Shown: positions 1 through 64,000, numbered from the stretch's first letter. The stretch: DNA of 64,000 bases from Guillardia theta CCMP2712 (GCF_000315625.1 NW_005434633.1:279867-343866); one strand, 5' to 3'. Translations and numbers: made by a program. Notes: generated by a model from the letters alone, not told the origin.

Positions 1-681
1 AGAACTTTGAGCTCGAAGGCACTATGAATGCAAACACAGATCCGTGGTTCTGTGCGGAACAAGCCGACAACTCAGTGGGTCAAATCTACCAAGGAGAGTG
101 GGTCGATAAGACTGTTGAAGAGCGTGTACAGATGCAGCTCAAAAAAATGGAAGAAATGTACAAAAGAGATGAAGGAAACAAGACGGAAGTCAACTACACA
201 GGCTATCAAGATAGTCTGGATCCGGAATGGGACAAGTTTATTTATGAGCACATCGACAGGCCATTGTACATGACAGATCCCGTTCGATTGAGCTCAGTGT
301 TCGAATCGGGGAACACGTGGGCTTTGAATGACAGCTATGTTGGAGATGCTGAATGGGACCCTGTCTTGCCAGAACGAGTCTGGACAATGAATTCCAAACA
401 CACACTCTCTCTAAACACATTTCGAAGTGCATCAGCTATCCAGGAGGAATTCTACGAAGATGCCGGTTGGCTGGAACCAAATGAGGATAGGCATCTTGAT
501 GTCAAGAGCTCTCCAGAAGATGACGACGGTGGTGATGGCGACCTGCCCTACGGCTTCATTCGTGTGCCACTGCCATACAGACCACCCGTGGCCGGTGACA
601 TGGGATTTGGACGATTGGGAAGGTGTATACGAGGACTATGCCCTCGTGCTCCCTATGTCAGAGTCTCAAAGCTGCGCTTGA
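1..681 (+). CDS. 3' part of an uncharacterised acidic, Trp-rich protein gene (probably begins upstream of the window)
   Basis: Frame of ORF 24-689 is open. A phase-1 GT..AG intron at ~529-580 switches it into the frame of ORF 427-681 (DHPWPVTWDLDDWEGVYEDY...), which stops at 681. No family recognised. Confidence 0.55.
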
Positions 682-909
682 ATGCGTGACGTCAACGATC
701 TCCAATCAGCCAATGCTCTCATGGCATGTTTAAAAATCGTTTGCTTCGGCCAAGGTTAATTGTCTAAAACAGCACTTCAAAATGGTTGTAATGAATATTC
801 CAATCTTTGTAGATGTGTTCTTGTGCGGTGATATTATGTTGCGCTTCCTATCTGTCCTATCTTCAAAATGATTCCAAGAACTTGACCTATTCTTCGATAA
901 CTTCCCAGA

Positions 910-2300
910 TCAGCCCTTTCTGCTCTTCTTTAGCCTTACTTCTCCATCACTCCCTGTACCGACATCAATTGTTACCACGTTGAGTGCAAATCACCGGCAG
1001 GACTGTCATTGAAACGCTTCCCCTTGCCCTTGGATGCAGGCACCGAATTCTTCGTGTACCTGTTTGCCGTGTCACCACCAAAGGCGGGGGTTGTTCGGGA
1101 AATGGACACCAATGAAAGAGTCTTGACACATCTTCAAGAAGAAGTTTGAACGCCTTGTCTAATCTGTTCCAAAGTCAAATTAACGTAAGTTGCGGCACTG
1201 GCCCACCTGTGGGAAGCTGTCGGAAGGTCGAAACCGATACCTTTCAGGGTTTCGGAGTATTTCTGGTTGACTTGGGTCTTTGGAAGTATCATGTTGCTCC
1301 TTAACAAGACACCCCCTGGCGGAGGAGAGACAATCTTGAGATCGAAAAAAGTCAGACAGAGCAGACAGAATTCTCCTTTGGTCATACTTGCTCGAAAGTG
1401 TCAGATACAATCTTCCCCTTTTGTGATTGCTTCTTCTTTCGCATCATGTTCTCGATCTTTCTGGCTTTGTCCAGAGTCTCTTGTTCTAGCTTTTCTTCAT
1501 TGGCACTCCTTGATAGTGACTCTTCAAAAAGTTTCTTACGTTGTTCCTCGTGCTGAACAGAACAGGTCAGCGACAACTCATAATAAATCCAGATTACATG
1601 GCGATTGTATGGCTTTGTTATCAACACGTTTTCCTCCCCTTCAGAGACAGCTATGTTCCTTGCCTCAGTCAACTTCCTTTGAATGAAATAGAATCTGTCT
1701 TTGAGAATCTCAATAGTGATGTCCCCCTGCAGAAATTTCAGAGGAACGACAACTTGACTTGGCAATCAAACTGATTCCTCACCTCCCATCTGTCTTGAAC
1801 CAAGATGAAATTCAAGTGAAACCTTTCCGCCAACTTCATCAATTCGTCGCTTTGCTGCCTTGTCCAGTCGTCAACATGTAATAATGTTTCATACTCTTCA
1901 TCGCTGTACAGGAGGAGTTGCACTTTCTTATTGAACTTTGCAAACGGGTATTCATCCCATTTCACCCCTTTTTTCTGCCAATGCTTTAGCTCCAGCCCAT
2001 CGGTTCGTGCTGAATTCGTGAAACTCTGGAACTCCCATTGAACTTTCTTCAGTATCGCACTTCTCTTCTTGCCGAACGACGGGACTGGGTGGCTAGGAAC
2101 TTGGTGGGGAACTGCGCAAAAGAGTCACTGAGAGCAACATGAAGTACGAGTTAGGATTCACCAGGACTGACCCCCGTGAGTTGGTAGACTTCTCGACTCA
2201 ATCCTTTCAGTGCCTTCACGCCATCGTCCTTAGCAGGCGGTCGAGTTCTAGGCTTGAATTCCGAACGAGGGGCAGCGCCCAGAATGTCCACAGCGTCCAT
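910..2300 (-). CDS. DMAP1: DNA methyltransferase 1-associated protein 1 / SWC4 (NuA4/SWR1 SANT-domain subunit), multi-exon
   Basis: ATG at 2300 (MDAVDILG..., LKGLSREVYQL). Motifs FTNSARTDGLELKHW, YPFAKFNK, YSDEEYE, DWTRQQSDELMKLAERFHLNFILVQDRW and IEILKDRFY are characteristic of DMAP1/Eaf2. Exons match ORF pieces 1738-1965, 1382-1765 and 1134-1385. Stop inferred at 910-912. Confidence 0.88.
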
Positions 2301-3136
2301 CCCTTATCCTGATGGAAAGGTCATTGAAGAGTCGGGAGAAAAGCATTCTAAGGGCATCATTCCAAGGATTGTTCACCTTGCTGACGATGATTCATGGCAT
2401 ACTGTGTTGGTAATCCACACCTCAATGTCGAAATTGCTGCAAGAAGCGACATCAGCGATCTGCATCTGACAAGAATCTTGCCATGAAGCTTTGCTACCAT
2501 GAATCTATCTAAACATGCACATTTCTTGGCAGCATCTGACCAACCGACCATTCTCGTGCATCTGTTCATGATGGCACTTCCACGACCTGCCTCCACTCCT
2601 CCCTCCCGGCTCCCTCCCGTCTCCTCTACGATTAACCTCACTCAATGGGAATACTACCCTCCATTTCATCACCCCCACCCCTGTCAGAGCCGTTATTTGT
2701 CCCAGCAGTCATAGGAATTGATTGACAAAATTAGCACCCCTACCCACATGTTTGAGTCGCAGAGAAGTATCATCAATATCAAAACGGGCGGCAATCAGCT
2801 CCGCCGGACACGACCCTAGTCCGCCCCGGGCGGGCCGCTGAGAATCTTGTGCTCCGACGGTTATGAGCCTCGTTTACTGATGGAGCGTATGCCACTGCGT
2901 ATGCCAGCCGTGCCAGTAGCGCCCGGCCGAGTTAACAAAAACTCTCCTGTAAACCAAGACGACTTACGTGGCAGGGCGGCGGCATGTAGCGTGTCTGGAT
3001 GCTGGGGTTTCACATCCTAGCACTGATACAGCCTATCTCTCATGTGCTCCTCAATTCTGGTTTCGTCTGCATTAAACTCGGTCTTGAGCAAAAACTGTCT
3101 TGTTACAACTAAGGTCGATGTGATATTGTTGGTTTC

Positions 3137-3667
3137 TTGCCTCTCAGCATGATCCTATTGAAAAACAAGCCTTTCCCACTGGCAGCCAGATTGGTCGGTG
3201 GGATATCTGCTTACTGTGGACTCCGGACATGTTGCCGGGAACACACTTGGAGTCAAAAAACTGGTCCCAAAATAGAAACCTCGTTTCCCGCCAAAATCTT
3301 GCACCCAGCCATGACAGGCTTGCACCCAGCCAACGCTCAGCAGCATGAACTACCGCATCTGCAAGAGGCTACCAGAACAGCCTTGTACAACCCACACCCT
3401 GGATCTGCGGCTTCTGCAAGCCGTGACAATTACGACGGCAAGCACTTCCCGGTCCTCTTCTCCCCTCCATCCTCTGTCCCAGACGTCTGCCCCGTCTGCC
3501 TCGAGAAAAACAGCCCCGCATACCTCAGATACCCCTGTGGGCACCACGTGTGCCACTCCTGCTTCTCGCCCAAGGACAACTCAACAATCAAACCCCTCGA
3601 CCTCTTCACCTTCGACCAGGACTACTTCCGTGTGTGGCCTCTCACAAGCAGAGACACAACACTGTGA
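3137..3667 (+). CDS. Short ORF with a partial RING-HC zinc-finger motif (possibly a gene fragment or repeat-associated remnant)
   Basis: CPVC-x11-CGHHVCHSC matches the first six ligands of a C3HC4 RING. The final CxxC is not present in this ORF. Confidence 0.4.
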   Translation: MPLSMILLKNKPFPLAARLVGGISAYCGLRTCCREHTWSQKTGPKIETSFPAKILHPAMTGLHPANAQQHELPHLQEATRTALYNPHPGSAASASRDNYDGKHFPVLFSPPSSVPDVCPVCLEKNSPAYLRYPCGHHVCHSCFSPKDNSTIKPLDLFTFDQDYFRVWPLTSRDTTL

Positions 3668-3762
3668 CACTTCCTGCCAACCCGGCGGCCGGCGAATCGG
3701 ATCGTTTCGAGAGTGTGACATGGGCCAAGGACAGGCCAGAACGCCATAGGTGTTTCATAGCA

Positions 3763-4243
3763 CTCCAATTAACTTTCCTATTCAACTCCCTATTCAACCA
3801 CCCCTATTAATCCCAAAAACCTTCCTATTAAACTCCCTAGTAAACCCCCTATCAAACCAAAAACTTCCTATTAACCCTCCAATTAACTTTCCTATTCAAC
3901 TCCCTATTCAACCACCCCTATTAATCCCAAAAACCTTCCTGTTAAAAACTCCCTAGTAAACCCCCTATCAAACCAAAAACTTCCTATTAACCCTCCAATT
4001 AACTTTCCTATTCAACTCCCTATTCAACCACCCCTATTAAAATCCCAAAAACCTTCCTGTTAAAAACTCCCTAGTAAACCCCCTATCAAACCAAAAACTT
4101 CCTATTAACCCTCCAATTAACTTTCCTATTCAACTCCCTATTCAACCACCCCTATTAATCCCAAAAACCTTCCTGTTAAAAACTCCCTAGTAAACCCCCT
4201 ATCAAACCAAAAACTTCCTATTAACCCTCCAATTAACTTTCCT
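3763..4243. repeat. Tandem satellite, ~4.1 copies of a 114-118 bp unit, nearly G-free on the + strand
   Basis: CTCCAATTAACTTTCC recurs at 3763, 3877, 3993, 4111 and 4227. Units differ only by small indels in A-runs and single substitutions. Confidence 0.95.
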
Positions 4244-4483
4244 GAGAAACCCCCGGCCGGCCCACCTGTACCCCCTCCCTACTCTTTTTGCCAAGTTTTG
4301 ACGCCTCGGTCTCCTCTCTCAGAGTGAGGTGAGGACTGAAGCATCCCGACTCTCTCTCTAATCTACCTACTGAGACTATAACTTCTATCTCACTTTGTTG
4401 TTGCTCGTCTCTTGCTCTATTGCTCTCAATCTTCGCATCGCTTGACCGACACTGGTGTTTCTCACACTATAACAGACAAGAAA

Positions 4484-5909
4484 ATGAGTTCACAAAAGCT
4501 TTCTGGAGACATCGTGTACGACACAAAACAAAAACCAGACACAAAACAAAAACCAGTCATTCCAAGAAGATCGAACAAGGAACCGAAGCACAACACCTTC
4601 GCGTCATGTTTCAAGCCTGAAGTACTTACATGTGGAGGGTGCACTCACACGTTGTAATTACTTGGCAGGACATACAAGTAGCACTCCTCGTTCCCCCAAA
4701 TGAAGTCTTCGCCGAAAGTGGAGCTATCAATAGGGCGTTTGTGGAGAGCATTGCCGGGAAGAATGGTTCCAAGGTGAAAATAACGAACAAGTTTCCGGAA
4801 GATCATCCAGCGGAGAGAGTGGAGCGAGTGATGTCCACTCAAGAGACAACACAGGGTGTCTTCGAGAAACTCTCAGTGCATGATCATGCTTTCCTCAAGC
4901 AGATCATCTCTCCCAACGAGACGTTCCTTGCAGAGTTGAAAACTGTTGGCTTCTTAGGCTTTCCCAACACGAACGAAGAGCTTGCTGGCAAAGGAAATGT
5001 CGTCCTGACAGACAAGAACTTGTACTTCTACTGGCACCAAGCCAGGTTTGAGGCGTCTGCCAACGAAAGCATTCAAGGGACCACCTGCTGCTGCTTCCCA
5101 CCAGGATGGTGCGGTTGCCTCGAATGGTGCAGATTTGCTTCGGGAAGCTACTCGCATGTGGGAGTGAGGGAGGCTGAGGACAAGATCACTTCCATCCCCA
5201 TCAGCTACCTCACTCCGGGGGGAGTCAAGTGTGAGCGCTCAGATCGCCTCAAGGTGTCGAGAAAGGTAGAGTTCGGATGGGGACCAAAATGCTGCTTAGA
5301 ATGCTGCACCTGCTGCATCTGCTGCACCTGCTGCACCTGCTGTGACTGCTGTGACTGCTGTGACTGGTGCTTCTATCACGGGAGGATGATCTTCAATTTC
5401 AGCAGCGAGCAGCTGACTGGGGCAACCATAGAGGCGAGGATCATCAAGAACATCGACAATGGCTTAGCCCACGGCGAAAGGGTTTGCGACAGCCGACTTC
5501 GCGTCATAAGCGTAAGATATATGGACCTTGCCAGCAACAAGGTGAAGGCTTGCGGACAACTTGTAATGAACAGATGGTGTGACTGAGAGGGTGAACCAGG
5601 TGAAGGAAGTGAGCTGCATCGTTGATAAAGAAAATGTTTCCCTCGAGGATGTCTACAAGTTTACCGTCGCCGTCAATTCCCATTGCAAGGCCCAAGATTA
5701 CCTCGATATCTTTCGTCAGGTGAAACCTTGTGGGTTTAGGATGGTTTCAAGCTGATGATCTGGTATCGGTGGGGCAACAGACAAACACGATGACCTTCTC
5801 GGACTCAGGGAGACTGCAAGGACTGCGTGACAACATCATGGAGAAGCGCATGATGGCCAACCCTGTGACTGCTTCGTTGAAGTTCTTCTCCAACATTTTG
5901 AGGACCTAA
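4484..5909 (+). CDS. Uncharacterised protein with two Cys-rich tracts and a possible PH-like segment, multi-exon
   Basis: ATG 4484. Phase-0 intron 4622-4668 joins ORF 4630-5586 in frame, and there is a second intron at 5542-5599. Contains CCCFPPGWCGCLEWC, CCLECCTCCICCTCCTCCDCCDCCDWC and GNVVLTDKNLYFY. The 3' end is approximate. Confidence 0.7.
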
Positions 5910-7003
5910 GTTCGCGCAACTTGAAACCAAGCATCTGGGTAGTGACAGACAGGCTAGCAGAGAGATGCTGCCGCTTCTCTGGACATTGCCGATCGACGAC
6001 TGACACTCTAGGCTGAGTGTAGCAGCTCTCAGGCTCGCAGGGGCCTGTGCCAGTAGTGCATGTTTCAAGGGCGCATGATCATTAAAGTTTAAAAAGGTCA
6101 CAGCGCTTGCTTGCCATGTTCGCGCCAGTACTAGCCTCGGCCATTCGCTGTGCAAGTTGAGTGCGATTGAAAACCGTACCAGCAGGGAGGGGTAGGGGTG
6201 GGTAGGGGTAGTAGAATTTCATAGTCGGGGTGGGGTAGTGACAACCGGACACCCTCCGATGGTGAGAGGTGATCTGTTTGATTCAAATCAGTGCAGCCAA
6301 GAAAACTTGAGTGAAATCTGTACTATTGTAGTGGATGAATCGGTTTTATTCGATACATTGCAGGCAGGTATTCGAACCAAATCGTGCTGTGACTGGTCCT
6401 CTAGTAGGTGGGGAGTCTGTCTGGCGCCTGCAGGAATGGGTTTTCTGATACAATCTGATGGTGGGGTAGTGACAAGAGGGGGTACCAAAAACCACAGGAT
6501 GGCTTTGCAAGGGTAGGGTGTAAGGTTGTAGGAAATGTCTATGCACGAAGGGGGTACAAATGATAATTCATGACGCACAATATGTTCCGCAATGTTGGAT
6601 TTCATTTGAGTAGAAGCTCCGGCCCGTCACGCCCGTTGCCACGCTTTGATTGACAAGCAAGTTAACGTAAAAAAAAGTCAAAAAAAGTCAAAATTCGTTT
6701 CATTCCGTTACCAGGATCGGGGATAACAAAGAAAAGCCTCGATTCGGGGGTGGGGTACCTTATTTATTTATGGTAGTTGATTTGGATAGGACTCCTCTAG
6801 AGGGACCTCTAGGGAGTCACCCTACCTACTAGATTCGATCACACCCACCCTGGCTTTGCACATATGCATGTATGAAATGTACCGGTACTATCACCCCACC
6901 CCCCTCACGTTACCAAATGGATTACCCACCCACCCTCTGATTCTAAGCTCAAAACCCTTTCTCCTTCATTCCCCCCACCCCCCAACCCGCCATTTTTTCT
7001 GCC

Positions 7004-10000
7004 ATGGCTCATCAAGATCGCAATGGCGACGAGGAGTCTGCGACTCGACATCCCCTCCTCCCCTCCCTCTCTTCCTACTCTCGCTCAGTTTCTCCTCCTC
7101 CCAGCTCATACAGTGCACATTGCTCTTTCTTCCCATCTCTACTATGTACGCCAAGGAACTTGAAACTGATTTTTTCAGACCTCCGTAAAAAGTCCGTAGC
7201 AGGATCTTTCCTGAAATTTCCTGCTTCCTGTGCAATATCGTTTCAGAACTCGTATCTGCACAGATGTGCTAAAGGCAAATATTGCAAAATCTCGACAGGA
7301 TCGATCCTGTTCTTTTTGTTGCTGATGGTTGAAATTGTTGGCGGCAGTTTTGCTTCTACTTCCGTTGTGAAACAGCCCTCGGGTGGAAATGCGTCTGATG
7401 TTCTAGGATCGTTTGAATTGAGCGTAAGCGCCGAACTGTTTCAAAAAAAAAATCTCACAATCAGAGCACAGCTCTTCAAAAACAGTGAACCAGCAAGTTT
7501 GTTGAAGGGAAATCGAGAAATTCTACTCACGAGTCAAAACGTGACATTCACCGATCTTGTCGTTTATTTCAACGATGGATCAAAGTTTTCGCTCAAATTC
7601 TTTGCCATGAATTGCTCATCAGTTGTTCTGATAGCAGAAAGCAACCTTTTCAGTATCCTTCCCGGGTACCTAGAATTAGTCGAAGCACCCCATGTCGTGA
7701 TTATTGGACTGCCATTCGATCTTGCTGTAGGTACATATGACAAAGCGAATCGATTACTGCACTACTCTACAAACACTCGAATGACACTAGATCTCAACGA
7801 TAGTGATGGCGGATTTCTGGGTTGCCTCGAATTAGAAGGAAACTGTTTGGAAAGTTACACGATTGCCGGGATTGCAAAATTTTCTGGATTGATCGTCTAC
7901 GGTCAATGGGACAACAGATCCTCTATTTCAATACTAGTATGGCATGAAGACAATGTTTCCTCTCTATACATTCAACTAAATTTCTCTCTGCACAATTGTT
8001 CGTTCCACGTCTGTCCTCCAGGTCAGTATTTCGAAACTCATTCGCAATTGGAAAGTTCAATCCTATCTGGATCCTGCATCATTTGTCCAGCAGGTTCAAT
8101 TTGTCCAGAAAATTCTACTGTCGTGATACCATGTCCAAGTGGAACTTTCTCTCCAAACGAAGCTGAGTTTGACTTCCAAGCTTGCATTAGATGTTTGGAT
8201 GGAACCTACTCAATTGCAGGTTCCACATCCTGCTCTGTTTGCGAGGCTGGTCACTTTTGCAAGGATGGAGTAAGGAAGAGATGCTCATTGGGAACGTTTT
8301 CTTTCAATAATTCTGTGTCATGCCAACCCTGTCCCCCTGGTCATTTTTGTGCTAGCTCAGCAATCCAGCCGATGCTGTGTTCCTCAGGACAATTTTCGTC
8401 TGGAAATCAATCAGAGTGTCTAGATTGTCCGTGGGGTACGTATTCTGAAGGTGGCTCGTCAGCCTGCCACTTTTGTCCCCTTGGACAATTCTTTGACCAA
8501 TCTTCCTGCAGTGAGTGTGCGGTTGGTCATTTCTGCAATGGAATTGAAAAGATTCAATGTCCAGTAGATCATTATGCGAATGGCACTCACGCCACAACAT
8601 GTCTGCAATGTGAGAATGGGACTTTTTCATCATGCGGATCTTCAGCATGCAGCGCTTGCACGGATGGCAGTGACCCAGACTACAGGTGCACGATTTGCAG
8701 ACCAGGTTACTTTTCAAGTGACGGCAAGCCTCCTTGCGAACCCTGCCCAGCTGGTTTTGCTTGTCCAAATACAACTACAGTCGTTTCATGTCCAGAGGGG
8801 TATGTTTCCTCTTCCATGTCAGTTTCCTGTACTCCCTGCCCTCGGGGATCAGCTTGCCCAAATGTCAGTTCTATTGATACAATTCAGCCTTGTCTGGATG
8901 GTTCTTTCTCCCTAGGTGTCTCATCGACCTGTTCACTGTGCCCAGCAGGTTTTGCTTGTGAATATAGAGGTAATGTGCCTGCAAGATGTGCAGCTGGGAC
9001 TTGGTCCCGTGAAGGACAAACGACATGTGCCATATGCCCCATGGGATTTTTCTGTGACCTTCTTCACTTAGAACCAACTCCTTGCCCTCCTGGAACATAT
9101 TCCAATATCTCAGGACAGAAATCTGGAAGTCATTGCAGGATTTGCGACGCTGGAAAATATTTTCCTGCTTACAATGCAACCACTTGCATATCTTGTCCAT
9201 CAGGATATAGTTGCCCAACGGCAACAGCTGTAGGATCAAGCTGTGCAAGTGGACAGTTTTCTGTGATTGGTCAGGGGATTTGCCTGCAGTGTCCTGCGGG
9301 CTACAAATGTCCCTCGTCAGATCTGCTTCCGGTACAATGTGAAGAGGGTTACTTCTCTGCTGAAGGCGAAATATATTGTCATATTTGCCCATCTGGATTC
9401 TCGTGCAATCCTGTATTTCCAAGTGCAGGACCGATTCCATGTCCAACAGGCACATTTTCTTTTTCAGGAAGTACTGTTTGCGAGGACTGTCCACCCGGCT
9501 ACTATACAAGTATTGCATCAAATTGCTCAGAGCACGGTCAAGGAGCATCGAATTGCACTATTTGTCCTCCTGGTCACTACTGCGCGAATCATTCATTGCC
9601 AGCACGTTGCCCCCCTGGGAAATATGCACAAGGAGGTGAGCAGACATGCTCAGAGTGCATTGCCGGCTTTTTCTCTCAAGAGGCTGCAGAGAACTGCACT
9701 CCATGTCCAGCTGGAGAATACTGCTTCTCAACGAATTTACTGCCTGAACCTTGCCCTCCTGGCACATTCAGCGAAGCTCTCGCCACCGCTTGTCGAGACT
9801 GTCCGCCAGGTCAATATTCCGTTACGAATTCTTCAAGCTGCAATTTTTGTGAACCAGGCAAGTTCTGTATCAATAGGTTACCACCCCAGAATTGCTCTGC
9901 TGGGTATTTTTCAGATTACGGACAAACCAACTGTACGGAGTGTCCAGCCGGGCAATACTCTGTATCTGGAGCCTCATCATGTGAAAGATGTCCTGCCGGT

Positions 10001-13000
10001 TTCTATTGCCCTGGAATTTGCGACTCTCCGGTTGCTTTTCCTCTACCTTGCGAGGCAGGATACTTCTCTGAATCTGGTTCCAGTACATGTCTGCTATGCC
10101 AACCTGGTCGTTTTTCGAATAGCAAGGCCAGTACATGTGAGACTTGTCCACCTGGCAGCTTCTGTATTGATGGGAGATCACTAGCGTGTCCCTATGGAAC
10201 CTTCTGCGAAGGAAATTGCTCCTCTTGCAATGTGTGCCCTCACGGAAAGTACATGCCACAAACTGGAAGTGCGGAATGTTTAGATTGCCCGATTGGAAGC
10301 TACTGTCCCAATGCATCAACTATTTGGCCTTTGAGTTGCCCTGCAGGGTACTACTCTGATCAAGGACAACAGGCATGCAATGCATGCGATGGTGGAACGT
10401 TTTCAAGTCAAGGGTCATCATCTTGCCACCAGTGCCCTGCTGGATACTTCTGTACACAAGCGTCCACGTATCCTTCAATCTGCTCTCCGGGCACATTCTC
10501 ATTGAACTCCTCGTCACATTGTCTCAATTGCGAACCTGGCTCTTTCTCAGATTCTGGTTGGGCGTATTGTGAAACATGTCCGGCAGGAATGCAATGCTAC
10601 AATCAGCAACATCCAGTACAGTGTAACCCGGGAACTTTTTCTGTTGGAAATCAAAGTCAATGCAAGCTTTGTCCAGATGGAACGTTTTCGGATGTGCATG
10701 CTTCCACATCGTGCATCGATTGTCCAAACGGACATAAGTGCTCGCGGGGCAATTTGAATCCTGAGCCTTGTGAGGATGGGAAATTTGCCCCCAATCGCTC
10801 CAGTGTCTGCTATACCTGTGCGGGAGGAACATACAATGCACGAATTGCACAAGAAGCATGCGATGTTTGTCCTGGAGGGTTCAGTTGCCCTCCCGGCTCC
10901 ACCGCGCCTGAACCATGTGCACCAGGGTGGTATTCTGTAGAAAATGCTGCAGCATGCTCTAGATGTGCGCAAGGGACCTACTCCTCTCTCGTGAGTACTT
11001 CTTGTTCGACATGCCCAGCTGGAATGTTCTGTCCTTTCGGTCTTGGTCCATTTGGATGTCCTCCTGGTTACTATTCCAATGGTTCGTCTACTTCATGCCA
11101 CGTGTGTCCGAGGGGCACGTTTTGTGAAGCAGGCTCTGATCTGCCTAAACTATGTCCCGCCGGTGAGTTCTGTGACAATATTCCCCAGTCATGTCCGCAA
11201 GGCTTCTATTCTTCGGCAGGCAGTGTGGATTGTACGCCATGCCCAGCTGGATACTATTGTCCCTCCACAGCTCTGCTGCCCATTCCTTGTGATCTCGGCT
11301 CGTTTTCTCCCGGTCTACAAACATCCTGCACTACATGCCCGGCTGGATTTTTTTGCTGTTCAAAAAATTGCACATTTTGCGATTCGAATGTATCCATGTT
11401 TACCCCACAGGATGTCTCGCCATATCAAGTCTCATTGTTACAATCATTTGATTTCAAGTACGTCAAGTGTTGGGATCGTTGCAGGCCTGGTACATACTCT
11501 TTGGGTAATCAAAGTGCATGCTTGGACTGCCCTGCTGGAATGGAATGTGCGGATGCAGCAAAATCTCCAGTCCTATGTCCAGATGGAAAGTTTTCAATGG
11601 GTCAAATGTCGAGATGTTTGACATGCCCACCTGGGTACGAGTGCAAAACAAAGATTTTGAATCCTACTATCTGTCCCATCGGCACATACTCACCAGGTCA
11701 GACGACAAGCTGCATTGTTTGCCCCTTCGGATCACAGTGCGATAATTACGGAATGTCTTACCCGGCTCGTTGTCCAGCTGGATTCTACAACTTGAATCCG
11801 AATAGCACTTGTACGATTTGCCCGCCAGGATATTTTTGTCCAACACCAGATTCGCGTCCGCAGGAGTGTCCAGATGGCTTTTGGGCTAACGCAGGTTCTT
11901 TGAAATGTACATCCTGTCAGGCGGGTTTCTATTGTCCATACAAAGAGTTGAACATTATGATCGCATGTGTTGAAGGTTCTTACTCATACGCTGGCCAGAG
12001 CCAATGTACCCCTTGCCCCGCCGGTTTCAAATGTCCAACAAGTTTGCCTGAGCCAATTGCATGCCCTCCAAATACATACTCAACAGGTTGGCAGAGCGAT
12101 TGCTATGCATGTCCTCCAGGATTCTTATGTTTAAATACATCATCCAATCCCATCCCATGTCTCAATGGAACATATCGGGTGGGATCAGGAGATAGTTGTT
12201 TGACATGCCCTCCAGGCTTTGAGTGCCCCTTTACTTTCAGATCTCCCGCACCTTGCTCCGTGGGATATTGGAGCTCTGGCAGTTTCACGGCATGTCAACC
12301 ATGTGACGCTGGTTTCCACTGCACTTTCCCAGCATCTCAGCCAAATGCTGACAAGGACCTTTGCCCCCCAGGGGGTTATTGCCCTGCAGGTTCTATTTTC
12401 ACTCCCTGTCCCGCCGGTACTTTCAATGAATTTCCTGGATCTAGAAGCATTGTCTTCTGCACCCCTTGCCCCCAGGGTTATTTTTGTCCCAGCGGAACGG
12501 TTTCCTACCATCAGAACATTTGTCCCAAAGGCCATGTTTGTCCAAATGCGACATCCTATGGAACACAATATCCTTGTCCTGCTGGTACTTTCAATGATGA
12601 AATTGGAAGTTTCTCGTACACTTCTTGCAAGACGTGCAGCGCTGGTTATTACTGTGCCGGCGCCTCTGAGATGGAATCATACCTGTGTCCGCAGGGAAGC
12701 TATTGCCCAAATGGAACCTCTTACCCAGTTCCTTGTCCAGCTGGAACCTTCCTGGACTCCAATGGAATGTCTTCTGTGACAGCATGCAAGACTTGTACAA
12801 TAGGTCATTTCTGTGTTGCAGGAAGTGGATCTGCAGCTCCTTGCCCGTTAGGGACTTTCTCACCTGCTGCTGGGAACTCGCAACAAGGTCAGTGTACGCT
12901 CTGTACAGCCGGGATGGCATGTCCGCGAGGAGCGCTGACTGCTCCGCTGGAGAATTGTGAGCTCGGTCACTATTGTCCTTCTGGTACCATCTACCCCACG

Positions 13001-16000
13001 CAGTATCCATGCGATGCTGGCAGAATGAATTTGAACTCCACAGATTTAGAGCAACGTTCTGACTGTGATGTTTGCCCTGAGAGATTCGCTTGTCAAACCG
13101 GAACGGGACATAGCAGCGCACCAATACAGAAATGTTCTCGAGGACACTTCTGTCCAGCTGGGACCAGCTTCCCAACTCAATATCCTTGTCCGCCAGGAAC
13201 ATTCACGGAAAGTAATGAGTTGGCCAGCGCTGCGGAGTGCACGGCTTGTCCTCCTGGGTTTTACTGCCTAGGTGGGGAGGCAAAGGTGAGTGGGCAATGC
13301 CCTACAGGATACTACTGCCCGACCAACACCGAGAGCAGCTTTCAATTTCCATGTCCTGCTGGCACTTACAACAGTCAGGTCGGCATCACATCAGTGGAAG
13401 GCTGTTTGGAGTGTCCTCCAGGAAATTTCTGCCTCCAGGGATCTTCGTTTGCGATTCCTTGCTTCGCAGGAACATATTCAAGCTCAAACAGAACTGAGTC
13501 AGCAGGAATTTCCAGCAGCAAGACGATGACTGTATCACCTTCCACCTTTCCATCATGTACTACATGTCCTGGCGGTTCCTTTTGTCCACGAGCAGAAATG
13601 ACTGAACCTATGCCCTGTGGACCTGGTCGCTTCTCGGATCTCGGACAAACGTCATGCGAGCTGTGTCCGGCTGGTCGTTTCTGTGAAACAATGTGGAACA
13701 ACTCAGCTGACCAGCTGGATACGAAGCAATGTCCAGCTGGTCTGTTTTGCCCTGTTGGGACCGCAATATTTCCCCAGTTCATACTTAATAATTGCAGCGG
13801 AGGAAATTATTGTCCCCGAGGGACGCCAATTCCAATTCCATGTCCTGAAGGCACTTTCATGAGCAACAAGGGAGCTAAAAACGTGACTGATTGCCAAGTC
13901 TGCCCGCAAGGATATTTCTGTCCTTTGGGTTCCAGTGCATGGAAGTATAACCTTTGTGCTCCGGGCCATTACTGCCCGGCCGGTTCCTCAAATTCCTTTC
14001 AAGAGCCCTGCCCGGGTGGGACTTATCGCTCCGAGCCTGCGGGAACTGACAGGTCAGACTGTGCCCTCTGCACAGCTGGTCTGTTTTGCCCGGAAGGGAG
14101 CTCCATGGGAGACGAATGCCCTATTGGAGCGTTTTGTCCCGAAGGAAGCGCAGTGCCTGAATTGTGTCCTCAGGGTACGTTTGGAGACTATCCCAGTCTT
14201 CAAAACCTTTCGATGTGCACTCCATGCCTACCAGGAAGGTTTTGCGATCAACCAGGGCTGATAGAACCAAACGGAGTTTGCTCTGCTGGTTATTACTGTC
14301 CCGTGGGATCTTCGTCGGCTACACCTTTGAACTTTTCTTGCCTTGAGGGTGGATACTGCCCCGAGGGTGTAGCTTACCCTATTGCGTGCCCGCCTGGTAC
14401 TTACAATCCTGCCATTTCGTCGAAACGGCTTCTTGATTGTCTCTCTTGTCCGCCTGGTATGTACTGTGACGGTGAGAGAAACGAGCAGCCCGACGGCTAT
14501 TGCAAGGCTGGCTTTTTCTGTACTGAAGGATCTAGCACTCCTGTACCATTTGAATCTAGCTCTGGAGATATTTGTCCGATGGGACACTTTTGCCCTGAAG
14601 GATCGCACGTACCCTTACCCTGCGCGCCTGGTTCTTTTGCTGCTCGGGTAGGGCAGGAACAGTGTACCCCATGTCCAGCGGGATATGTTTGTGCAGGGTA
14701 TCAGCAAGTTTCCCCACGATCGTGTCCTGTTGCACATTACTGTACAGCAAATTCATCAACACCTGTACCGTGTCCAGCTGGATCTTACAGCAACAGAACT
14801 GAGTTGACATCTGAATCCGAGTGTTCATTATGCCCACCAGGATTCGCTTGTACAATTGAAGGGTTACAAGCTCCAGATGTGGTTTGCAACCAATCATGGT
14901 ATTGTCAATCAGGTGCAATCTTTCCGTGGGGTAAATATGACACTTTGACGTCGACTGGCCGTCATTTAGTAGAAGCATGTCCAGCAGGGCACTACTGCGT
15001 CACCGGAGCCAGCGTCCCAACGCCTTGTCCTCCGGGGACATACTGCGAGGGCGGGGACGCACAGCCGGTACCATGCCCAGCGGGGACATACAACATGGAG
15101 GAGATGCAGACGAGCTGCAGGGCGTGTCCGGCAGGGTACCTGTGCTATCCGGGGGGAGTGGTGGACTACTCGAAAGGCAGCTACTATGCTGCAGAGGGCT
15201 TGTATGAATGCGCAGATCCGAGCGGAGGCATCTTCATAGGTCAGGATACGCTTCTAGAGGGCGATCTGGGTAACGTGCACACAAGCGTAGACATGATGGG
15301 GTACCTGATTGTCAGCGGCAGCTTGCGGACTGCAGCTACCGGAGTCGGGAAGTATGACGTGTTCGTGTCGAAGCTCGACATGGGAGGGAAGCTTCTTTGG
15401 ACGACCCTGATAGGCACACCCGACGACGACAGGGCAGAGGGGATGACGGTAGGGGAGGACGGGAGCGTCTACGTGATGACAGGCAGCTCGGGAGGCTCAT
15501 TCCTGACGAGGGTCGGGGGATGCGGGAGAGAGGAGTGGAGGATACCGATGGGAGCAGATGCTGGGCCAGGGACGGCAGCGCATCTGACGCATCAGGGCGA
15601 CAAGGTGTACGCGTCATGGACGGACATGGAGAACAGGTCAAGGCTGGTGCAAGTTGGGGTGAATGGGAGTGTGTACTGGAATCGATCTTTGGGGGGGAAT
15701 CAAAGCTTTGTGCGAGGGGTTGTGTGTGACGGAGAGGGAGCGATCTATGTTGTTAGGGAGATTTCTAATGGAACTGGTGTTTTCCCTTTGATTGGCAATA
15801 AGGTTTCTGTTTCCAAATATGATTTTAATGGCGATTATGTGTGGAATACCTTTTTGGCATTGAGGAGTTTAGCTCTGTACAATCATTTCTCATGGATCCA
15901 TGATACATTGATGTTCGTTGGAAGTTTTCTAGTTCCGATTGATATCTCCAACCTTGACACCAAGGATATAGTTGTGAATGTATCACAGCTCGGCGATGTG

Positions 16001-19000
16001 TCATATAATGTAATGCCTTTTACAAGTGCAGACTACATACAGTTCTTTACAGTTGATGAGGCTGACAACTATTATTTTGTTTTAAAGAGTGATTTAGACT
16101 TTGCATGCAGTCTAAATGGCCAGTACTACTTGCAAAAATTCAATTCGGATGGTACATTGCAGTGGAAATCAGGAGTTTCTTTTAATGATTCTGCAACAAT
16201 CCTGGGATTATCGTTCTCTGCTGGTCAAATACTATTATTTGGATCAGAAATGGCAAGAAACCACACCAATGTCCAAATTCTCAAGCAGTCAAAGCTTTCG
16301 ATGTCTGTCACTTGCGGTGGAATCAGTTTTGGAATGGATTTTCGATGTCCCGTGGGCCATTACTGTCCTATTGGCATCAAGAGCGCACGTGATGGACAAT
16401 GCCCACTCGGGACATTCAATCCTCACAGAGGGATGGAGAACCTATCCCAATGCATCAGCTGCCCTCCTGGTATGTTCTGTGATGCATACTCCTTGCCAGC
16501 TCCAAGTGGGTTTTGCCTCCCTGGGTTCTACTGTCTACGAGGGTCTGCGCATCCAAGAGGGTCGGTTTGTGACAATCGCACTGTAATCTGTGACACACCA
16601 AGGTGCGCGACGACGGAAGTGTCGAGGTCGTCGGAGAGGTGTGGAGGGATTTGCACTAAGGGAACCTTCTGTCCGAGAGGGTCGGACTTTCCTCGGCAAT
16701 GCCCACCTGGATCGTTCTGTGCTGCAGACGGCGCTTCAACTGTAGCTGGCCCATGTCAAGCTGGCTTTTACTGCGAGGTACCCGGAGGGACCAATAGTAC
16801 TCCGTCTGGAGCATCAGCACAAGCTGGTCCATGCCCAGCAGGGTTTTATTGTCCAGTTGGGTCGATTTTACCGAGCAAGTGCCCCAGGGGAACATTCTCA
16901 CAGAAGAAGAAAGCCTGGAGGTTTGAAGACTGTAGCATATGTATGTCGGGCAAAGTTTGCCCGACATACAACACGACTGAGCCGAGCGCGTGTGATCCAG
17001 GCTATTTTTGTCCTCCAGGAAGCAAGGAGGCCACTCCAGAAAACACCATGTGCCCCAAACGACATGCGTGTCCCGAGAACTCTAGCGAGCCAATACCATG
17101 TGCGGCCGGGTACTACCAGGACGAGGTCGGGCAGAGCTCCTGCAAGACCTGCCTCCCAGGTCTCTTCTGTCCAGGTACGTCTGCTAGTGCGGATCCCAAC
17201 GGCACCGTGGTCTGTCCGGTCGGTCACTACTGCCCTACGGGGTCATCGTCGCCCAGGCTGTGCGCAGCGGGGATGTACTCGAGGGACCGGGAGCAGGCGG
17301 TGTGCCAGTACTGCCCAAGGCGATACACATGCCCGACGCCGGGGACGGTAGAGCCGCTGCCGTGTCCGGTGGGTCACTACTGCGGCACTAACAACTCGTC
17401 TCCCGTGCCATGCCCGGCGGGAACATTCAGTTATAGGACTGCTTCATCTCTTCAGGAATGTAATCTTTGTCCTGCAGGACGATTTTGTCCTGAGATTGCA
17501 GCTACTAACTGGTCTGGAATCTGTGATGAAGGATTTTGGTGCTTGTTTGGTTCACAAATCCCACACGTCAACTTCTCAATGGCAGCAATCAGGTTGGGAA
17601 CGATAATTCCTTGTCCTGCAGGGCACTACTGCGTCACCGGAGCCAGCGTCCCAACGCCTTGTCCTCCGGGGACATACTGCGAGGGCGGGGACGCACAGCC
17701 GGTACCATGCCCAGCGGGGACATACAACATGGAGGAGATGCAGACGAGCTGCAGGGCGTGTCCGGCAGGGTACCTGTGCTATCCGGGGGGAGTGGTGGAC
17801 TACTCGAAAGGCAGCTACTATGCTGCAGAGGGCTTGTATGAGTGCGCAGATCCGAGCGGAGGCATCTTCATAGGTCAGGATACGCTTCTAGAGGGCGATC
17901 TGGGTAACGTGCACACAAGCGTAGACATGATGGGGTACCTGATTGTCAGCGGCAGCTTGCGGACGGCAGCTACCGGAGTCGGGAAGTATGACGTGTTCGT
18001 GTCGAAGCTCGACATGGGAGGGAAGCTTCTTTGGACGACCCTGATAGGCACACCCGACGACGACAGGGCAGAGGGGATGACGGTAGGGGAGGACGGGAGC
18101 GTCTACGTGATGACAGGCAGCTCGGGAGGCTCATTCCTGACGAGGGTCGGGGGATGCGGGAGAGAGGAGTGGAGGATACCGATGGGAGCAGATGCTGGGC
18201 CAGGGACGGCAGCGCATCTGACGCATCAGGGCGACAAGGTGTACGCGTCATGGACGGACATGGAGAACAGGTCAAGGCTGGTGCAAGTTGGGGTGAATGG
18301 GAGTGTGTACTGGAATCGATCTTTGGGGGGGAATCAAAGCTTTGTGCGAGGGGTTGTGTGTGACGGAGAGGGAGCGATCTATGTTGCTGCGCAGGCAAGC
18401 AATTCATCATTGGGTACCAGGGGGACTCTGTTGAAGGTCGGTGTATCAGGTGTCACAGTATGGGAGCGAGGTGTAATATCATCTGGTTACATTTCTGTGG
18501 TCGGGACTTTCGCAGATAGGGACGGGTATGTGTGGATCTTTGGCAATACGGGCATCTGCAGCAACATGGCTGAAACCTCGAAACAAGCCTTGAATCTTAC
18601 GATCCATTCAGACTTTATCTCTCGTCCAGCACTCATCGGAGGCTGTGACATTCTCTTGGCAAAGTATGATAATCAAGGGCAGGTAGTACAGTCATTTGTG
18701 CTGGGAACGCCTGGAGATGAAAGGATAACTGATGTGACACTGTCTGACATGGGAGATATATTCATCCTTGGAGAGGCTCTGGTGCTATCGGAGGGATACC
18801 TTCCATTTGTTACAAGGGTACTGACAAGTAGCCAACTGAGCTGGACGAGATTGGTAGGCACAAACAGTACTGGCGTTGGACAGTCAATCTTTTTGCGAGA
18901 TGGTGCGATATCAGTTGTGACTGAGGTTTACAAGGAAGCAGCATCGTCTATGGAGACGAATGTCAGCTTGGTAACGAAGCAAGTCCAAATCGATTTGGTG

Positions 19001-22000
19001 CAGATCGCAACAAGAGAAACATGCAAAGGTGTATCCTTTGGTGAAAGCTTCGAGTGTCCCGTGGGCCATTACTGTCCTATTGGCATCAAGAGCGCACGTG
19101 AAGGACAATGCCCACTCGGGACATTCAATCCTCACAGAGGGATGGAGAGCCTATCCCAATGCATCAGCTGCCCTCCTGGAAAATTTTGTAATGGCTTAGC
19201 TTTGACATCGCCTAGTGGTGACTGCATCGAAGGATTCTATTGTAGAGTTGGGTCAGCAAATGAAATTGCTTCGGTATGCGATCCAAGATCTTATTATTGT
19301 GATACCCCAGGATGCAGCAATTACTACAAAGGAGATGTTATTCCGTCTTGTGGAGGATCTTGTGAACCTGGCATGTTCTGTCCAGCTGGAACTCAGAGGC
19401 AAGAGCCCTGTCCACCTGGATTTTTTTGCATTGAAAACACAAAGGTCACTGGTCCATGCGCTGCCGGATATTATTGTTCTTTACCTGAAGGCAAGACTCC
19501 TACTCCTGATGGTAATGAAACCGGCTTTGGCCCATGTCCAGCAGGGTTTTATTGTCCACTTGGGACAGAAATTCCGATAAGTTGTCCAAGAGGGACATAT
19601 TCAAACAAAGAAAAGGCAACATCAATCAGTGATTGTCAGATTTGTCCTGCTGGAAACTACTGTGATGAGAAAAATCTTAAATATCCAAAACCTTGTCCAT
19701 CTGGATACTATTGCCAAGGTGGTACAAAATTTGCAAAACAAAACTCGAATTTCTGCCCAATTAACACATACTGCCAAGGGGAAAATACAAACCCAATCCT
19801 TTGCAACCCCACATCCTATCAAGACGAGGTCGGGCAGAGCTCCTGCAAGACCTGCCTCCCAGGTCTCTTCTGTCCAGGTACGTCTGCTAGCGCGGATCCC
19901 AACGGCACCGTGGTCTGTCCGGTCGGTCACTACTGCCCTACGGGGTCATCGTCGCCAAGGCTGTGCGCAGCGGGGATGTACTCGAGGGACCGGGAGCAGG
20001 CGGTGTGCCAGTACTGCCCAAGGCGATACACATGCCCGACGCCGGGGACGGTAGAGCCGCTGCCATGTCCGGTGGGTCACTACTGCGGCACTAACAACTC
20101 GTCTCCCGTGCCATGCCCGGCAGGTACGTACAGCAACCTGACCGAGCTAGAAGGCTCGTCGGAGTGTAGGCTGTGCGATCCCGGGAAGTACTGCAGTACG
20201 GCAGGGCTCACGTCTCCGACGGGAATGTGCGAGGCGGGCTATTTCTGCGAGGCTGGGGCGATCAACTCCGCAGGGGCGGCAGACGAGTACACGACGGGAG
20301 GCCGGCGGCGGGTGATGGCATGTCCAGCAGGGCACTACTGCGTCACCGGAGCCAGCGTCCCCACGCCCTGTCCTCCGGGGACATACTGCGAGGGCGGGGA
20401 CGCACAGCCGGTACCATGCCCAGCGGGGACATACAACATGGAGGAGATGCAGACGAGCTGCAGGGCGTGTCCGGCAGGGTACCTGTGCTATCCGGGGGGA
20501 GTGGTAGACTACAGCAACGGCACAAACTACTCGGCCAGCATGCTGCAGACCTGTCTGTCGACCCTGGAGGCAGGGAGCTCAGGCGAGATGTGTGTCTCGA
20601 CGATGGGGGGCCACGACTACAGGTGTCCGCTGGGGCACTACTGCCCCGAGGGGCTCAAGGAGCCGGCCCTTGGCAGGTGTCCGCCAGGTACGTTCAACGC
20701 TCATCACGGACTGAACAATGTCTCGCAATGCATGAGCTGTCCGCCAGGCATGTACTGCGCAGGGTCAGGGCTGGGCTGGCCTAGCGGGCCGTGCCTACCC
20801 GGGCGATACTGTCGGGAGGGGTCGGCAGACGAGTACGGATCGAGGTGCGACAATCGCTCGGTAGCGTGCGACAGTCCACGGTGCGAGCTGATGATAGCGC
20901 GCGTGATCGACGTGACGGGATGCGGGGGGGAGTGTCCGGCAGGGTGGATATGTCCAGGGGGATCATGGGAGCCGCTACCCTGCCCGCCGGGACGGTACTG
21001 TGAGAAGGCTGGTATTGCAAACGCGACGGGACCATGCGACGCAGGATACTACTGCATGAGCGAGGCCGGGGGCTCGATCGGGAGCACGCCGACCCCCGCC
21101 GAGTCTGGAGGGCGGGGACCATGCCCGGCCGGGCACTACTGCCCGGTGGGCACCGTAGCACCAGTGAAGTGTCCTCGGGGCAGCTTCTCAGGGAACGAGA
21201 GAGACACGCAACTGTCGGACTGCACGGCATGTCTGGCAGGGCACTATTGCGGGAAGGAGGGCATGCCAAGAGGAGACATATATGCATGTCCGGAGGGCTA
21301 CTACTGTCCTCAAGGAGCATGGCTCGCTCGAACCGTCAAGACCGTATGTACGAAAGGCCACGCTTGCCCTCAGAACTCGTCGTCCCCTGTACCATGTGCG
21401 GCCGGGTACTACCAGGACGAGGTCGGGCAGAGCTCCTGCAAGACCTGCCTCCCAGGTCTCTTCTGTCCAGGTACGTCTGCTAGCGCGGATCCCAACGGCA
21501 CCGTGGTCTGTCCGGTCGGTCACTACTGCCCTACGGGGTCATCGTCGCCAAGGCTGTGCGCAGCGGGGATGTACTCGAGGGACCGGGAGCAGGCGGTGTG
21601 CCAGTACTGCCCCAGGCGATACACATGCCCGACGCCGGGGACGGTAGAGCCGCTGCCGTGTCCGGTGGGTCACTACTGCGGCACTAACAACTCGTCTCCC
21701 GTGCCATGCCCGGCAGGTACGTACAGCAACCTGACCGAGCTAGAAGGCTCGTCGGAGTGTAGGCTGTGCGATCCCGGGAAGTACTGCAGTACGGCAGGGC
21801 TCACGTCTCCGACGGGAATGTGCGAGGCGGGCTATTTCTGCGAGGCTGGGGCGATCAACTCCGCAGGGGCGGCAGACGAGTACACGACGGGAGGCCGGCG
21901 GCGGGTGATGGCATGTCCAGCAGGGCACTACTGCGTCACCGGAGCCAGCGTCCCCACGCCCTGTCCTCCGGGGACATACTGCGAGGGCGGGGACGCACAG

Positions 22001-25000
22001 CCGGTACCATGCCCAGCGGGGACATACAACATGGAGGAGATGCAGACGAGCTGCAGGGCGTGTCCGGCAGGGTACCTGTGCTATCCGGGGGGAGTGGTAG
22101 ACTACAGCAACGGCACAAACTACTCGGCCAGCATGCTGCAGACCTGTCTGTCGACCCTGGAGGCAGGGAGCTCAGGCGAGATGTGTGTCTCGACGATGGG
22201 GGGCCACGACTACAGGTGTCCGCTGGGGCACTACTGTCCCGAGGGGCTCAAGGAGCCGGCCCTTGGCAGGTGTCCGCCAGGTACGTTCAACGCTCATCAC
22301 GGACTGAACAATGTCTCGCAATGCATGAGCTGTCCGCCAGGCATGTACTGCGCAGGGTCAGGGCTGGGCTGGCCTAGCGGGCCGTGCCTACCCGGGCGAT
22401 ACTGTCGGGAGGGGTCGGCAGACGAGTACGGATCGAGGTGCGACAATCGCTCGGTAGCGTGCGACAGTCCACGGTGCGAACTGATGATAGCGCGCGTGAT
22501 CGACGGGACGGGATGCGGGGGGGAGTGTCCGGCAGGGTGGATATGTCCAGGGGGATCATGGGAGCCGCTACCCTGCCCGCCGGGACGGTACTGTGAGAAG
22601 GCTGGTATTGCAAACGCGACGGGACCATGCGACGCAGGATACTACTGCATGAGCGAGGCCGGGGGCTCGATCGGGAGCACGCCGACCCCCGCCGAGTCTG
22701 GAGGGCGGGGACCATGCCCGGCCGGGCACTACTGCCCGGTGGGCACCGTAGCACCAGTGAAGTGTCCTCGGGGCAGCTTCTCCGGGAACGAGAGGAACAC
22801 GCAACTGTCGGACTGCACGGCATGTTCGGAGGGCTACTACTGTCCTCAGGAAGCTTTGTTGAGTTTTTCCATTTTCGAGTGCTCGCCTGGATACTACTGC
22901 CCTCCACGGTCGCTAAATGACAAGGCTGTCATTTGCCCTGCTGGGTACTTTTGCATTGCTCGAAAAGGGCTACCGGAGCCATGTGCGGCCGGGTACTACC
23001 AGGACGAGGTGGGTCAAACTGGCTGCAAGGTCTGCCCTGAGGGTCATGTATGCCGATACAACGCAACATCCAAACTCAATATCGAAACATGTCCAGCGTG
23101 TCCACCTGGCCATTACTGTGAAAAAGGAACTTCCATTCCAGCAAAATGTGCCGCAGCAACATACAACAGAGTCCAAGGGTTAACAGCGTGCATAGACTGT
23201 CCAGCTCGGTACACATGCCCGACGCCGGGGACGGTAGAGCCGCTGCCGTGTCCGGTGGGTCACTACTGCGGCACTAACAACTCGTCTCCCGTGCCATGCC
23301 CGGCAGGTACGTACAGCAACCTGACCGAGCTAGAAGGCTCGTCGGAGTGTAGGCTGTGCGATCCCGGGAAGTACTGCAGTACGGCAGGGCTCACGTCTCC
23401 GACGGGAATGTGCGAGGCGGGCTATTTCTGCGAGGCTGGGGCGATCAACTCCGCAGGGGCGGCAGACGAGTACACGACGGGAGGCCGGCGGCGGGTGATG
23501 GCATGTCCAGCAGGGCACTACTGCGTCACCGGAGCCAGCGTCCCCACGCCCTGTCCTCCGGGGACATACTGCGAGGGCGGGGACGCACAGCCGGTACCAT
23601 GCCCAGCGGGGACATACAACATGGAGGAGATGCAGACGAGCTGCAGGGCGTGTCCGGCAGGGTACCTGTGCTATCCGGGGGGAGTGGTGGACTACTCGAA
23701 AGGCAGCTACTATGCTGCAGAGGGCTTGTATGAGTGCGCAGATCCGAGCGGAGGTATCTTCATAGGTCAGGATACGCTTCTAGAGGGCGATCTGGGTAAC
23801 GTGCACACAAGCGTAGACATGATGGGGTACCTGATTGTCAGCGGCTGCTTGCGGACTGCAGCTACCGGAGTCGGGAAGTATGACGTGTTCGTGTCGAAGC
23901 TCGACATGGGAGGGAAGCTTCTTTGGACGACCCTGATAGGCACACCCGACGACGACAGGGCAGAGGGGATGACGGTAGGGGAGGACGGGAGCGTCTACGT
24001 GATGACAGGCAGGTCGGGAGGCTCATTCCTGACGAGGGTCGGGGGATGCGGGAGAGAGGAGTGGAGGATACCGATGGGAGCAGATGCTGGGCCAGGGACG
24101 GCAGCGCATCTGACGCATCAGGGCGACAAGGTGTACGCGTCATGGACGGACATGGAGAACAGGTCAAGGCTGGTGCAAGTTGGGGTGAATGGGAGTGTGT
24201 ACTGGAATCGATCTTTGGGGGGGAATCAAAGCTTTGTGCGAGGGGTTGTGTGTGACGGAGAGGGAGCGATCTATGTTGCTGCGCAGGCAAGCAATTCATC
24301 ATTGGGTACCAGGGGGACTCTGTTGAAGGTCGGTGTATCAGGTGTCACAGTATGGGAGCGAGGTGTAATATCATCTGGTTACATTTCTGTGGTCGGGACT
24401 TTCGCAGATAGGGACGGGTATGTGTGGATCTTTGGCAATACGGGCATCTGCAGCAACATGGCTGAAACCTCGAAACAAGCCTTGAATCTTACGATCCATT
24501 CAGACTTTATCTCTCGTCCAGCACTCATCGGAGGCTGTGACATTCTCTTGGCAAAGTATGATAATCAAGGGCAGGTAGTACAGTCATTTGTGCTGGGAAC
24601 GCCTGGAGATGAAAGGATAACTGATGTGACACTGTCTGACATGGGAGATATATTCATCCTTGGAGAGGCTCTGGTGCTATCGGAGGGATACCTTCCATTT
24701 GTTACAAGGGTACTGACAAGTAGCCAACTGAGCTGGACGAGATTGGTAGGCATAAACAGTACTGGCGTTGGACAGTCAATCTTTTTGCGAGATGGTGCGA
24801 TATCAGTTGTGACTGAGGTTTACAAGGAAGCAGCATCGTCTATGGAGACGAATGTCAGCTTGGTAACGAAGCAAGTCCAAATCGATTTGGTGCAGATCGC
24901 AACAAGAGAAATATGCAAAGGTGTATCCTTTGGTGAAAGCTTCGAGTGTCCCGTGGGCCATTTCTGTCCTATTGGCATCAAGAGCGCACGTGATGGACAA

Positions 25001-28000
25001 TGCCCACTCGGGACATTCAATCCTCACAGAGGGATGGAGAACCTATCCCAATGCATCAGCTGCCCTCCTGGTATGTTCTGTGATGCATACTCCTTGCCAG
25101 CTCCAAGTGGGTTTTGCCTCCCTGGGTTCTACTGTCTACGAGGATCGGCGCATCCAAGAGGGTCGGTTTGTGACAATCGCACTGTAATCTGTGACACACC
25201 AAGGTGCGCGACGACGGAAGTGTCGAGGTCGTCGGAGAGGTGTGGAGGGATTTGCACTAAGGGAACCTTCTGTCCGAGAGGGTCGGACTTTCCTCGGCAA
25301 TGCCCACCTGGATCGTTCTGTGCTGCAGACGGCGCTTCAACTGTAGCTGGCCCATGTCAAGCTGGCTTTTACTGCGAGGTACCCGGAGGGACCAATAGTA
25401 CTCCGTCTGGAGCATCAGCACAAGCTGGTCCATGCCCAGCAGGGTTTTATTGTCCAGTTGGGTCGATTTTACCGAGCAAGTGCCCCAGAGGAACATTCTC
25501 ACAGAAGAAGAAAGCCTGGAGGTTTGAAGACTGTAGCATATGTATGTCGGGCAAAGTTTGCCCGACATACAACACGACTGAGCCGAGCGCGTGTGATCCA
25601 GGCTATTTTTGTCCTCCAGGAAGCAAGGAGGCCACTCCAGAAAACACCATGTGCCCCAAACGACATGCGTGTCCCGAGAACTCTAGCGAGCCAATACCAT
25701 GTGCGGCCGGGTACTACCAGGACGAGGTCGGGCAGAGCTCCTGCAAGACCTGCCTCCCAGGTCTCTTCTGTCCAGGTACGTCTGCTAGTGCGGATCCCAA
25801 CGGCACCGTGGTCTGTCCGGTCGGTCACTACTGCCCTACGGGGTCATCGTCGCCAAGGCTGTGCGCAGCGGGGATGTACTCGAGGGACCGGGAGCAGGCG
25901 GTGTGCCAGTACTGCCCAAGGCGATACACATGCCCGACGCCGGGGACGGTAGAGCCGCTGCCGTGTCCGGTGGGTCACTACTGCGGCACTAACAACTCGT
26001 CTCCCGTGCCATGCCCGGCAGGTACGTACAGCAACCTGACCGAGCTAGAAGGCTCGTCGGAGTGTAGGCTGTGCGATCCCGGGAAGTACTGCAGTACGGC
26101 AGGGCTCACGTCTCCGACGGGAATGTGCGAGGCGGGCTATTTCTGCGAGGCTGGGGCGATCAACTCCGCAGGGGCGGCAGACGAGTACACGACGGGAGGC
26201 CGGCGGCGGGTGATGGCATGTCCAGCAGGGCACTACTGCGTCACCGGAGCCAGCGTCCCCACGCCCTGTCCTCCGGGGACATACTGCGAGGGCGGGGACG
26301 CACAGCCGGTACCATGCCCAGCGGGGACATACAACATGGAGGAGATGCAGACGAGCTGCAGGGCGTGTCCGGCAGGGTACCTGTGCTATCCGGGGGGAGT
26401 GGTAGACTACAGCAACGGCACAAACTACTCGGCCAGCATGCTGCAGACCTGTCTGTCGACCCTGGAGGCAGGGAGCTCAGGCGAGATGTGTGTCTCGACG
26501 ATGGGGGGCCACGACTACAGGTGTCCGCTGGGGCACTACTGCCCCGAGGGGCTCAAGGAGCCGGCCCTTGGCAGGTGTCCGCCAGGTACGTTCAACGCTC
26601 ATCACGGACTGAACAATGTCTCGCAATGCATGAGCTGTCCGCCAGGCATGTACTGCGCAGGGTCAGGGCTGGGCTGGCCTAGCGGGCCGTGCCTACCCGG
26701 GCGATACTGTCGGGAGGGGTCGGCAGACGAGTACGGATCGAGGTGCGACAATCGCTCGGTAGCGTGCGACAGTCCACGGTGCGAACTGATGATAGCGCGC
26801 GCGATCGACGGGACGGGATGCGGGGGGGAGTGTCCGGCAGGGTGGATATGTCCAGGGGGATCATGGGAGCCGCTACCCTGCCCGCCGGGACGGTACTGTG
26901 AGAAGGCTGGTATTGCAAACGCGACGGGACCATGCGACGCAGGATACTACTGCATGAGCGAGGCCGGGGGCTCGATCGGGAGCACGCCGACCCCCGCCGA
27001 GTCTGGAGGGCGGGGACCATGCCCGGCCGGGCACTACTGCCCGGTGGGCACCGTAGCACCAGTGAAGTGTCCTCGGGGCAGCTTCTCCTGGAACGAGAGG
27101 AACACGCAACTGTCGGACTGCACGGCATGTCTGGCAGGGCACTATTGCGGGAAGGAGGGCATGCCAAGAGGAGACATATATGCATGTCCGGAGGGCTACT
27201 ACTGTCCTCAAGGAGCATGGCTCGCTCGAACCGTCAAGACCGTATGTACGAAAGGCCACGCTTGCCCTCAGAACTCGTCGTCCCCTGTACCATGTGCGGC
27301 CGGGTACTACCAGGACGAGGTCGGGCAGAGCTCCTGCAAGACCTGCCTCCCAGGTCTCTTCTGTCCAGGTACGTCTGCTAGCGCGGATCCCAACGGCACC
27401 GTGGTCTGTCCGGTCGGTCACTACTGCCCTACGGGGTCATCGTCGCCAAGGCTGTGCGCAGCGGGGATGTACTCGAGGGACCGGGAGCAGGCGGTGTGCC
27501 AGTACTGCCCAAGGCGATACACATGCCCGACGCCGGGGACGGTAGAGCCGCTGCCGTGTCCGGTGGGTCACTACTGCGGCACTAACAACTCGTCTCCCGT
27601 GCCATGCCCGGCAGGTACGTACAGCAACCTGACCGAGCTAGAAGGCTCGTCGGAGTGTAGGCTGTGCGATCCCGGGAAGTACTGCAGTACGGCAGGGCTC
27701 ACGTCTCCGACGGGAATGTGCGAGGCGGGCTATTTCTGCGAGGCTGGGGCGATCAACTCCGCAGGGGCGGCAGACGAGTACACGACGGGAGGCCGGCGGC
27801 GGGTGATGGCATGTCCAGCAGGGCACTACTGCGTCACCGGAGCCAGCGTCCCCACGCCCTGTCCTCCGGGGACATACTGCGAGGGCGGGGACGCACAGCC
27901 GGTACCATGCCCAGCGGGGACATACAACATGGAGGAGATGCAGACGAGCTGCAGGGCGTGTCCGGCAGGGTACCTGTGCTATCCGGAGGGAGTGGTAGAC

Positions 28001-31000
28001 TACAGCAACGGCACAAACTACTCGGCCAGCATGCTGCAGACCTGTCTGTCGACCCTGGAGGCAGGGAGCTCAGGCGAGATGTGTGTCTCGACGATGGGGG
28101 GCCACGACTACAGGTGTCCGCTGGGGCACTACTGTCCCGAGGGGCTCAAAGAGCCGGCCCTTGGCAGGTGTCCGCCAGGTACGTTCAACGCTCATCACGG
28201 ACTGAACAATGTCTCGCAATGCATGAGCTGTCCGCCAGGCATGTACTGCGCAGGGTCAGGGCTGGGCTGGCCTAGCGGGCCGTGCCTACCCGGGCGATAC
28301 TGTCGGGAGGGGTCGGCAGACGAGTACGGATCGAGGTGCGACAATCGCTCGGTAGCGTGCGACAGTCCACGGTGCGAACTGATGATAGCGCGCGTGATCG
28401 ACGGGACGGGATGCGGGGGGGAGTGTCCGGCAGGGTGGATATGTCCAGGGGGATCATGGGAGCCGCTACCCTGCCCGCCGGGACGGTACTGTGAGAAGGC
28501 TGGTATTGCAAACGCGACGGGACCATGCGACGCAGGATACTACTGCATGAGCGAGGCCGGGGGCTCGATCGGGAGCACGCCGACCCCCGCCGAGTCTGGA
28601 GGGCGGGGACCATGCCCGGCCGGGCACTACTGCCCGGTGGGCACTGTAGCACCAGTGAAGTGTCCTCGGGGCAGCTTCTCCTGGAACGAGAGGAACACGC
28701 AACTGTCGGACTGCACGGCATGTCTGGCAGGGCACTATTGCGGGAAGGAGGGCATGCCAAGAGGAGACATATATGCATGTCCGGAGGGCTACTACTGTCC
28801 TCAAGGAGCATGGCTCGCTCGAACCGTCAAGACCGTATGTACGAAAGGCCACGCTTGCCCTCAGAACTCGTCGTCCCCTGTACCATGTGCGGCCGGGTAC
28901 TACCAGGACGAGGTCGGGCAGAGCTCCTGCAAGACCTGCCTCCCAGGTCTCTTCTGTCCAGGTACGTCTGCTAGCGCGGATCCCAACGGCACCGTGGTCT
29001 GTCCGGTCGGTCACTACTGCCCTACGGGGTCATCGTCGCCAAGGCTGTGCGCAGCGGGGATGTACTCGAGGGACCGGGAGCAGGCGGTGTGCCAGTACTG
29101 CCCAAGGCGATACACATGCCCGACGCCGGGGACGGTAGAGCCGCTGCCGTGTCCGGTGGGTCACTACTGCGGCACTAACAACTCGTCTCCCGTGCCATGC
29201 CCGGCAGGTACGTACAGCAACCTGACCGAGCTAGAAGGCTCGTCGGAGTGTAGGCTGTGCGATCCCGGGAAGTACTGCAGTACGGCAGGGCTCACGTCTC
29301 CGACGGGAATGTGCGAGGCGGGCTATTTCTGCGAGGCTGGGGCGATCAACTCCGCAGGGGCGGCAGACGAGTACACGACGGGAGGCCGGCGGCGGGTGAT
29401 GGCATGTCCAGCAGGGCACTACTGCGTCACCGGAGCCAGCGTCCCCACGCCCTGTCCTCCGGGGACATACTGCGAGGGCGGGGACGCACAGCCGGTACCA
29501 TGCCCAGCGGGGACATACAACATGGAGGAGATGCAGACGAGCTGCAGGGCGTGTCCGGCAGGGTACCTGTGCTATCCGGAGGGAGTGGTAGACTACAGCA
29601 ACGGCACAAACTACTCGGCCAGCATGCTGCAGACCTGTCTGTCGACCCTGGAGGCAGGGAGCTCAGGCGAGATGTGTGTCTCGACGATGGGGGGCCACGA
29701 CTACAGGTGTCCGCTGGGGCACTACTGTCCCGAGGGGCTCAAAGAGCCGGCCCTTGGCAGGTGTCCGCCAGGTACGTTCAACGCTCATCACGGACTGAAC
29801 AATGTCTCGCAATGCATGAGCTGTCCGCCAGGCATGTACTGCGCAGGGTCAGGGCTGGGCTGGCCTAGCGGGCCGTGCCTACCCGGGCGATACTGTCGGG
29901 AGGGGTCGGCAGACGAGTACGGATCGAGGTGCGACAATCGCTCGGTAGCGTGCGACAGTCCACGGTGCGAGCTGATGATAGCGCGCGTGATCGACGGGAC
30001 GGGATGCGGGGGGGAGTGTCCGGCAGGGTGGATATGTCCAGGGGGATCATGGGAGCCACTACCCTGCCCGCCGGGTTTTTATTGTAGTCTTTCGGGGCAG
30101 GGATGGGTCACAGGACTATGTCCAGCGGGATCATACTGTGAGAATTCGAACGGTTATAGTGTTGTCACGGTTTGTCCGATCGGCTTTTACTGTCCCCCAG
30201 GTTCTCAATATCCTTTGGCATGTCCTCTTGGTACTTCCTCCAATCGTTACAACATTTCAAGTTCAACTGATTGCATTCCATGTCCAGCTGGATATTACTG
30301 CCCATCTGCTGTGACAGAGTGTAGCTCTCAGAATGTAGATTCTTGTTTGGGTTTGAAGGAGATTTGTCCGGAGGGATACTACTGCCCGCCGGGCAGTTAC
30401 ATCGGGTACAATCCAGAGCATATTTGTCCGAAGGGGCATTACTGCCCAGTCGGTTCCTCGTCAGCGCTGCCTTGCCCCCCCGGACAATACCAAGATTACA
30501 TTGAATCGTCCTCCTGCAAGCCTTGTTACGCTGGCGCCTACTGTCCAGGTGTAGGCAATGTCGACCCTACCATTCAAGATGATGGAGCAAACATCTGCCC
30601 TCAAGGACATTATTGCCCTGCTCTTTCAGCCAATGCAACGCCTTGTCCCATCGGATTCTTCAATCCACTGTTTGCATCAGTCAACATATCCGATTGTCAA
30701 ATATGTTTAGCGGGAATGTACTGCAACAACAGTGGACTTTCGTATCCCACAGGACTCTGTGACGCTGGGTATTTCTGCTTGCTGGGAGCGAAGACTGCAA
30801 ACCCAGTTGAGAACCTGTGCCCTCGAGGCTTTAAATGTCCTGCAGGTTCGAGATGGCCTTTGTTGTGTCCTGCTGGGACATATTCTCCGAATATGGGCGC
30901 TGCCTCCTGCAGGAATGTTGGAGGAGGATTTTATCTCAACATGAGCGGAGTAGTCTCGTTTGGGCTTGATTTTTTTGCAGACAATTTCACAGAAATCGAG

Positions 31001-34000
31001 TTATATTCTGCTTTCAAGCAAAAAGATTTGCCCAATTCCAAGTTCATATGCCAAACTCTTCATGATTCCTTGATTGGATGCGAGAATCGTGACTCGAATT
31101 TGACCGTGGATTCATTTGAGTTTTGCGACCAATTCAGAATAGCTCCAACGCAATGCTCGACCTCTCCTGAAGCAAGCAAAACCTGCTGTTCATGTGGTGG
31201 TGGGAAGAGAGATTTTGCAATCTGCGAAATTTTGACTGAAACTATCTTTGGAAAATGTGCTTCAGGATATTACTGCATAGAGGGATCGCCATCTCAATAC
31301 CCTCTGGCGGAATCGAATGAGGGGAAGGGGGACATTTGTCCGCCTGGCCATTACTGTCCTACCGGCACAACACGTCCAATAAAGTGCCCAGATGGTCAGT
31401 ATCAGACTGACTTTGGCAAAGACTATTGCCTAGACATTCCAGAGGGCTATTTCAGTCCAAATGACACAGCAACTTCAATCGAAATTTGCCTGCAGGGCCA
31501 CTACTGCCCCCGAGCGCATATCCTGTCACCTATCCCATGCCCCAGTGGTACTTACGGCAACATTACTGGAATGACAAAGCTTGAACAATGCTTTGCTTGC
31601 CTCCCAGGGATGTATTGTCCTGCTGAGGGCCAAGTATTGCCACGTGGACTTTGTTCGATGGGCTTCTTGTGCAAAGGTGGCGATGTCAACTGGAATCTGA
31701 ACTTGTCATACCTCTGTCCAGCTGGATATTATTGTCCTGCGGGAAGTGCAGACCCAACGCAATGCCCCCCTGGGACATATAATGACAAATTGGGAAGAGG
31801 AAGCGTTTCGGATTGTCTGCCATGCTTAGAAGGGCGGTACTGTCCGACAGCTGCCGTAGCCACAGATAATCTTACGGAATGTGATGAAGGTTTTTACTGT
31901 CCACAAGCCTTTGGCAGTTTCACTATGTCGCAGATCATCAAAAAGTTTGAAGCGCCCCTGTGGTGCGGCGTAATGGACTCTTTGAACGTTTTTGATATTC
32001 CCGTTGGAAGTTCTGTAGCAGCCCCACAGCAATACATCTGTCCAGTAGGCCACAAATGCCCCAAAGGTAGCGGACAACCTATCCTTTGCTGCGACTCGAC
32101 TTCCTCAGAGTACGGCAGCTGTGCCCTCTATCAACCTGGAAAGGGAAGCAATTCTTGTTATAAGTGTCCGGGCGGTCGGCATTGCTTGCAGAAAGCTGTT
32201 GGGAGCAGTATGGTCGTCAAATCCATTTTGTGTCCACTTGGATACTACTGCGAACTTGGGAATGTTCCCAAGATATGCCCTCCTGGGACTTACGGGAATC
32301 GAGAAGGATTGTCAGTGATAGAAGAATGCATTCCATGCATGCCTGGATTCTTCTGCAACAACGGAAGTATTCAGGGTCCATGCGAAGCTGGATTCTGGTG
32401 CAGTGGAAAAGCACAATGTCCGAATCCAGGAGACAATTCAACGTGTTCGAAAGATGTGATTGGAATCCAAGGTGGTACGCTCGTGAATGATTTGTGTCCG
32501 CCTGGCTCTTATTGCCCTTCTGGAACAAACGCACCGATTCGTTGCCCTGCCGGCACTTACATTGAACGATCCTCACCGTCGTATCCTGGCAGGTATTTGT
32601 GCGACTGCTTGGATTGTGAAGCAGGCAGCATGTGTACGGAAGGCACATCGGCCCTTGAGCCGTGCCCTAAAGGATTCTTTTGTCCAAATTCACGGAATTC
32701 GTCACAAGATTATCTTCGCGGAGCTTGTGTCGAATCCAAGAGCTCCTGCTCCATTCATCCAATGCCAGAACCATGCCCTCCAGGCACCTATCAACCTGAT
32801 GTCGGGAAGAAGAGCGCGGATGCCTGTCTCATTTGCGGTAATTTCTCATTTTCAGTGGATTACAGAGGCTACTATTGTCCAAACTACAATTCATCAAAAC
32901 AAACCATCTGCCCGGCAGGTCATTACTGTCCTGTCGGTATTGAGGATTCGGTGCCCTGTCCTGATGGATACTACTTGGAGCGAACGGGAGGTCGCTCAAT
33001 TGATGACTGCAAAGTCTGTCCAGGTGGAGCTTACTGTCCGAATGGAACTGTCACACCGCTTACATGCGACGAAGGGACGTTCTGTGTGAACGGATCGTCG
33101 TCCCCAACCATTTGCCCAAGTGGATACTATTGCCCAGCCAAGTCGGACATGCCGATACCCTGTCCTCCGGGAACCTTTTGTATAGCAGGGTCTATATCGC
33201 CACACATTTGCCCTCCTGGTACCTTCTGCCCGTGGAGATCTGAAGCAGCGTACCTATGTCCACTCGGAACATACGCTGAACCCAATGCGACGATTAACAG
33301 GACTTCTATAGAGGCCGCGTGTAGCCCGTGCGCCCGTGGATATTTTGGGGCGGATCCTACCAGAACTTCATGTGAACTTTGTTGGCCAGGGTACATGTGT
33401 TATGGAAGTACCATCCGTGGTGATCCAGTGAACGCTACGTCTGATCTGGGAGAAATATGTCCTGCCGGATATTATTGTGAGAGGGGATCGTACAAAGCAA
33501 CTCCTTGTCCAGCAGGAACATACAACAAAGAACCAAAGCAAGGCTCTTCTGCAGCGTGTATTCAATGTCCACGAGATTCTTTCAACGACAAACCAGGGCA
33601 AGCCGCATGCATTCCGTGCGGAGGGAGCGCTGTATCCAGAAATGACAGTCTGGAGTGTCAGTGCAAAGGTGCAAATCGCGTCTTTCAGCCATTCGATAGC
33701 GCCTGCCGTTGCATAGCTGGTTACACAGTCTACAACGGTCTCGGCGAAGCTCAACCCGATCAGGCAACAGCCGATGGAGTGACGGACTGTGAAGCGATCG
33801 TCATGCCGAGGTGCGGGCCAACTGAAATCAGGGGACCGTCTGGTGCTTGTGCAAGCTCGTGTCCTGATACATCTTGTGAACTTCCTCCTTGCTACTGCAT
33901 CAACGGAATAGACATCTGTAATAACACCTGTCCAAATTACCAGATCGCTAAGGCTGAGAAGATCCAGGTAAAAATCAACACATGCTTTGTTTCTCCTGAT

Positions 34001-37000
34001 TGATTTGAATTGCAGATTGACTCCACAGTTGGTACAGCTCTGACATGCACATGCCTCTGTCGAAACGACTCAACATTTCAGGAATGCGTTGACCCAAACG
34101 AGTTTCCAGCGCAGAAAACTTACGAAATCATTGTGGACAAAGCAGGAAATAGCATTCTCAAAGTAATCACGAGCACAGAGAACAGAACTTACTTTCTTGG
34201 CACAAAAGTACAAACCGGATCATCGGACACTTCACAAGCTACATTTTTGAGCACTTCAGGTGACGGCTTCACGGGTGTCCTCGACATACCAACGACATAT
34301 TTTGATGACCTGGGACTTCAGGAATGTGTGATGAACACTGATCAAATTTGTATCGAGAAGCAGGCCCTCCGTTCAAAGACATCTTGGAAAGATAAAGTTC
34401 AAGACATGCGAAGAAATAGCCTCCGAGCGACCGCTGCAGCATCGTCTGTGATTGGGGTACAATCACCCATCATGTGCTTGAAAGCGGGAGCAGGTGTCAT
34501 GTGGACGATCTCAGGGTCACTATCTGATTCCAGCGTGCACTATCCTGTGTATGTTTCGGACTCACTTCTCAACACCAATCCAACGTTTGATTACGGTGCT
34601 TTCGTAACTTTGAAAGACCAAATCTTGCGAGGAAACAATGTCTCGACCTTCTTCTTTCAGTTCGACACTCCAGGAATCTACGTTTTCAGAGACTCCGTGA
34701 CACCTACCAAGCAAGCGGTCATTGGTGTGGTTGCTCCTGTTCTTGACTGTCCAAAGGCATTTGAAACGAATCAAATTCAACCCATGTCGATTGATATCCT
34801 GAAATCGTTTCCAACATCTTCAAAAGATACTGTGATCAATCCAGATTACAAATTCATAACGATAGTGGCATTGTCTATCCTAATCATTTTCGTTGTAGCT
34901 GTGTTTTTGAACGTTCTCAGGAACCAACTAGGTTGGGGCAAGTCTCTGTCTTCAAGGCCCAAGTTTCGAAAACATGGTTCCCAACAGGACTACTTCTCCT
35001 TGGCTACAAGAAAGGAACGGTCGAGCGTTGGGAAGGAAGTTGGAAGTATCAAGACTATGGACGCAAGTTCTGAAGGTACCGAGCTGATGGGATTCAGTGT
35101 GAGCATGCTGTACGACAAGTTGGAGGATCAAAATAGCCTTGTGTCGGAGCAACTAACTCAGCAAAAGCAAGACATCCGCGAATTTTACGAAAAAGTGACG
35201 CGTGAGACGGCAACGCTGCGTGGTTTGGTTGATAGGAATCGCAATATGGGTTTCACTGAAGATGAATTACACAGAGCCAAGGAAAGAAAGAGTTTAATAT
35301 TGGAAGAAATCCACCGTCGAAAACAGATCGGGCTCACAGGCACTGTCGTGTTTGAAGAAGCCATGAAATCTATCTTTACAAAACCCGAAACAATTGAAAT
35401 CCTGCAAAAGCTTCAAGAGAGTTTGACGAAGCTCAACGAAAACTATTTGGCAGAAGCACAGGGTCCAGACGGTCATATCTCCAAATCAATCATAGAGGAG
35501 CTCGATGCCGCTGTTCGACAAAACATTCCCATCTTACCGAATTTTCAACCATTAGATGAAAATGGCGCAATACTGTTGTCTGGCTCCCGGCAACCATTTG
35601 CGAAGAAGGACCTTTTCGACTCGGAAGGCAATTTGAAGATCATTCCAGCAGTCATGGAGATCGATCGAGCGACCAAACTTGTCAAACCAGTTAAGGGGCT
35701 TGAAATGATGACTGGAAAAGGGCAGATCGTCCCAGTACCAGAGAATTGCTGTATTCACCCAATCTCAGGAAAGGTGATCCCGATGGAAGGCAACGTCTAT
35801 TTCGATCCGAGAAGGCGGTGTTTCAACTTTCTCTCGTGCATGGACTTCAAATCGCTGGTGGCTGGCCCATTGCCGTACGTTTGCAATCGTCAGAACCCGA
35901 AGTCAATGTGCTACCCCGATGCTGCTGCTTACATTCACCTGATTGCCAAGGAGGATAGAGGATTTCCCCTGAATGAGTCTCGAACGATGTTAGATCCTTT
36001 CACGGGGACTCGAGTGCCTGTCTTGGGTATTACCTCAAACCTCGCCACTGGGGAACTGCACGCAGTGGGAGGGGCGGTTCTTGATCCGGTCACTAATCTA
36101 CTGAAGCCTATACGTATAGGAGACTTGATGGAGGATCCGGAAACTAAGGAGGTATGCATGATCACTGGTGTGATGATCAGTGAAGAAACTTGCAATGTGG
36201 TGCCGCTGGGCTGCAGGTAATCATTAGCGTTTCTCTTCTCTCCGTATGATTTGACGAAAGTTTGTTTTTCTGCAGGAGAATAAATGAACAAGGGGTTGTT
36301 AAACATCTTGTCCCGGGTTGTGATGTTGTGGACATCTTTTCTGAAGAATCACTTGTATTGGGCTCGACTATTGCAAACCCCATGAACATCAAACATGTCA
36401 TTCCATCAGGCAGCCACGAAATATATGGTTTGCGAAATGCGAAACTTGACTTGGAAAAGGATATGTTAGATCGTCTATCAAAATTGAAAGGCAAAATATC
36501 TGCAATACAACCAAGTGAGGTCAAGTCCCTGCATAACATGGCATCCAAATTGATGGATGTAAACAGAAAGCTCATTGACAAAGCCTCAAGTTGGAGTGAG
36601 CTCGTGCTACAGCATCACAATGAAATGCTGGCTATCGCAGAAAATGGAGGCAAGATTGGAATGAAGTACGATTTTGTACTAGCTGAAGACCTGCCACTCT
36701 TGATCGGCTGCACATACTACGACGATACAAGTCGCCATGAGATTGTTGTCCTTGATGTTGAAGTGGATGAAGCCACTCAGCTGTTCGAAGGTCTAGGATG
36801 TACGATCATTGATCCGATCTCAGGCAATGTCGTGCCAGCAGTATTTGGTGGAAGAATGAAGGATCCGCATTCAAGGAATATAATTCCCGTAAATGGCATT
36901 AAACGCGATCCTAGCACATTTCAAGTTGTGCCTCAGTCGAATCTTTCGTCACCTGGGACAGAGACCGAAGCAATCAGCAGCAATGACAGTTTCAGTCTGA

Positions 37001-40000
37001 TCAGTGAGCTCCTGAAGAAACTCGCCGAGAATCAAACAAGCTCTGCAGCGCTTCAGAGTGTGATGCAGAAACTTCAAAACAAACCAGCTGTCGCTAAAGC
37101 TCAGCCCTATTCTGATGATGAGATGGAGGAATCCGAGTACGAAAGTGAAGGCACGGAGTCTGCGATCGACGTGGACGAGACCTCGGCTCCTTCTTCTGTG
37201 TCGGAGATTGAAATCGATGCCATAGACCCCGACGAAAAGTTCGTCAGCGATCTGAGAAAAAAAGGTCAAAATGTGTTGATGATCCTCTCTCAAATCGTTT
37301 GCGACGACCCCGAAGCCCTTGCCAAGGCTGTGCAAGAGCTTGAAAACTATCATTACTCCAGGGTTGAAGAATTCATCCACAGACTGAAGAAGCACTTTGG
37401 GCAACGAGAGGAAGCCAATAGGCTGATTGCAGAAACTTCTGAAACTGAAATTTCGGGCCAAGTGAGATCGATTCAAAATGAAATCGTGAAAGAAGTTTTT
37501 GAGAATGACAAACAGCTGGTAAAAGAATTGTTCGAGCGTTTGCACCTCGAAAATTTGGAGTCTCTTGTGAAAAGCCGGAAGAACGATCTCCTGCAAGAAT
37601 TCAGTGGAGAGCATAGCGTTTCAGCAGGAGACAAGACAAGATACAGAATCGCCAATGAGCTCAATCGCAAGTACGTCGAAGAGTCGGACCGTATGCGAAA
37701 CGAAAGTTTGAATCAGTTCTGGAACTTCCTAGAGGAAGCTGATGACGGTCTTATCACAACCATAAAGCATTCCCAGATGAGCAGAGAGAACCTGATGGAC
37801 GCGGTCAGGTCGCACGGAGAAAACATCAACACCTTCTACGACTCCATGGAGAAAGATCTTGAGGATCAGCTTGAACAGCTTCTGATGGAGAAGGAGAAGG
37901 CAGTCTCAAAGAAAGTTGCCATCCTCGATGCTCACATCCACGGTCGTACAGGAAAAGCACTCTGGAAGAAGGTAAAGCTCGTTTTCCAGCTCACAAGGTT
38001 GAAGGGAATGAAGCAGCAAGACACTCAGCAGATCCTGCCGGACGAGAGTCGACTGAAGGAGTACGAGCAGGCGCTAAATGAGTTCACCGAGTCGAAACTG
38101 CAGTCCTTCGAGGAACAGATCGAGGGTGAGATACAGGGGAAGACGTCTCAATATGATGCAGAATTCTTGAAGAGACTGGAAGGGAGTGAAGTTGAAGACC
38201 CTGAGGCGATCAAAGAATTGTTGCAGAATCACGATCTAGAGCGACAGAAGTTGCTGGAGAGATTGAACATGGACAAGATGTCTCAAATGGAGGAGTTGAA
38301 GAAGCAGCTCGAAGAAAGGAAGACAAAGAAGATGATCAAGCTCAAGGCTGAAATTCATGAGAGAGCAGCTCAACAGCCCGACAGCCTAAAGACAGAAGAA
38401 GGCTCCAAGCTCTTCCAGATACAGTCAGATCTCCTCATAGAGCAGGAGATCGAGGTCACTAAGCTTGAAGCAGCTCTGACTCGACAAGAATGCTCTGAGA
38501 TGTCCGAAGTTCGCAATCACAACTTGTTGATCTTCGAAGCTGAACAAGCGACTCTCAAGCAGGAAGCAAACGAACGCATCCGGGCGGCCTCCAGTGATTC
38601 AGAGAGAGCGAGGCTGATTGATGAGCATGAGATACAGTTGGCAAAACAGACTCTCATGCAAAATGTGGCCAAGGGCAAGAGCGAGGAGGAGCTGAGGAAT
38701 CGTCTTTCAGAGCGCAGAAAGAAAAGGGAACAATTCCTGCAGCTGCAGCACGAGAGGCAGAACGAGATGGTAGTCTCTGGCAAAGAAGCCGAGTCTATTG
38801 CGAGCGAGGTCAACCATTTCAAGAAGGAAACAGCTCTGGTGTTGAAGCACGAGCAAGAGAGAGCAAACGAGCTGCGGGAACAATTGCTGCAGGCCCAATC
38901 CGAGATCCAGATGCTCAAGGATGAGCTGAAGCTGCACGTGAAGAAGCAAATCGAAGAGCAGGAAAAGAAGATCGAGCGCGACCTCAATGCGTCCTCTGAC
39001 GAGAGGCGCGAAGAGTTGCTCCGACAGCACACACAAGACATTGAAAACCTGCGCAACATGGAGCAAGCCGACGCCGCTCGTCAACTTGCAAACTTGGAGA
39101 AGCATCTTCAATCGAAGAATGCAAAGAAGAAGAAGAAGTTGGAACAATCGCATGCAAAACAGATGAAAGAACTCAAGACCCAGCTTGAAAACGAGAAAAT
39201 TCAACATCTGACTGCAGACGAAATCAGCTCATCTGTGGAAAAGGAATTTGCAGACAAAGAGAGGATTGAAGCAGAAAACATCACCATGAAGATGGAAGAA
39301 CAGAAGAAGAAAGTGATAGCTGAAGCTAACGAAGAATTCATGATGAAGATCAAAGACGATCTAAGTGAAGACGAGAAGCAGAGGCTTATCTCTCAACATG
39401 AGGAGAACTTAGCCAAGTTGTCCAAGTACATCGACAAGGAGAATGCACGAAGACAAGAAGCTCTGAAAGCACAACTTCTTGAAAAACGGAAGAAGAAAGA
39501 AGAGAGAATGATGGCAAGAAAGCATCAGAAAGAAAAACAAGATGAAATTGTCAACAAGCAGCGACAAGAACTGGATCAACTCGAGAAGGAACAAGAGAGG
39601 GAGAGAAAAGAGCAACTGAAAAGATTGGAGGAAGAGCTCCAAAAGGAAAAGGATGAGGAGCTACAGAGGATTCTCGCAGCAGAAGCGAACGTTCCTGCTC
39701 CTGACGTGCAGGAATCAGAGAGCAAGATCGAAGAGGGTGACATTCCAGGTTCAGTGTTGAGCCAGGACACAGAGAAAGAAAAACTGCTCGAGGAAGCACA
39801 CAACAAAGAGAATACCATAAGGAATCAAGCTTCTCTTGACCGTCAGAAGCAGGAACAAGATTTGCAACAGAGACTGGAAAAGAAGAAAGAGAAGAGGATG
39901 TTGGAGTTGAAGCGGAAACAGGAAGCAGAGATGGAACAGAAGCTTTATGAGCAAGTCGAAGAAGCGACCAAGATGCTGGAGTTAAGCTCAGCCGAGCAGA

Positions 40001-41854
40001 AGGCTGAGAACGAGGCAGAAGCAGAAGAAATGGAAGACGCAGGGTTGGACCTCTACGTTGACAAGACCGTTGAAGACGATTTCGAGAAGAGACTTGAGGA
40101 GGAGCGTCAAAATCTACAGCACGAGCTCGAGAAGATGAAGGAGGAGCAGGAGAGGATGAAGCGCGAAATCCTCGAGAAGCAAGAGCTGGAGATGAAGAAG
40201 CTGGAAGAAGAAATGCAGAAAGATCAGGAAGCGTTCGAGCAGGCCCTGATGGCTGAGCAGCAAAAGAAAGCTGAAGAGCTCAAGCAAAGGAGGCAGGAGA
40301 TGGAAAAAGAACTGCAGATGAAGGCAGACAGCGCGACTGCAGAGGAACGAGATCTGCTGATTCAGCAGCACGAAGAGAAGATGAAGATGCTAGAACAGGA
40401 GGAAGCCATGAAGAAGATGTCGACAGAAGAGGAGCTGAAGGCGAGAGTTGCTCAGCGCAAGGAGAAGAAGAAGAAGTTGCAGCAGAAGCGTGCAAACGAG
40501 AGCTTGCAGCTGCTCTTGACGGAGCAGAAAGAGAGGGAGCATGAGCTAAAAGAAATCCTACGACAGAAGCAGGTCGATGACATGATTGCGATGGCCCGAG
40601 CTGGGAATTTAGAAAATGCGATTCACCTCTTGCAACAGTTGCACAGCAAAGAGCTCGAGGAAGAAGACGTGAGCTTTGCCGAAGAATATGCAAAGAAGAT
40701 GGCATCGGCTCAAGATGAAAAGCATTCTGAAAACCTGGAGCAAGATTTGAAAGCGACAAGAGAGAAGAGGTTAGAAGAGCTGAAAGCTAAACATGAGAAG
40801 GAGATGTCCAACATTCAGAGCATGAAGAAGCGGGAATCAGACCGAGATGTGCTCATGAAGAAGCTAGAACAAAGAGCTTCTGAGTTCAAGAAGATGGAGG
40901 ACGAGTTCCGAGCTCGAATGGAAGCGGAAGTTGCTCGAATAGAGGAGGAAAATGAGCGTCTTTACCAGAAGGAATTGGAGGAGATCAAAGGAAAGCGCGG
41001 CAAGATTGCATCAGGGCATAGAGGAAGCTCCCGCTCCCAAACTCGTGAGAGCATTCAGAAGGAACACGAGCAAGAGAGTTTGTCATTGTCGTCGGCGTTA
41101 AGTGACGAGCAGCGGAAGCAAGAGATCATACTGAAGAGGAAGATCGAGCAAAGGCGGCAAGAGAGGAAAGCTACTTTTATCAAGATATGCACAGATCTGT
41201 TTCATGAGATCCGAGATGGCAAGAGTTTGGATTCTCTGAGTTTCGACAAGTTGACCAGCTCTGAGGTCGATTCTGCCAAGAAGATTCTGGAGAGAGGTAA
41301 GAGACGGTACGAAGAGAAGAAGAAGTTGCCAGTTGGCAAAGCTGCTGAAAAGTGGATGAAGAAAGCTTTGAACCGAAGGCTCTCAGTCGATCTCCTCGCG
41401 GAAGACGAGCGCAGGCAAAATCAAGACGAGGCAGGCGGCTCGTCTCAGGTCGTTAAGCGTTGCCTCCATCTTTCATGTCTGATCGCTGACGTCCCGCAGC
41501 TCCAGTCGAGCTTCATGCTGCACAGGCCTGCACAAGACGAACAGGTGCATGCGCTGACCGCGACCTTCTTTCAACTGACACTCGTCACTCTAGTTCCACG
41601 ACGAACGAGCACAGCTGGCGGAGCACGAGAGGAAGGCAAGGTTGGCCAGGGAGCGAGCAGATGCTATAGCTAGGGAGATCGAGGGCTTGAAGAAGTCTCA
41701 GATTCAGCAGGGCCAGAGCGACGCGATCAAGATCTCTCAGGACGAGTTCATGGAGATGCTTCGGGAATCAAACCTAACTACAAAGCTGCTGGAGGTCGAG
41801 AGGCTGCTCCGGCTGCTGGTGGAGAAGAACAGCAAGTCCAAGCCGTCCAGCTAG
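7004..41854 (+). CDS. Giant (~11,550 aa) single-pass membrane protein with a Cys-rich GCC2/GCC3 (ephrin-receptor-like/TNFR-like) repeat ectodomain, SBBP-like beta-propellers and a long charged helical cytoplasmic tail
   Basis: ORFs 7004-34003, 34010-36220, 36262-41673 and 41642-41854 are joined in frame by GT-AG introns at 33968-34015, 36217-36275, 41449-41499 and 41545-41593. There are hundreds of CPxGxYC/CxxCPxG motifs, a hydrophobic segment near the N-terminus (ILFFLLLMVEIVGGSFA), a TM helix FITIVALSILIIFVVAVFLNVL at ~34853-34918 and an E/K/Q/R-rich C-terminus. The true start codon is uncertain. Confidence 0.9.
14978..30075 (+). repeat. Intragenic array of 8 mosaic super-repeats (periods 2634, 2709, 1593, 1590, 2715, 1593, 1593 bp)
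   Basis: Anchor module CPAGHYCVTGASVPTP...VVDYS starts at 14978, 17612, 20321, 21914, 23504, 26219, 27812 and 29405. All periods are multiples of 3, and shared cassettes are near-identical at the nucleotide level. Confidence 0.97.
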
Positions 41855-41863
41855 CCCAGGTTT

Positions 41864-44390
41864 CTAGTCTTTGTAGATGTAGTTTGGTAGGAACTCACAC
41901 ACGAAGTCGATGGTGGTCAGGGTACCATGAGGGCCCGTCACGCTCTCCCCGTGCTTGTCGAGCAAGGGCATGTCCCGATAAACTCGTTGAAACAAGACTC
42001 CTCGTCTCACCGCCTGTAGCGAGCCCAGCTGCACGCACACGCTGCCGGCCATGAGGTCTCGATGAAGCATGCCTCCTTGCTCCAACACCATCACACACAA
42101 CATCGTCGCCTTCGTGTTGGCCGTTAAGTTCGACTCGAAATGTGTCTCCCCTTGCGGCCATCGCGTTTCCAGAGCTCCCTTCTGCACTGAAGTGTCGCTC
42201 CATACGAGGGACTTCATGTCGTTGGAGGATAGATGCTCCTGACAGCGAGTGACGGAGAGTACTGGAAAGGAGAGGGTTGCTCACCTTGCAGCAGAAGAAG
42301 GAGACTGAGTCGTTCCTCTGCCTCTGATCCATCAGATCTCCGAACTCTGAGAGCGAGCCCGCGGCGTAACGGACGAACAAATGATGCTTCATGCTGTTCT
42401 TCTTCCGTTGCGACACCATGTTCTGAACCTTGAGGATCCGAATGCGCAGAAACCCTCCCTCTACGTCGCAGGTCGAGCCGTGCGACTTGCCGTTGACATT
42501 CAACGGGAAAGCCAACGATTGCAACTCGAGACCGTCTTCGATGGGAAGGTCCTGTTTGGGAGCAAGCAGGTTGAGTTTGATTCGAAGAAAGATCCTGCCG
42601 TTCCTTTGACCTTTCTGAGCTCCAAGTCAATAGTCATGAGAACAAGCACATTTGAAATACCAGAGGACAAGACTTGTACTTAACTTGAGCGTTCGGAGTA
42701 AGCCCTAGCTCCTTCTGCAACGTTGACATTTGAATTACACAAGTCCCGACGGCTTTGTTGGTACTTTGTTCTATAACTGTGATTCTCCTGTAATCTGCAG
42801 ATCAGCCCAGAAAAGAAACTCTTCACAGAAACAGATCCATCACATGGTATCTTCTAAACTCTTCACCAGGAACTCGTATGTCTGCTCATCATCGCATTTC
42901 CAGCCTTGCTGCATCGGTCTTCTTGACAAGTATGCGACCTGCACGGAAAAACACTTGAGATAGATTTTTGCTTCCCCTGTAGAAAACGTACATTCTTGTG
43001 ATTGGGAGGAACAGAGTCGTTGAGTGAATCGCGATCTCCATACTCCACGATACACATCAGACTGCCCTCCCCACTCGCTGATTCAACTCCTTCCAGGTCA
43101 TGCCCACTTTGCACAGTGACTGACAACAAGGAGAAGCTCTCGTCTATCCTAGTGGACAAGTCATACTCCATTTCCCGTCGGCGGTTCCTCTCTTTCAACG
43201 ACAGCGCCTTCTGAAGGTCGCCAATGATCGCCATCTTCTCCGAGGACATGTCGGTCGGGCCGAGTTTCAGGTCTGAGCAGATGAGCTTGTTTATCACCAG
43301 CTTCTCGAACGCCATGCGCAGCAAAGGAATAGCCATGACATCCAGCAGGTCGGCGATCCAGAGAGAGAAGGCGAGAGAGGGGATGTTGGTGAAGAACATC
43401 TTCAATCCGCAGACGTTTGGGAAGGAGGGGTAGTCGTAAGAGGCGTCCCTCGCATCGAGCTCGATCCATTCCAGCTCTAGTCGAAGGTTACCGGAGATCT
43501 CGAGGTTCTTCATTGAGATCGGAACTCCCCAGACACTGACAGTCAGGTTCATGTCCTTGGTGAGCAACTTCACGTCGATATCCAGCTCATGGCACCAGTC
43601 ATCCGCGCTCATCGTCTTCTTCGACACTCCCAGCAGGTTGTTCTTGGGCCTCCCGGTCACGCGGCGAATTTGAATCGGCTGAGACCCGAACTGCGTGCTA
43701 ACAACTTTGACGCCTAACTGACTCGCGTAGAACTCGATGTTGCTAGCGACGAAGCTCTGAAGCCAAGGCTCGTAGGTCTGCCATGCTTGTGCCAGCATCA
43801 GATTCATCCACTCATCCTCCACGCTGACGGGGTTGACTGAAAGATACTTGAGCTGGGTCCTGATAGAATCCTTGGAGAAGGTGTAGGCCTCCTCTCGCTT
43901 TTCCTTCCACTGCTCAGGTCATTTGGTGGGATGCACAAACAAGCGCTTGCAGTCTCACACCTTGTTGAGGATGGGAGGAATGCTTGATTCGAAAAATACC
44001 ACCAGCTCGACGAAAGGGATACACAGAAAACAATCGATTCTCAGCCATCCTATCAGGAAGCATAGAAGCATGACAGACAGAACATGCAAATACTGAAACC
44101 AGAGTAAGGTCATCATAAACAGATCGAAGAACGCACCATATCGTACGTTCCTGCCAACCAGTACTTCAATCGATCGTTCACGGGGACAGAACAGAAGATT
44201 CCATCAGGCTTGCGATGCATGGAATAAGTTTTGACTGCAAGTATCTGAAGCATGATCTGGAAAGCAAGCAATCGATCATCCATCAGCAGTCTGTATGCAC
44301 CATCTTACCAGCCACGACCATGACATGTTCATCCTCCCTAGTCCTGCTGCAAGGACCATTGGGATCCTCAATCGTAAACTCTCCTTCCAT
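41864..44390 (-). CDS. Synaptotagmin-like / extended-synaptotagmin-type protein (N-terminal TM, SMP lipid-transfer domain, C2-like domains), multi-exon
   Basis: ORF 42863-43822 (EDEWMNLMLAQAWQTYEPWL...FGSQPIQIRRV...NLEISGNLRLEL...LDVMAIPLL) fits an SMP domain followed by LLSVTVQSGHDL (C2 start). Further C2-like segments lie in 41895-42524 and 41864-42217, and there is a hydrophobic exon at ~43960-44095. The start at 44390 is inferred. Confidence 0.7.
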
Positions 44391-44460
44391 GGAAGTCGCA
44401 AGATGCGTCTTGTGATTTCAAATTGGGCGTTCATATCTTACGTTCATGAACACATCTCCC

Positions 44461-44678
44461 ACACCATCATCTCATCATACATCATCATACATCGTCTCTT
44501 CATCATCAAATTACCATATCTCATCACAAAGCTTCCTCTGCATCATCAAATATCATCATCATCATTATATCATCATATCATCATATCATCATATCATCAT
44601 ATCATCATCATATCATCATATCATCATATCATCATCATATCATCATCATCATCATCATATATCATCGTCATCATCACT
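44461..44678. repeat. Degenerate (CAT)n/(ATCAT)n microsatellite, intergenic
   Basis: Direct inspection: runs of catcat/atatcatc. Confidence 0.9.
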
Positions 44679-44831
44679 TCTTGGCTTCTTGTCGCATCTC
44701 TTTCCTCAGGAGGTCCCCCCGACCTAGCGGGATGTACCAAAATGGAAGGACAGAGTAGGACATAGTATCCCCGGGCCGGCGACTAGCTAGGTCTATGAGT
44801 AACGGTCCATTTATTTAATCAGGTTTTCATT

Positions 44832-47800
44832 CTACTCTCGTCGTTTGACGCTCAGGCTCATACTGACTCTTGACTCCTGTTGGTTCTTGCCCTTCACCCT
44901 GTCGTTGCCATGGTAGAGCACCACCTCCACGTTCTTGGAAGCGCTCGCTTCGCTCAGCACCCCTCTGATCTCCTGTCCTGTCACCTTCCCCGTGCCCAGA
45001 AGATCATCCTTGGTCAACCTGTCCCAGTCCCACAGCTCGATGGTCAAGTCCTCGCAGTTGTCCAGCTGCCAGATGGGCAGGTCGAAGGTCTCATTCCAGA
45101 CAGGGTCCAACGTCTTGATCCTCTTGTCTGTGACGTACTCGAACTGTCCTCCTCCCTTGCCGATCTTCACCTTCACATACGGATCGCAGGTTCCCAGAAC
45201 ATCTGCTTTAGGAAGGTTCGAGGCGGAAATGACGCAGATAGTGAGGATCGCTTCATGCTTGCCCTCGATATCTTCTTGTTGCCATGCCCTCTCGATCTCT
45301 CCAAAGCTCAACTTCATCGGCACTTCGTCCTCCAGCGCGTCCCACCTGGGCACAGGGAAACATCAGGCGACGACAACCTTCACAAGGCTTCGCATACATC
45401 CACTTGTACGGGTGAAAGCCAGATCCGCTGACCTGTTTCACAAGCTCTCACTCCCCCCCCCCCCCAACATCCCCTTGATCGCCAGCTACCCGATGAGGGA
45501 ACATCTTCTTGTCGAAGGTGCCGATGGCGTCGATGGCGTCAGAGCTGCGACGTCATGTGAGCGGATATATCGAGTCACAATCATGACGTTACTTGTTGGA
45601 AAAGATGATGAATCCAAGGCCGTGTAGTCTGGGGTCTTTTCCTTGGTTGACGACAGCCTGGAGATAATCGTGTCAGATCTCAACATGTAGAAGGCGAGAC
45701 ATGACTTGGTTGCCGAGCACAGACTTGCGGACTCGTCCAATCTGTTTGCGTTCGGGTAAGCTTCAATCGTTACCACAATCACACATGATCACTGACCGCA
45801 ACTATGTTTCGTAGCAGATCCTTCTCTGCTTTCTTGTAGAACTAAGTGTCGAGACGTCAGTCCACCAACAAACGACTCGAAATCATTCAGCTACCATTGC
45901 AGATCTGCACATCCTTTCTATGTATTCATTCTTCTTGTCGACGCTAGCCATGTCATATCTGGTTTAGCCATGCAATCAGAATCATGCATCACCATTAAGT
46001 GCACAACATCTCACCTGTAATAAAAATTGCCAAAGAACGATTCCTCCGTCAAAAAAGTCTTCTTCTCCTCCTTTTCCTTGGCTTTTTTTTCTTCTCGTTT
46101 GTACAGGAAGGTCAACAACATGTCTCGAACCTGAAAGACATAACTTGTCAACCGAAAGTCTACAACCAAGGTCTTGAGCTCACAAGGGGCCGGCCATCTC
46201 CGTCGTGATCAAGATCTAGAATTTCAACCTTGATAGGTCGGTCAAACGAGCCTTTCTTTGCGTTTCTGCCTCAGCCCTCCTTCACCTTGTGCAGCTTCAT
46301 CTTCATGATCTCAGGCCTGGAGGTCCAGCACAGATCCATGCCTTGGTACACTTCCTAACAGGGACTCAGCAGGCAGTCGCAACGAGCGCATGACGTGACT
46401 TGAATCTTCCACGAGGCTTCTGGAGCGAGGGCGGCAGGGCCGTGTATCCACTCCCAGTCTCCGTTGTAGATGATGCTTCCGCTCCTGGGGCTCCATGCCA
46501 GGGGCGGAGCGCCTGCCTGAGTGAGACGATGGCCGTTCTGATGCATGACAGCGCTGGTTGAAGGGTCAGGAGGGAGGGCGAGGGAGCAGGGTGAGCGAGG
46601 AAAGACCGCAGTATGATTGGAACGCCCTGAGCATCCACGGGAGATATCTGCAGGAGAGCTTTGAGGAAGAGGCAAGAGGAGGAAGTGAAGTGCCTTTGTG
46701 AGCAAGTCGTCTCCTGCTATCTTGGTGTTGATCTCGTCGGGAGGAATGAATGGGAAGCGAACAAGAAGCATCTGTTCAAGGTGTCAAAATACCAGAAATC
46801 CCCGCCGGTTCCCAGCATCACAATGTCGATGATGCCCACAGACTTGTGATTGATCTTGGGCTTCAAGTCCAGCAGTTGCTTCTGTCGGGCCTGAAAAACG
46901 AGTCACATTTGTGAAGCAAGCTTGCAGACATCTACCTCTTCCTTCTTCACCTTGTCTGATTGTGAAACTCCGATGCTGAGAGACTCTAGTTGGAAAGGTG
47001 AGGCAAGCAGATAAAGGTGGTTGACGACACATACTGCTTTCTTGTACACGTTTATCGATCTCTGCCTGCAACTTGGCATACGCATCCTGGGGTTGCGTCA
47101 AGTGCAGTTGACAGATCACTAGGTACGTGTACCTCAATTCTCCTCCATCGAACGTTAATCCAGTCTTTCACAGCCTGGAAGACCAGGATCTCTTCGCATT
47201 GCATCTCATCATTGCTGTACCCGTGATGAGCGAGCGCAACACAAGACTAATGCCTCCCCCACCTCAGAAAGATCTTCATGCCGCTCGCCGTCAGCGCCTG
47301 CGCTCCGTCACGCCCGAAGCAGATGCTTTCGAGATGTTCTATAGCAAAGAAGACAAGCTCTGTTGACACGTCAGGAAACTTGTGCAGACCCCCAGCTGTT
47401 GGACCTTGAAGCCAGTCCCGCCCTAGTCCATCCGGGTCGATCGCCATGGCCGCACTCCACATGTAGAAACCCCAGTCGGGGAAGAAGCCCTGGGGAAGCG
47501 GGTCAGGAGACTTTGCTAGCACAAGAAGCGAGGCTGACTTGTTTGTGGAGCATCACCAAGAGATACTTGAGACCAAGCTTCTTCGCTATCAAGATGAAGT
47601 CCCTCACCTGCAAGTACAAGACTGTGAGACATGCACGAGGTGATGGCGATGGAGGTCTGGAGATGATGATATGATGATGGTGATGGTGATTATGATGATG
47701 ATGGTGGTGATGATGATGATGATGATGATGATGATGGTGATGGTGATGGTGATGGAGGAGGAGGTGGTGGTAGTGGTGGAGGAGGAAGAGGTGGTGGTGG

Positions 47801-50416
47801 TGGTGATGGTTGTGGTGGTGGTGGTGGTGGTGGTGGTTATGATGATGATATTCACCTGATCTGATCGGACTCGAACTTGTTGTCGTAAAAGCCCAGGGTC
47901 GTAGGCGTAGACATACTTGATAAGCTGCATGTAAATCAGCCATATGAAGATTTCTCATCAAGTTCTCAGGCAGCAATTCCATAACCTCATTCAACACCGT
48001 CGGATTCTCAACACTTGTAAATCTCAGAATGAGTTTGGGTTTTTCCTTGGATACATGTTAGGCGATGTTTCAAGTGACATTGAAAGGATCGGGTGAACTT
48101 GGCACGCAAATCGAGTTTACACGAAGAAATCAAGTCTGACCTGCTGAAAGACGTTCGTTACGGTCGTCTTGCCTGTCTGTGAACTCCTTGCGGCCGATCC
48201 ATGTGCACACGTACACCTGAACATAGATAAATGTCAATTACGTGTCCGCTCTGTGCAAAGCTACAACAACATACCTCAAGCCGATACCTGAGACGGTTCC
48301 TGGTACCTTCAGCAGCTTTAGCAAGGGGGAACGAGGAGAGGGAAGGATGAAGAAAGGGGGGAACGATGAGAGGGAAGGATGAAGGGAGGGAAAGCATGGG
48401 TGTCGCTCAGTACAGAGATGCATGTGCTGGGGTTCCATTCGTGCTCAACAAAGGGACCGGCGCTTTTGCTTTTCTCTGTGCAAGGATCAGAAAATAATCT
48501 ACTCCTGGCTAAACATTACTCTTCTTCTGGGTTTGGTTGATTTCATCTGGGTCGTCCTTGAACAGCTCATTTCGGATAGCTAGAATGATGATCAGCGCAG
48601 CGACAGCAGAGAGAGATTATACCTTGTATGATAGCGTCTATTTCAGAATTGTCTTGAATATCGATGATTTCAACCAATTCCTGTCTTGATGTTCAGGAGT
48701 TTCTTGTATCCGAAATCCAGTATTTCACCTTTTTCTTTGTAGATGAATCAAAATTCCCGTCGTCATCCTTGTTTTTAGTCATCGACTGCACAGCGCTTCA
48801 AAATGGATTTGATGAGCATTGAGTAGAAGACCTCTTGAATGTATTTCTCCAACTGAAATCACGTTGGTTACATCACACGCATTACAAAACCTCAACGCCG
48901 TCCTACCTTATCGAAAAGATTCTTCAAGTGATCTCTTAGTTCTCGACATCTAGCCCACAGCACCGAGCAATGAGCTGAGAACAAAGAAGAGGTCATTCAT
49001 GGAATCTTTGAAAAGGATCATCCAGAAAGAACACACCAAACACTTCTACTCTTGTATTTCCTTGCGATGCCTCCACGCTCACGTCGGACAACGACCCTGA
49101 TACCTGTGTCAGATCTACAAACTTGGGACAGAGAGAGTTCAGAGTTCAGACATGGCATATCTGTCTCGATCTTTGGTACAATCTTCCATTCTTCCTGATC
49201 AACCTGACAGTTTTCTCACGCCTTGCCAATCCACAAGATAGTCAAAGACCGCAGTAGGTAGCAGTCCTTGAAAGCTCTCCACCTGTCTGTCAGTGAGCAA
49301 GAAATCTGAAACTCGATCCAAGTCCGTACCACATCCATTGCCCAGGCTTTCACTTCCTCTGATTTCTTGAGATCTTTCTTCAGCTGGGCTGGAGGGAAGC
49401 ATCAATGTGGAGAAGTGGCGCGTAATGGCGATTTCCAACCTTCTCTCTCCTTCGATTCCTTCAATGATTCCTTCAACTGCTCGACTTGCTTCAGACTCTC
49501 GTCAAGCCTGTTGAGCATTCAAACATCAAAATCTAGGAACAATTTGTTGCAAAAGAATGTACAATTCTTGTGGAGTTTTCTTCTTCTCCTTCTCCTTCTC
49601 CTTCTCCTTCTCCTTCTCCTTCGCTTTCTTCGAGTCTTCTTCATCTGTATTTTTAGTTCCAGTTCTAATCTCAATGTTCACCTACAAGGCGGTCAGGGAA
49701 ATGACCTTTGCAGACATGAGCTGGATTTACACTAGTGGGACTCCCATCTTTTCCTGTTCTGGTTTTCCCTTCAAACTTGATCTCCGATTTCAGAGGCATC
49801 CATGTGCTGATGTTGGCCTGGACAGGATGGTTGAGACTGATTACAAAAACACACCAACAGCTACCTGCAACAGCCTTTCCATCTCTATCCCCTTCACAAG
49901 AAACGATCCTGTAGAAGCATCGGGCCAGTGAGAGGGGAACAACGTGGGGTAGCAATCGTACCGATGAACTCGTTCTTTCCGAAACGATCCCAGTCAAAGA
50001 TCTCCACCTTGGATTCGCAAACATTTCAGCCAATGTCTGCAGGACAGCATGCCTACGTTCAGATCCGTCTCGCTCAGTTTGGCCTCGTCGATGTCGAAGG
50101 TAAAGATCTGCCATTGACAGTGAACCATTCGGAAAGCTTCGAGTTGTTTGCCCACCTCGTTGAAAGTAGCATTGAGAGTGTTCTTCTTAGTCTCTGTCTT
50201 GTGTTTCTGCGCACAAACGTTTCAGCATCGTGCTCCCGTCTACCACCCCCCTACCTTCTCCCCGTAGGTGACCATAACGTAGGGGTCACACTTGCCAAAC
50301 ATCCCTGAGTCCATCTTGGGCAGATGGGCTGAAAGAAGAGTCAGAAGGGTCTTTGGTGCTGCATGGCTCGCCATACCTACGTCCACCACCTTCACCTCCA
50401 GCTGGCGGATCCACAT
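44832..50416 (-). CDS. Large, highly fragmented multi-exon gene with multiple C2 domains (could be more than one gene)
   Basis: N-terminal C2 (MWIRQLEVKVVD / AHLPKMDSGMFGKCDPYV / EIFDWDRFGKNEFIG) at ~49950-50416. C-terminal C2 (ASNLPKADVLGTCDPYVKV...TLDPVWNETF...IELWDWDRLTKDDLLG) at 44832-45353. Many short GT-AG introns and coding-like exons lie between them, including an EK-repeat at ~49575-49625. Confidence 0.65.
47662..47850. repeat. (GAT)n/(GGT)n trinucleotide microsatellite inside an intron of the C2 gene
   Basis: Triplet runs bounded on the minus strand by a GTGAAT donor (~47855) and a CAG acceptor (~47608). Confidence 0.85.
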
Positions 50417-50499
50417 GGTGGAGCGCCGAACCTGTCGCAACGTGTAAGTTGAAGCTCCGACACTTCCCGTCGCTGCTTTTCTTCCACACTAACACACTA

Positions 50500-50603
50500 G
50501 CTGCCTGCCTGCCTTCCTGCCTCGATCCTTCCCTGTATCCCTTTCTCCTTCCCTGCCTGCCTGCCTGCCTGCCTGCCTACCTGCCTGCCTGCCTGCCTAC
50601 CTA

Positions 50604-50646
<43 letters not shown>
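50500..50646. repeat. (CCTG)n tetranucleotide microsatellite
   Basis: Direct inspection: ctgcctgcctgcctac... Confidence 0.9.
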
Positions 50647-50648
<2 letters not shown>

Positions 50649-51287
50649 CTCTAAAGCGACTGCCCTAACGCTTCCCTTCGCCTCATTTTCGCCCGTTGAA
50701 TCACGGGGGTAGAACTACTATGTTCGAATTGACAGGCGGGCCAACCCCTGGTCGGTGAATTAAACAGTACAAATAATTAGTTAAATACCCCCCCCCCCCG
50801 CTTCGCCTCCATGCGGTCTGTGTGGGGCGCCGTTGAATTGAGAACGGGTGCTGAATGAGGCCACGGAAATGGCGAAATGGCGGGAACCGGGAGGAAGGAG
50901 AAAAAGAGCAGAGGGGGGGGGGGGGGGGAGAAAAACATGGGGGGGGAGCGGAGACGAGTTGACCCTCCTCTCTTTGCTGAGTTTCCTCTGTCCTCTAGTT
51001 TATTTCATCCTCTTTGAACCCCGAAGAATCACTCCTTGCCCCGTACGCGGTCAAGTTGTTCAGACATGCACAGGTTAGGGAGAAGATGGCTGAGGAGGCG
51101 GGAGCATCTGAGGGATCATCAGAGCTCAACAGTTGTCGCACATACGATATGATGTTGTTGATTGCTGAGACGTTGACAGGCACGGGATGAACGATGCAAA
51201 ACTAGCTTCCTGGAACACTTACTGGAGGGAGCAGGGACGATAAGAAGGCGTCTGACTGATAGAAGCGCATACGAGCATGTGAGGATA

Positions 51288-52041
51288 CTATAGCCCTTTA
51301 TTGAGATGGCCTGCCAGTGCGCAGCCGCTAGCGCTATGCGGGTCGATCGCTTCCTCCTTGAACCTAACCCCAATCTGCGAAGACACGAGAAAATGAGGCG
51401 ACACAAGGTAAAAGAGAGAAGGATGAGCCGATAGGGAATCGACGACAGGAAGCTGAGCAGAGAGGAGAGGAGAGACAAGGTTTCTCACCTGGATCCACGC
51501 TAAGAACGACGATGCATCATCCTCTGTCATGTTGTAGCGTTGAGCGAAATCCTTGGGTGAGATCTGCAGTCAACATCAAGACTCCCTTCCTCCTCACTTC
51601 CTAGCTTGTACCTCCGTCAGCCCCTCCACGTTCCCTGTGAGCAGGTCTGCAATCTCTCCAGCCTTGTCGTCACCGAACCTAGATCCATCACAGTCAAGTC
51701 ACCCAACGGGCCGACGATGTGCCTCACAGGTTGTATTTCTTCACAATCCGATCGAAATTTCGTTTCATTCTCTTCAGCTGTCTACCGGCAGGATCGTTAT
51801 CATCCTCATCATCCAAATCCAGCTTGTGTAACTTCGGCGCAGCGCGTATGAAGAGCATGTTCTCTGGTTTCACTCCCAGCACCTGCCCGTCCTTCGCTAA
51901 CCTCACCGCCCAACGTCCTTTCTCCTCATCGAATCGGAGCAGCTCTCCTTCAGAGCCATTGTGTTCCGCTGCAGCCTTGAGGTTCTGAAGTTTCACTGTG
52001 GCTCCAACTTGAAACTGGGTGTCATCTGAAGTTTCCTGCAT
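51288..52041 (-). CDS. Small uncharacterised protein with an N-terminal SH3-like-fold motif, multi-exon
   Basis: ORF 51724-52041 (GATVKLQNLKAAAEHNGSEGELLRFDEEKGRWAVRL...LGVKPENM) has a motif pattern common in algal proteins. Downstream exons ISPKDFAQRYNMTEDDASSFLAWIQ and IGVRFKEEAIDPH...KGL* end at 51288. Confidence 0.65.
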
Positions 52042-52517
52042 GCTGGAAACTGCAAAACAGAGAATCAGTGAGTCGAAGCGGTGGAGTCTTCACATTCAGA
52101 CTACAGCTTCTCTTTGGTCATTCATCGATGATTTCAGACTCATTTCAGAACTTTCATCTTCTACTCCAACGAGATTTCAATGATCCTCCAGCAACAATGT
52201 GAAGCCATTGCAACAACACAAACAAACACAACAAGGTTCAGTTCAGTTTGTCTTGGGCATGCAACATTACAGACCTCAACACCATGGTACCAACAACGCC
52301 TGACTTACAAGAAAAACCATCAAAACAACATCTTCTTCAACACAAGAACTCGCATTCTTGCCCGCTCTCGATCGCTCGATCGTTCAATCCCTCCGTTCTC
52401 CCACCACATTTTCGCACGAGCCCCCTCATCCCCCTCGCCATTTACATCATCTCCCTCATTCCCATGACTCATCTCCCTCATACCCATACCCTCCGTGAAG
52501 CAGGGCGAAGGGTCATC

Positions 52518-54357
52518 ATGGCAGGGGAGAGCGAAGCACGCAGGCCATGCACAAGGTATGTGAAGTTGCGGTAGGAGGGAGCATGGAGAGCGCGACATGA
52601 AGTACACGACATGGTGGAGATTCCATGATGCGATGACAACCTTATGATGTGATTGAAATGTCTGAAGGGATGACCACGATGTTTGACATCCTGATGTTTT
52701 GAATGTTCATTCTTTCTGCTTTTATTGCTGTCCATGCTCGAGTTGGTATTGTGCATGTGCATAGCAATGCAACTTTTTGTATGTCTGAAAGCTTTGCTGC
52801 TCTATCGCGTGCTCCATGTGCTAGGGGCGTCACACGGTTATGGACATTCTTTGTACATGTGTAAACGTTGACAGTCTCCTCGCAACGAGAGTCGAGCGTG
52901 CTGACTTCTCAATTCGCAGGTTGACAACCTTGAAAGCTCTCCCTCCCTTGCTCCTGATGACATGCATGGTGGTCGTCCTGTTTCAATTTGTAGGCAGGAG
53001 GGATGCGATTGAATTAGCGGGGAAGCAGAACATTGAAGTTCCTCGGAATCTGCTGGAGCAGATGAATCAGGAGCTCGCAACGGACACCAAGACTATTCTT
53101 AACCTGAACCAGCATGTATCGCAGTTGCAGTCTGTGGTCTCGAGGTTGAAAAGCAAGCGAGGCGAACTTCGCCAGGTCCACTCGCAGAGGCAACATAGCA
53201 TGTTGGATACAGCCAGCAACGCATCTCCGGGAGAAGACGAGATGATGCAGCGAGCCCGACAGAATGCCATGGACAATCGGGAAGTTGCCTTCCTATCAGC
53301 GAGGCATCGCTTGCTTGAAAAGCAGTCGGATTTCGTCAGAGACTTTCCTTACTGGGCGGTCAACTCTGCGCTGGCAGATGCGTCAAAAGGGCATGGACAA
53401 GAGGGTGAATGGAGAGCGGACAGAGGTCCTCCATATGTCATGGCTACCACTCTCTACAGTGGGGTTGGGGTGAATCGCAAGGGAAGTGCTGACATGGTTC
53501 GAAAAATCTTGGGCATCAAGACTTCGTAATAATCTTTCGACGGTGCTGCCGTGTACTGACTGCATTGGATTCCTCAGGTTCCGATTCCACAAGTGGGAAG
53601 GAGACAGTTTCCTCACAGACTTTGACGGACCGCAGTTTCGCTACTTGTACCGGAATGTGCACTCCACTCTTGTGATTCCACCGCTGGAACGATCTGGTGA
53701 GCATTTTGTGGTCTCTGCTAGCCCTCCAGGGCTGACGATTCTGCTGTGGAAGGTGGACCCATCTTGGGATGGAATGCTGTCCATAGGCTGTATCTGTACG
53801 TCAATGAAGGGTCGAACACTCTCATTGTTCTCGGGGGGCCATCATCGGTCATCTTCATCAACAACAACGTGATCAACACGGATGGGGGGTATGATTTACA
53901 GTCAAAATGGGCCCCGGGTCCATACGAACGGCAGAAGGTGTGGATGGCTGCCGACTGTTGAGGAAGAGTGACCAGATGCTCGGCAGGAGGCAAGAGATAC
54001 ACCGCTTGCCGCATGCGCCACCACACTGCCAGGGCCTGGGACATCGGTTCATGGAGTAGCCATATCCTCTCTACCGTAAGACCTCAGCTCGCAAGGCGTA
54101 CATGCTTGCTGACGACATCAACAGTGCGGAGGCTGTATCATATTACGAGTCTGGAGATGTTTCAGTCATGTTCTCGATCCCTTCTGGGTAAGTCGTTTGC
54201 AGGACAGCGCTCGTTGGATCATTTCTTGCTCATTTTCTTGTTTTTACGCAGTTCTGGAAGAGTCCTGTATCTTGGATACAACTTTGCAGAGCCCTTGACG
54301 CCCTGGGTCCATGCCCTCATCGCCGCCACTCAATTTCCAGACTACAAGAAAAAATGA
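52518..54357 (+). CDS. Uncharacterised multi-exon protein with an N-terminal hydrophobic anchor and a short coiled coil
   Basis: Coding-like ORF pieces 52840-53529 (LLLMTCMVVVLFQFV, then a heptad-like stretch), 53486-53872, 53746-53961 and 53968-54357 are separated by short GT-AG introns. No family recognised, and the start is uncertain. Confidence 0.55.
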
Positions 54358-54460
54358 CCCTTCCCATTGCTTGCCTACTGTCTTTTATTACAATTCCCTC
54401 TCCAAGTTGAAAAATACATGAATGTTGGTTAAAGCATTTACAGCATCTGCAACAAAGCAA

Positions 54461-55684
54461 TCAGGTCTGCATGTACGGATGACCCTCGTCATCACTTCCC
54501 CTAGAACTGTGCCACTTCCAAACAACAAGTACAATGATTCCCAGCAAGAAAGATCCTCCTCCCACTGCCCACAAGATCGCAATCCCATCCGTGTTGGCCA
54601 GCTGGATAGGAGGTAGGTAAGGAGGCTCTTTAGGGAAGTAGTAGCATCCAAGTGGACGAGGAACAGTACCGTTGACATACGGTTGTACCTTAGAGACATA
54701 AGCATCACAGATAGCCTTTCCCAGAAGGAAGATGTGAGTCCTGTTAGGCGAATTGAGCACTTTGCCATCAACTACTATCCACGGACTGGACTGAATGGGA
54801 GGAAGGAAAGTTTTTGTCTTGTACAAGTTCCTCAGTAGGAGTTCCGAGGCCCGTTTGCTATGCATGCAATCTGCGATCTTCTTGACCGACATGCCGCCTC
54901 CAAACTCGTCAATGCACTGTAGAGCAACCTCAGACGGCATCCCCTGACAGACATGGGACGAGGAGGAGCCTGTATGAGCAACAGAATCGATAAGAGGCAC
55001 TTCGCCGTCAGCACACGTTCTGACAATGATGCAACTAGAAACAGGGAACCAATCTTCAAGCGCGGGATAAGCATCCTCGACACATGAGAGGATGGCGTTA
55101 CCGACACATTCGGAGGGTCCATGCTCGCAGAAAAATTCAGGGAAACCGGACTCCAGTGTAATATTCACATCCTCGGTCGAGTTCGATCCATCCACTTTCA
55201 CCACGGAGGGTACCTTAGGGTCCATGTCCTTCACCAGTGTATTTCCCGATGGATACAGGTGTAGCCTGACGATATCCTTCATTCCCGGGGCCTCGATGAC
55301 AGGCATGAGCACCCATTCTACAAACATCTGACTCGCCCTTCCCTGCGACTCCATGTAGACATCCACGTCAACATGGTAGTCGACTCCTTCAGGCGGTGAA
55401 AATGAAACATGCCGCAGAGGAATGACTTTCTTGCCTTGTGCGCTTGTAGTGTCCGCCAAACTGACCTTTGTCTTCCCCTTTGAAACGAATTTTCTCTTCA
55501 AGTCCGCGAGAATTCCTGACGTGGAATTGGTGACGCTCAACTTCGCCACACTTGCCACAACAACATCAACCCCATCATTCGGTATCCATGCAATGGCAAC
55601 TATCAAAAATGCCACCAAAATGGCTGAACCAAGGATTCTCGCCTTTCGTGCATGAATATTCCTAGACTCCCACGCACTTACCAT
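54461..55684 (-). CDS. GILT: GILT (gamma-interferon-inducible lysosomal thiol reductase)-family protein with a degenerate active site and a C-terminal TM helix
   Basis: GILT signature CEHGPSECVGN, plus VDVYMES, LHLYPSGN and PWIVVDG in the expected order. N-terminal signal/anchor and C-terminal TM (IAILWAVGGGSFLLGIIVLVVW). ATG at 55684 is followed directly by GTAAGT, a possible 39-nt in-frame intron. Confidence 0.8.
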   Translation of the reverse strand: MVSAWESRNIHARKARILGSAILVAFLIVAIAWIPNDGVDVVVASVAKLSVTNSTSGILADLKRKFVSKGKTKVSLADTTSAQGKKVIPLRHVSFSPPEGVDYHVDVDVYMESQGRASQMFVEWVLMPVIEAPGMKDIVRLHLYPSGNTLVKDMDPKVPSVVKVDGSNSTEDVNITLESGFPEFFCEHGPSECVGNAILSCVEDAYPALEDWFPVSSCIIVRTCADGEVPLIDSVAHTGSSSSHVCQGMPSEVALQCIDEFGGGMSVKKIADCMHSKRASELLLRNLYKTKTFLPPIQSSPWIVVDGKVLNSPNRTHIFLLGKAICDAYVSKVQPYVNGTVPRPLGCYYFPKEPPYLPPIQLANTDGIAILWAVGGGSFLLGIIVLVVWKWHSSRGSDDEGHPYMQT

Positions 55685-56428
55685 CTTGAAGTTTACTTCC
55701 TCCGAATTTCTTGTTTTTGTCTCCAAGTTGCCCTTTGACGCTCCCTTCTCTCTCCCCACCCTCCTGACTCACTTTCTTCCTTCCTCACAGCAACTCTGTC
55801 TCTCCCTCTTCGCCTCCTCGCAACCCCCCTCAACAGCTCCTTCGACGTCTGGCAGCCATTCCCGTCTATTTCTGGTAATCACTACCCCTACCCCCTTCTA
55901 TCTATCACCCCTATAAAGTTCCATGGACAGCACGAACTAACTCCTACTTGTCTTTCAAGTTCAACCGCTGTCCCCAAAAATTAACCGATATCTTTACTTA
56001 ACTGCATAGCGCCAGCCAGCGCGTGGCTCCGACTCCGAAGTTGGACCCGGTGACCGCTGACTGGCAGGCCGGGTTGCCGCAGGGGGTGCAACTTGACATC
56101 TTCAATGGGATCGCCCCTTGTGCATGTGCATTGCTGCGTACCGGACCGTCGGCGGCCCAGAGAAAACAAGTCTTCAGTCAAGTTCTTCTGCATCTAATCC
56201 GCGGCAGCACGAAGGCATGTGAAAAGAGATCGAGAGCAGTAAGTGTTTCACCAGCGAGTACGGGCCCGGGGGATGCGCAGAAAATTCATGATTGGCACTG
56301 AGGATTGGGTGTAAGGACTGTGACTCACCTCATAGAGTACACTAGGAGATATACTTCAGAGTCGCTGCTGATAGGTATAACAATCACATGACGGTTATAA
56401 ACCCGTTATTCTACTGTCAAACTGGGGG

Positions 56429-58925
56429 TATGTTTGATGGCACCAACGGAGAGCATGCAGACCGATCGCCCTCTCCTCTCCCCTCTCCTCCGACATCTCC
56501 CCCCTGCCCTCCTCCTACTCCTCCTCCTCCCTTGCTTGACCTCCTCCCAGTCGTGTTCAGCTCCTGTGCTAGGAAACGACGACGTCTACGGCTGGATCTA
56601 CGTCGTTGGTGACTGGAGGGCTGGACTCGGGTAGGCAGGTCCTGAGATAAGAGCAGGCTCGGGCGGAAACATCATCAAGAGCTCTGATGCTGGATCGACC
56701 TGGCAATGTGTGCATTGTGGTCTTATGAGGCTCACGACCGAGGATCTTTACGACGTAAACTTCAACAGCGCCTTGCGGTTCGTCTGACTGATTGGTCAAT
56801 TTGACGGTTGACAATCGTGGAAGAGGTGTAGCTGTGGGCAGGAATGGTGTGATCCTGAGCACATGGAACGGAGGAGCCAACTGGCAGCTCAATCAGGACT
56901 TTCCGATCCATCTTTACGGGGTGCATGTGTTCCGCCCCCTTCAGATCTACGTAGGAGGGCACACCCATGTTGTGAGGAAATGATGATGCTTGCAAGGTTG
57001 TCGGCGATGGAGGAAGTGTATTGTATACCGACAATGGCGGGGACACGTGGAATCGACTCGCAACGATCGAGGCGGTTGATGTCCAAGGAAAGAAGGTCCT
57101 GCCCACCTTGAACGCTATCCGTGAGCGAAAGAAGGACAGAGGGTGAGCAGTGAAGGTTGACACCTTGAACAGGCTTCACGGACAACTCCAACGCAATTGT
57201 TGTCGGGCAGGCGAACTTCTGGTAAACATCGTGTTCAGCAGCTCCCTTGTGTGATGGAAGGATATCAGGTGGGTAACGTCCGACGGCGGTACCACGTGGA
57301 CCAGAAACAACTTGACTGGTCAGTTGGACAGATCAAAGTTTCTTTTGTTTTATTTTCATATCTCATCCCCCTTATTCATCTCTGTGTGAATTTCCCAGGT
57401 GTTCCCTGGAACGAACAAGGTGTGGTCATGCGACGCCTAGCGCTGGTGAGTGTGTGTTGTGCTGGTGGCAAAAAACATCGATTCACCAAGTCGCAGGACG
57501 AGATAGCACACTTTGTAAGATGGCACTTGCTTGCATGGATGTAGCTTCCTTTTGAATTGGAGCTCATGTTTCGATTCCTTTCGTTTTCAAGATTGCGATT
57601 GGAAACAAGGGGATTGTGTACACGATATCAAGACAGACGAAGTACCTCATTGCGACACTTTGACATGTTGGGAACATTGATGTTTTCTCGTCAGCGATCA
57701 AAACGATGCTGTGGAATTTACATGGAAGAAGGCATGTTGCGAAATCTTTGTTGTCTTGATTGACATGCGTCTGCGCAGCTCACCGTCGTTGCTCAGAACC
57801 TTTCGAGAGGTGCGTAAACATTTCGAAGTTTGCAAGAAGAGCGTCTATGAGCTGTCGACAATAATCATGTGCTTGATATCGGCAAACGCCCATATGTCGA
57901 GAACATTGTTGTTGTTGTTCATGATGTCAAGTCTTGGAGAGTGATGTTATCACTAACCATGTTTCATGTCTCAGTGGAGTTCTATGGATCCTATACCCTC
58001 AACTTATCAACATTCGGTGAGTGAGAAGGCTCCATCTCAGGAGAAACAAAGGATCTGAATTGTCTTTCTCAGTGGTTGTTGGCAATGATGCAGATAGAGG
58101 AATCGTCTATTCTTCTTTTGGCGCATCCGAGGTTTGAACATTTCTATGTGTTCGTGATATTCCTGGAACATTGTTTTCCTGGACACTACCATAAGAAGGA
58201 TTGCATAGCTACACACACCTTCGTATCCTCCTCCTCCTCCTCCTCCTTCTCCTCCTTCTCCTCCTTCTCCTCCTTCTCCTCCTTCTCCTCCTTCTCCTTC
58301 TCCTCCTCCTCCTTCATCAGCATCATCAACAACATTGACAGTTACCAAAAGTTTGCATCTCCTTCAAAATCGCCCATTCATTCAAGTCCATAACACATCA
58401 AATCAGTCTCTCACCGTCAAAGACCTTCNNNNNNNNNNNNNNNNNNNNNNNNNNNNNNNNNNNNNNNNNNNNNNNNNNNNNNNNNNNNNNNNNNNNNNNN
58501 NNNNNNNNNNNNNNNNNNNNNNNNNNNNTCTCTCCCTAATTTCCTCCTTGTCAGTCGTCGCTACCAGCGGAGGGGCGGTCCTGAGATCGCAAGACTGTGC
58601 GACGAAATGGACCCAGTGAGTTGTCTTCCTGTCCGCCGCTTCCCATCCTCTTGCGTTCCTGCCCTTCCTCCCTTCCTCCCTCTCCTTCTTATCCTCTGCT
58701 CTTTCGGATCTTATTGCCTCCTCTCAGTTTTTCATGTCCTTCTCCTCCCCTTCATTCACCCTCTCCTCCTTCGTTCTCTTGCCGTTTTTCTCTTCCCTTC
58801 CCACCCCCCCCCTCTCCATACCTCCCCTCTCTCCCACCTGCTCCAGTAGCTTCCACTGATTCTTTTGGCAGGCAGGTGGTACCAGATGCAGCAAAGGCAA
58901 CTCAATGGACAGCGATAGACGGTGA
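56429..58925 (+). CDS. BNR/Asp-box repeat beta-propeller protein (Ycf48/sialidase-like fold), many short exons, spans the assembly gap
   Basis: Repeated [ST]xDGGxTW motifs on successive exons: IIKSSDAGSTWQ, AVGRNGVILSTWNGGANWQ, VGDGGSVLYTDNGGDTWN, VTSDGGTTWT, and after the gap GGAVLRSQDCATKWT. Both ends are uncertain. Confidence 0.6.
58225..58320. repeat. (CTC/CTT)n pyrimidine microsatellite, probably intronic
   Basis: Direct inspection. Confidence 0.8.
58429..58528. other. Scaffold gap (100 N)
   Basis: Run of exactly 100 N, typical of a placeholder for a gap of unknown size. Confidence 0.99.
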
Positions 58926-59654
58926 GATCGGTGGTGGTGGTGGACGAGGAGGAGCGGTAGAAAAAGAGGAAAGAAGGGGAGGAAGCGACGAGAAAAGGGA
59001 AGCAGGCAACCAGGATGGGAGAAGGCGAAGGAGGAGGAGAGGAGATGGCGAGGGGCTGTGCAGGAAGAGAAGGCAGGGACGAAGAGAGGAGGAGGAAATG
59101 GAGACGGGCTGGTGGGATGTGTGAAAGACCAGGAAGGGGAGCGAGGGGAGGGGCTTGACGTGTGGGAGGGTGTGAGTGGGGTAGGACGAGGAGAAGGGGC
59201 TTAGAGCGCGGGGCGGGGGCGGGGCGGTGGTGGAGGAAGAGGAGAGTAACGGCAACGCGAGCAGGCAGGAGTGTCTCGCAGGAATCGGGCGCAGGTCTGC
59301 GGGTTCATCAGGTGAGAGAGCAGGACGGAGGAAGAGGAAGACTGAAGTTACAGCTCCAGACCAGCTGGACGACGATGATGACGATGACAATGATGATGAT
59401 GACAACAAGCGCATTCGGATGGACTTCACCGTGAAGATCATGTGGAGTTACAGAGGCAGAGGCGGGAGCAGGAGAAGGGGAAGGAGCAGGAGCAGGAGCA
59501 GAGGAAGTGGCGATGAGAGTCATGGTGAGGTTCAAGGCTGCGAGCAATGAAGTGAGGAGGAGTGAGCAAGCAGGGTAACCAACAGGCTAGTCACTCAACC
59601 TGTTCACAACATACAACTTCTCCTCCTCCTCCTCCTCCTCCTCCTCCTCCGCTC

Positions 59655-62600
59655 TCATGAATCGAGACCCAGGGCGCTGGCAAGGCTCCTCCTCTCCTCC
59701 ATCGACAGCCGCGGGCCCAGCTCCCTGCAAGTGAAGTCACTTGCTGGCAAGTGAGGAGTAGGAGGAGGTACGAGCAGAGCGTGAGGAGAGCCTTGAAGAC
59801 ATCTCCTCCTCCCTCCTTGCGCTCTGAAGATAACAGAAGTGAGAGACTGTAGGAGCAGGTGGGGGGCGAGATGAGAGGGGAGGAGGAGGAGGAGGAGGAG
59901 GAAGCAGGTACATCAGAACATAACGAGGAGAGCAGGAGTAGGAGGACACAGCATGAGGAGAAGGGAAGAAGGAAAACATGGGCAGGAGAAGAGGAGTGCA
60001 AGAGGAGGAGGAAGACGGGTAGAGCAGGAGAGAAGGGAGTAGAAGTTGTGAAGAGACGACGACGAACAGCGGGCATGAAACCTGAACGAGCCATCGCCTG
60101 GCTCACTGTTGGCTTGACCTCCTCCTTCAACGTAGTTCCTGCTCGCTGGCTGCTCGAACCGACTTGCCCGAACATCTGCCAGGAGTAAGAGGCAGGAGTG
60201 AGAGCGCAGGAGGGAGCGAGAGGCAGGACGAAGGAAGTAAGAATGAGCGAGGAAGAAGCAGAAGGGATGCAACAGGAGCACGGGCAGGAGCAGGACGGGA
60301 AAAAGGAGGAGGAGAAAGAGAGGAGATATTTTGGTGGTTTTTGGTGGGGGGTGGGGGGAAGAAAGAGGAGGAGAAGGAGGTAAACGAGAGGAGGGGAAGA
60401 GGAGGAGAAGGAGGTAAACGAGAGGGAGGGGTGGGGTGGGGGTGGGGGGGCGGAATGCTGCTAACATCGGGGTCGAACTCCTCGTGCTCCTGAGGAACAA
60501 ACTCCTGCGCATCAAGACGCCTGAGGACCCGCAAACAGGCGGAGGGCAGCCGTACGCACCTCCCAAGGGTCCTCGTCGAGTTCGGAGCCAGCAGCCTCGT
60601 CCACCAGGACCACCTCTCCTCCTCGGATGAAGATCTCCTTCTTGTGCCAGACGTTGAGAAAGAACTCGCCCGCCATCCCCTTCTCGTGCGTCATGGGGAA
60701 GACGACGTAGGGAGAGTCTGCCGGGCTGAGCTGGAGGGTGAAGGGCAGGGACACATCCCGGTCCTTCCTGAAGTGACTGAAGGCGATCAGGTCACTTTTT
60801 CTCATCCTCGCTCCCTTCTCCACCACCTGCCCACTCAGCACGTCAGGTCGGGCAGGACCCTACAGATACTCACCGTCGACATCTTAGCGACGGCAAACCC
60901 GATGCCGGCCTCGTAGCTGTTGGGCACCCAGCTCGGGTCGTCTCTGTGTGCTCTAGAGTCCCGCTGGCTGAGGATGATGACGCAGGGGGTCTTCTCCTTG
61001 ACAAACAGGTGGAACTGAGGGTTTGACAGCCATGCCGCCGGCTCCCGCGACGTGGGAGGGCCCATGGCGGTCCCTCGGTGGGGAGCTGGGGACTTGGTGG
61101 GCTTGAACCACTTGCCCTTCATCCTGGTGCAGCGCCAGGGGTCCTTGAAGATGCGGCAGATGGAGAGAGTATCGAAGAGGTTGAAGAAGTCCTGATCCCA
61201 CATCCAGAAGCTCCCCTCCTCCCCGTTCCCTTCCTGCCCGCACAGCGACGCGACTCGGTCGTACTCCACCCACCTGTCGCTCTTGGGCGACCAGGGGCCC
61301 GTCCACGAGCCCTTGGGCCAGGGGTTTCTGATCTTGAGGAGGCGGAGGATTGAGTCCCGCTCATGCATCTTTTCGCCGATCTCGACCAGGTCCAGCTCCT
61401 TGCTGTCGATAACGGAGTAGCACTGGAGAGGTTCCAGCCCCATGTACCTCTCCCTCGCTCCTCTGTTGTTCTGGATGGCGCAGCCGACCAGCGACTCTGA
61501 CTTGAGCAGCTGCACGATCTCCTTCCACAGCATCCCGTTCTTGATCCGAGCCTCCACGTCAGGGTCGGAGAACTTAAGTTTCTGCGGGAGGAAACGCGTC
61601 AGTGGGAGCGAGGAGGAGAGATCGTCGGCGGTACCTGCGGCAGCCCGCCTGTCAGGTCCTTGAGCGCGTACTGGACGCTTCCTTGGTACAGGAGCTCGTA
61701 GCAGCCATGAAGCTTCGCGTACGCCTTCTCGAGGATCGGCAGCCACAGTTCCGTGCCCTTCTGGGACCTGGAGAACAGGAAGTTTCCTTGCATCGTGGCA
61801 GGCAGCCTGTCGTCGACCGTCACGTTCACCCACTTCCCGTTCTTGTAGAAGCGGACGGTGAAGATCCCGCAGTTCTCGCAGCTGGGGGAAGAGTAGCCGA
61901 CGAAGAGCTTGCGGACCAGCTCGGGCCGGGTGACCAGCATCGCAAGGGCCCCCACAAACCAAGAGTTCGCCAGCGCCCCCATGCACACGTGCGGGTGGAT
62001 CACCTGCGAGTCCTTGGGGTACAGTTTGGGCCGCTCGGTCCCGAGTTTGACCTCCAGGCTGTCGTAGGAGATCTGGAACGGCCGCAGCCATCGGATGTTC
62101 TGTACCTTGTCATCGAGGGCCGCGAGCTGGACAGCAGCTGAGGGGTTCGAGGGGTCCATGAAGATCGACTGCTCCTCAGCTGGGAACTCAGCGTCGTAGT
62201 ACCGGTACTCGTTGTCCGTGTCCTTGAAGATGACTGGCTCGCAGGTGACGTGGCGGTTGCAAAGCTCGAGGATATCAGGCTGCTGGAGTCGGATGACTGC
62301 CGGCTTCTCGATGAAAGCTTCCTCCGGGCCCAGGACAGTCTTGAGAAACTCGTCAGGTTCATCCTCCTCCTCCTCCTCCTCCTCCTCCTCCTCTTCCTCA
62401 GCCTCCTTGAGATACTCCAGGGCGGCAGACCCTGACATATGGATCTGCTCGATCTTGACGGGCTTGTTGCTTCTGACCGTGAGGTAGAACTTGCCGTCGA
62501 CGTTGGGCGTGTGGGTCATGGCGATGACAGCGTAAGGGCCCCCGCTAGGGTCGAGCACGAGCGGGAAGACTTGCAAGCTGACGTCTCGATCCCTCTTGAA

Positions 62601-63962
62601 TGGGTATCCCCTGGCCACGACGTCTCCAGCTCGGAGCGAGCTGTCGAGTCCGTTTTCTGACCTCTTGATAGCGTGCGCTATGGCGCCGACCGTCGTGACC
62701 AGGAATCCGATGGCGTTGTCGTATCGATTCCACTGGGCCTCGTGATGTATCTCCGACGACTTGTTGCCGTAGCACCTGGCATCCCACTGGGACATAGAGA
62801 TAGAGAACTGAGTGCGAGTCGACACGGTGAGCTTGTAGATCGGGCTGGTCCACCACAAGTTGCGCTTGTCTGGGCAGCCGCCGCTGTTGAAGGCCGCCTC
62901 CCACCTCCCTCTGAGCAGCTCCTCCGACCAAGATGGCGGGAACCGGATGCAGATGAAGAGCATGTTGAAGTACTTGCTGAAGTCCTCAAACAGCATCCAG
63001 AACGTCCCGTCGTTCTCGGGGATGTAGTTGAGCATCCAGTCAGGAGCGTCCGGGTACCTCTCCCTCAGCTTCTCCCACTCCGGGGCGAAGTCGGCCCACC
63101 TTCCCGTCCACTCCTTCCTACCCCAAGGGTTCCTGACCTGGAGGAAACGGAGGTCGCGGTACTCCTTCAGGTCGACGATGCTGTACGCGTGCCCCTTCAG
63201 GATCCCCCCGTCGCTCTCCTGATGCCTGGCCTCCCCCTTGCTGACGGAGTAGCTGCAGCCACAAAGGCTATTCTGCTTCATCCAGAGCTTCAGTTTCTGC
63301 CACAGGAACCCGTTCTCGCACTCGTCCCGCGTCTGAGGATCCATCAGGTTGACCAGGTGAGGGTCACCTCCTGTGAGGTCCTTCAGTGCGTACGTCATCG
63401 CTCCTGTCTCCAGGTTCCTGTAGCACCTCCCATGCATCTTCGCGTACGCCTTCTCGATCAGCATCACCCAAATCTCGCACACGTCCTTGCAGCGCGCGTA
63501 CAGCGGCTCCCCGCTCGGGCTGCAGGGGATCCTGTCGTCGATGCTGACGTACTTCCACCTGCCGTTCTTGTAGAACCTGATGGTATAGATCCCTTGCGAG
63601 CCATACTCCGTAGATGCGAACAAGTTCCTTAGCAGATCTCGGCGGGAGGCGACACAGGACAGGGCGCTCAAGAACCAGCAGTCGCCCAGCGCTCCCTGCA
63701 CTACATCGCTCGGGTTGGCGCCATCGACGAACAGCTGCGGCTGCCGCCCATGTGCGAGCTTGGGGACGAACTCAGAGGGTCTCAGCCACTGAACCTCGTC
63801 AACTGGAACATGCCCTACAGGTGCCTCGGTCTGTACGAAGAGGGAGCGGGAGCTGGCGGGGAACTCAGGGTCGACGAACTTTCCGTCTCTTCCTCTGAAC
63901 TGCTCCAAGAGCTCTCTCTCGCTCTTCCCGGTCTTCGGAACATACTGGATGCTCTTCATCAT
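59655..63962 (-). CDS. Calpain-family cysteine protease with two tandem CysPc + domain III units (first intact, second degenerate); may extend beyond the window
   Basis: Unit 1: FVDPEFP, QGALGDCWFLSAL, EKAYAK, GHAYSI, RNPWG, DGTFWM, then domain III. Unit 2: YYDAEFP, MGALANSWFVGAL, EKAYAK, LQCYSV, RNPWP, EGSFWM, NPQF. Introns at 61582-61634 and 60827-60873 join ORFs 61599-63962, 60835-62091 and 60512-60841. Further small exons down to a stop at ~59655 are inferred. Confidence 0.9.
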
Positions 63963-64000
63963 GGTCGCCCGCTGCCCCTATCCCTCCTTGAGTAATGTCC

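What the first reader, a model, noticed from the sequence alone, without database searches (positions are those of the whole stretch)
7004..41854. Hidden ~11,550-aa single-pass receptor-like giant protein, split across four ORFs
Seen in sequence: four short GT-AG introns (48, 59, 51, 49 nt) join the ORFs with correct phase, giving 34,644 coding nt. The architecture is N-terminal hydrophobic segment, two possible Ig-like modules, ~8,600 aa of Cys repeats, a juxtamembrane domain (HYPVYVSDSLLNTNPTFDYGAF, ~34538-34605), one TM helix and ~2,250 aa of cytoplasmic tail. Established: GCC2/GCC3 Cys repeats occur in alveolate cysteine-repeat modular proteins (CRMPs, linked to regulated exocytosis of rhoptries and mucocysts) and in the Chlamydomonas mastigoneme protein MST1. 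Inference: this is a >1.2 MDa surface filament or sensor connected to an intracellular scaffold, possibly flagellar or extrusome-triggering. Automated annotation would probably fragment it.
Basis: partly seen in the sequence, partly recalled or inferred. Interest (0 to 1): 0.85.

Follow-up and report, generated by a model that had tools for sequence, protein, structure and literature searches.

The report
Giant single-pass surface protein gene
The four open reading frames are one real gene of the alga Guillardia theta, encoding a membrane protein of about 11,500 residues from an ancient, almost unstudied family found from protists to vertebrates.

Summary
The four + strand ORFs at 7004-41854 join through short GT-AG introns of 48, 59, 51 and 49 nt, giving exactly 34,644 coding nt.

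Junctions 1 and 2 are well supported:
- Two paralogues in the same genome have unrelated introns at the same positions and phases.
- Against a 96.5%-identical relative, changes fall mainly on third codon positions in every exon. The only indel lies in intron 1.
- In a Hanusia transcript protein and three other ORFs, the end of exon 1 abuts the start of exon 2.

The last exon carries a C-terminal motif shared across the family. The exact borders of introns 3 and 4 and the true start codon remain unverified. RNA reads were too few to help: five reads, none across a junction.

It is neither a CRMP (nine TM helices) nor MST1 (no TM). It belongs to the family labelled "CAST multi-domain protein", which has one paragraph in Woo et al. 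2015. I find that family in most eukaryotic supergroups, including vertebrates, always without a known function.

Its signature is a membrane-proximal beta-sandwich, the TM helix and cytoplasmic helices. A second cytoplasmic beta-hairpin module matches no known fold.

The scan holds one sibling note on the same stretch (s1-446783) and none on the paralogues.

The parts
7004..7297 (+). First in-frame ATG (GCCATGG context) plus 98 codons upstream of the hydrophobic segment. It is doubtful whether this is coding sequence; the true start is unresolved.
   Evidence: Homology to the paralogues begins only at about aa 96. C44 has a Met directly before its signal peptide. C28 has an unrelated 67-aa extension.
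7298..7354 (+). N-terminal hydrophobic segment: a signal peptide or signal anchor.
   Evidence: Kyte-Doolittle 2.02 over 19 aa. It aligns with the signal peptide of the C44 paralogue.
7355..8008 (+). Cys-poor N-terminal ectodomain (aa 118-335), fold unknown.
   Evidence: 27% identical to the C44 paralogue. No significant Pfam match.
7004..33967 (+). Exon 1: 26,964 nt, 8,988 codons, mostly GCC2/GCC3 (Ephrin_rec_like) Cys repeats.
   Evidence: Open frame. Pfam PF07699 at E = 1e-37 and 1.6e-17. 9.4% Cys, 285 CPxG motifs and 156 N-glycosylation sequons.
15212..16312 (+). Cys-poor insert 1 (about 367 aa), probably a beta-propeller.
   Evidence: Cys-free stretches. Weak SBBP and FG-GAP matches.
17846..19021 (+). 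Cys-poor insert 2 (about 392 aa), probably a beta-propeller.
   Evidence: Atlas feature score 0.96 to clusters carrying SBBP or PQQ_2.
23849..24913 (+). Cys-poor insert 3 (about 355 aa), a repeat copy of insert 2.
33968..34015 (+). Intron 1: 48 nt, phase 0, GTAAAA..CTGAT..TTGCAG.
   Evidence: It contains an in-frame TGA. Both paralogues have an unrelated intron at the same position. It holds the only indel and shows 10.6% divergence against L012. The flanking exons abut exactly in P0005, P0003, P0002 and P0004.
34016..36216 (+). Exon 2: 2,201 nt. It holds the last Cys-containing part, the juxtamembrane domain, the TM, conserved helices and module B.
34460..34807 (+). Membrane-proximal beta-sandwich (exon-2 aa 149-264). 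It includes the HYPVY...NTNPxFDYGxF motif at 34538-34605.
   Evidence: AlphaFold2 pLDDT above 90 over this part. Invariant C, P, D, C columns. Weak cupredoxin or Ig-like fold matches, with TM about 0.5-0.57 by target.
34853..34909 (+). The single transmembrane helix.
   Evidence: Kyte-Doolittle 3.22. The model shows a helix at exon-2 aa 278-305.
35099..35341 (+). Conserved cytoplasmic helices (consensus DLExFxVxTLYDKLEDQ...).
   Evidence: Alignment A1. Model helices at 263-343.
35555..36216 (+). Module B: a cytoplasmic beta-hairpin repeat domain with motif (D/H)PxTGxxVPIxG. It continues into about the first 50 codons of exon 3.
   Evidence: Alignment A2. pLDDT 92 and pTM 0.85. No fold match: Foldseek TM below 0.2, VIA best Z 2.4, Atlas TM at most 0.30, PDB sequence profile none. 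Mapping.
36217..36275 (+). Intron 2: 59 nt, phase 2, GTAATC..CTGCAG.
   Evidence: Frame 2 to frame 1 shift. Same position and phase in both paralogues. 10.2% divergence against L012. Exons 2 and 3 lie within about one residue of each other in P0004 and P0151.
36276..41448 (+). Exon 3: 5,173 nt, the cytoplasmic tail.
   Evidence: 28% identical over about 1,700 aa to both paralogues. Third-position bias in this frame against L012.
36688..36933 (+). Second, partial copy of module B (exon-3 aa 138-219).
   Evidence: Search with the A2 profile, E = 1.3e-13.
38224..40926 (+). Stretch of about 900 aa nearly free of Pro and Gly and rich in E/K/R/Q/L/A, coiled-coil-like.
   Evidence: Composition profile. 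Composition-biased similarity to the tails of the distant giants.
41449..41499 (+). Candidate intron 3: 51 nt, in frame, without a stop. Not verified.
   Evidence: GT..CTGAT..CTGAC..CCGCAG. Its in-frame translation is unlike the tail. The C44 paralogue also appears to have two short introns before its last exon. A 48-nt alternative, 41452-41499, fits equally.
41500..41544 (+). Exon 4: 45 nt, 15 codons. It exists only if intron 3 is real.
41545..41593 (+). Intron 4: 49 nt, GTGCAT..CTGAC..CTCTAG. It shifts frame 1 to frame 2. Exact borders are predicted.
   Evidence: A frame shift is required to reach the conserved last exon. Both paralogues have a short intron and a frame change before their last exon.
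41594..41854 (+). Exon 5: 86 codons plus TAG. The family's C-terminal motif lies at 41735-41827.
   Evidence: The motif recurs near the C-terminus of P0003, P0013, P0033, P0058 and P0150 and in both paralogues.

Best explanation
Gene model (shown). This is one nuclear gene of Guillardia theta, about 34.9 kb with five exons, one of them 27 kb long. It encodes a membrane glycoprotein of about 11,500 residues. It belongs to the family that databases label 'CAST multi-domain protein', 'zonadhesin-like', 'SCO-spondin-like' or 'uncharacterized'.

Function (inferred). The protein works as a long surface filament tied to the cell cortex.
- Outside: well over a hundred disulfide-bonded GCC2/GCC3 modules form an extended, glycosylated rod. 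Three propeller-like inserts and an N-terminal domain are the likely binding sites.
- At the membrane: a compact beta-sandwich sits on the bilayer, and a single helix crosses it.
- Inside: conserved helices are followed by one and a half beta-hairpin repeat modules of an undescribed fold, an acidic linker and about 900 residues of coiled-coil-like helix. The coiled coil would pair two chains.
- At the C-terminus: a short conserved motif probably binds a conserved partner.

My best guess for its role is adhesion or mechanical sensing between the cell surface and a cortical scaffold, at about one chance in three.
For: Single gene.
- Colinear homology of exons 1-3 to two paralogues in the same genome, on C44 and C28.
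- Introns at the same position and phase in all three genes, with unrelated intron sequences.
- Substitutions by codon position against a 96.5%-identical relative, L012: exon 1 0/0/12, exon 2 11/12/51, exon 3 4/1/19. Both introns diverge by about 10%, and the only indel is in intron 1.
- Exact abutment of exon 1 and exon 2 in the Hanusia phi transcript protein (1335|1336) and three other ORFs.
- P0003 carries the Cys repeats, exon-2 and exon-3 equivalents and the C-terminal motif in one 3,019-aa ORF.

Family.
- 667 hits to exon 2, 324 of them at E <= 1e-10.
- The same architecture in Fabomonas, Chromosphaera, Kipferlia, Diphylleia, Vitrella, Hydra and vertebrates.
- The Stylonychia 'CAST multi-domain protein' has module A at E = 6e-57.
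- The published description matches.

Structure.
Against: - No junction-spanning RNA. Only 5 reads landed on exons 2-3 in about 0.76 Gb sampled, and none of the contig sets covered the stretch.
- The borders of introns 3 and 4 and the start codon are predictions.
- The length depends on the copy number of 99-100% identical repeats in a draft assembly.
- Nothing here tests the function. No partner, location or phenotype is known for any family member.
- The coiled-coil call rests on composition only.
Confidence: 0.85

Rival explanations
1. The protein is a flagellar-surface or extrusome-triggering receptor, working like CRMPs or mastigoneme anchors although it is not their relative.
For: - It shares the GCC2/GCC3 repeat type with CRMPs and MST1.
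- Every named taxon with a member has flagellated cells at some stage.
- Woo et al. report it in coccidians but not in Cryptosporidium, Theileria, Babesia or Plasmodium. From my own knowledge, those four lack flagella or build them without intraflagellar transport.
- The zebrafish gene whose name the Betta member carries was higher in testis than in ovary, listed beside ift74.
Against: - The family is reported absent from Tetrahymena and Paramecium, which have cilia and extrusomes.
- It has one TM against nine in CRMPs.
- MST1 has no TM and is limited to green algae.
- Nearly all eukaryotic lineages have flagella, so the taxon list has little power.
- The zebrafish link rests on an automated gene name that I did not test.
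Confidence: 0.15
2. The locus is a decaying or silent relic, or its size is inflated by assembly, so no 11,500-residue protein is made.
For: - RNA signal is very low.
- There is 15 kb of 99-100% identical in-frame repeats, which assemblers can miscount.
- The start is uncertain.
- The C28 paralogue has assembly gaps, 213 N.
Against: - A 27-kb frame without a stop.
- A clear purifying-selection pattern in three exons against a close relative.
- All family modules are intact.
- Relatives of 5,000-8,000 aa are the rule, and the C28 paralogue spans about 37 kb.
Confidence: 0.06
3. The ORFs are separate genes: a secreted Cys-repeat protein, a small membrane protein and a cytoplasmic coiled-coil protein that happen to lie in a row.
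For: A prokaryote-style gene caller reports three genes on the relative's contig. No RNA read crosses a junction.
Against: - Exon 2 has no ATG before codon 40 of its frame, and the ORF list opens ORFs 2 and 3 with TTG.
- The same order, strand, spacing and phases occur in two paralogues.
- The polypeptide is continuous in transcript-derived and other ORFs of relatives.
- Module B runs across the exon 2/3 junction.
Confidence: 0.02

Closest known systems
'CAST multi-domain protein' family (Oxytricha and Stylonychia annotation; one paragraph in Woo et al. 2015, eLife, PMC4501334)
   Same: It has Cys-rich extracellular repeats, a single TM and a conserved helical or coiled-coil cytoplasmic region. 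It shows direct sequence homology to a protein so labelled: module A at E = 6e-57 by profile and 4e-24 by single sequence.
   Different: - The Guillardia gene is larger than most members, about 11,500 aa.
- It has propeller-like inserts and module B, which only about a third of the sampled members carry.
- The paper lists chromerids, Oxytricha, stramenopiles, choanoflagellates and coccidians. I also find the family in Cryptista, CRuMs, ancyromonads, metamonads, a euglenid, an ichthyosporean, Hydra, tunicates, hemichordates and vertebrates.
Apicomplexan and ciliate cysteine repeat modular proteins (CRMPs)
   Same: Large surface proteins with Ephrin-receptor-like Cys repeats and long cytoplasmic C-terminal tails.
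   Different: CRMPs have 9 TM helices forming a conserved core. This protein has one TM, and no CRMP appeared among the named hits to exon 2. There is no evidence here for a role in regulated secretion.
Chlamydomonas mastigoneme protein MST1
   Same: An extracellular filament built partly from ephrin-receptor-like Cys-rich domains.
   Different: MST1 has nine Ig-like folds, six sushi-like domains and a glycosylated polyproline helix. It has no TM, is anchored through PKD2, and its homologues are limited to green algae.
Eph receptors and other animal proteins with Ephrin_rec_like / TNFR-Cys repeats (SCUBE, SVEP1, ELAPOR)
   Same: The same Pfam repeat, PF07699, in the ectodomain.
   Different: Those proteins carry one or a few repeats. 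This one has no kinase or any other Pfam domain in the tail. The automated names 'zonadhesin-like' and 'SCO-spondin-like' on vertebrate members reflect only Cys-rich composition.

Membership tests
CAST multi-domain protein family (as described by Woo et al. 2015) | [quoted passage not shown] | tested here: met
   9.4% Cys in exon 1. PF07699 at E = 1e-37 and 1.6e-17.
CAST multi-domain protein family (as described by Woo et al. 2015) | A single transmembrane domain | tested here: met
   One segment with Kyte-Doolittle 3.22 at 34853-34909, modelled as a helix. The N-terminal hydrophobic segment is a signal peptide or anchor.
CAST multi-domain protein family (as described by Woo et al. 2015) | [quoted passage not shown] | tested here: met
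   Conserved helices at exon-2 aa 362-442. About 900 aa of coiled-coil-like composition. No dedicated coiled-coil predictor was run.
CAST multi-domain protein family (as described by Woo et al. 2015) | Sequence homology to a protein carrying that annotation | tested here: met
   Stylonychia lemnae 'cast multi-domain protein' (P0240): module A profile E = 6.3e-57, direct E = 3.9e-24 to exon 2, with its TM inside the module. The paper's own examples, OXYTRI_15408 and Cvel_3066.t1, were not on hand.
CRMP (cysteine repeat modular proteins) | Nine transmembrane helices forming the conserved core | tested here: not met
   Only one TM after the repeats. CRMP architecture taken from PMC9815656.
CRMP (cysteine repeat modular proteins) | Ephrin-receptor-like Cys-rich extracellular domains | tested here: met
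CRMP (cysteine repeat modular proteins) | Required for regulated secretion (rhoptries, mucocysts) | not testable with these tools
   This needs genetics.
MST1 mastigoneme protein | Nine Ig-like folds, six sushi-like domains, a polyproline II helix and no TM | tested here: not met
   A TM is present and no proline-rich helix is seen. MST1 architecture taken from PMC10602792.
Eph receptor tyrosine kinases | Cytoplasmic protein kinase domain and SAM domain | tested here: not met
   No Pfam family in exons 2-3. Only SAM_NCD1 at E = 0.085 in exon 5, below its cut-off.

The most novel reading that the evidence does not exclude
The family dates back to the last common ancestor of eukaryotes. It is a giant surface-to-cortex receptor whose cytoplasmic (D/H)PxTGxxVPIxG hairpin module is a genuinely new protein fold. 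Its conserved C-terminal motif docks an equally ancient, still unidentified partner. Its patchy losses (human and mouse apparently, Tetrahymena, Plasmodium) would then track one specific cell-surface structure or behaviour.
Probability: 0.3. Interest if true: 0.7.

Novelty: new member of a known kind. Interest (0 to 1): 0.5.

Why it matters
- **Gene model.** The work gives a corrected, evidence-backed model for one of the largest genes of a model cryptophyte, and for its two paralogues.
- **Family.** Scattered 'zonadhesin-like', 'SCO-spondin-like' and 'uncharacterized' giants from protists to birds, fishes and some mammals turn out to be one family. It has a definable signature, module A, which has no Pfam entry.
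- **Open questions.** A protein this large, kept under purifying selection across most eukaryotic supergroups, has no known function. It also contains a confidently predicted domain with no structural relative.
- **Where to test.** Tractable members exist (zebrafish, chicken, Xenopus, Toxoplasma or Eimeria, Oxytricha), so the question can be put to experiment.

Tried and rejected
- **RNA reads.** It gave 5 reads and no junction reads. Three RNA-like contig sets gave nothing there.
- **3' end search.** A word-indexed search with the last 200 aa of exon 3, meant to catch a spliced transcript product, found nothing.
- **Pfam.** It gave nothing on exons 2-5 or on the post-repeat parts of four relatives.
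- **Solved structures.** PDB sequence profiles matched nothing real for either module.
- **Module B fold.** Foldseek, VIA-align and the Atlas found no relative.
- **Atlas feature search.** On exon 2 it gave only sub-threshold leads.
- **TRF.** It found no tandem repeats because the repeat periods exceed 500 nt.
- **Literature.** Searches on the repeat names and on giant or coiled-coil terms found no description other than Woo et al..
- **CRMP and MST1 membership.** Considered and rejected.
- **The intron-free C44 reading.** I first took C44's 2,622-aa frame as intron-free. It is a 48-nt stop-free intron that happens to read through.
- **Exons kept apart.** Every search, alignment and fold used single exons by reference, so the joined protein was neither folded nor searched.


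Full report
**1. What is in the sequence**

The + strand holds four consecutive open frames: 7004-34003 (8,999 aa), 34010-36220, 36262-41673 and 41594-41854.

- 33968-34015 is 48 nt and has an in-frame TGA.
- 36217-36275 is 59 nt and phase 2.
- 41449-41499 is 51 nt, in frame and without a stop.
- 41545-41593 is 49 nt and shifts frame 1 to frame 2.

Three of the four introns carry a CTGAY branch-point-like motif 14-21 nt before the AG; my pattern scan found none in intron 2.

The rest of the anatomy is also as described:
- Exon 1 is 9.4% Cys and matches Pfam Ephrin_rec_like, which is the GCC2/GCC3 repeat, at E = 1e-37 and 1.6e-17.
- Exon 2 has one strong TM helix at 34853-34909.
- Everything after the TM is Cys-poor.

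Nothing was searched or folded as a joined sequence.

**2. Is it one gene?**

RNA could not answer this. No read crossed a junction. Expression in that sample is therefore very low, and splicing remains unobserved.

Three independent comparative lines answer it instead.

(a) Paralogues.
- The window's genome is 87.1 Mb in 669 contigs. Earlier notes call it Guillardia theta, and the closest named relative I found is the cryptophyte Hanusia phi.
- It holds two paralogues, on contigs C44 and C28.
- The last 400 aa of exon 1 (about 50% identity), all of exon 2 (37-40%) and about 1,700 aa of exon 3 (28%) align to them colinearly.
- Both paralogues have a GT-AG intron at the same position and phase at junctions 1 and 2. 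The intron sequences and lengths are unrelated, while the flanking protein sequence is conserved.

(b) A close relative.
- L012 is a metagenome contig, 96.5% identical to the window over 33221-36668.
- Its substitutions by codon position are 0/0/12 in exon 1, 11/12/51 in exon 2 and 4/1/19 in exon 3, each counted in its predicted frame.
- The two introns differ at about 10% of sites.
- The only indel in 3.4 kb, a single base, lies in intron 1.

(c) Continuous relatives.
- In the Hanusia phi transcript protein, the end of exon 1 aligns to residues 934-1335 and exon 2 starts at 1336.
- The same exact abutment occurs in P0002, P0003 and P0004.
- Exon 3 follows exon 2 within about one residue in P0004 and P0151.
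- Module B also runs up to the last codon of exon 2 and continues into exon 3.

**3. The 3' end**

The last exon carries a motif of the type EEWxxLLxxSPLxxKLxxVExLLR. This motif recurs near the C-terminus of P0003, Fabomonas P0013, P0033, P0058 and P0150. It also occurs in both paralogues, where it lies in a terminal exon of about 80 codons, in a different frame from the main ORF and behind a short intron.

So exon 5 belongs to the protein, and a frame-shifting intron must exist. The 49-nt interval is the best candidate, but it is a prediction.

Intron 3 is optional by sequence. A 48-nt alternative fits equally well.

**4. The 5' end**

Homology to the paralogues starts at the hydrophobic segment, at about aa 96. 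C44 has a Met directly in front of a classic signal peptide. C28, like my gene, has an unrelated stretch of 67 aa (98 aa in mine) after the first ATG.

The start codon is therefore open. So is the question of whether the first hydrophobic segment is cleaved or acts as an anchor.

**5. What family it is**

An exhaustive search with exon 2 found 667 proteins, 324 of them at E <= 1e-10. Many are 3,000-7,800 aa long.

Named members come from:
- Hanusia, Diphylleia, Fabomonas, Chromosphaera and Kipferlia;
- Barthelona, Chilomastix, Entosiphon, Vitrella and Stylonychia;
- Hydra, Oikopleura and Saccoglossus;
- many fishes, frogs, reptiles and birds, and a few mammals.

Where the protein is complete, the layout is the same: signal peptide, thousands of residues of Cys repeats, module A containing the single TM, then a tail.

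Source names are 'hypothetical', 'uncharacterized', 'zonadhesin-like', 'SCO-spondin-like', 'TNFR-Cys domain-containing' or, in Stylonychia, 'cast multi-domain protein'.

That last label led to the only description I could find. An appendix paragraph in Woo et al. 2015 notes Cys-rich extracellular domains, one TM and a conserved cytoplasmic coiled coil. It also gives a patchy distribution. The Stylonychia protein has module A at E = 6e-57, so the Guillardia gene is a member.

It is not a CRMP, since CRMPs have nine TM helices. It is not MST1, which has no TM, has Ig-like folds and a polyproline helix, and is limited to green algae.

**6. Domains**

Module A:
- It was folded with 66 homologues.
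- It gives a confident beta-sandwich at exon-2 aa 149-264, with pLDDT above 90.
- This is followed by the TM helix and two long cytoplasmic helices.
- Its nearest folds are cupredoxin or Ig-like Greek keys, at weak scores. No copper-ligand set is conserved.

Module B:
- It covers exon-2 aa 514-733 and was folded with 42 homologues.
- It folds at pLDDT 92 and pTM 0.85 as an array of short hairpins with the motif (D/H)PxTGxxVPIxG.
- It has no structural relative. Foldseek TM is below 0.2. The best VIA Z is 2.4 over 48,161 chains, where orphan models usually still reach Z 7-8. Atlas TM is at most 0.30, and the PDB sequence profile finds nothing.
- That does not prove a new fold, but it is a good candidate.

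The rest of the tail and the ectodomain:
- A partial second copy of module B lies in exon 3.
- It is followed by an acidic stretch and about 900 residues of coiled-coil-like composition.
- Three Cys-poor inserts in the ectodomain give consistent weak beta-propeller signals.

**7. Function**

Nothing is known for any member. From the anatomy, I infer a long rigid glycosylated surface rod whose single TM couples it to a dimerising cytoplasmic tether. The tether would carry docking modules for the cortex, giving a role in adhesion or mechanical sensing.

The family is present in coccidians and absent from Plasmodium, Cryptosporidium and the piroplasms. A zebrafish gene name carried by a fish member was higher in testis.

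It also has hints against it. The family is absent from Tetrahymena and Paramecium. I rate that idea at about 0.15.

**8. Verdict**

The family assignment is corrected.

This is a new, very large member of a known but unstudied family. Other giant surface-protein genes, one of about 24,000 codons, are already noted in this genome, so size alone is not exceptional here.

The scan holds a sibling note on the same stretch (s1-446783, on the super-repeats). I found no note on the two paralogues.

Noticed in passing
window 14978-30075: Eight in-frame super-repeats with periods of 1590-2715 nt. Many segments are 98-100% identical, and G+C is about 0.65 against 0.46-0.53 in the rest of the same exon. 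This may reflect recent expansion or gene conversion, and the copy number could be mis-assembled. A sibling finding (s1-446783) already covers this.
   Followed up: partly
G000:C44:75417-99700 (+) and G000:C28:604700-567100 (-): Two full paralogues of the gene, about 24 kb and about 37 kb, with the same intron positions at junctions 1 and 2 and the same terminal-exon layout. C28 contains 213 N and duplicated segments, so its model is incomplete.
   Followed up: partly
L008 / G000:C44 about 94012-94059: The C44 paralogue's intron at junction 2 is 48 nt, in frame and free of stops. A naive ORF reading therefore runs straight through it, giving 2,622 aa and adding 16 spurious residues. Stop-free short introns like this can hide in other large Guillardia ORFs.
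   Followed up: yes
L013 (Logan SRR14578327 contig, 17.6 kb): An unidentified relative, 40-49% identical. It carries the exon-1 end, exon-2 and exon-3 equivalents and the C-terminal motif in one uninterrupted 3,019-aa ORF. A 2,292-aa ORF precedes it after a 143-nt gap. I did not determine whether the contig is genomic or from a transcript.
   Followed up: partly
window 54461-55759 (-): A 432-aa ORF with a GILT (lysosomal thiol reductase) domain, E = 2e-14. It is an unrelated neighbouring gene.
   Followed up: no
window 39800-42000 or 33500-33800: Ten RNA-like contig sets each hold about 5-10% of the sampled words of 33500-42000, yet three of them laid nothing on 33800-39799. Some transcript must therefore cover the flanks. 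It could be this gene's 3' end or a convergent neighbour starting near 41860.
   Followed up: no
vertebrate hits: Members occur in leopard, arctic fox and two bats, but no human or mouse entry appeared among the 82 hits. This points to lineage-specific loss in mammals. One frog entry also carries reverse-transcriptase domains, which is probably a model error.
   Followed up: no
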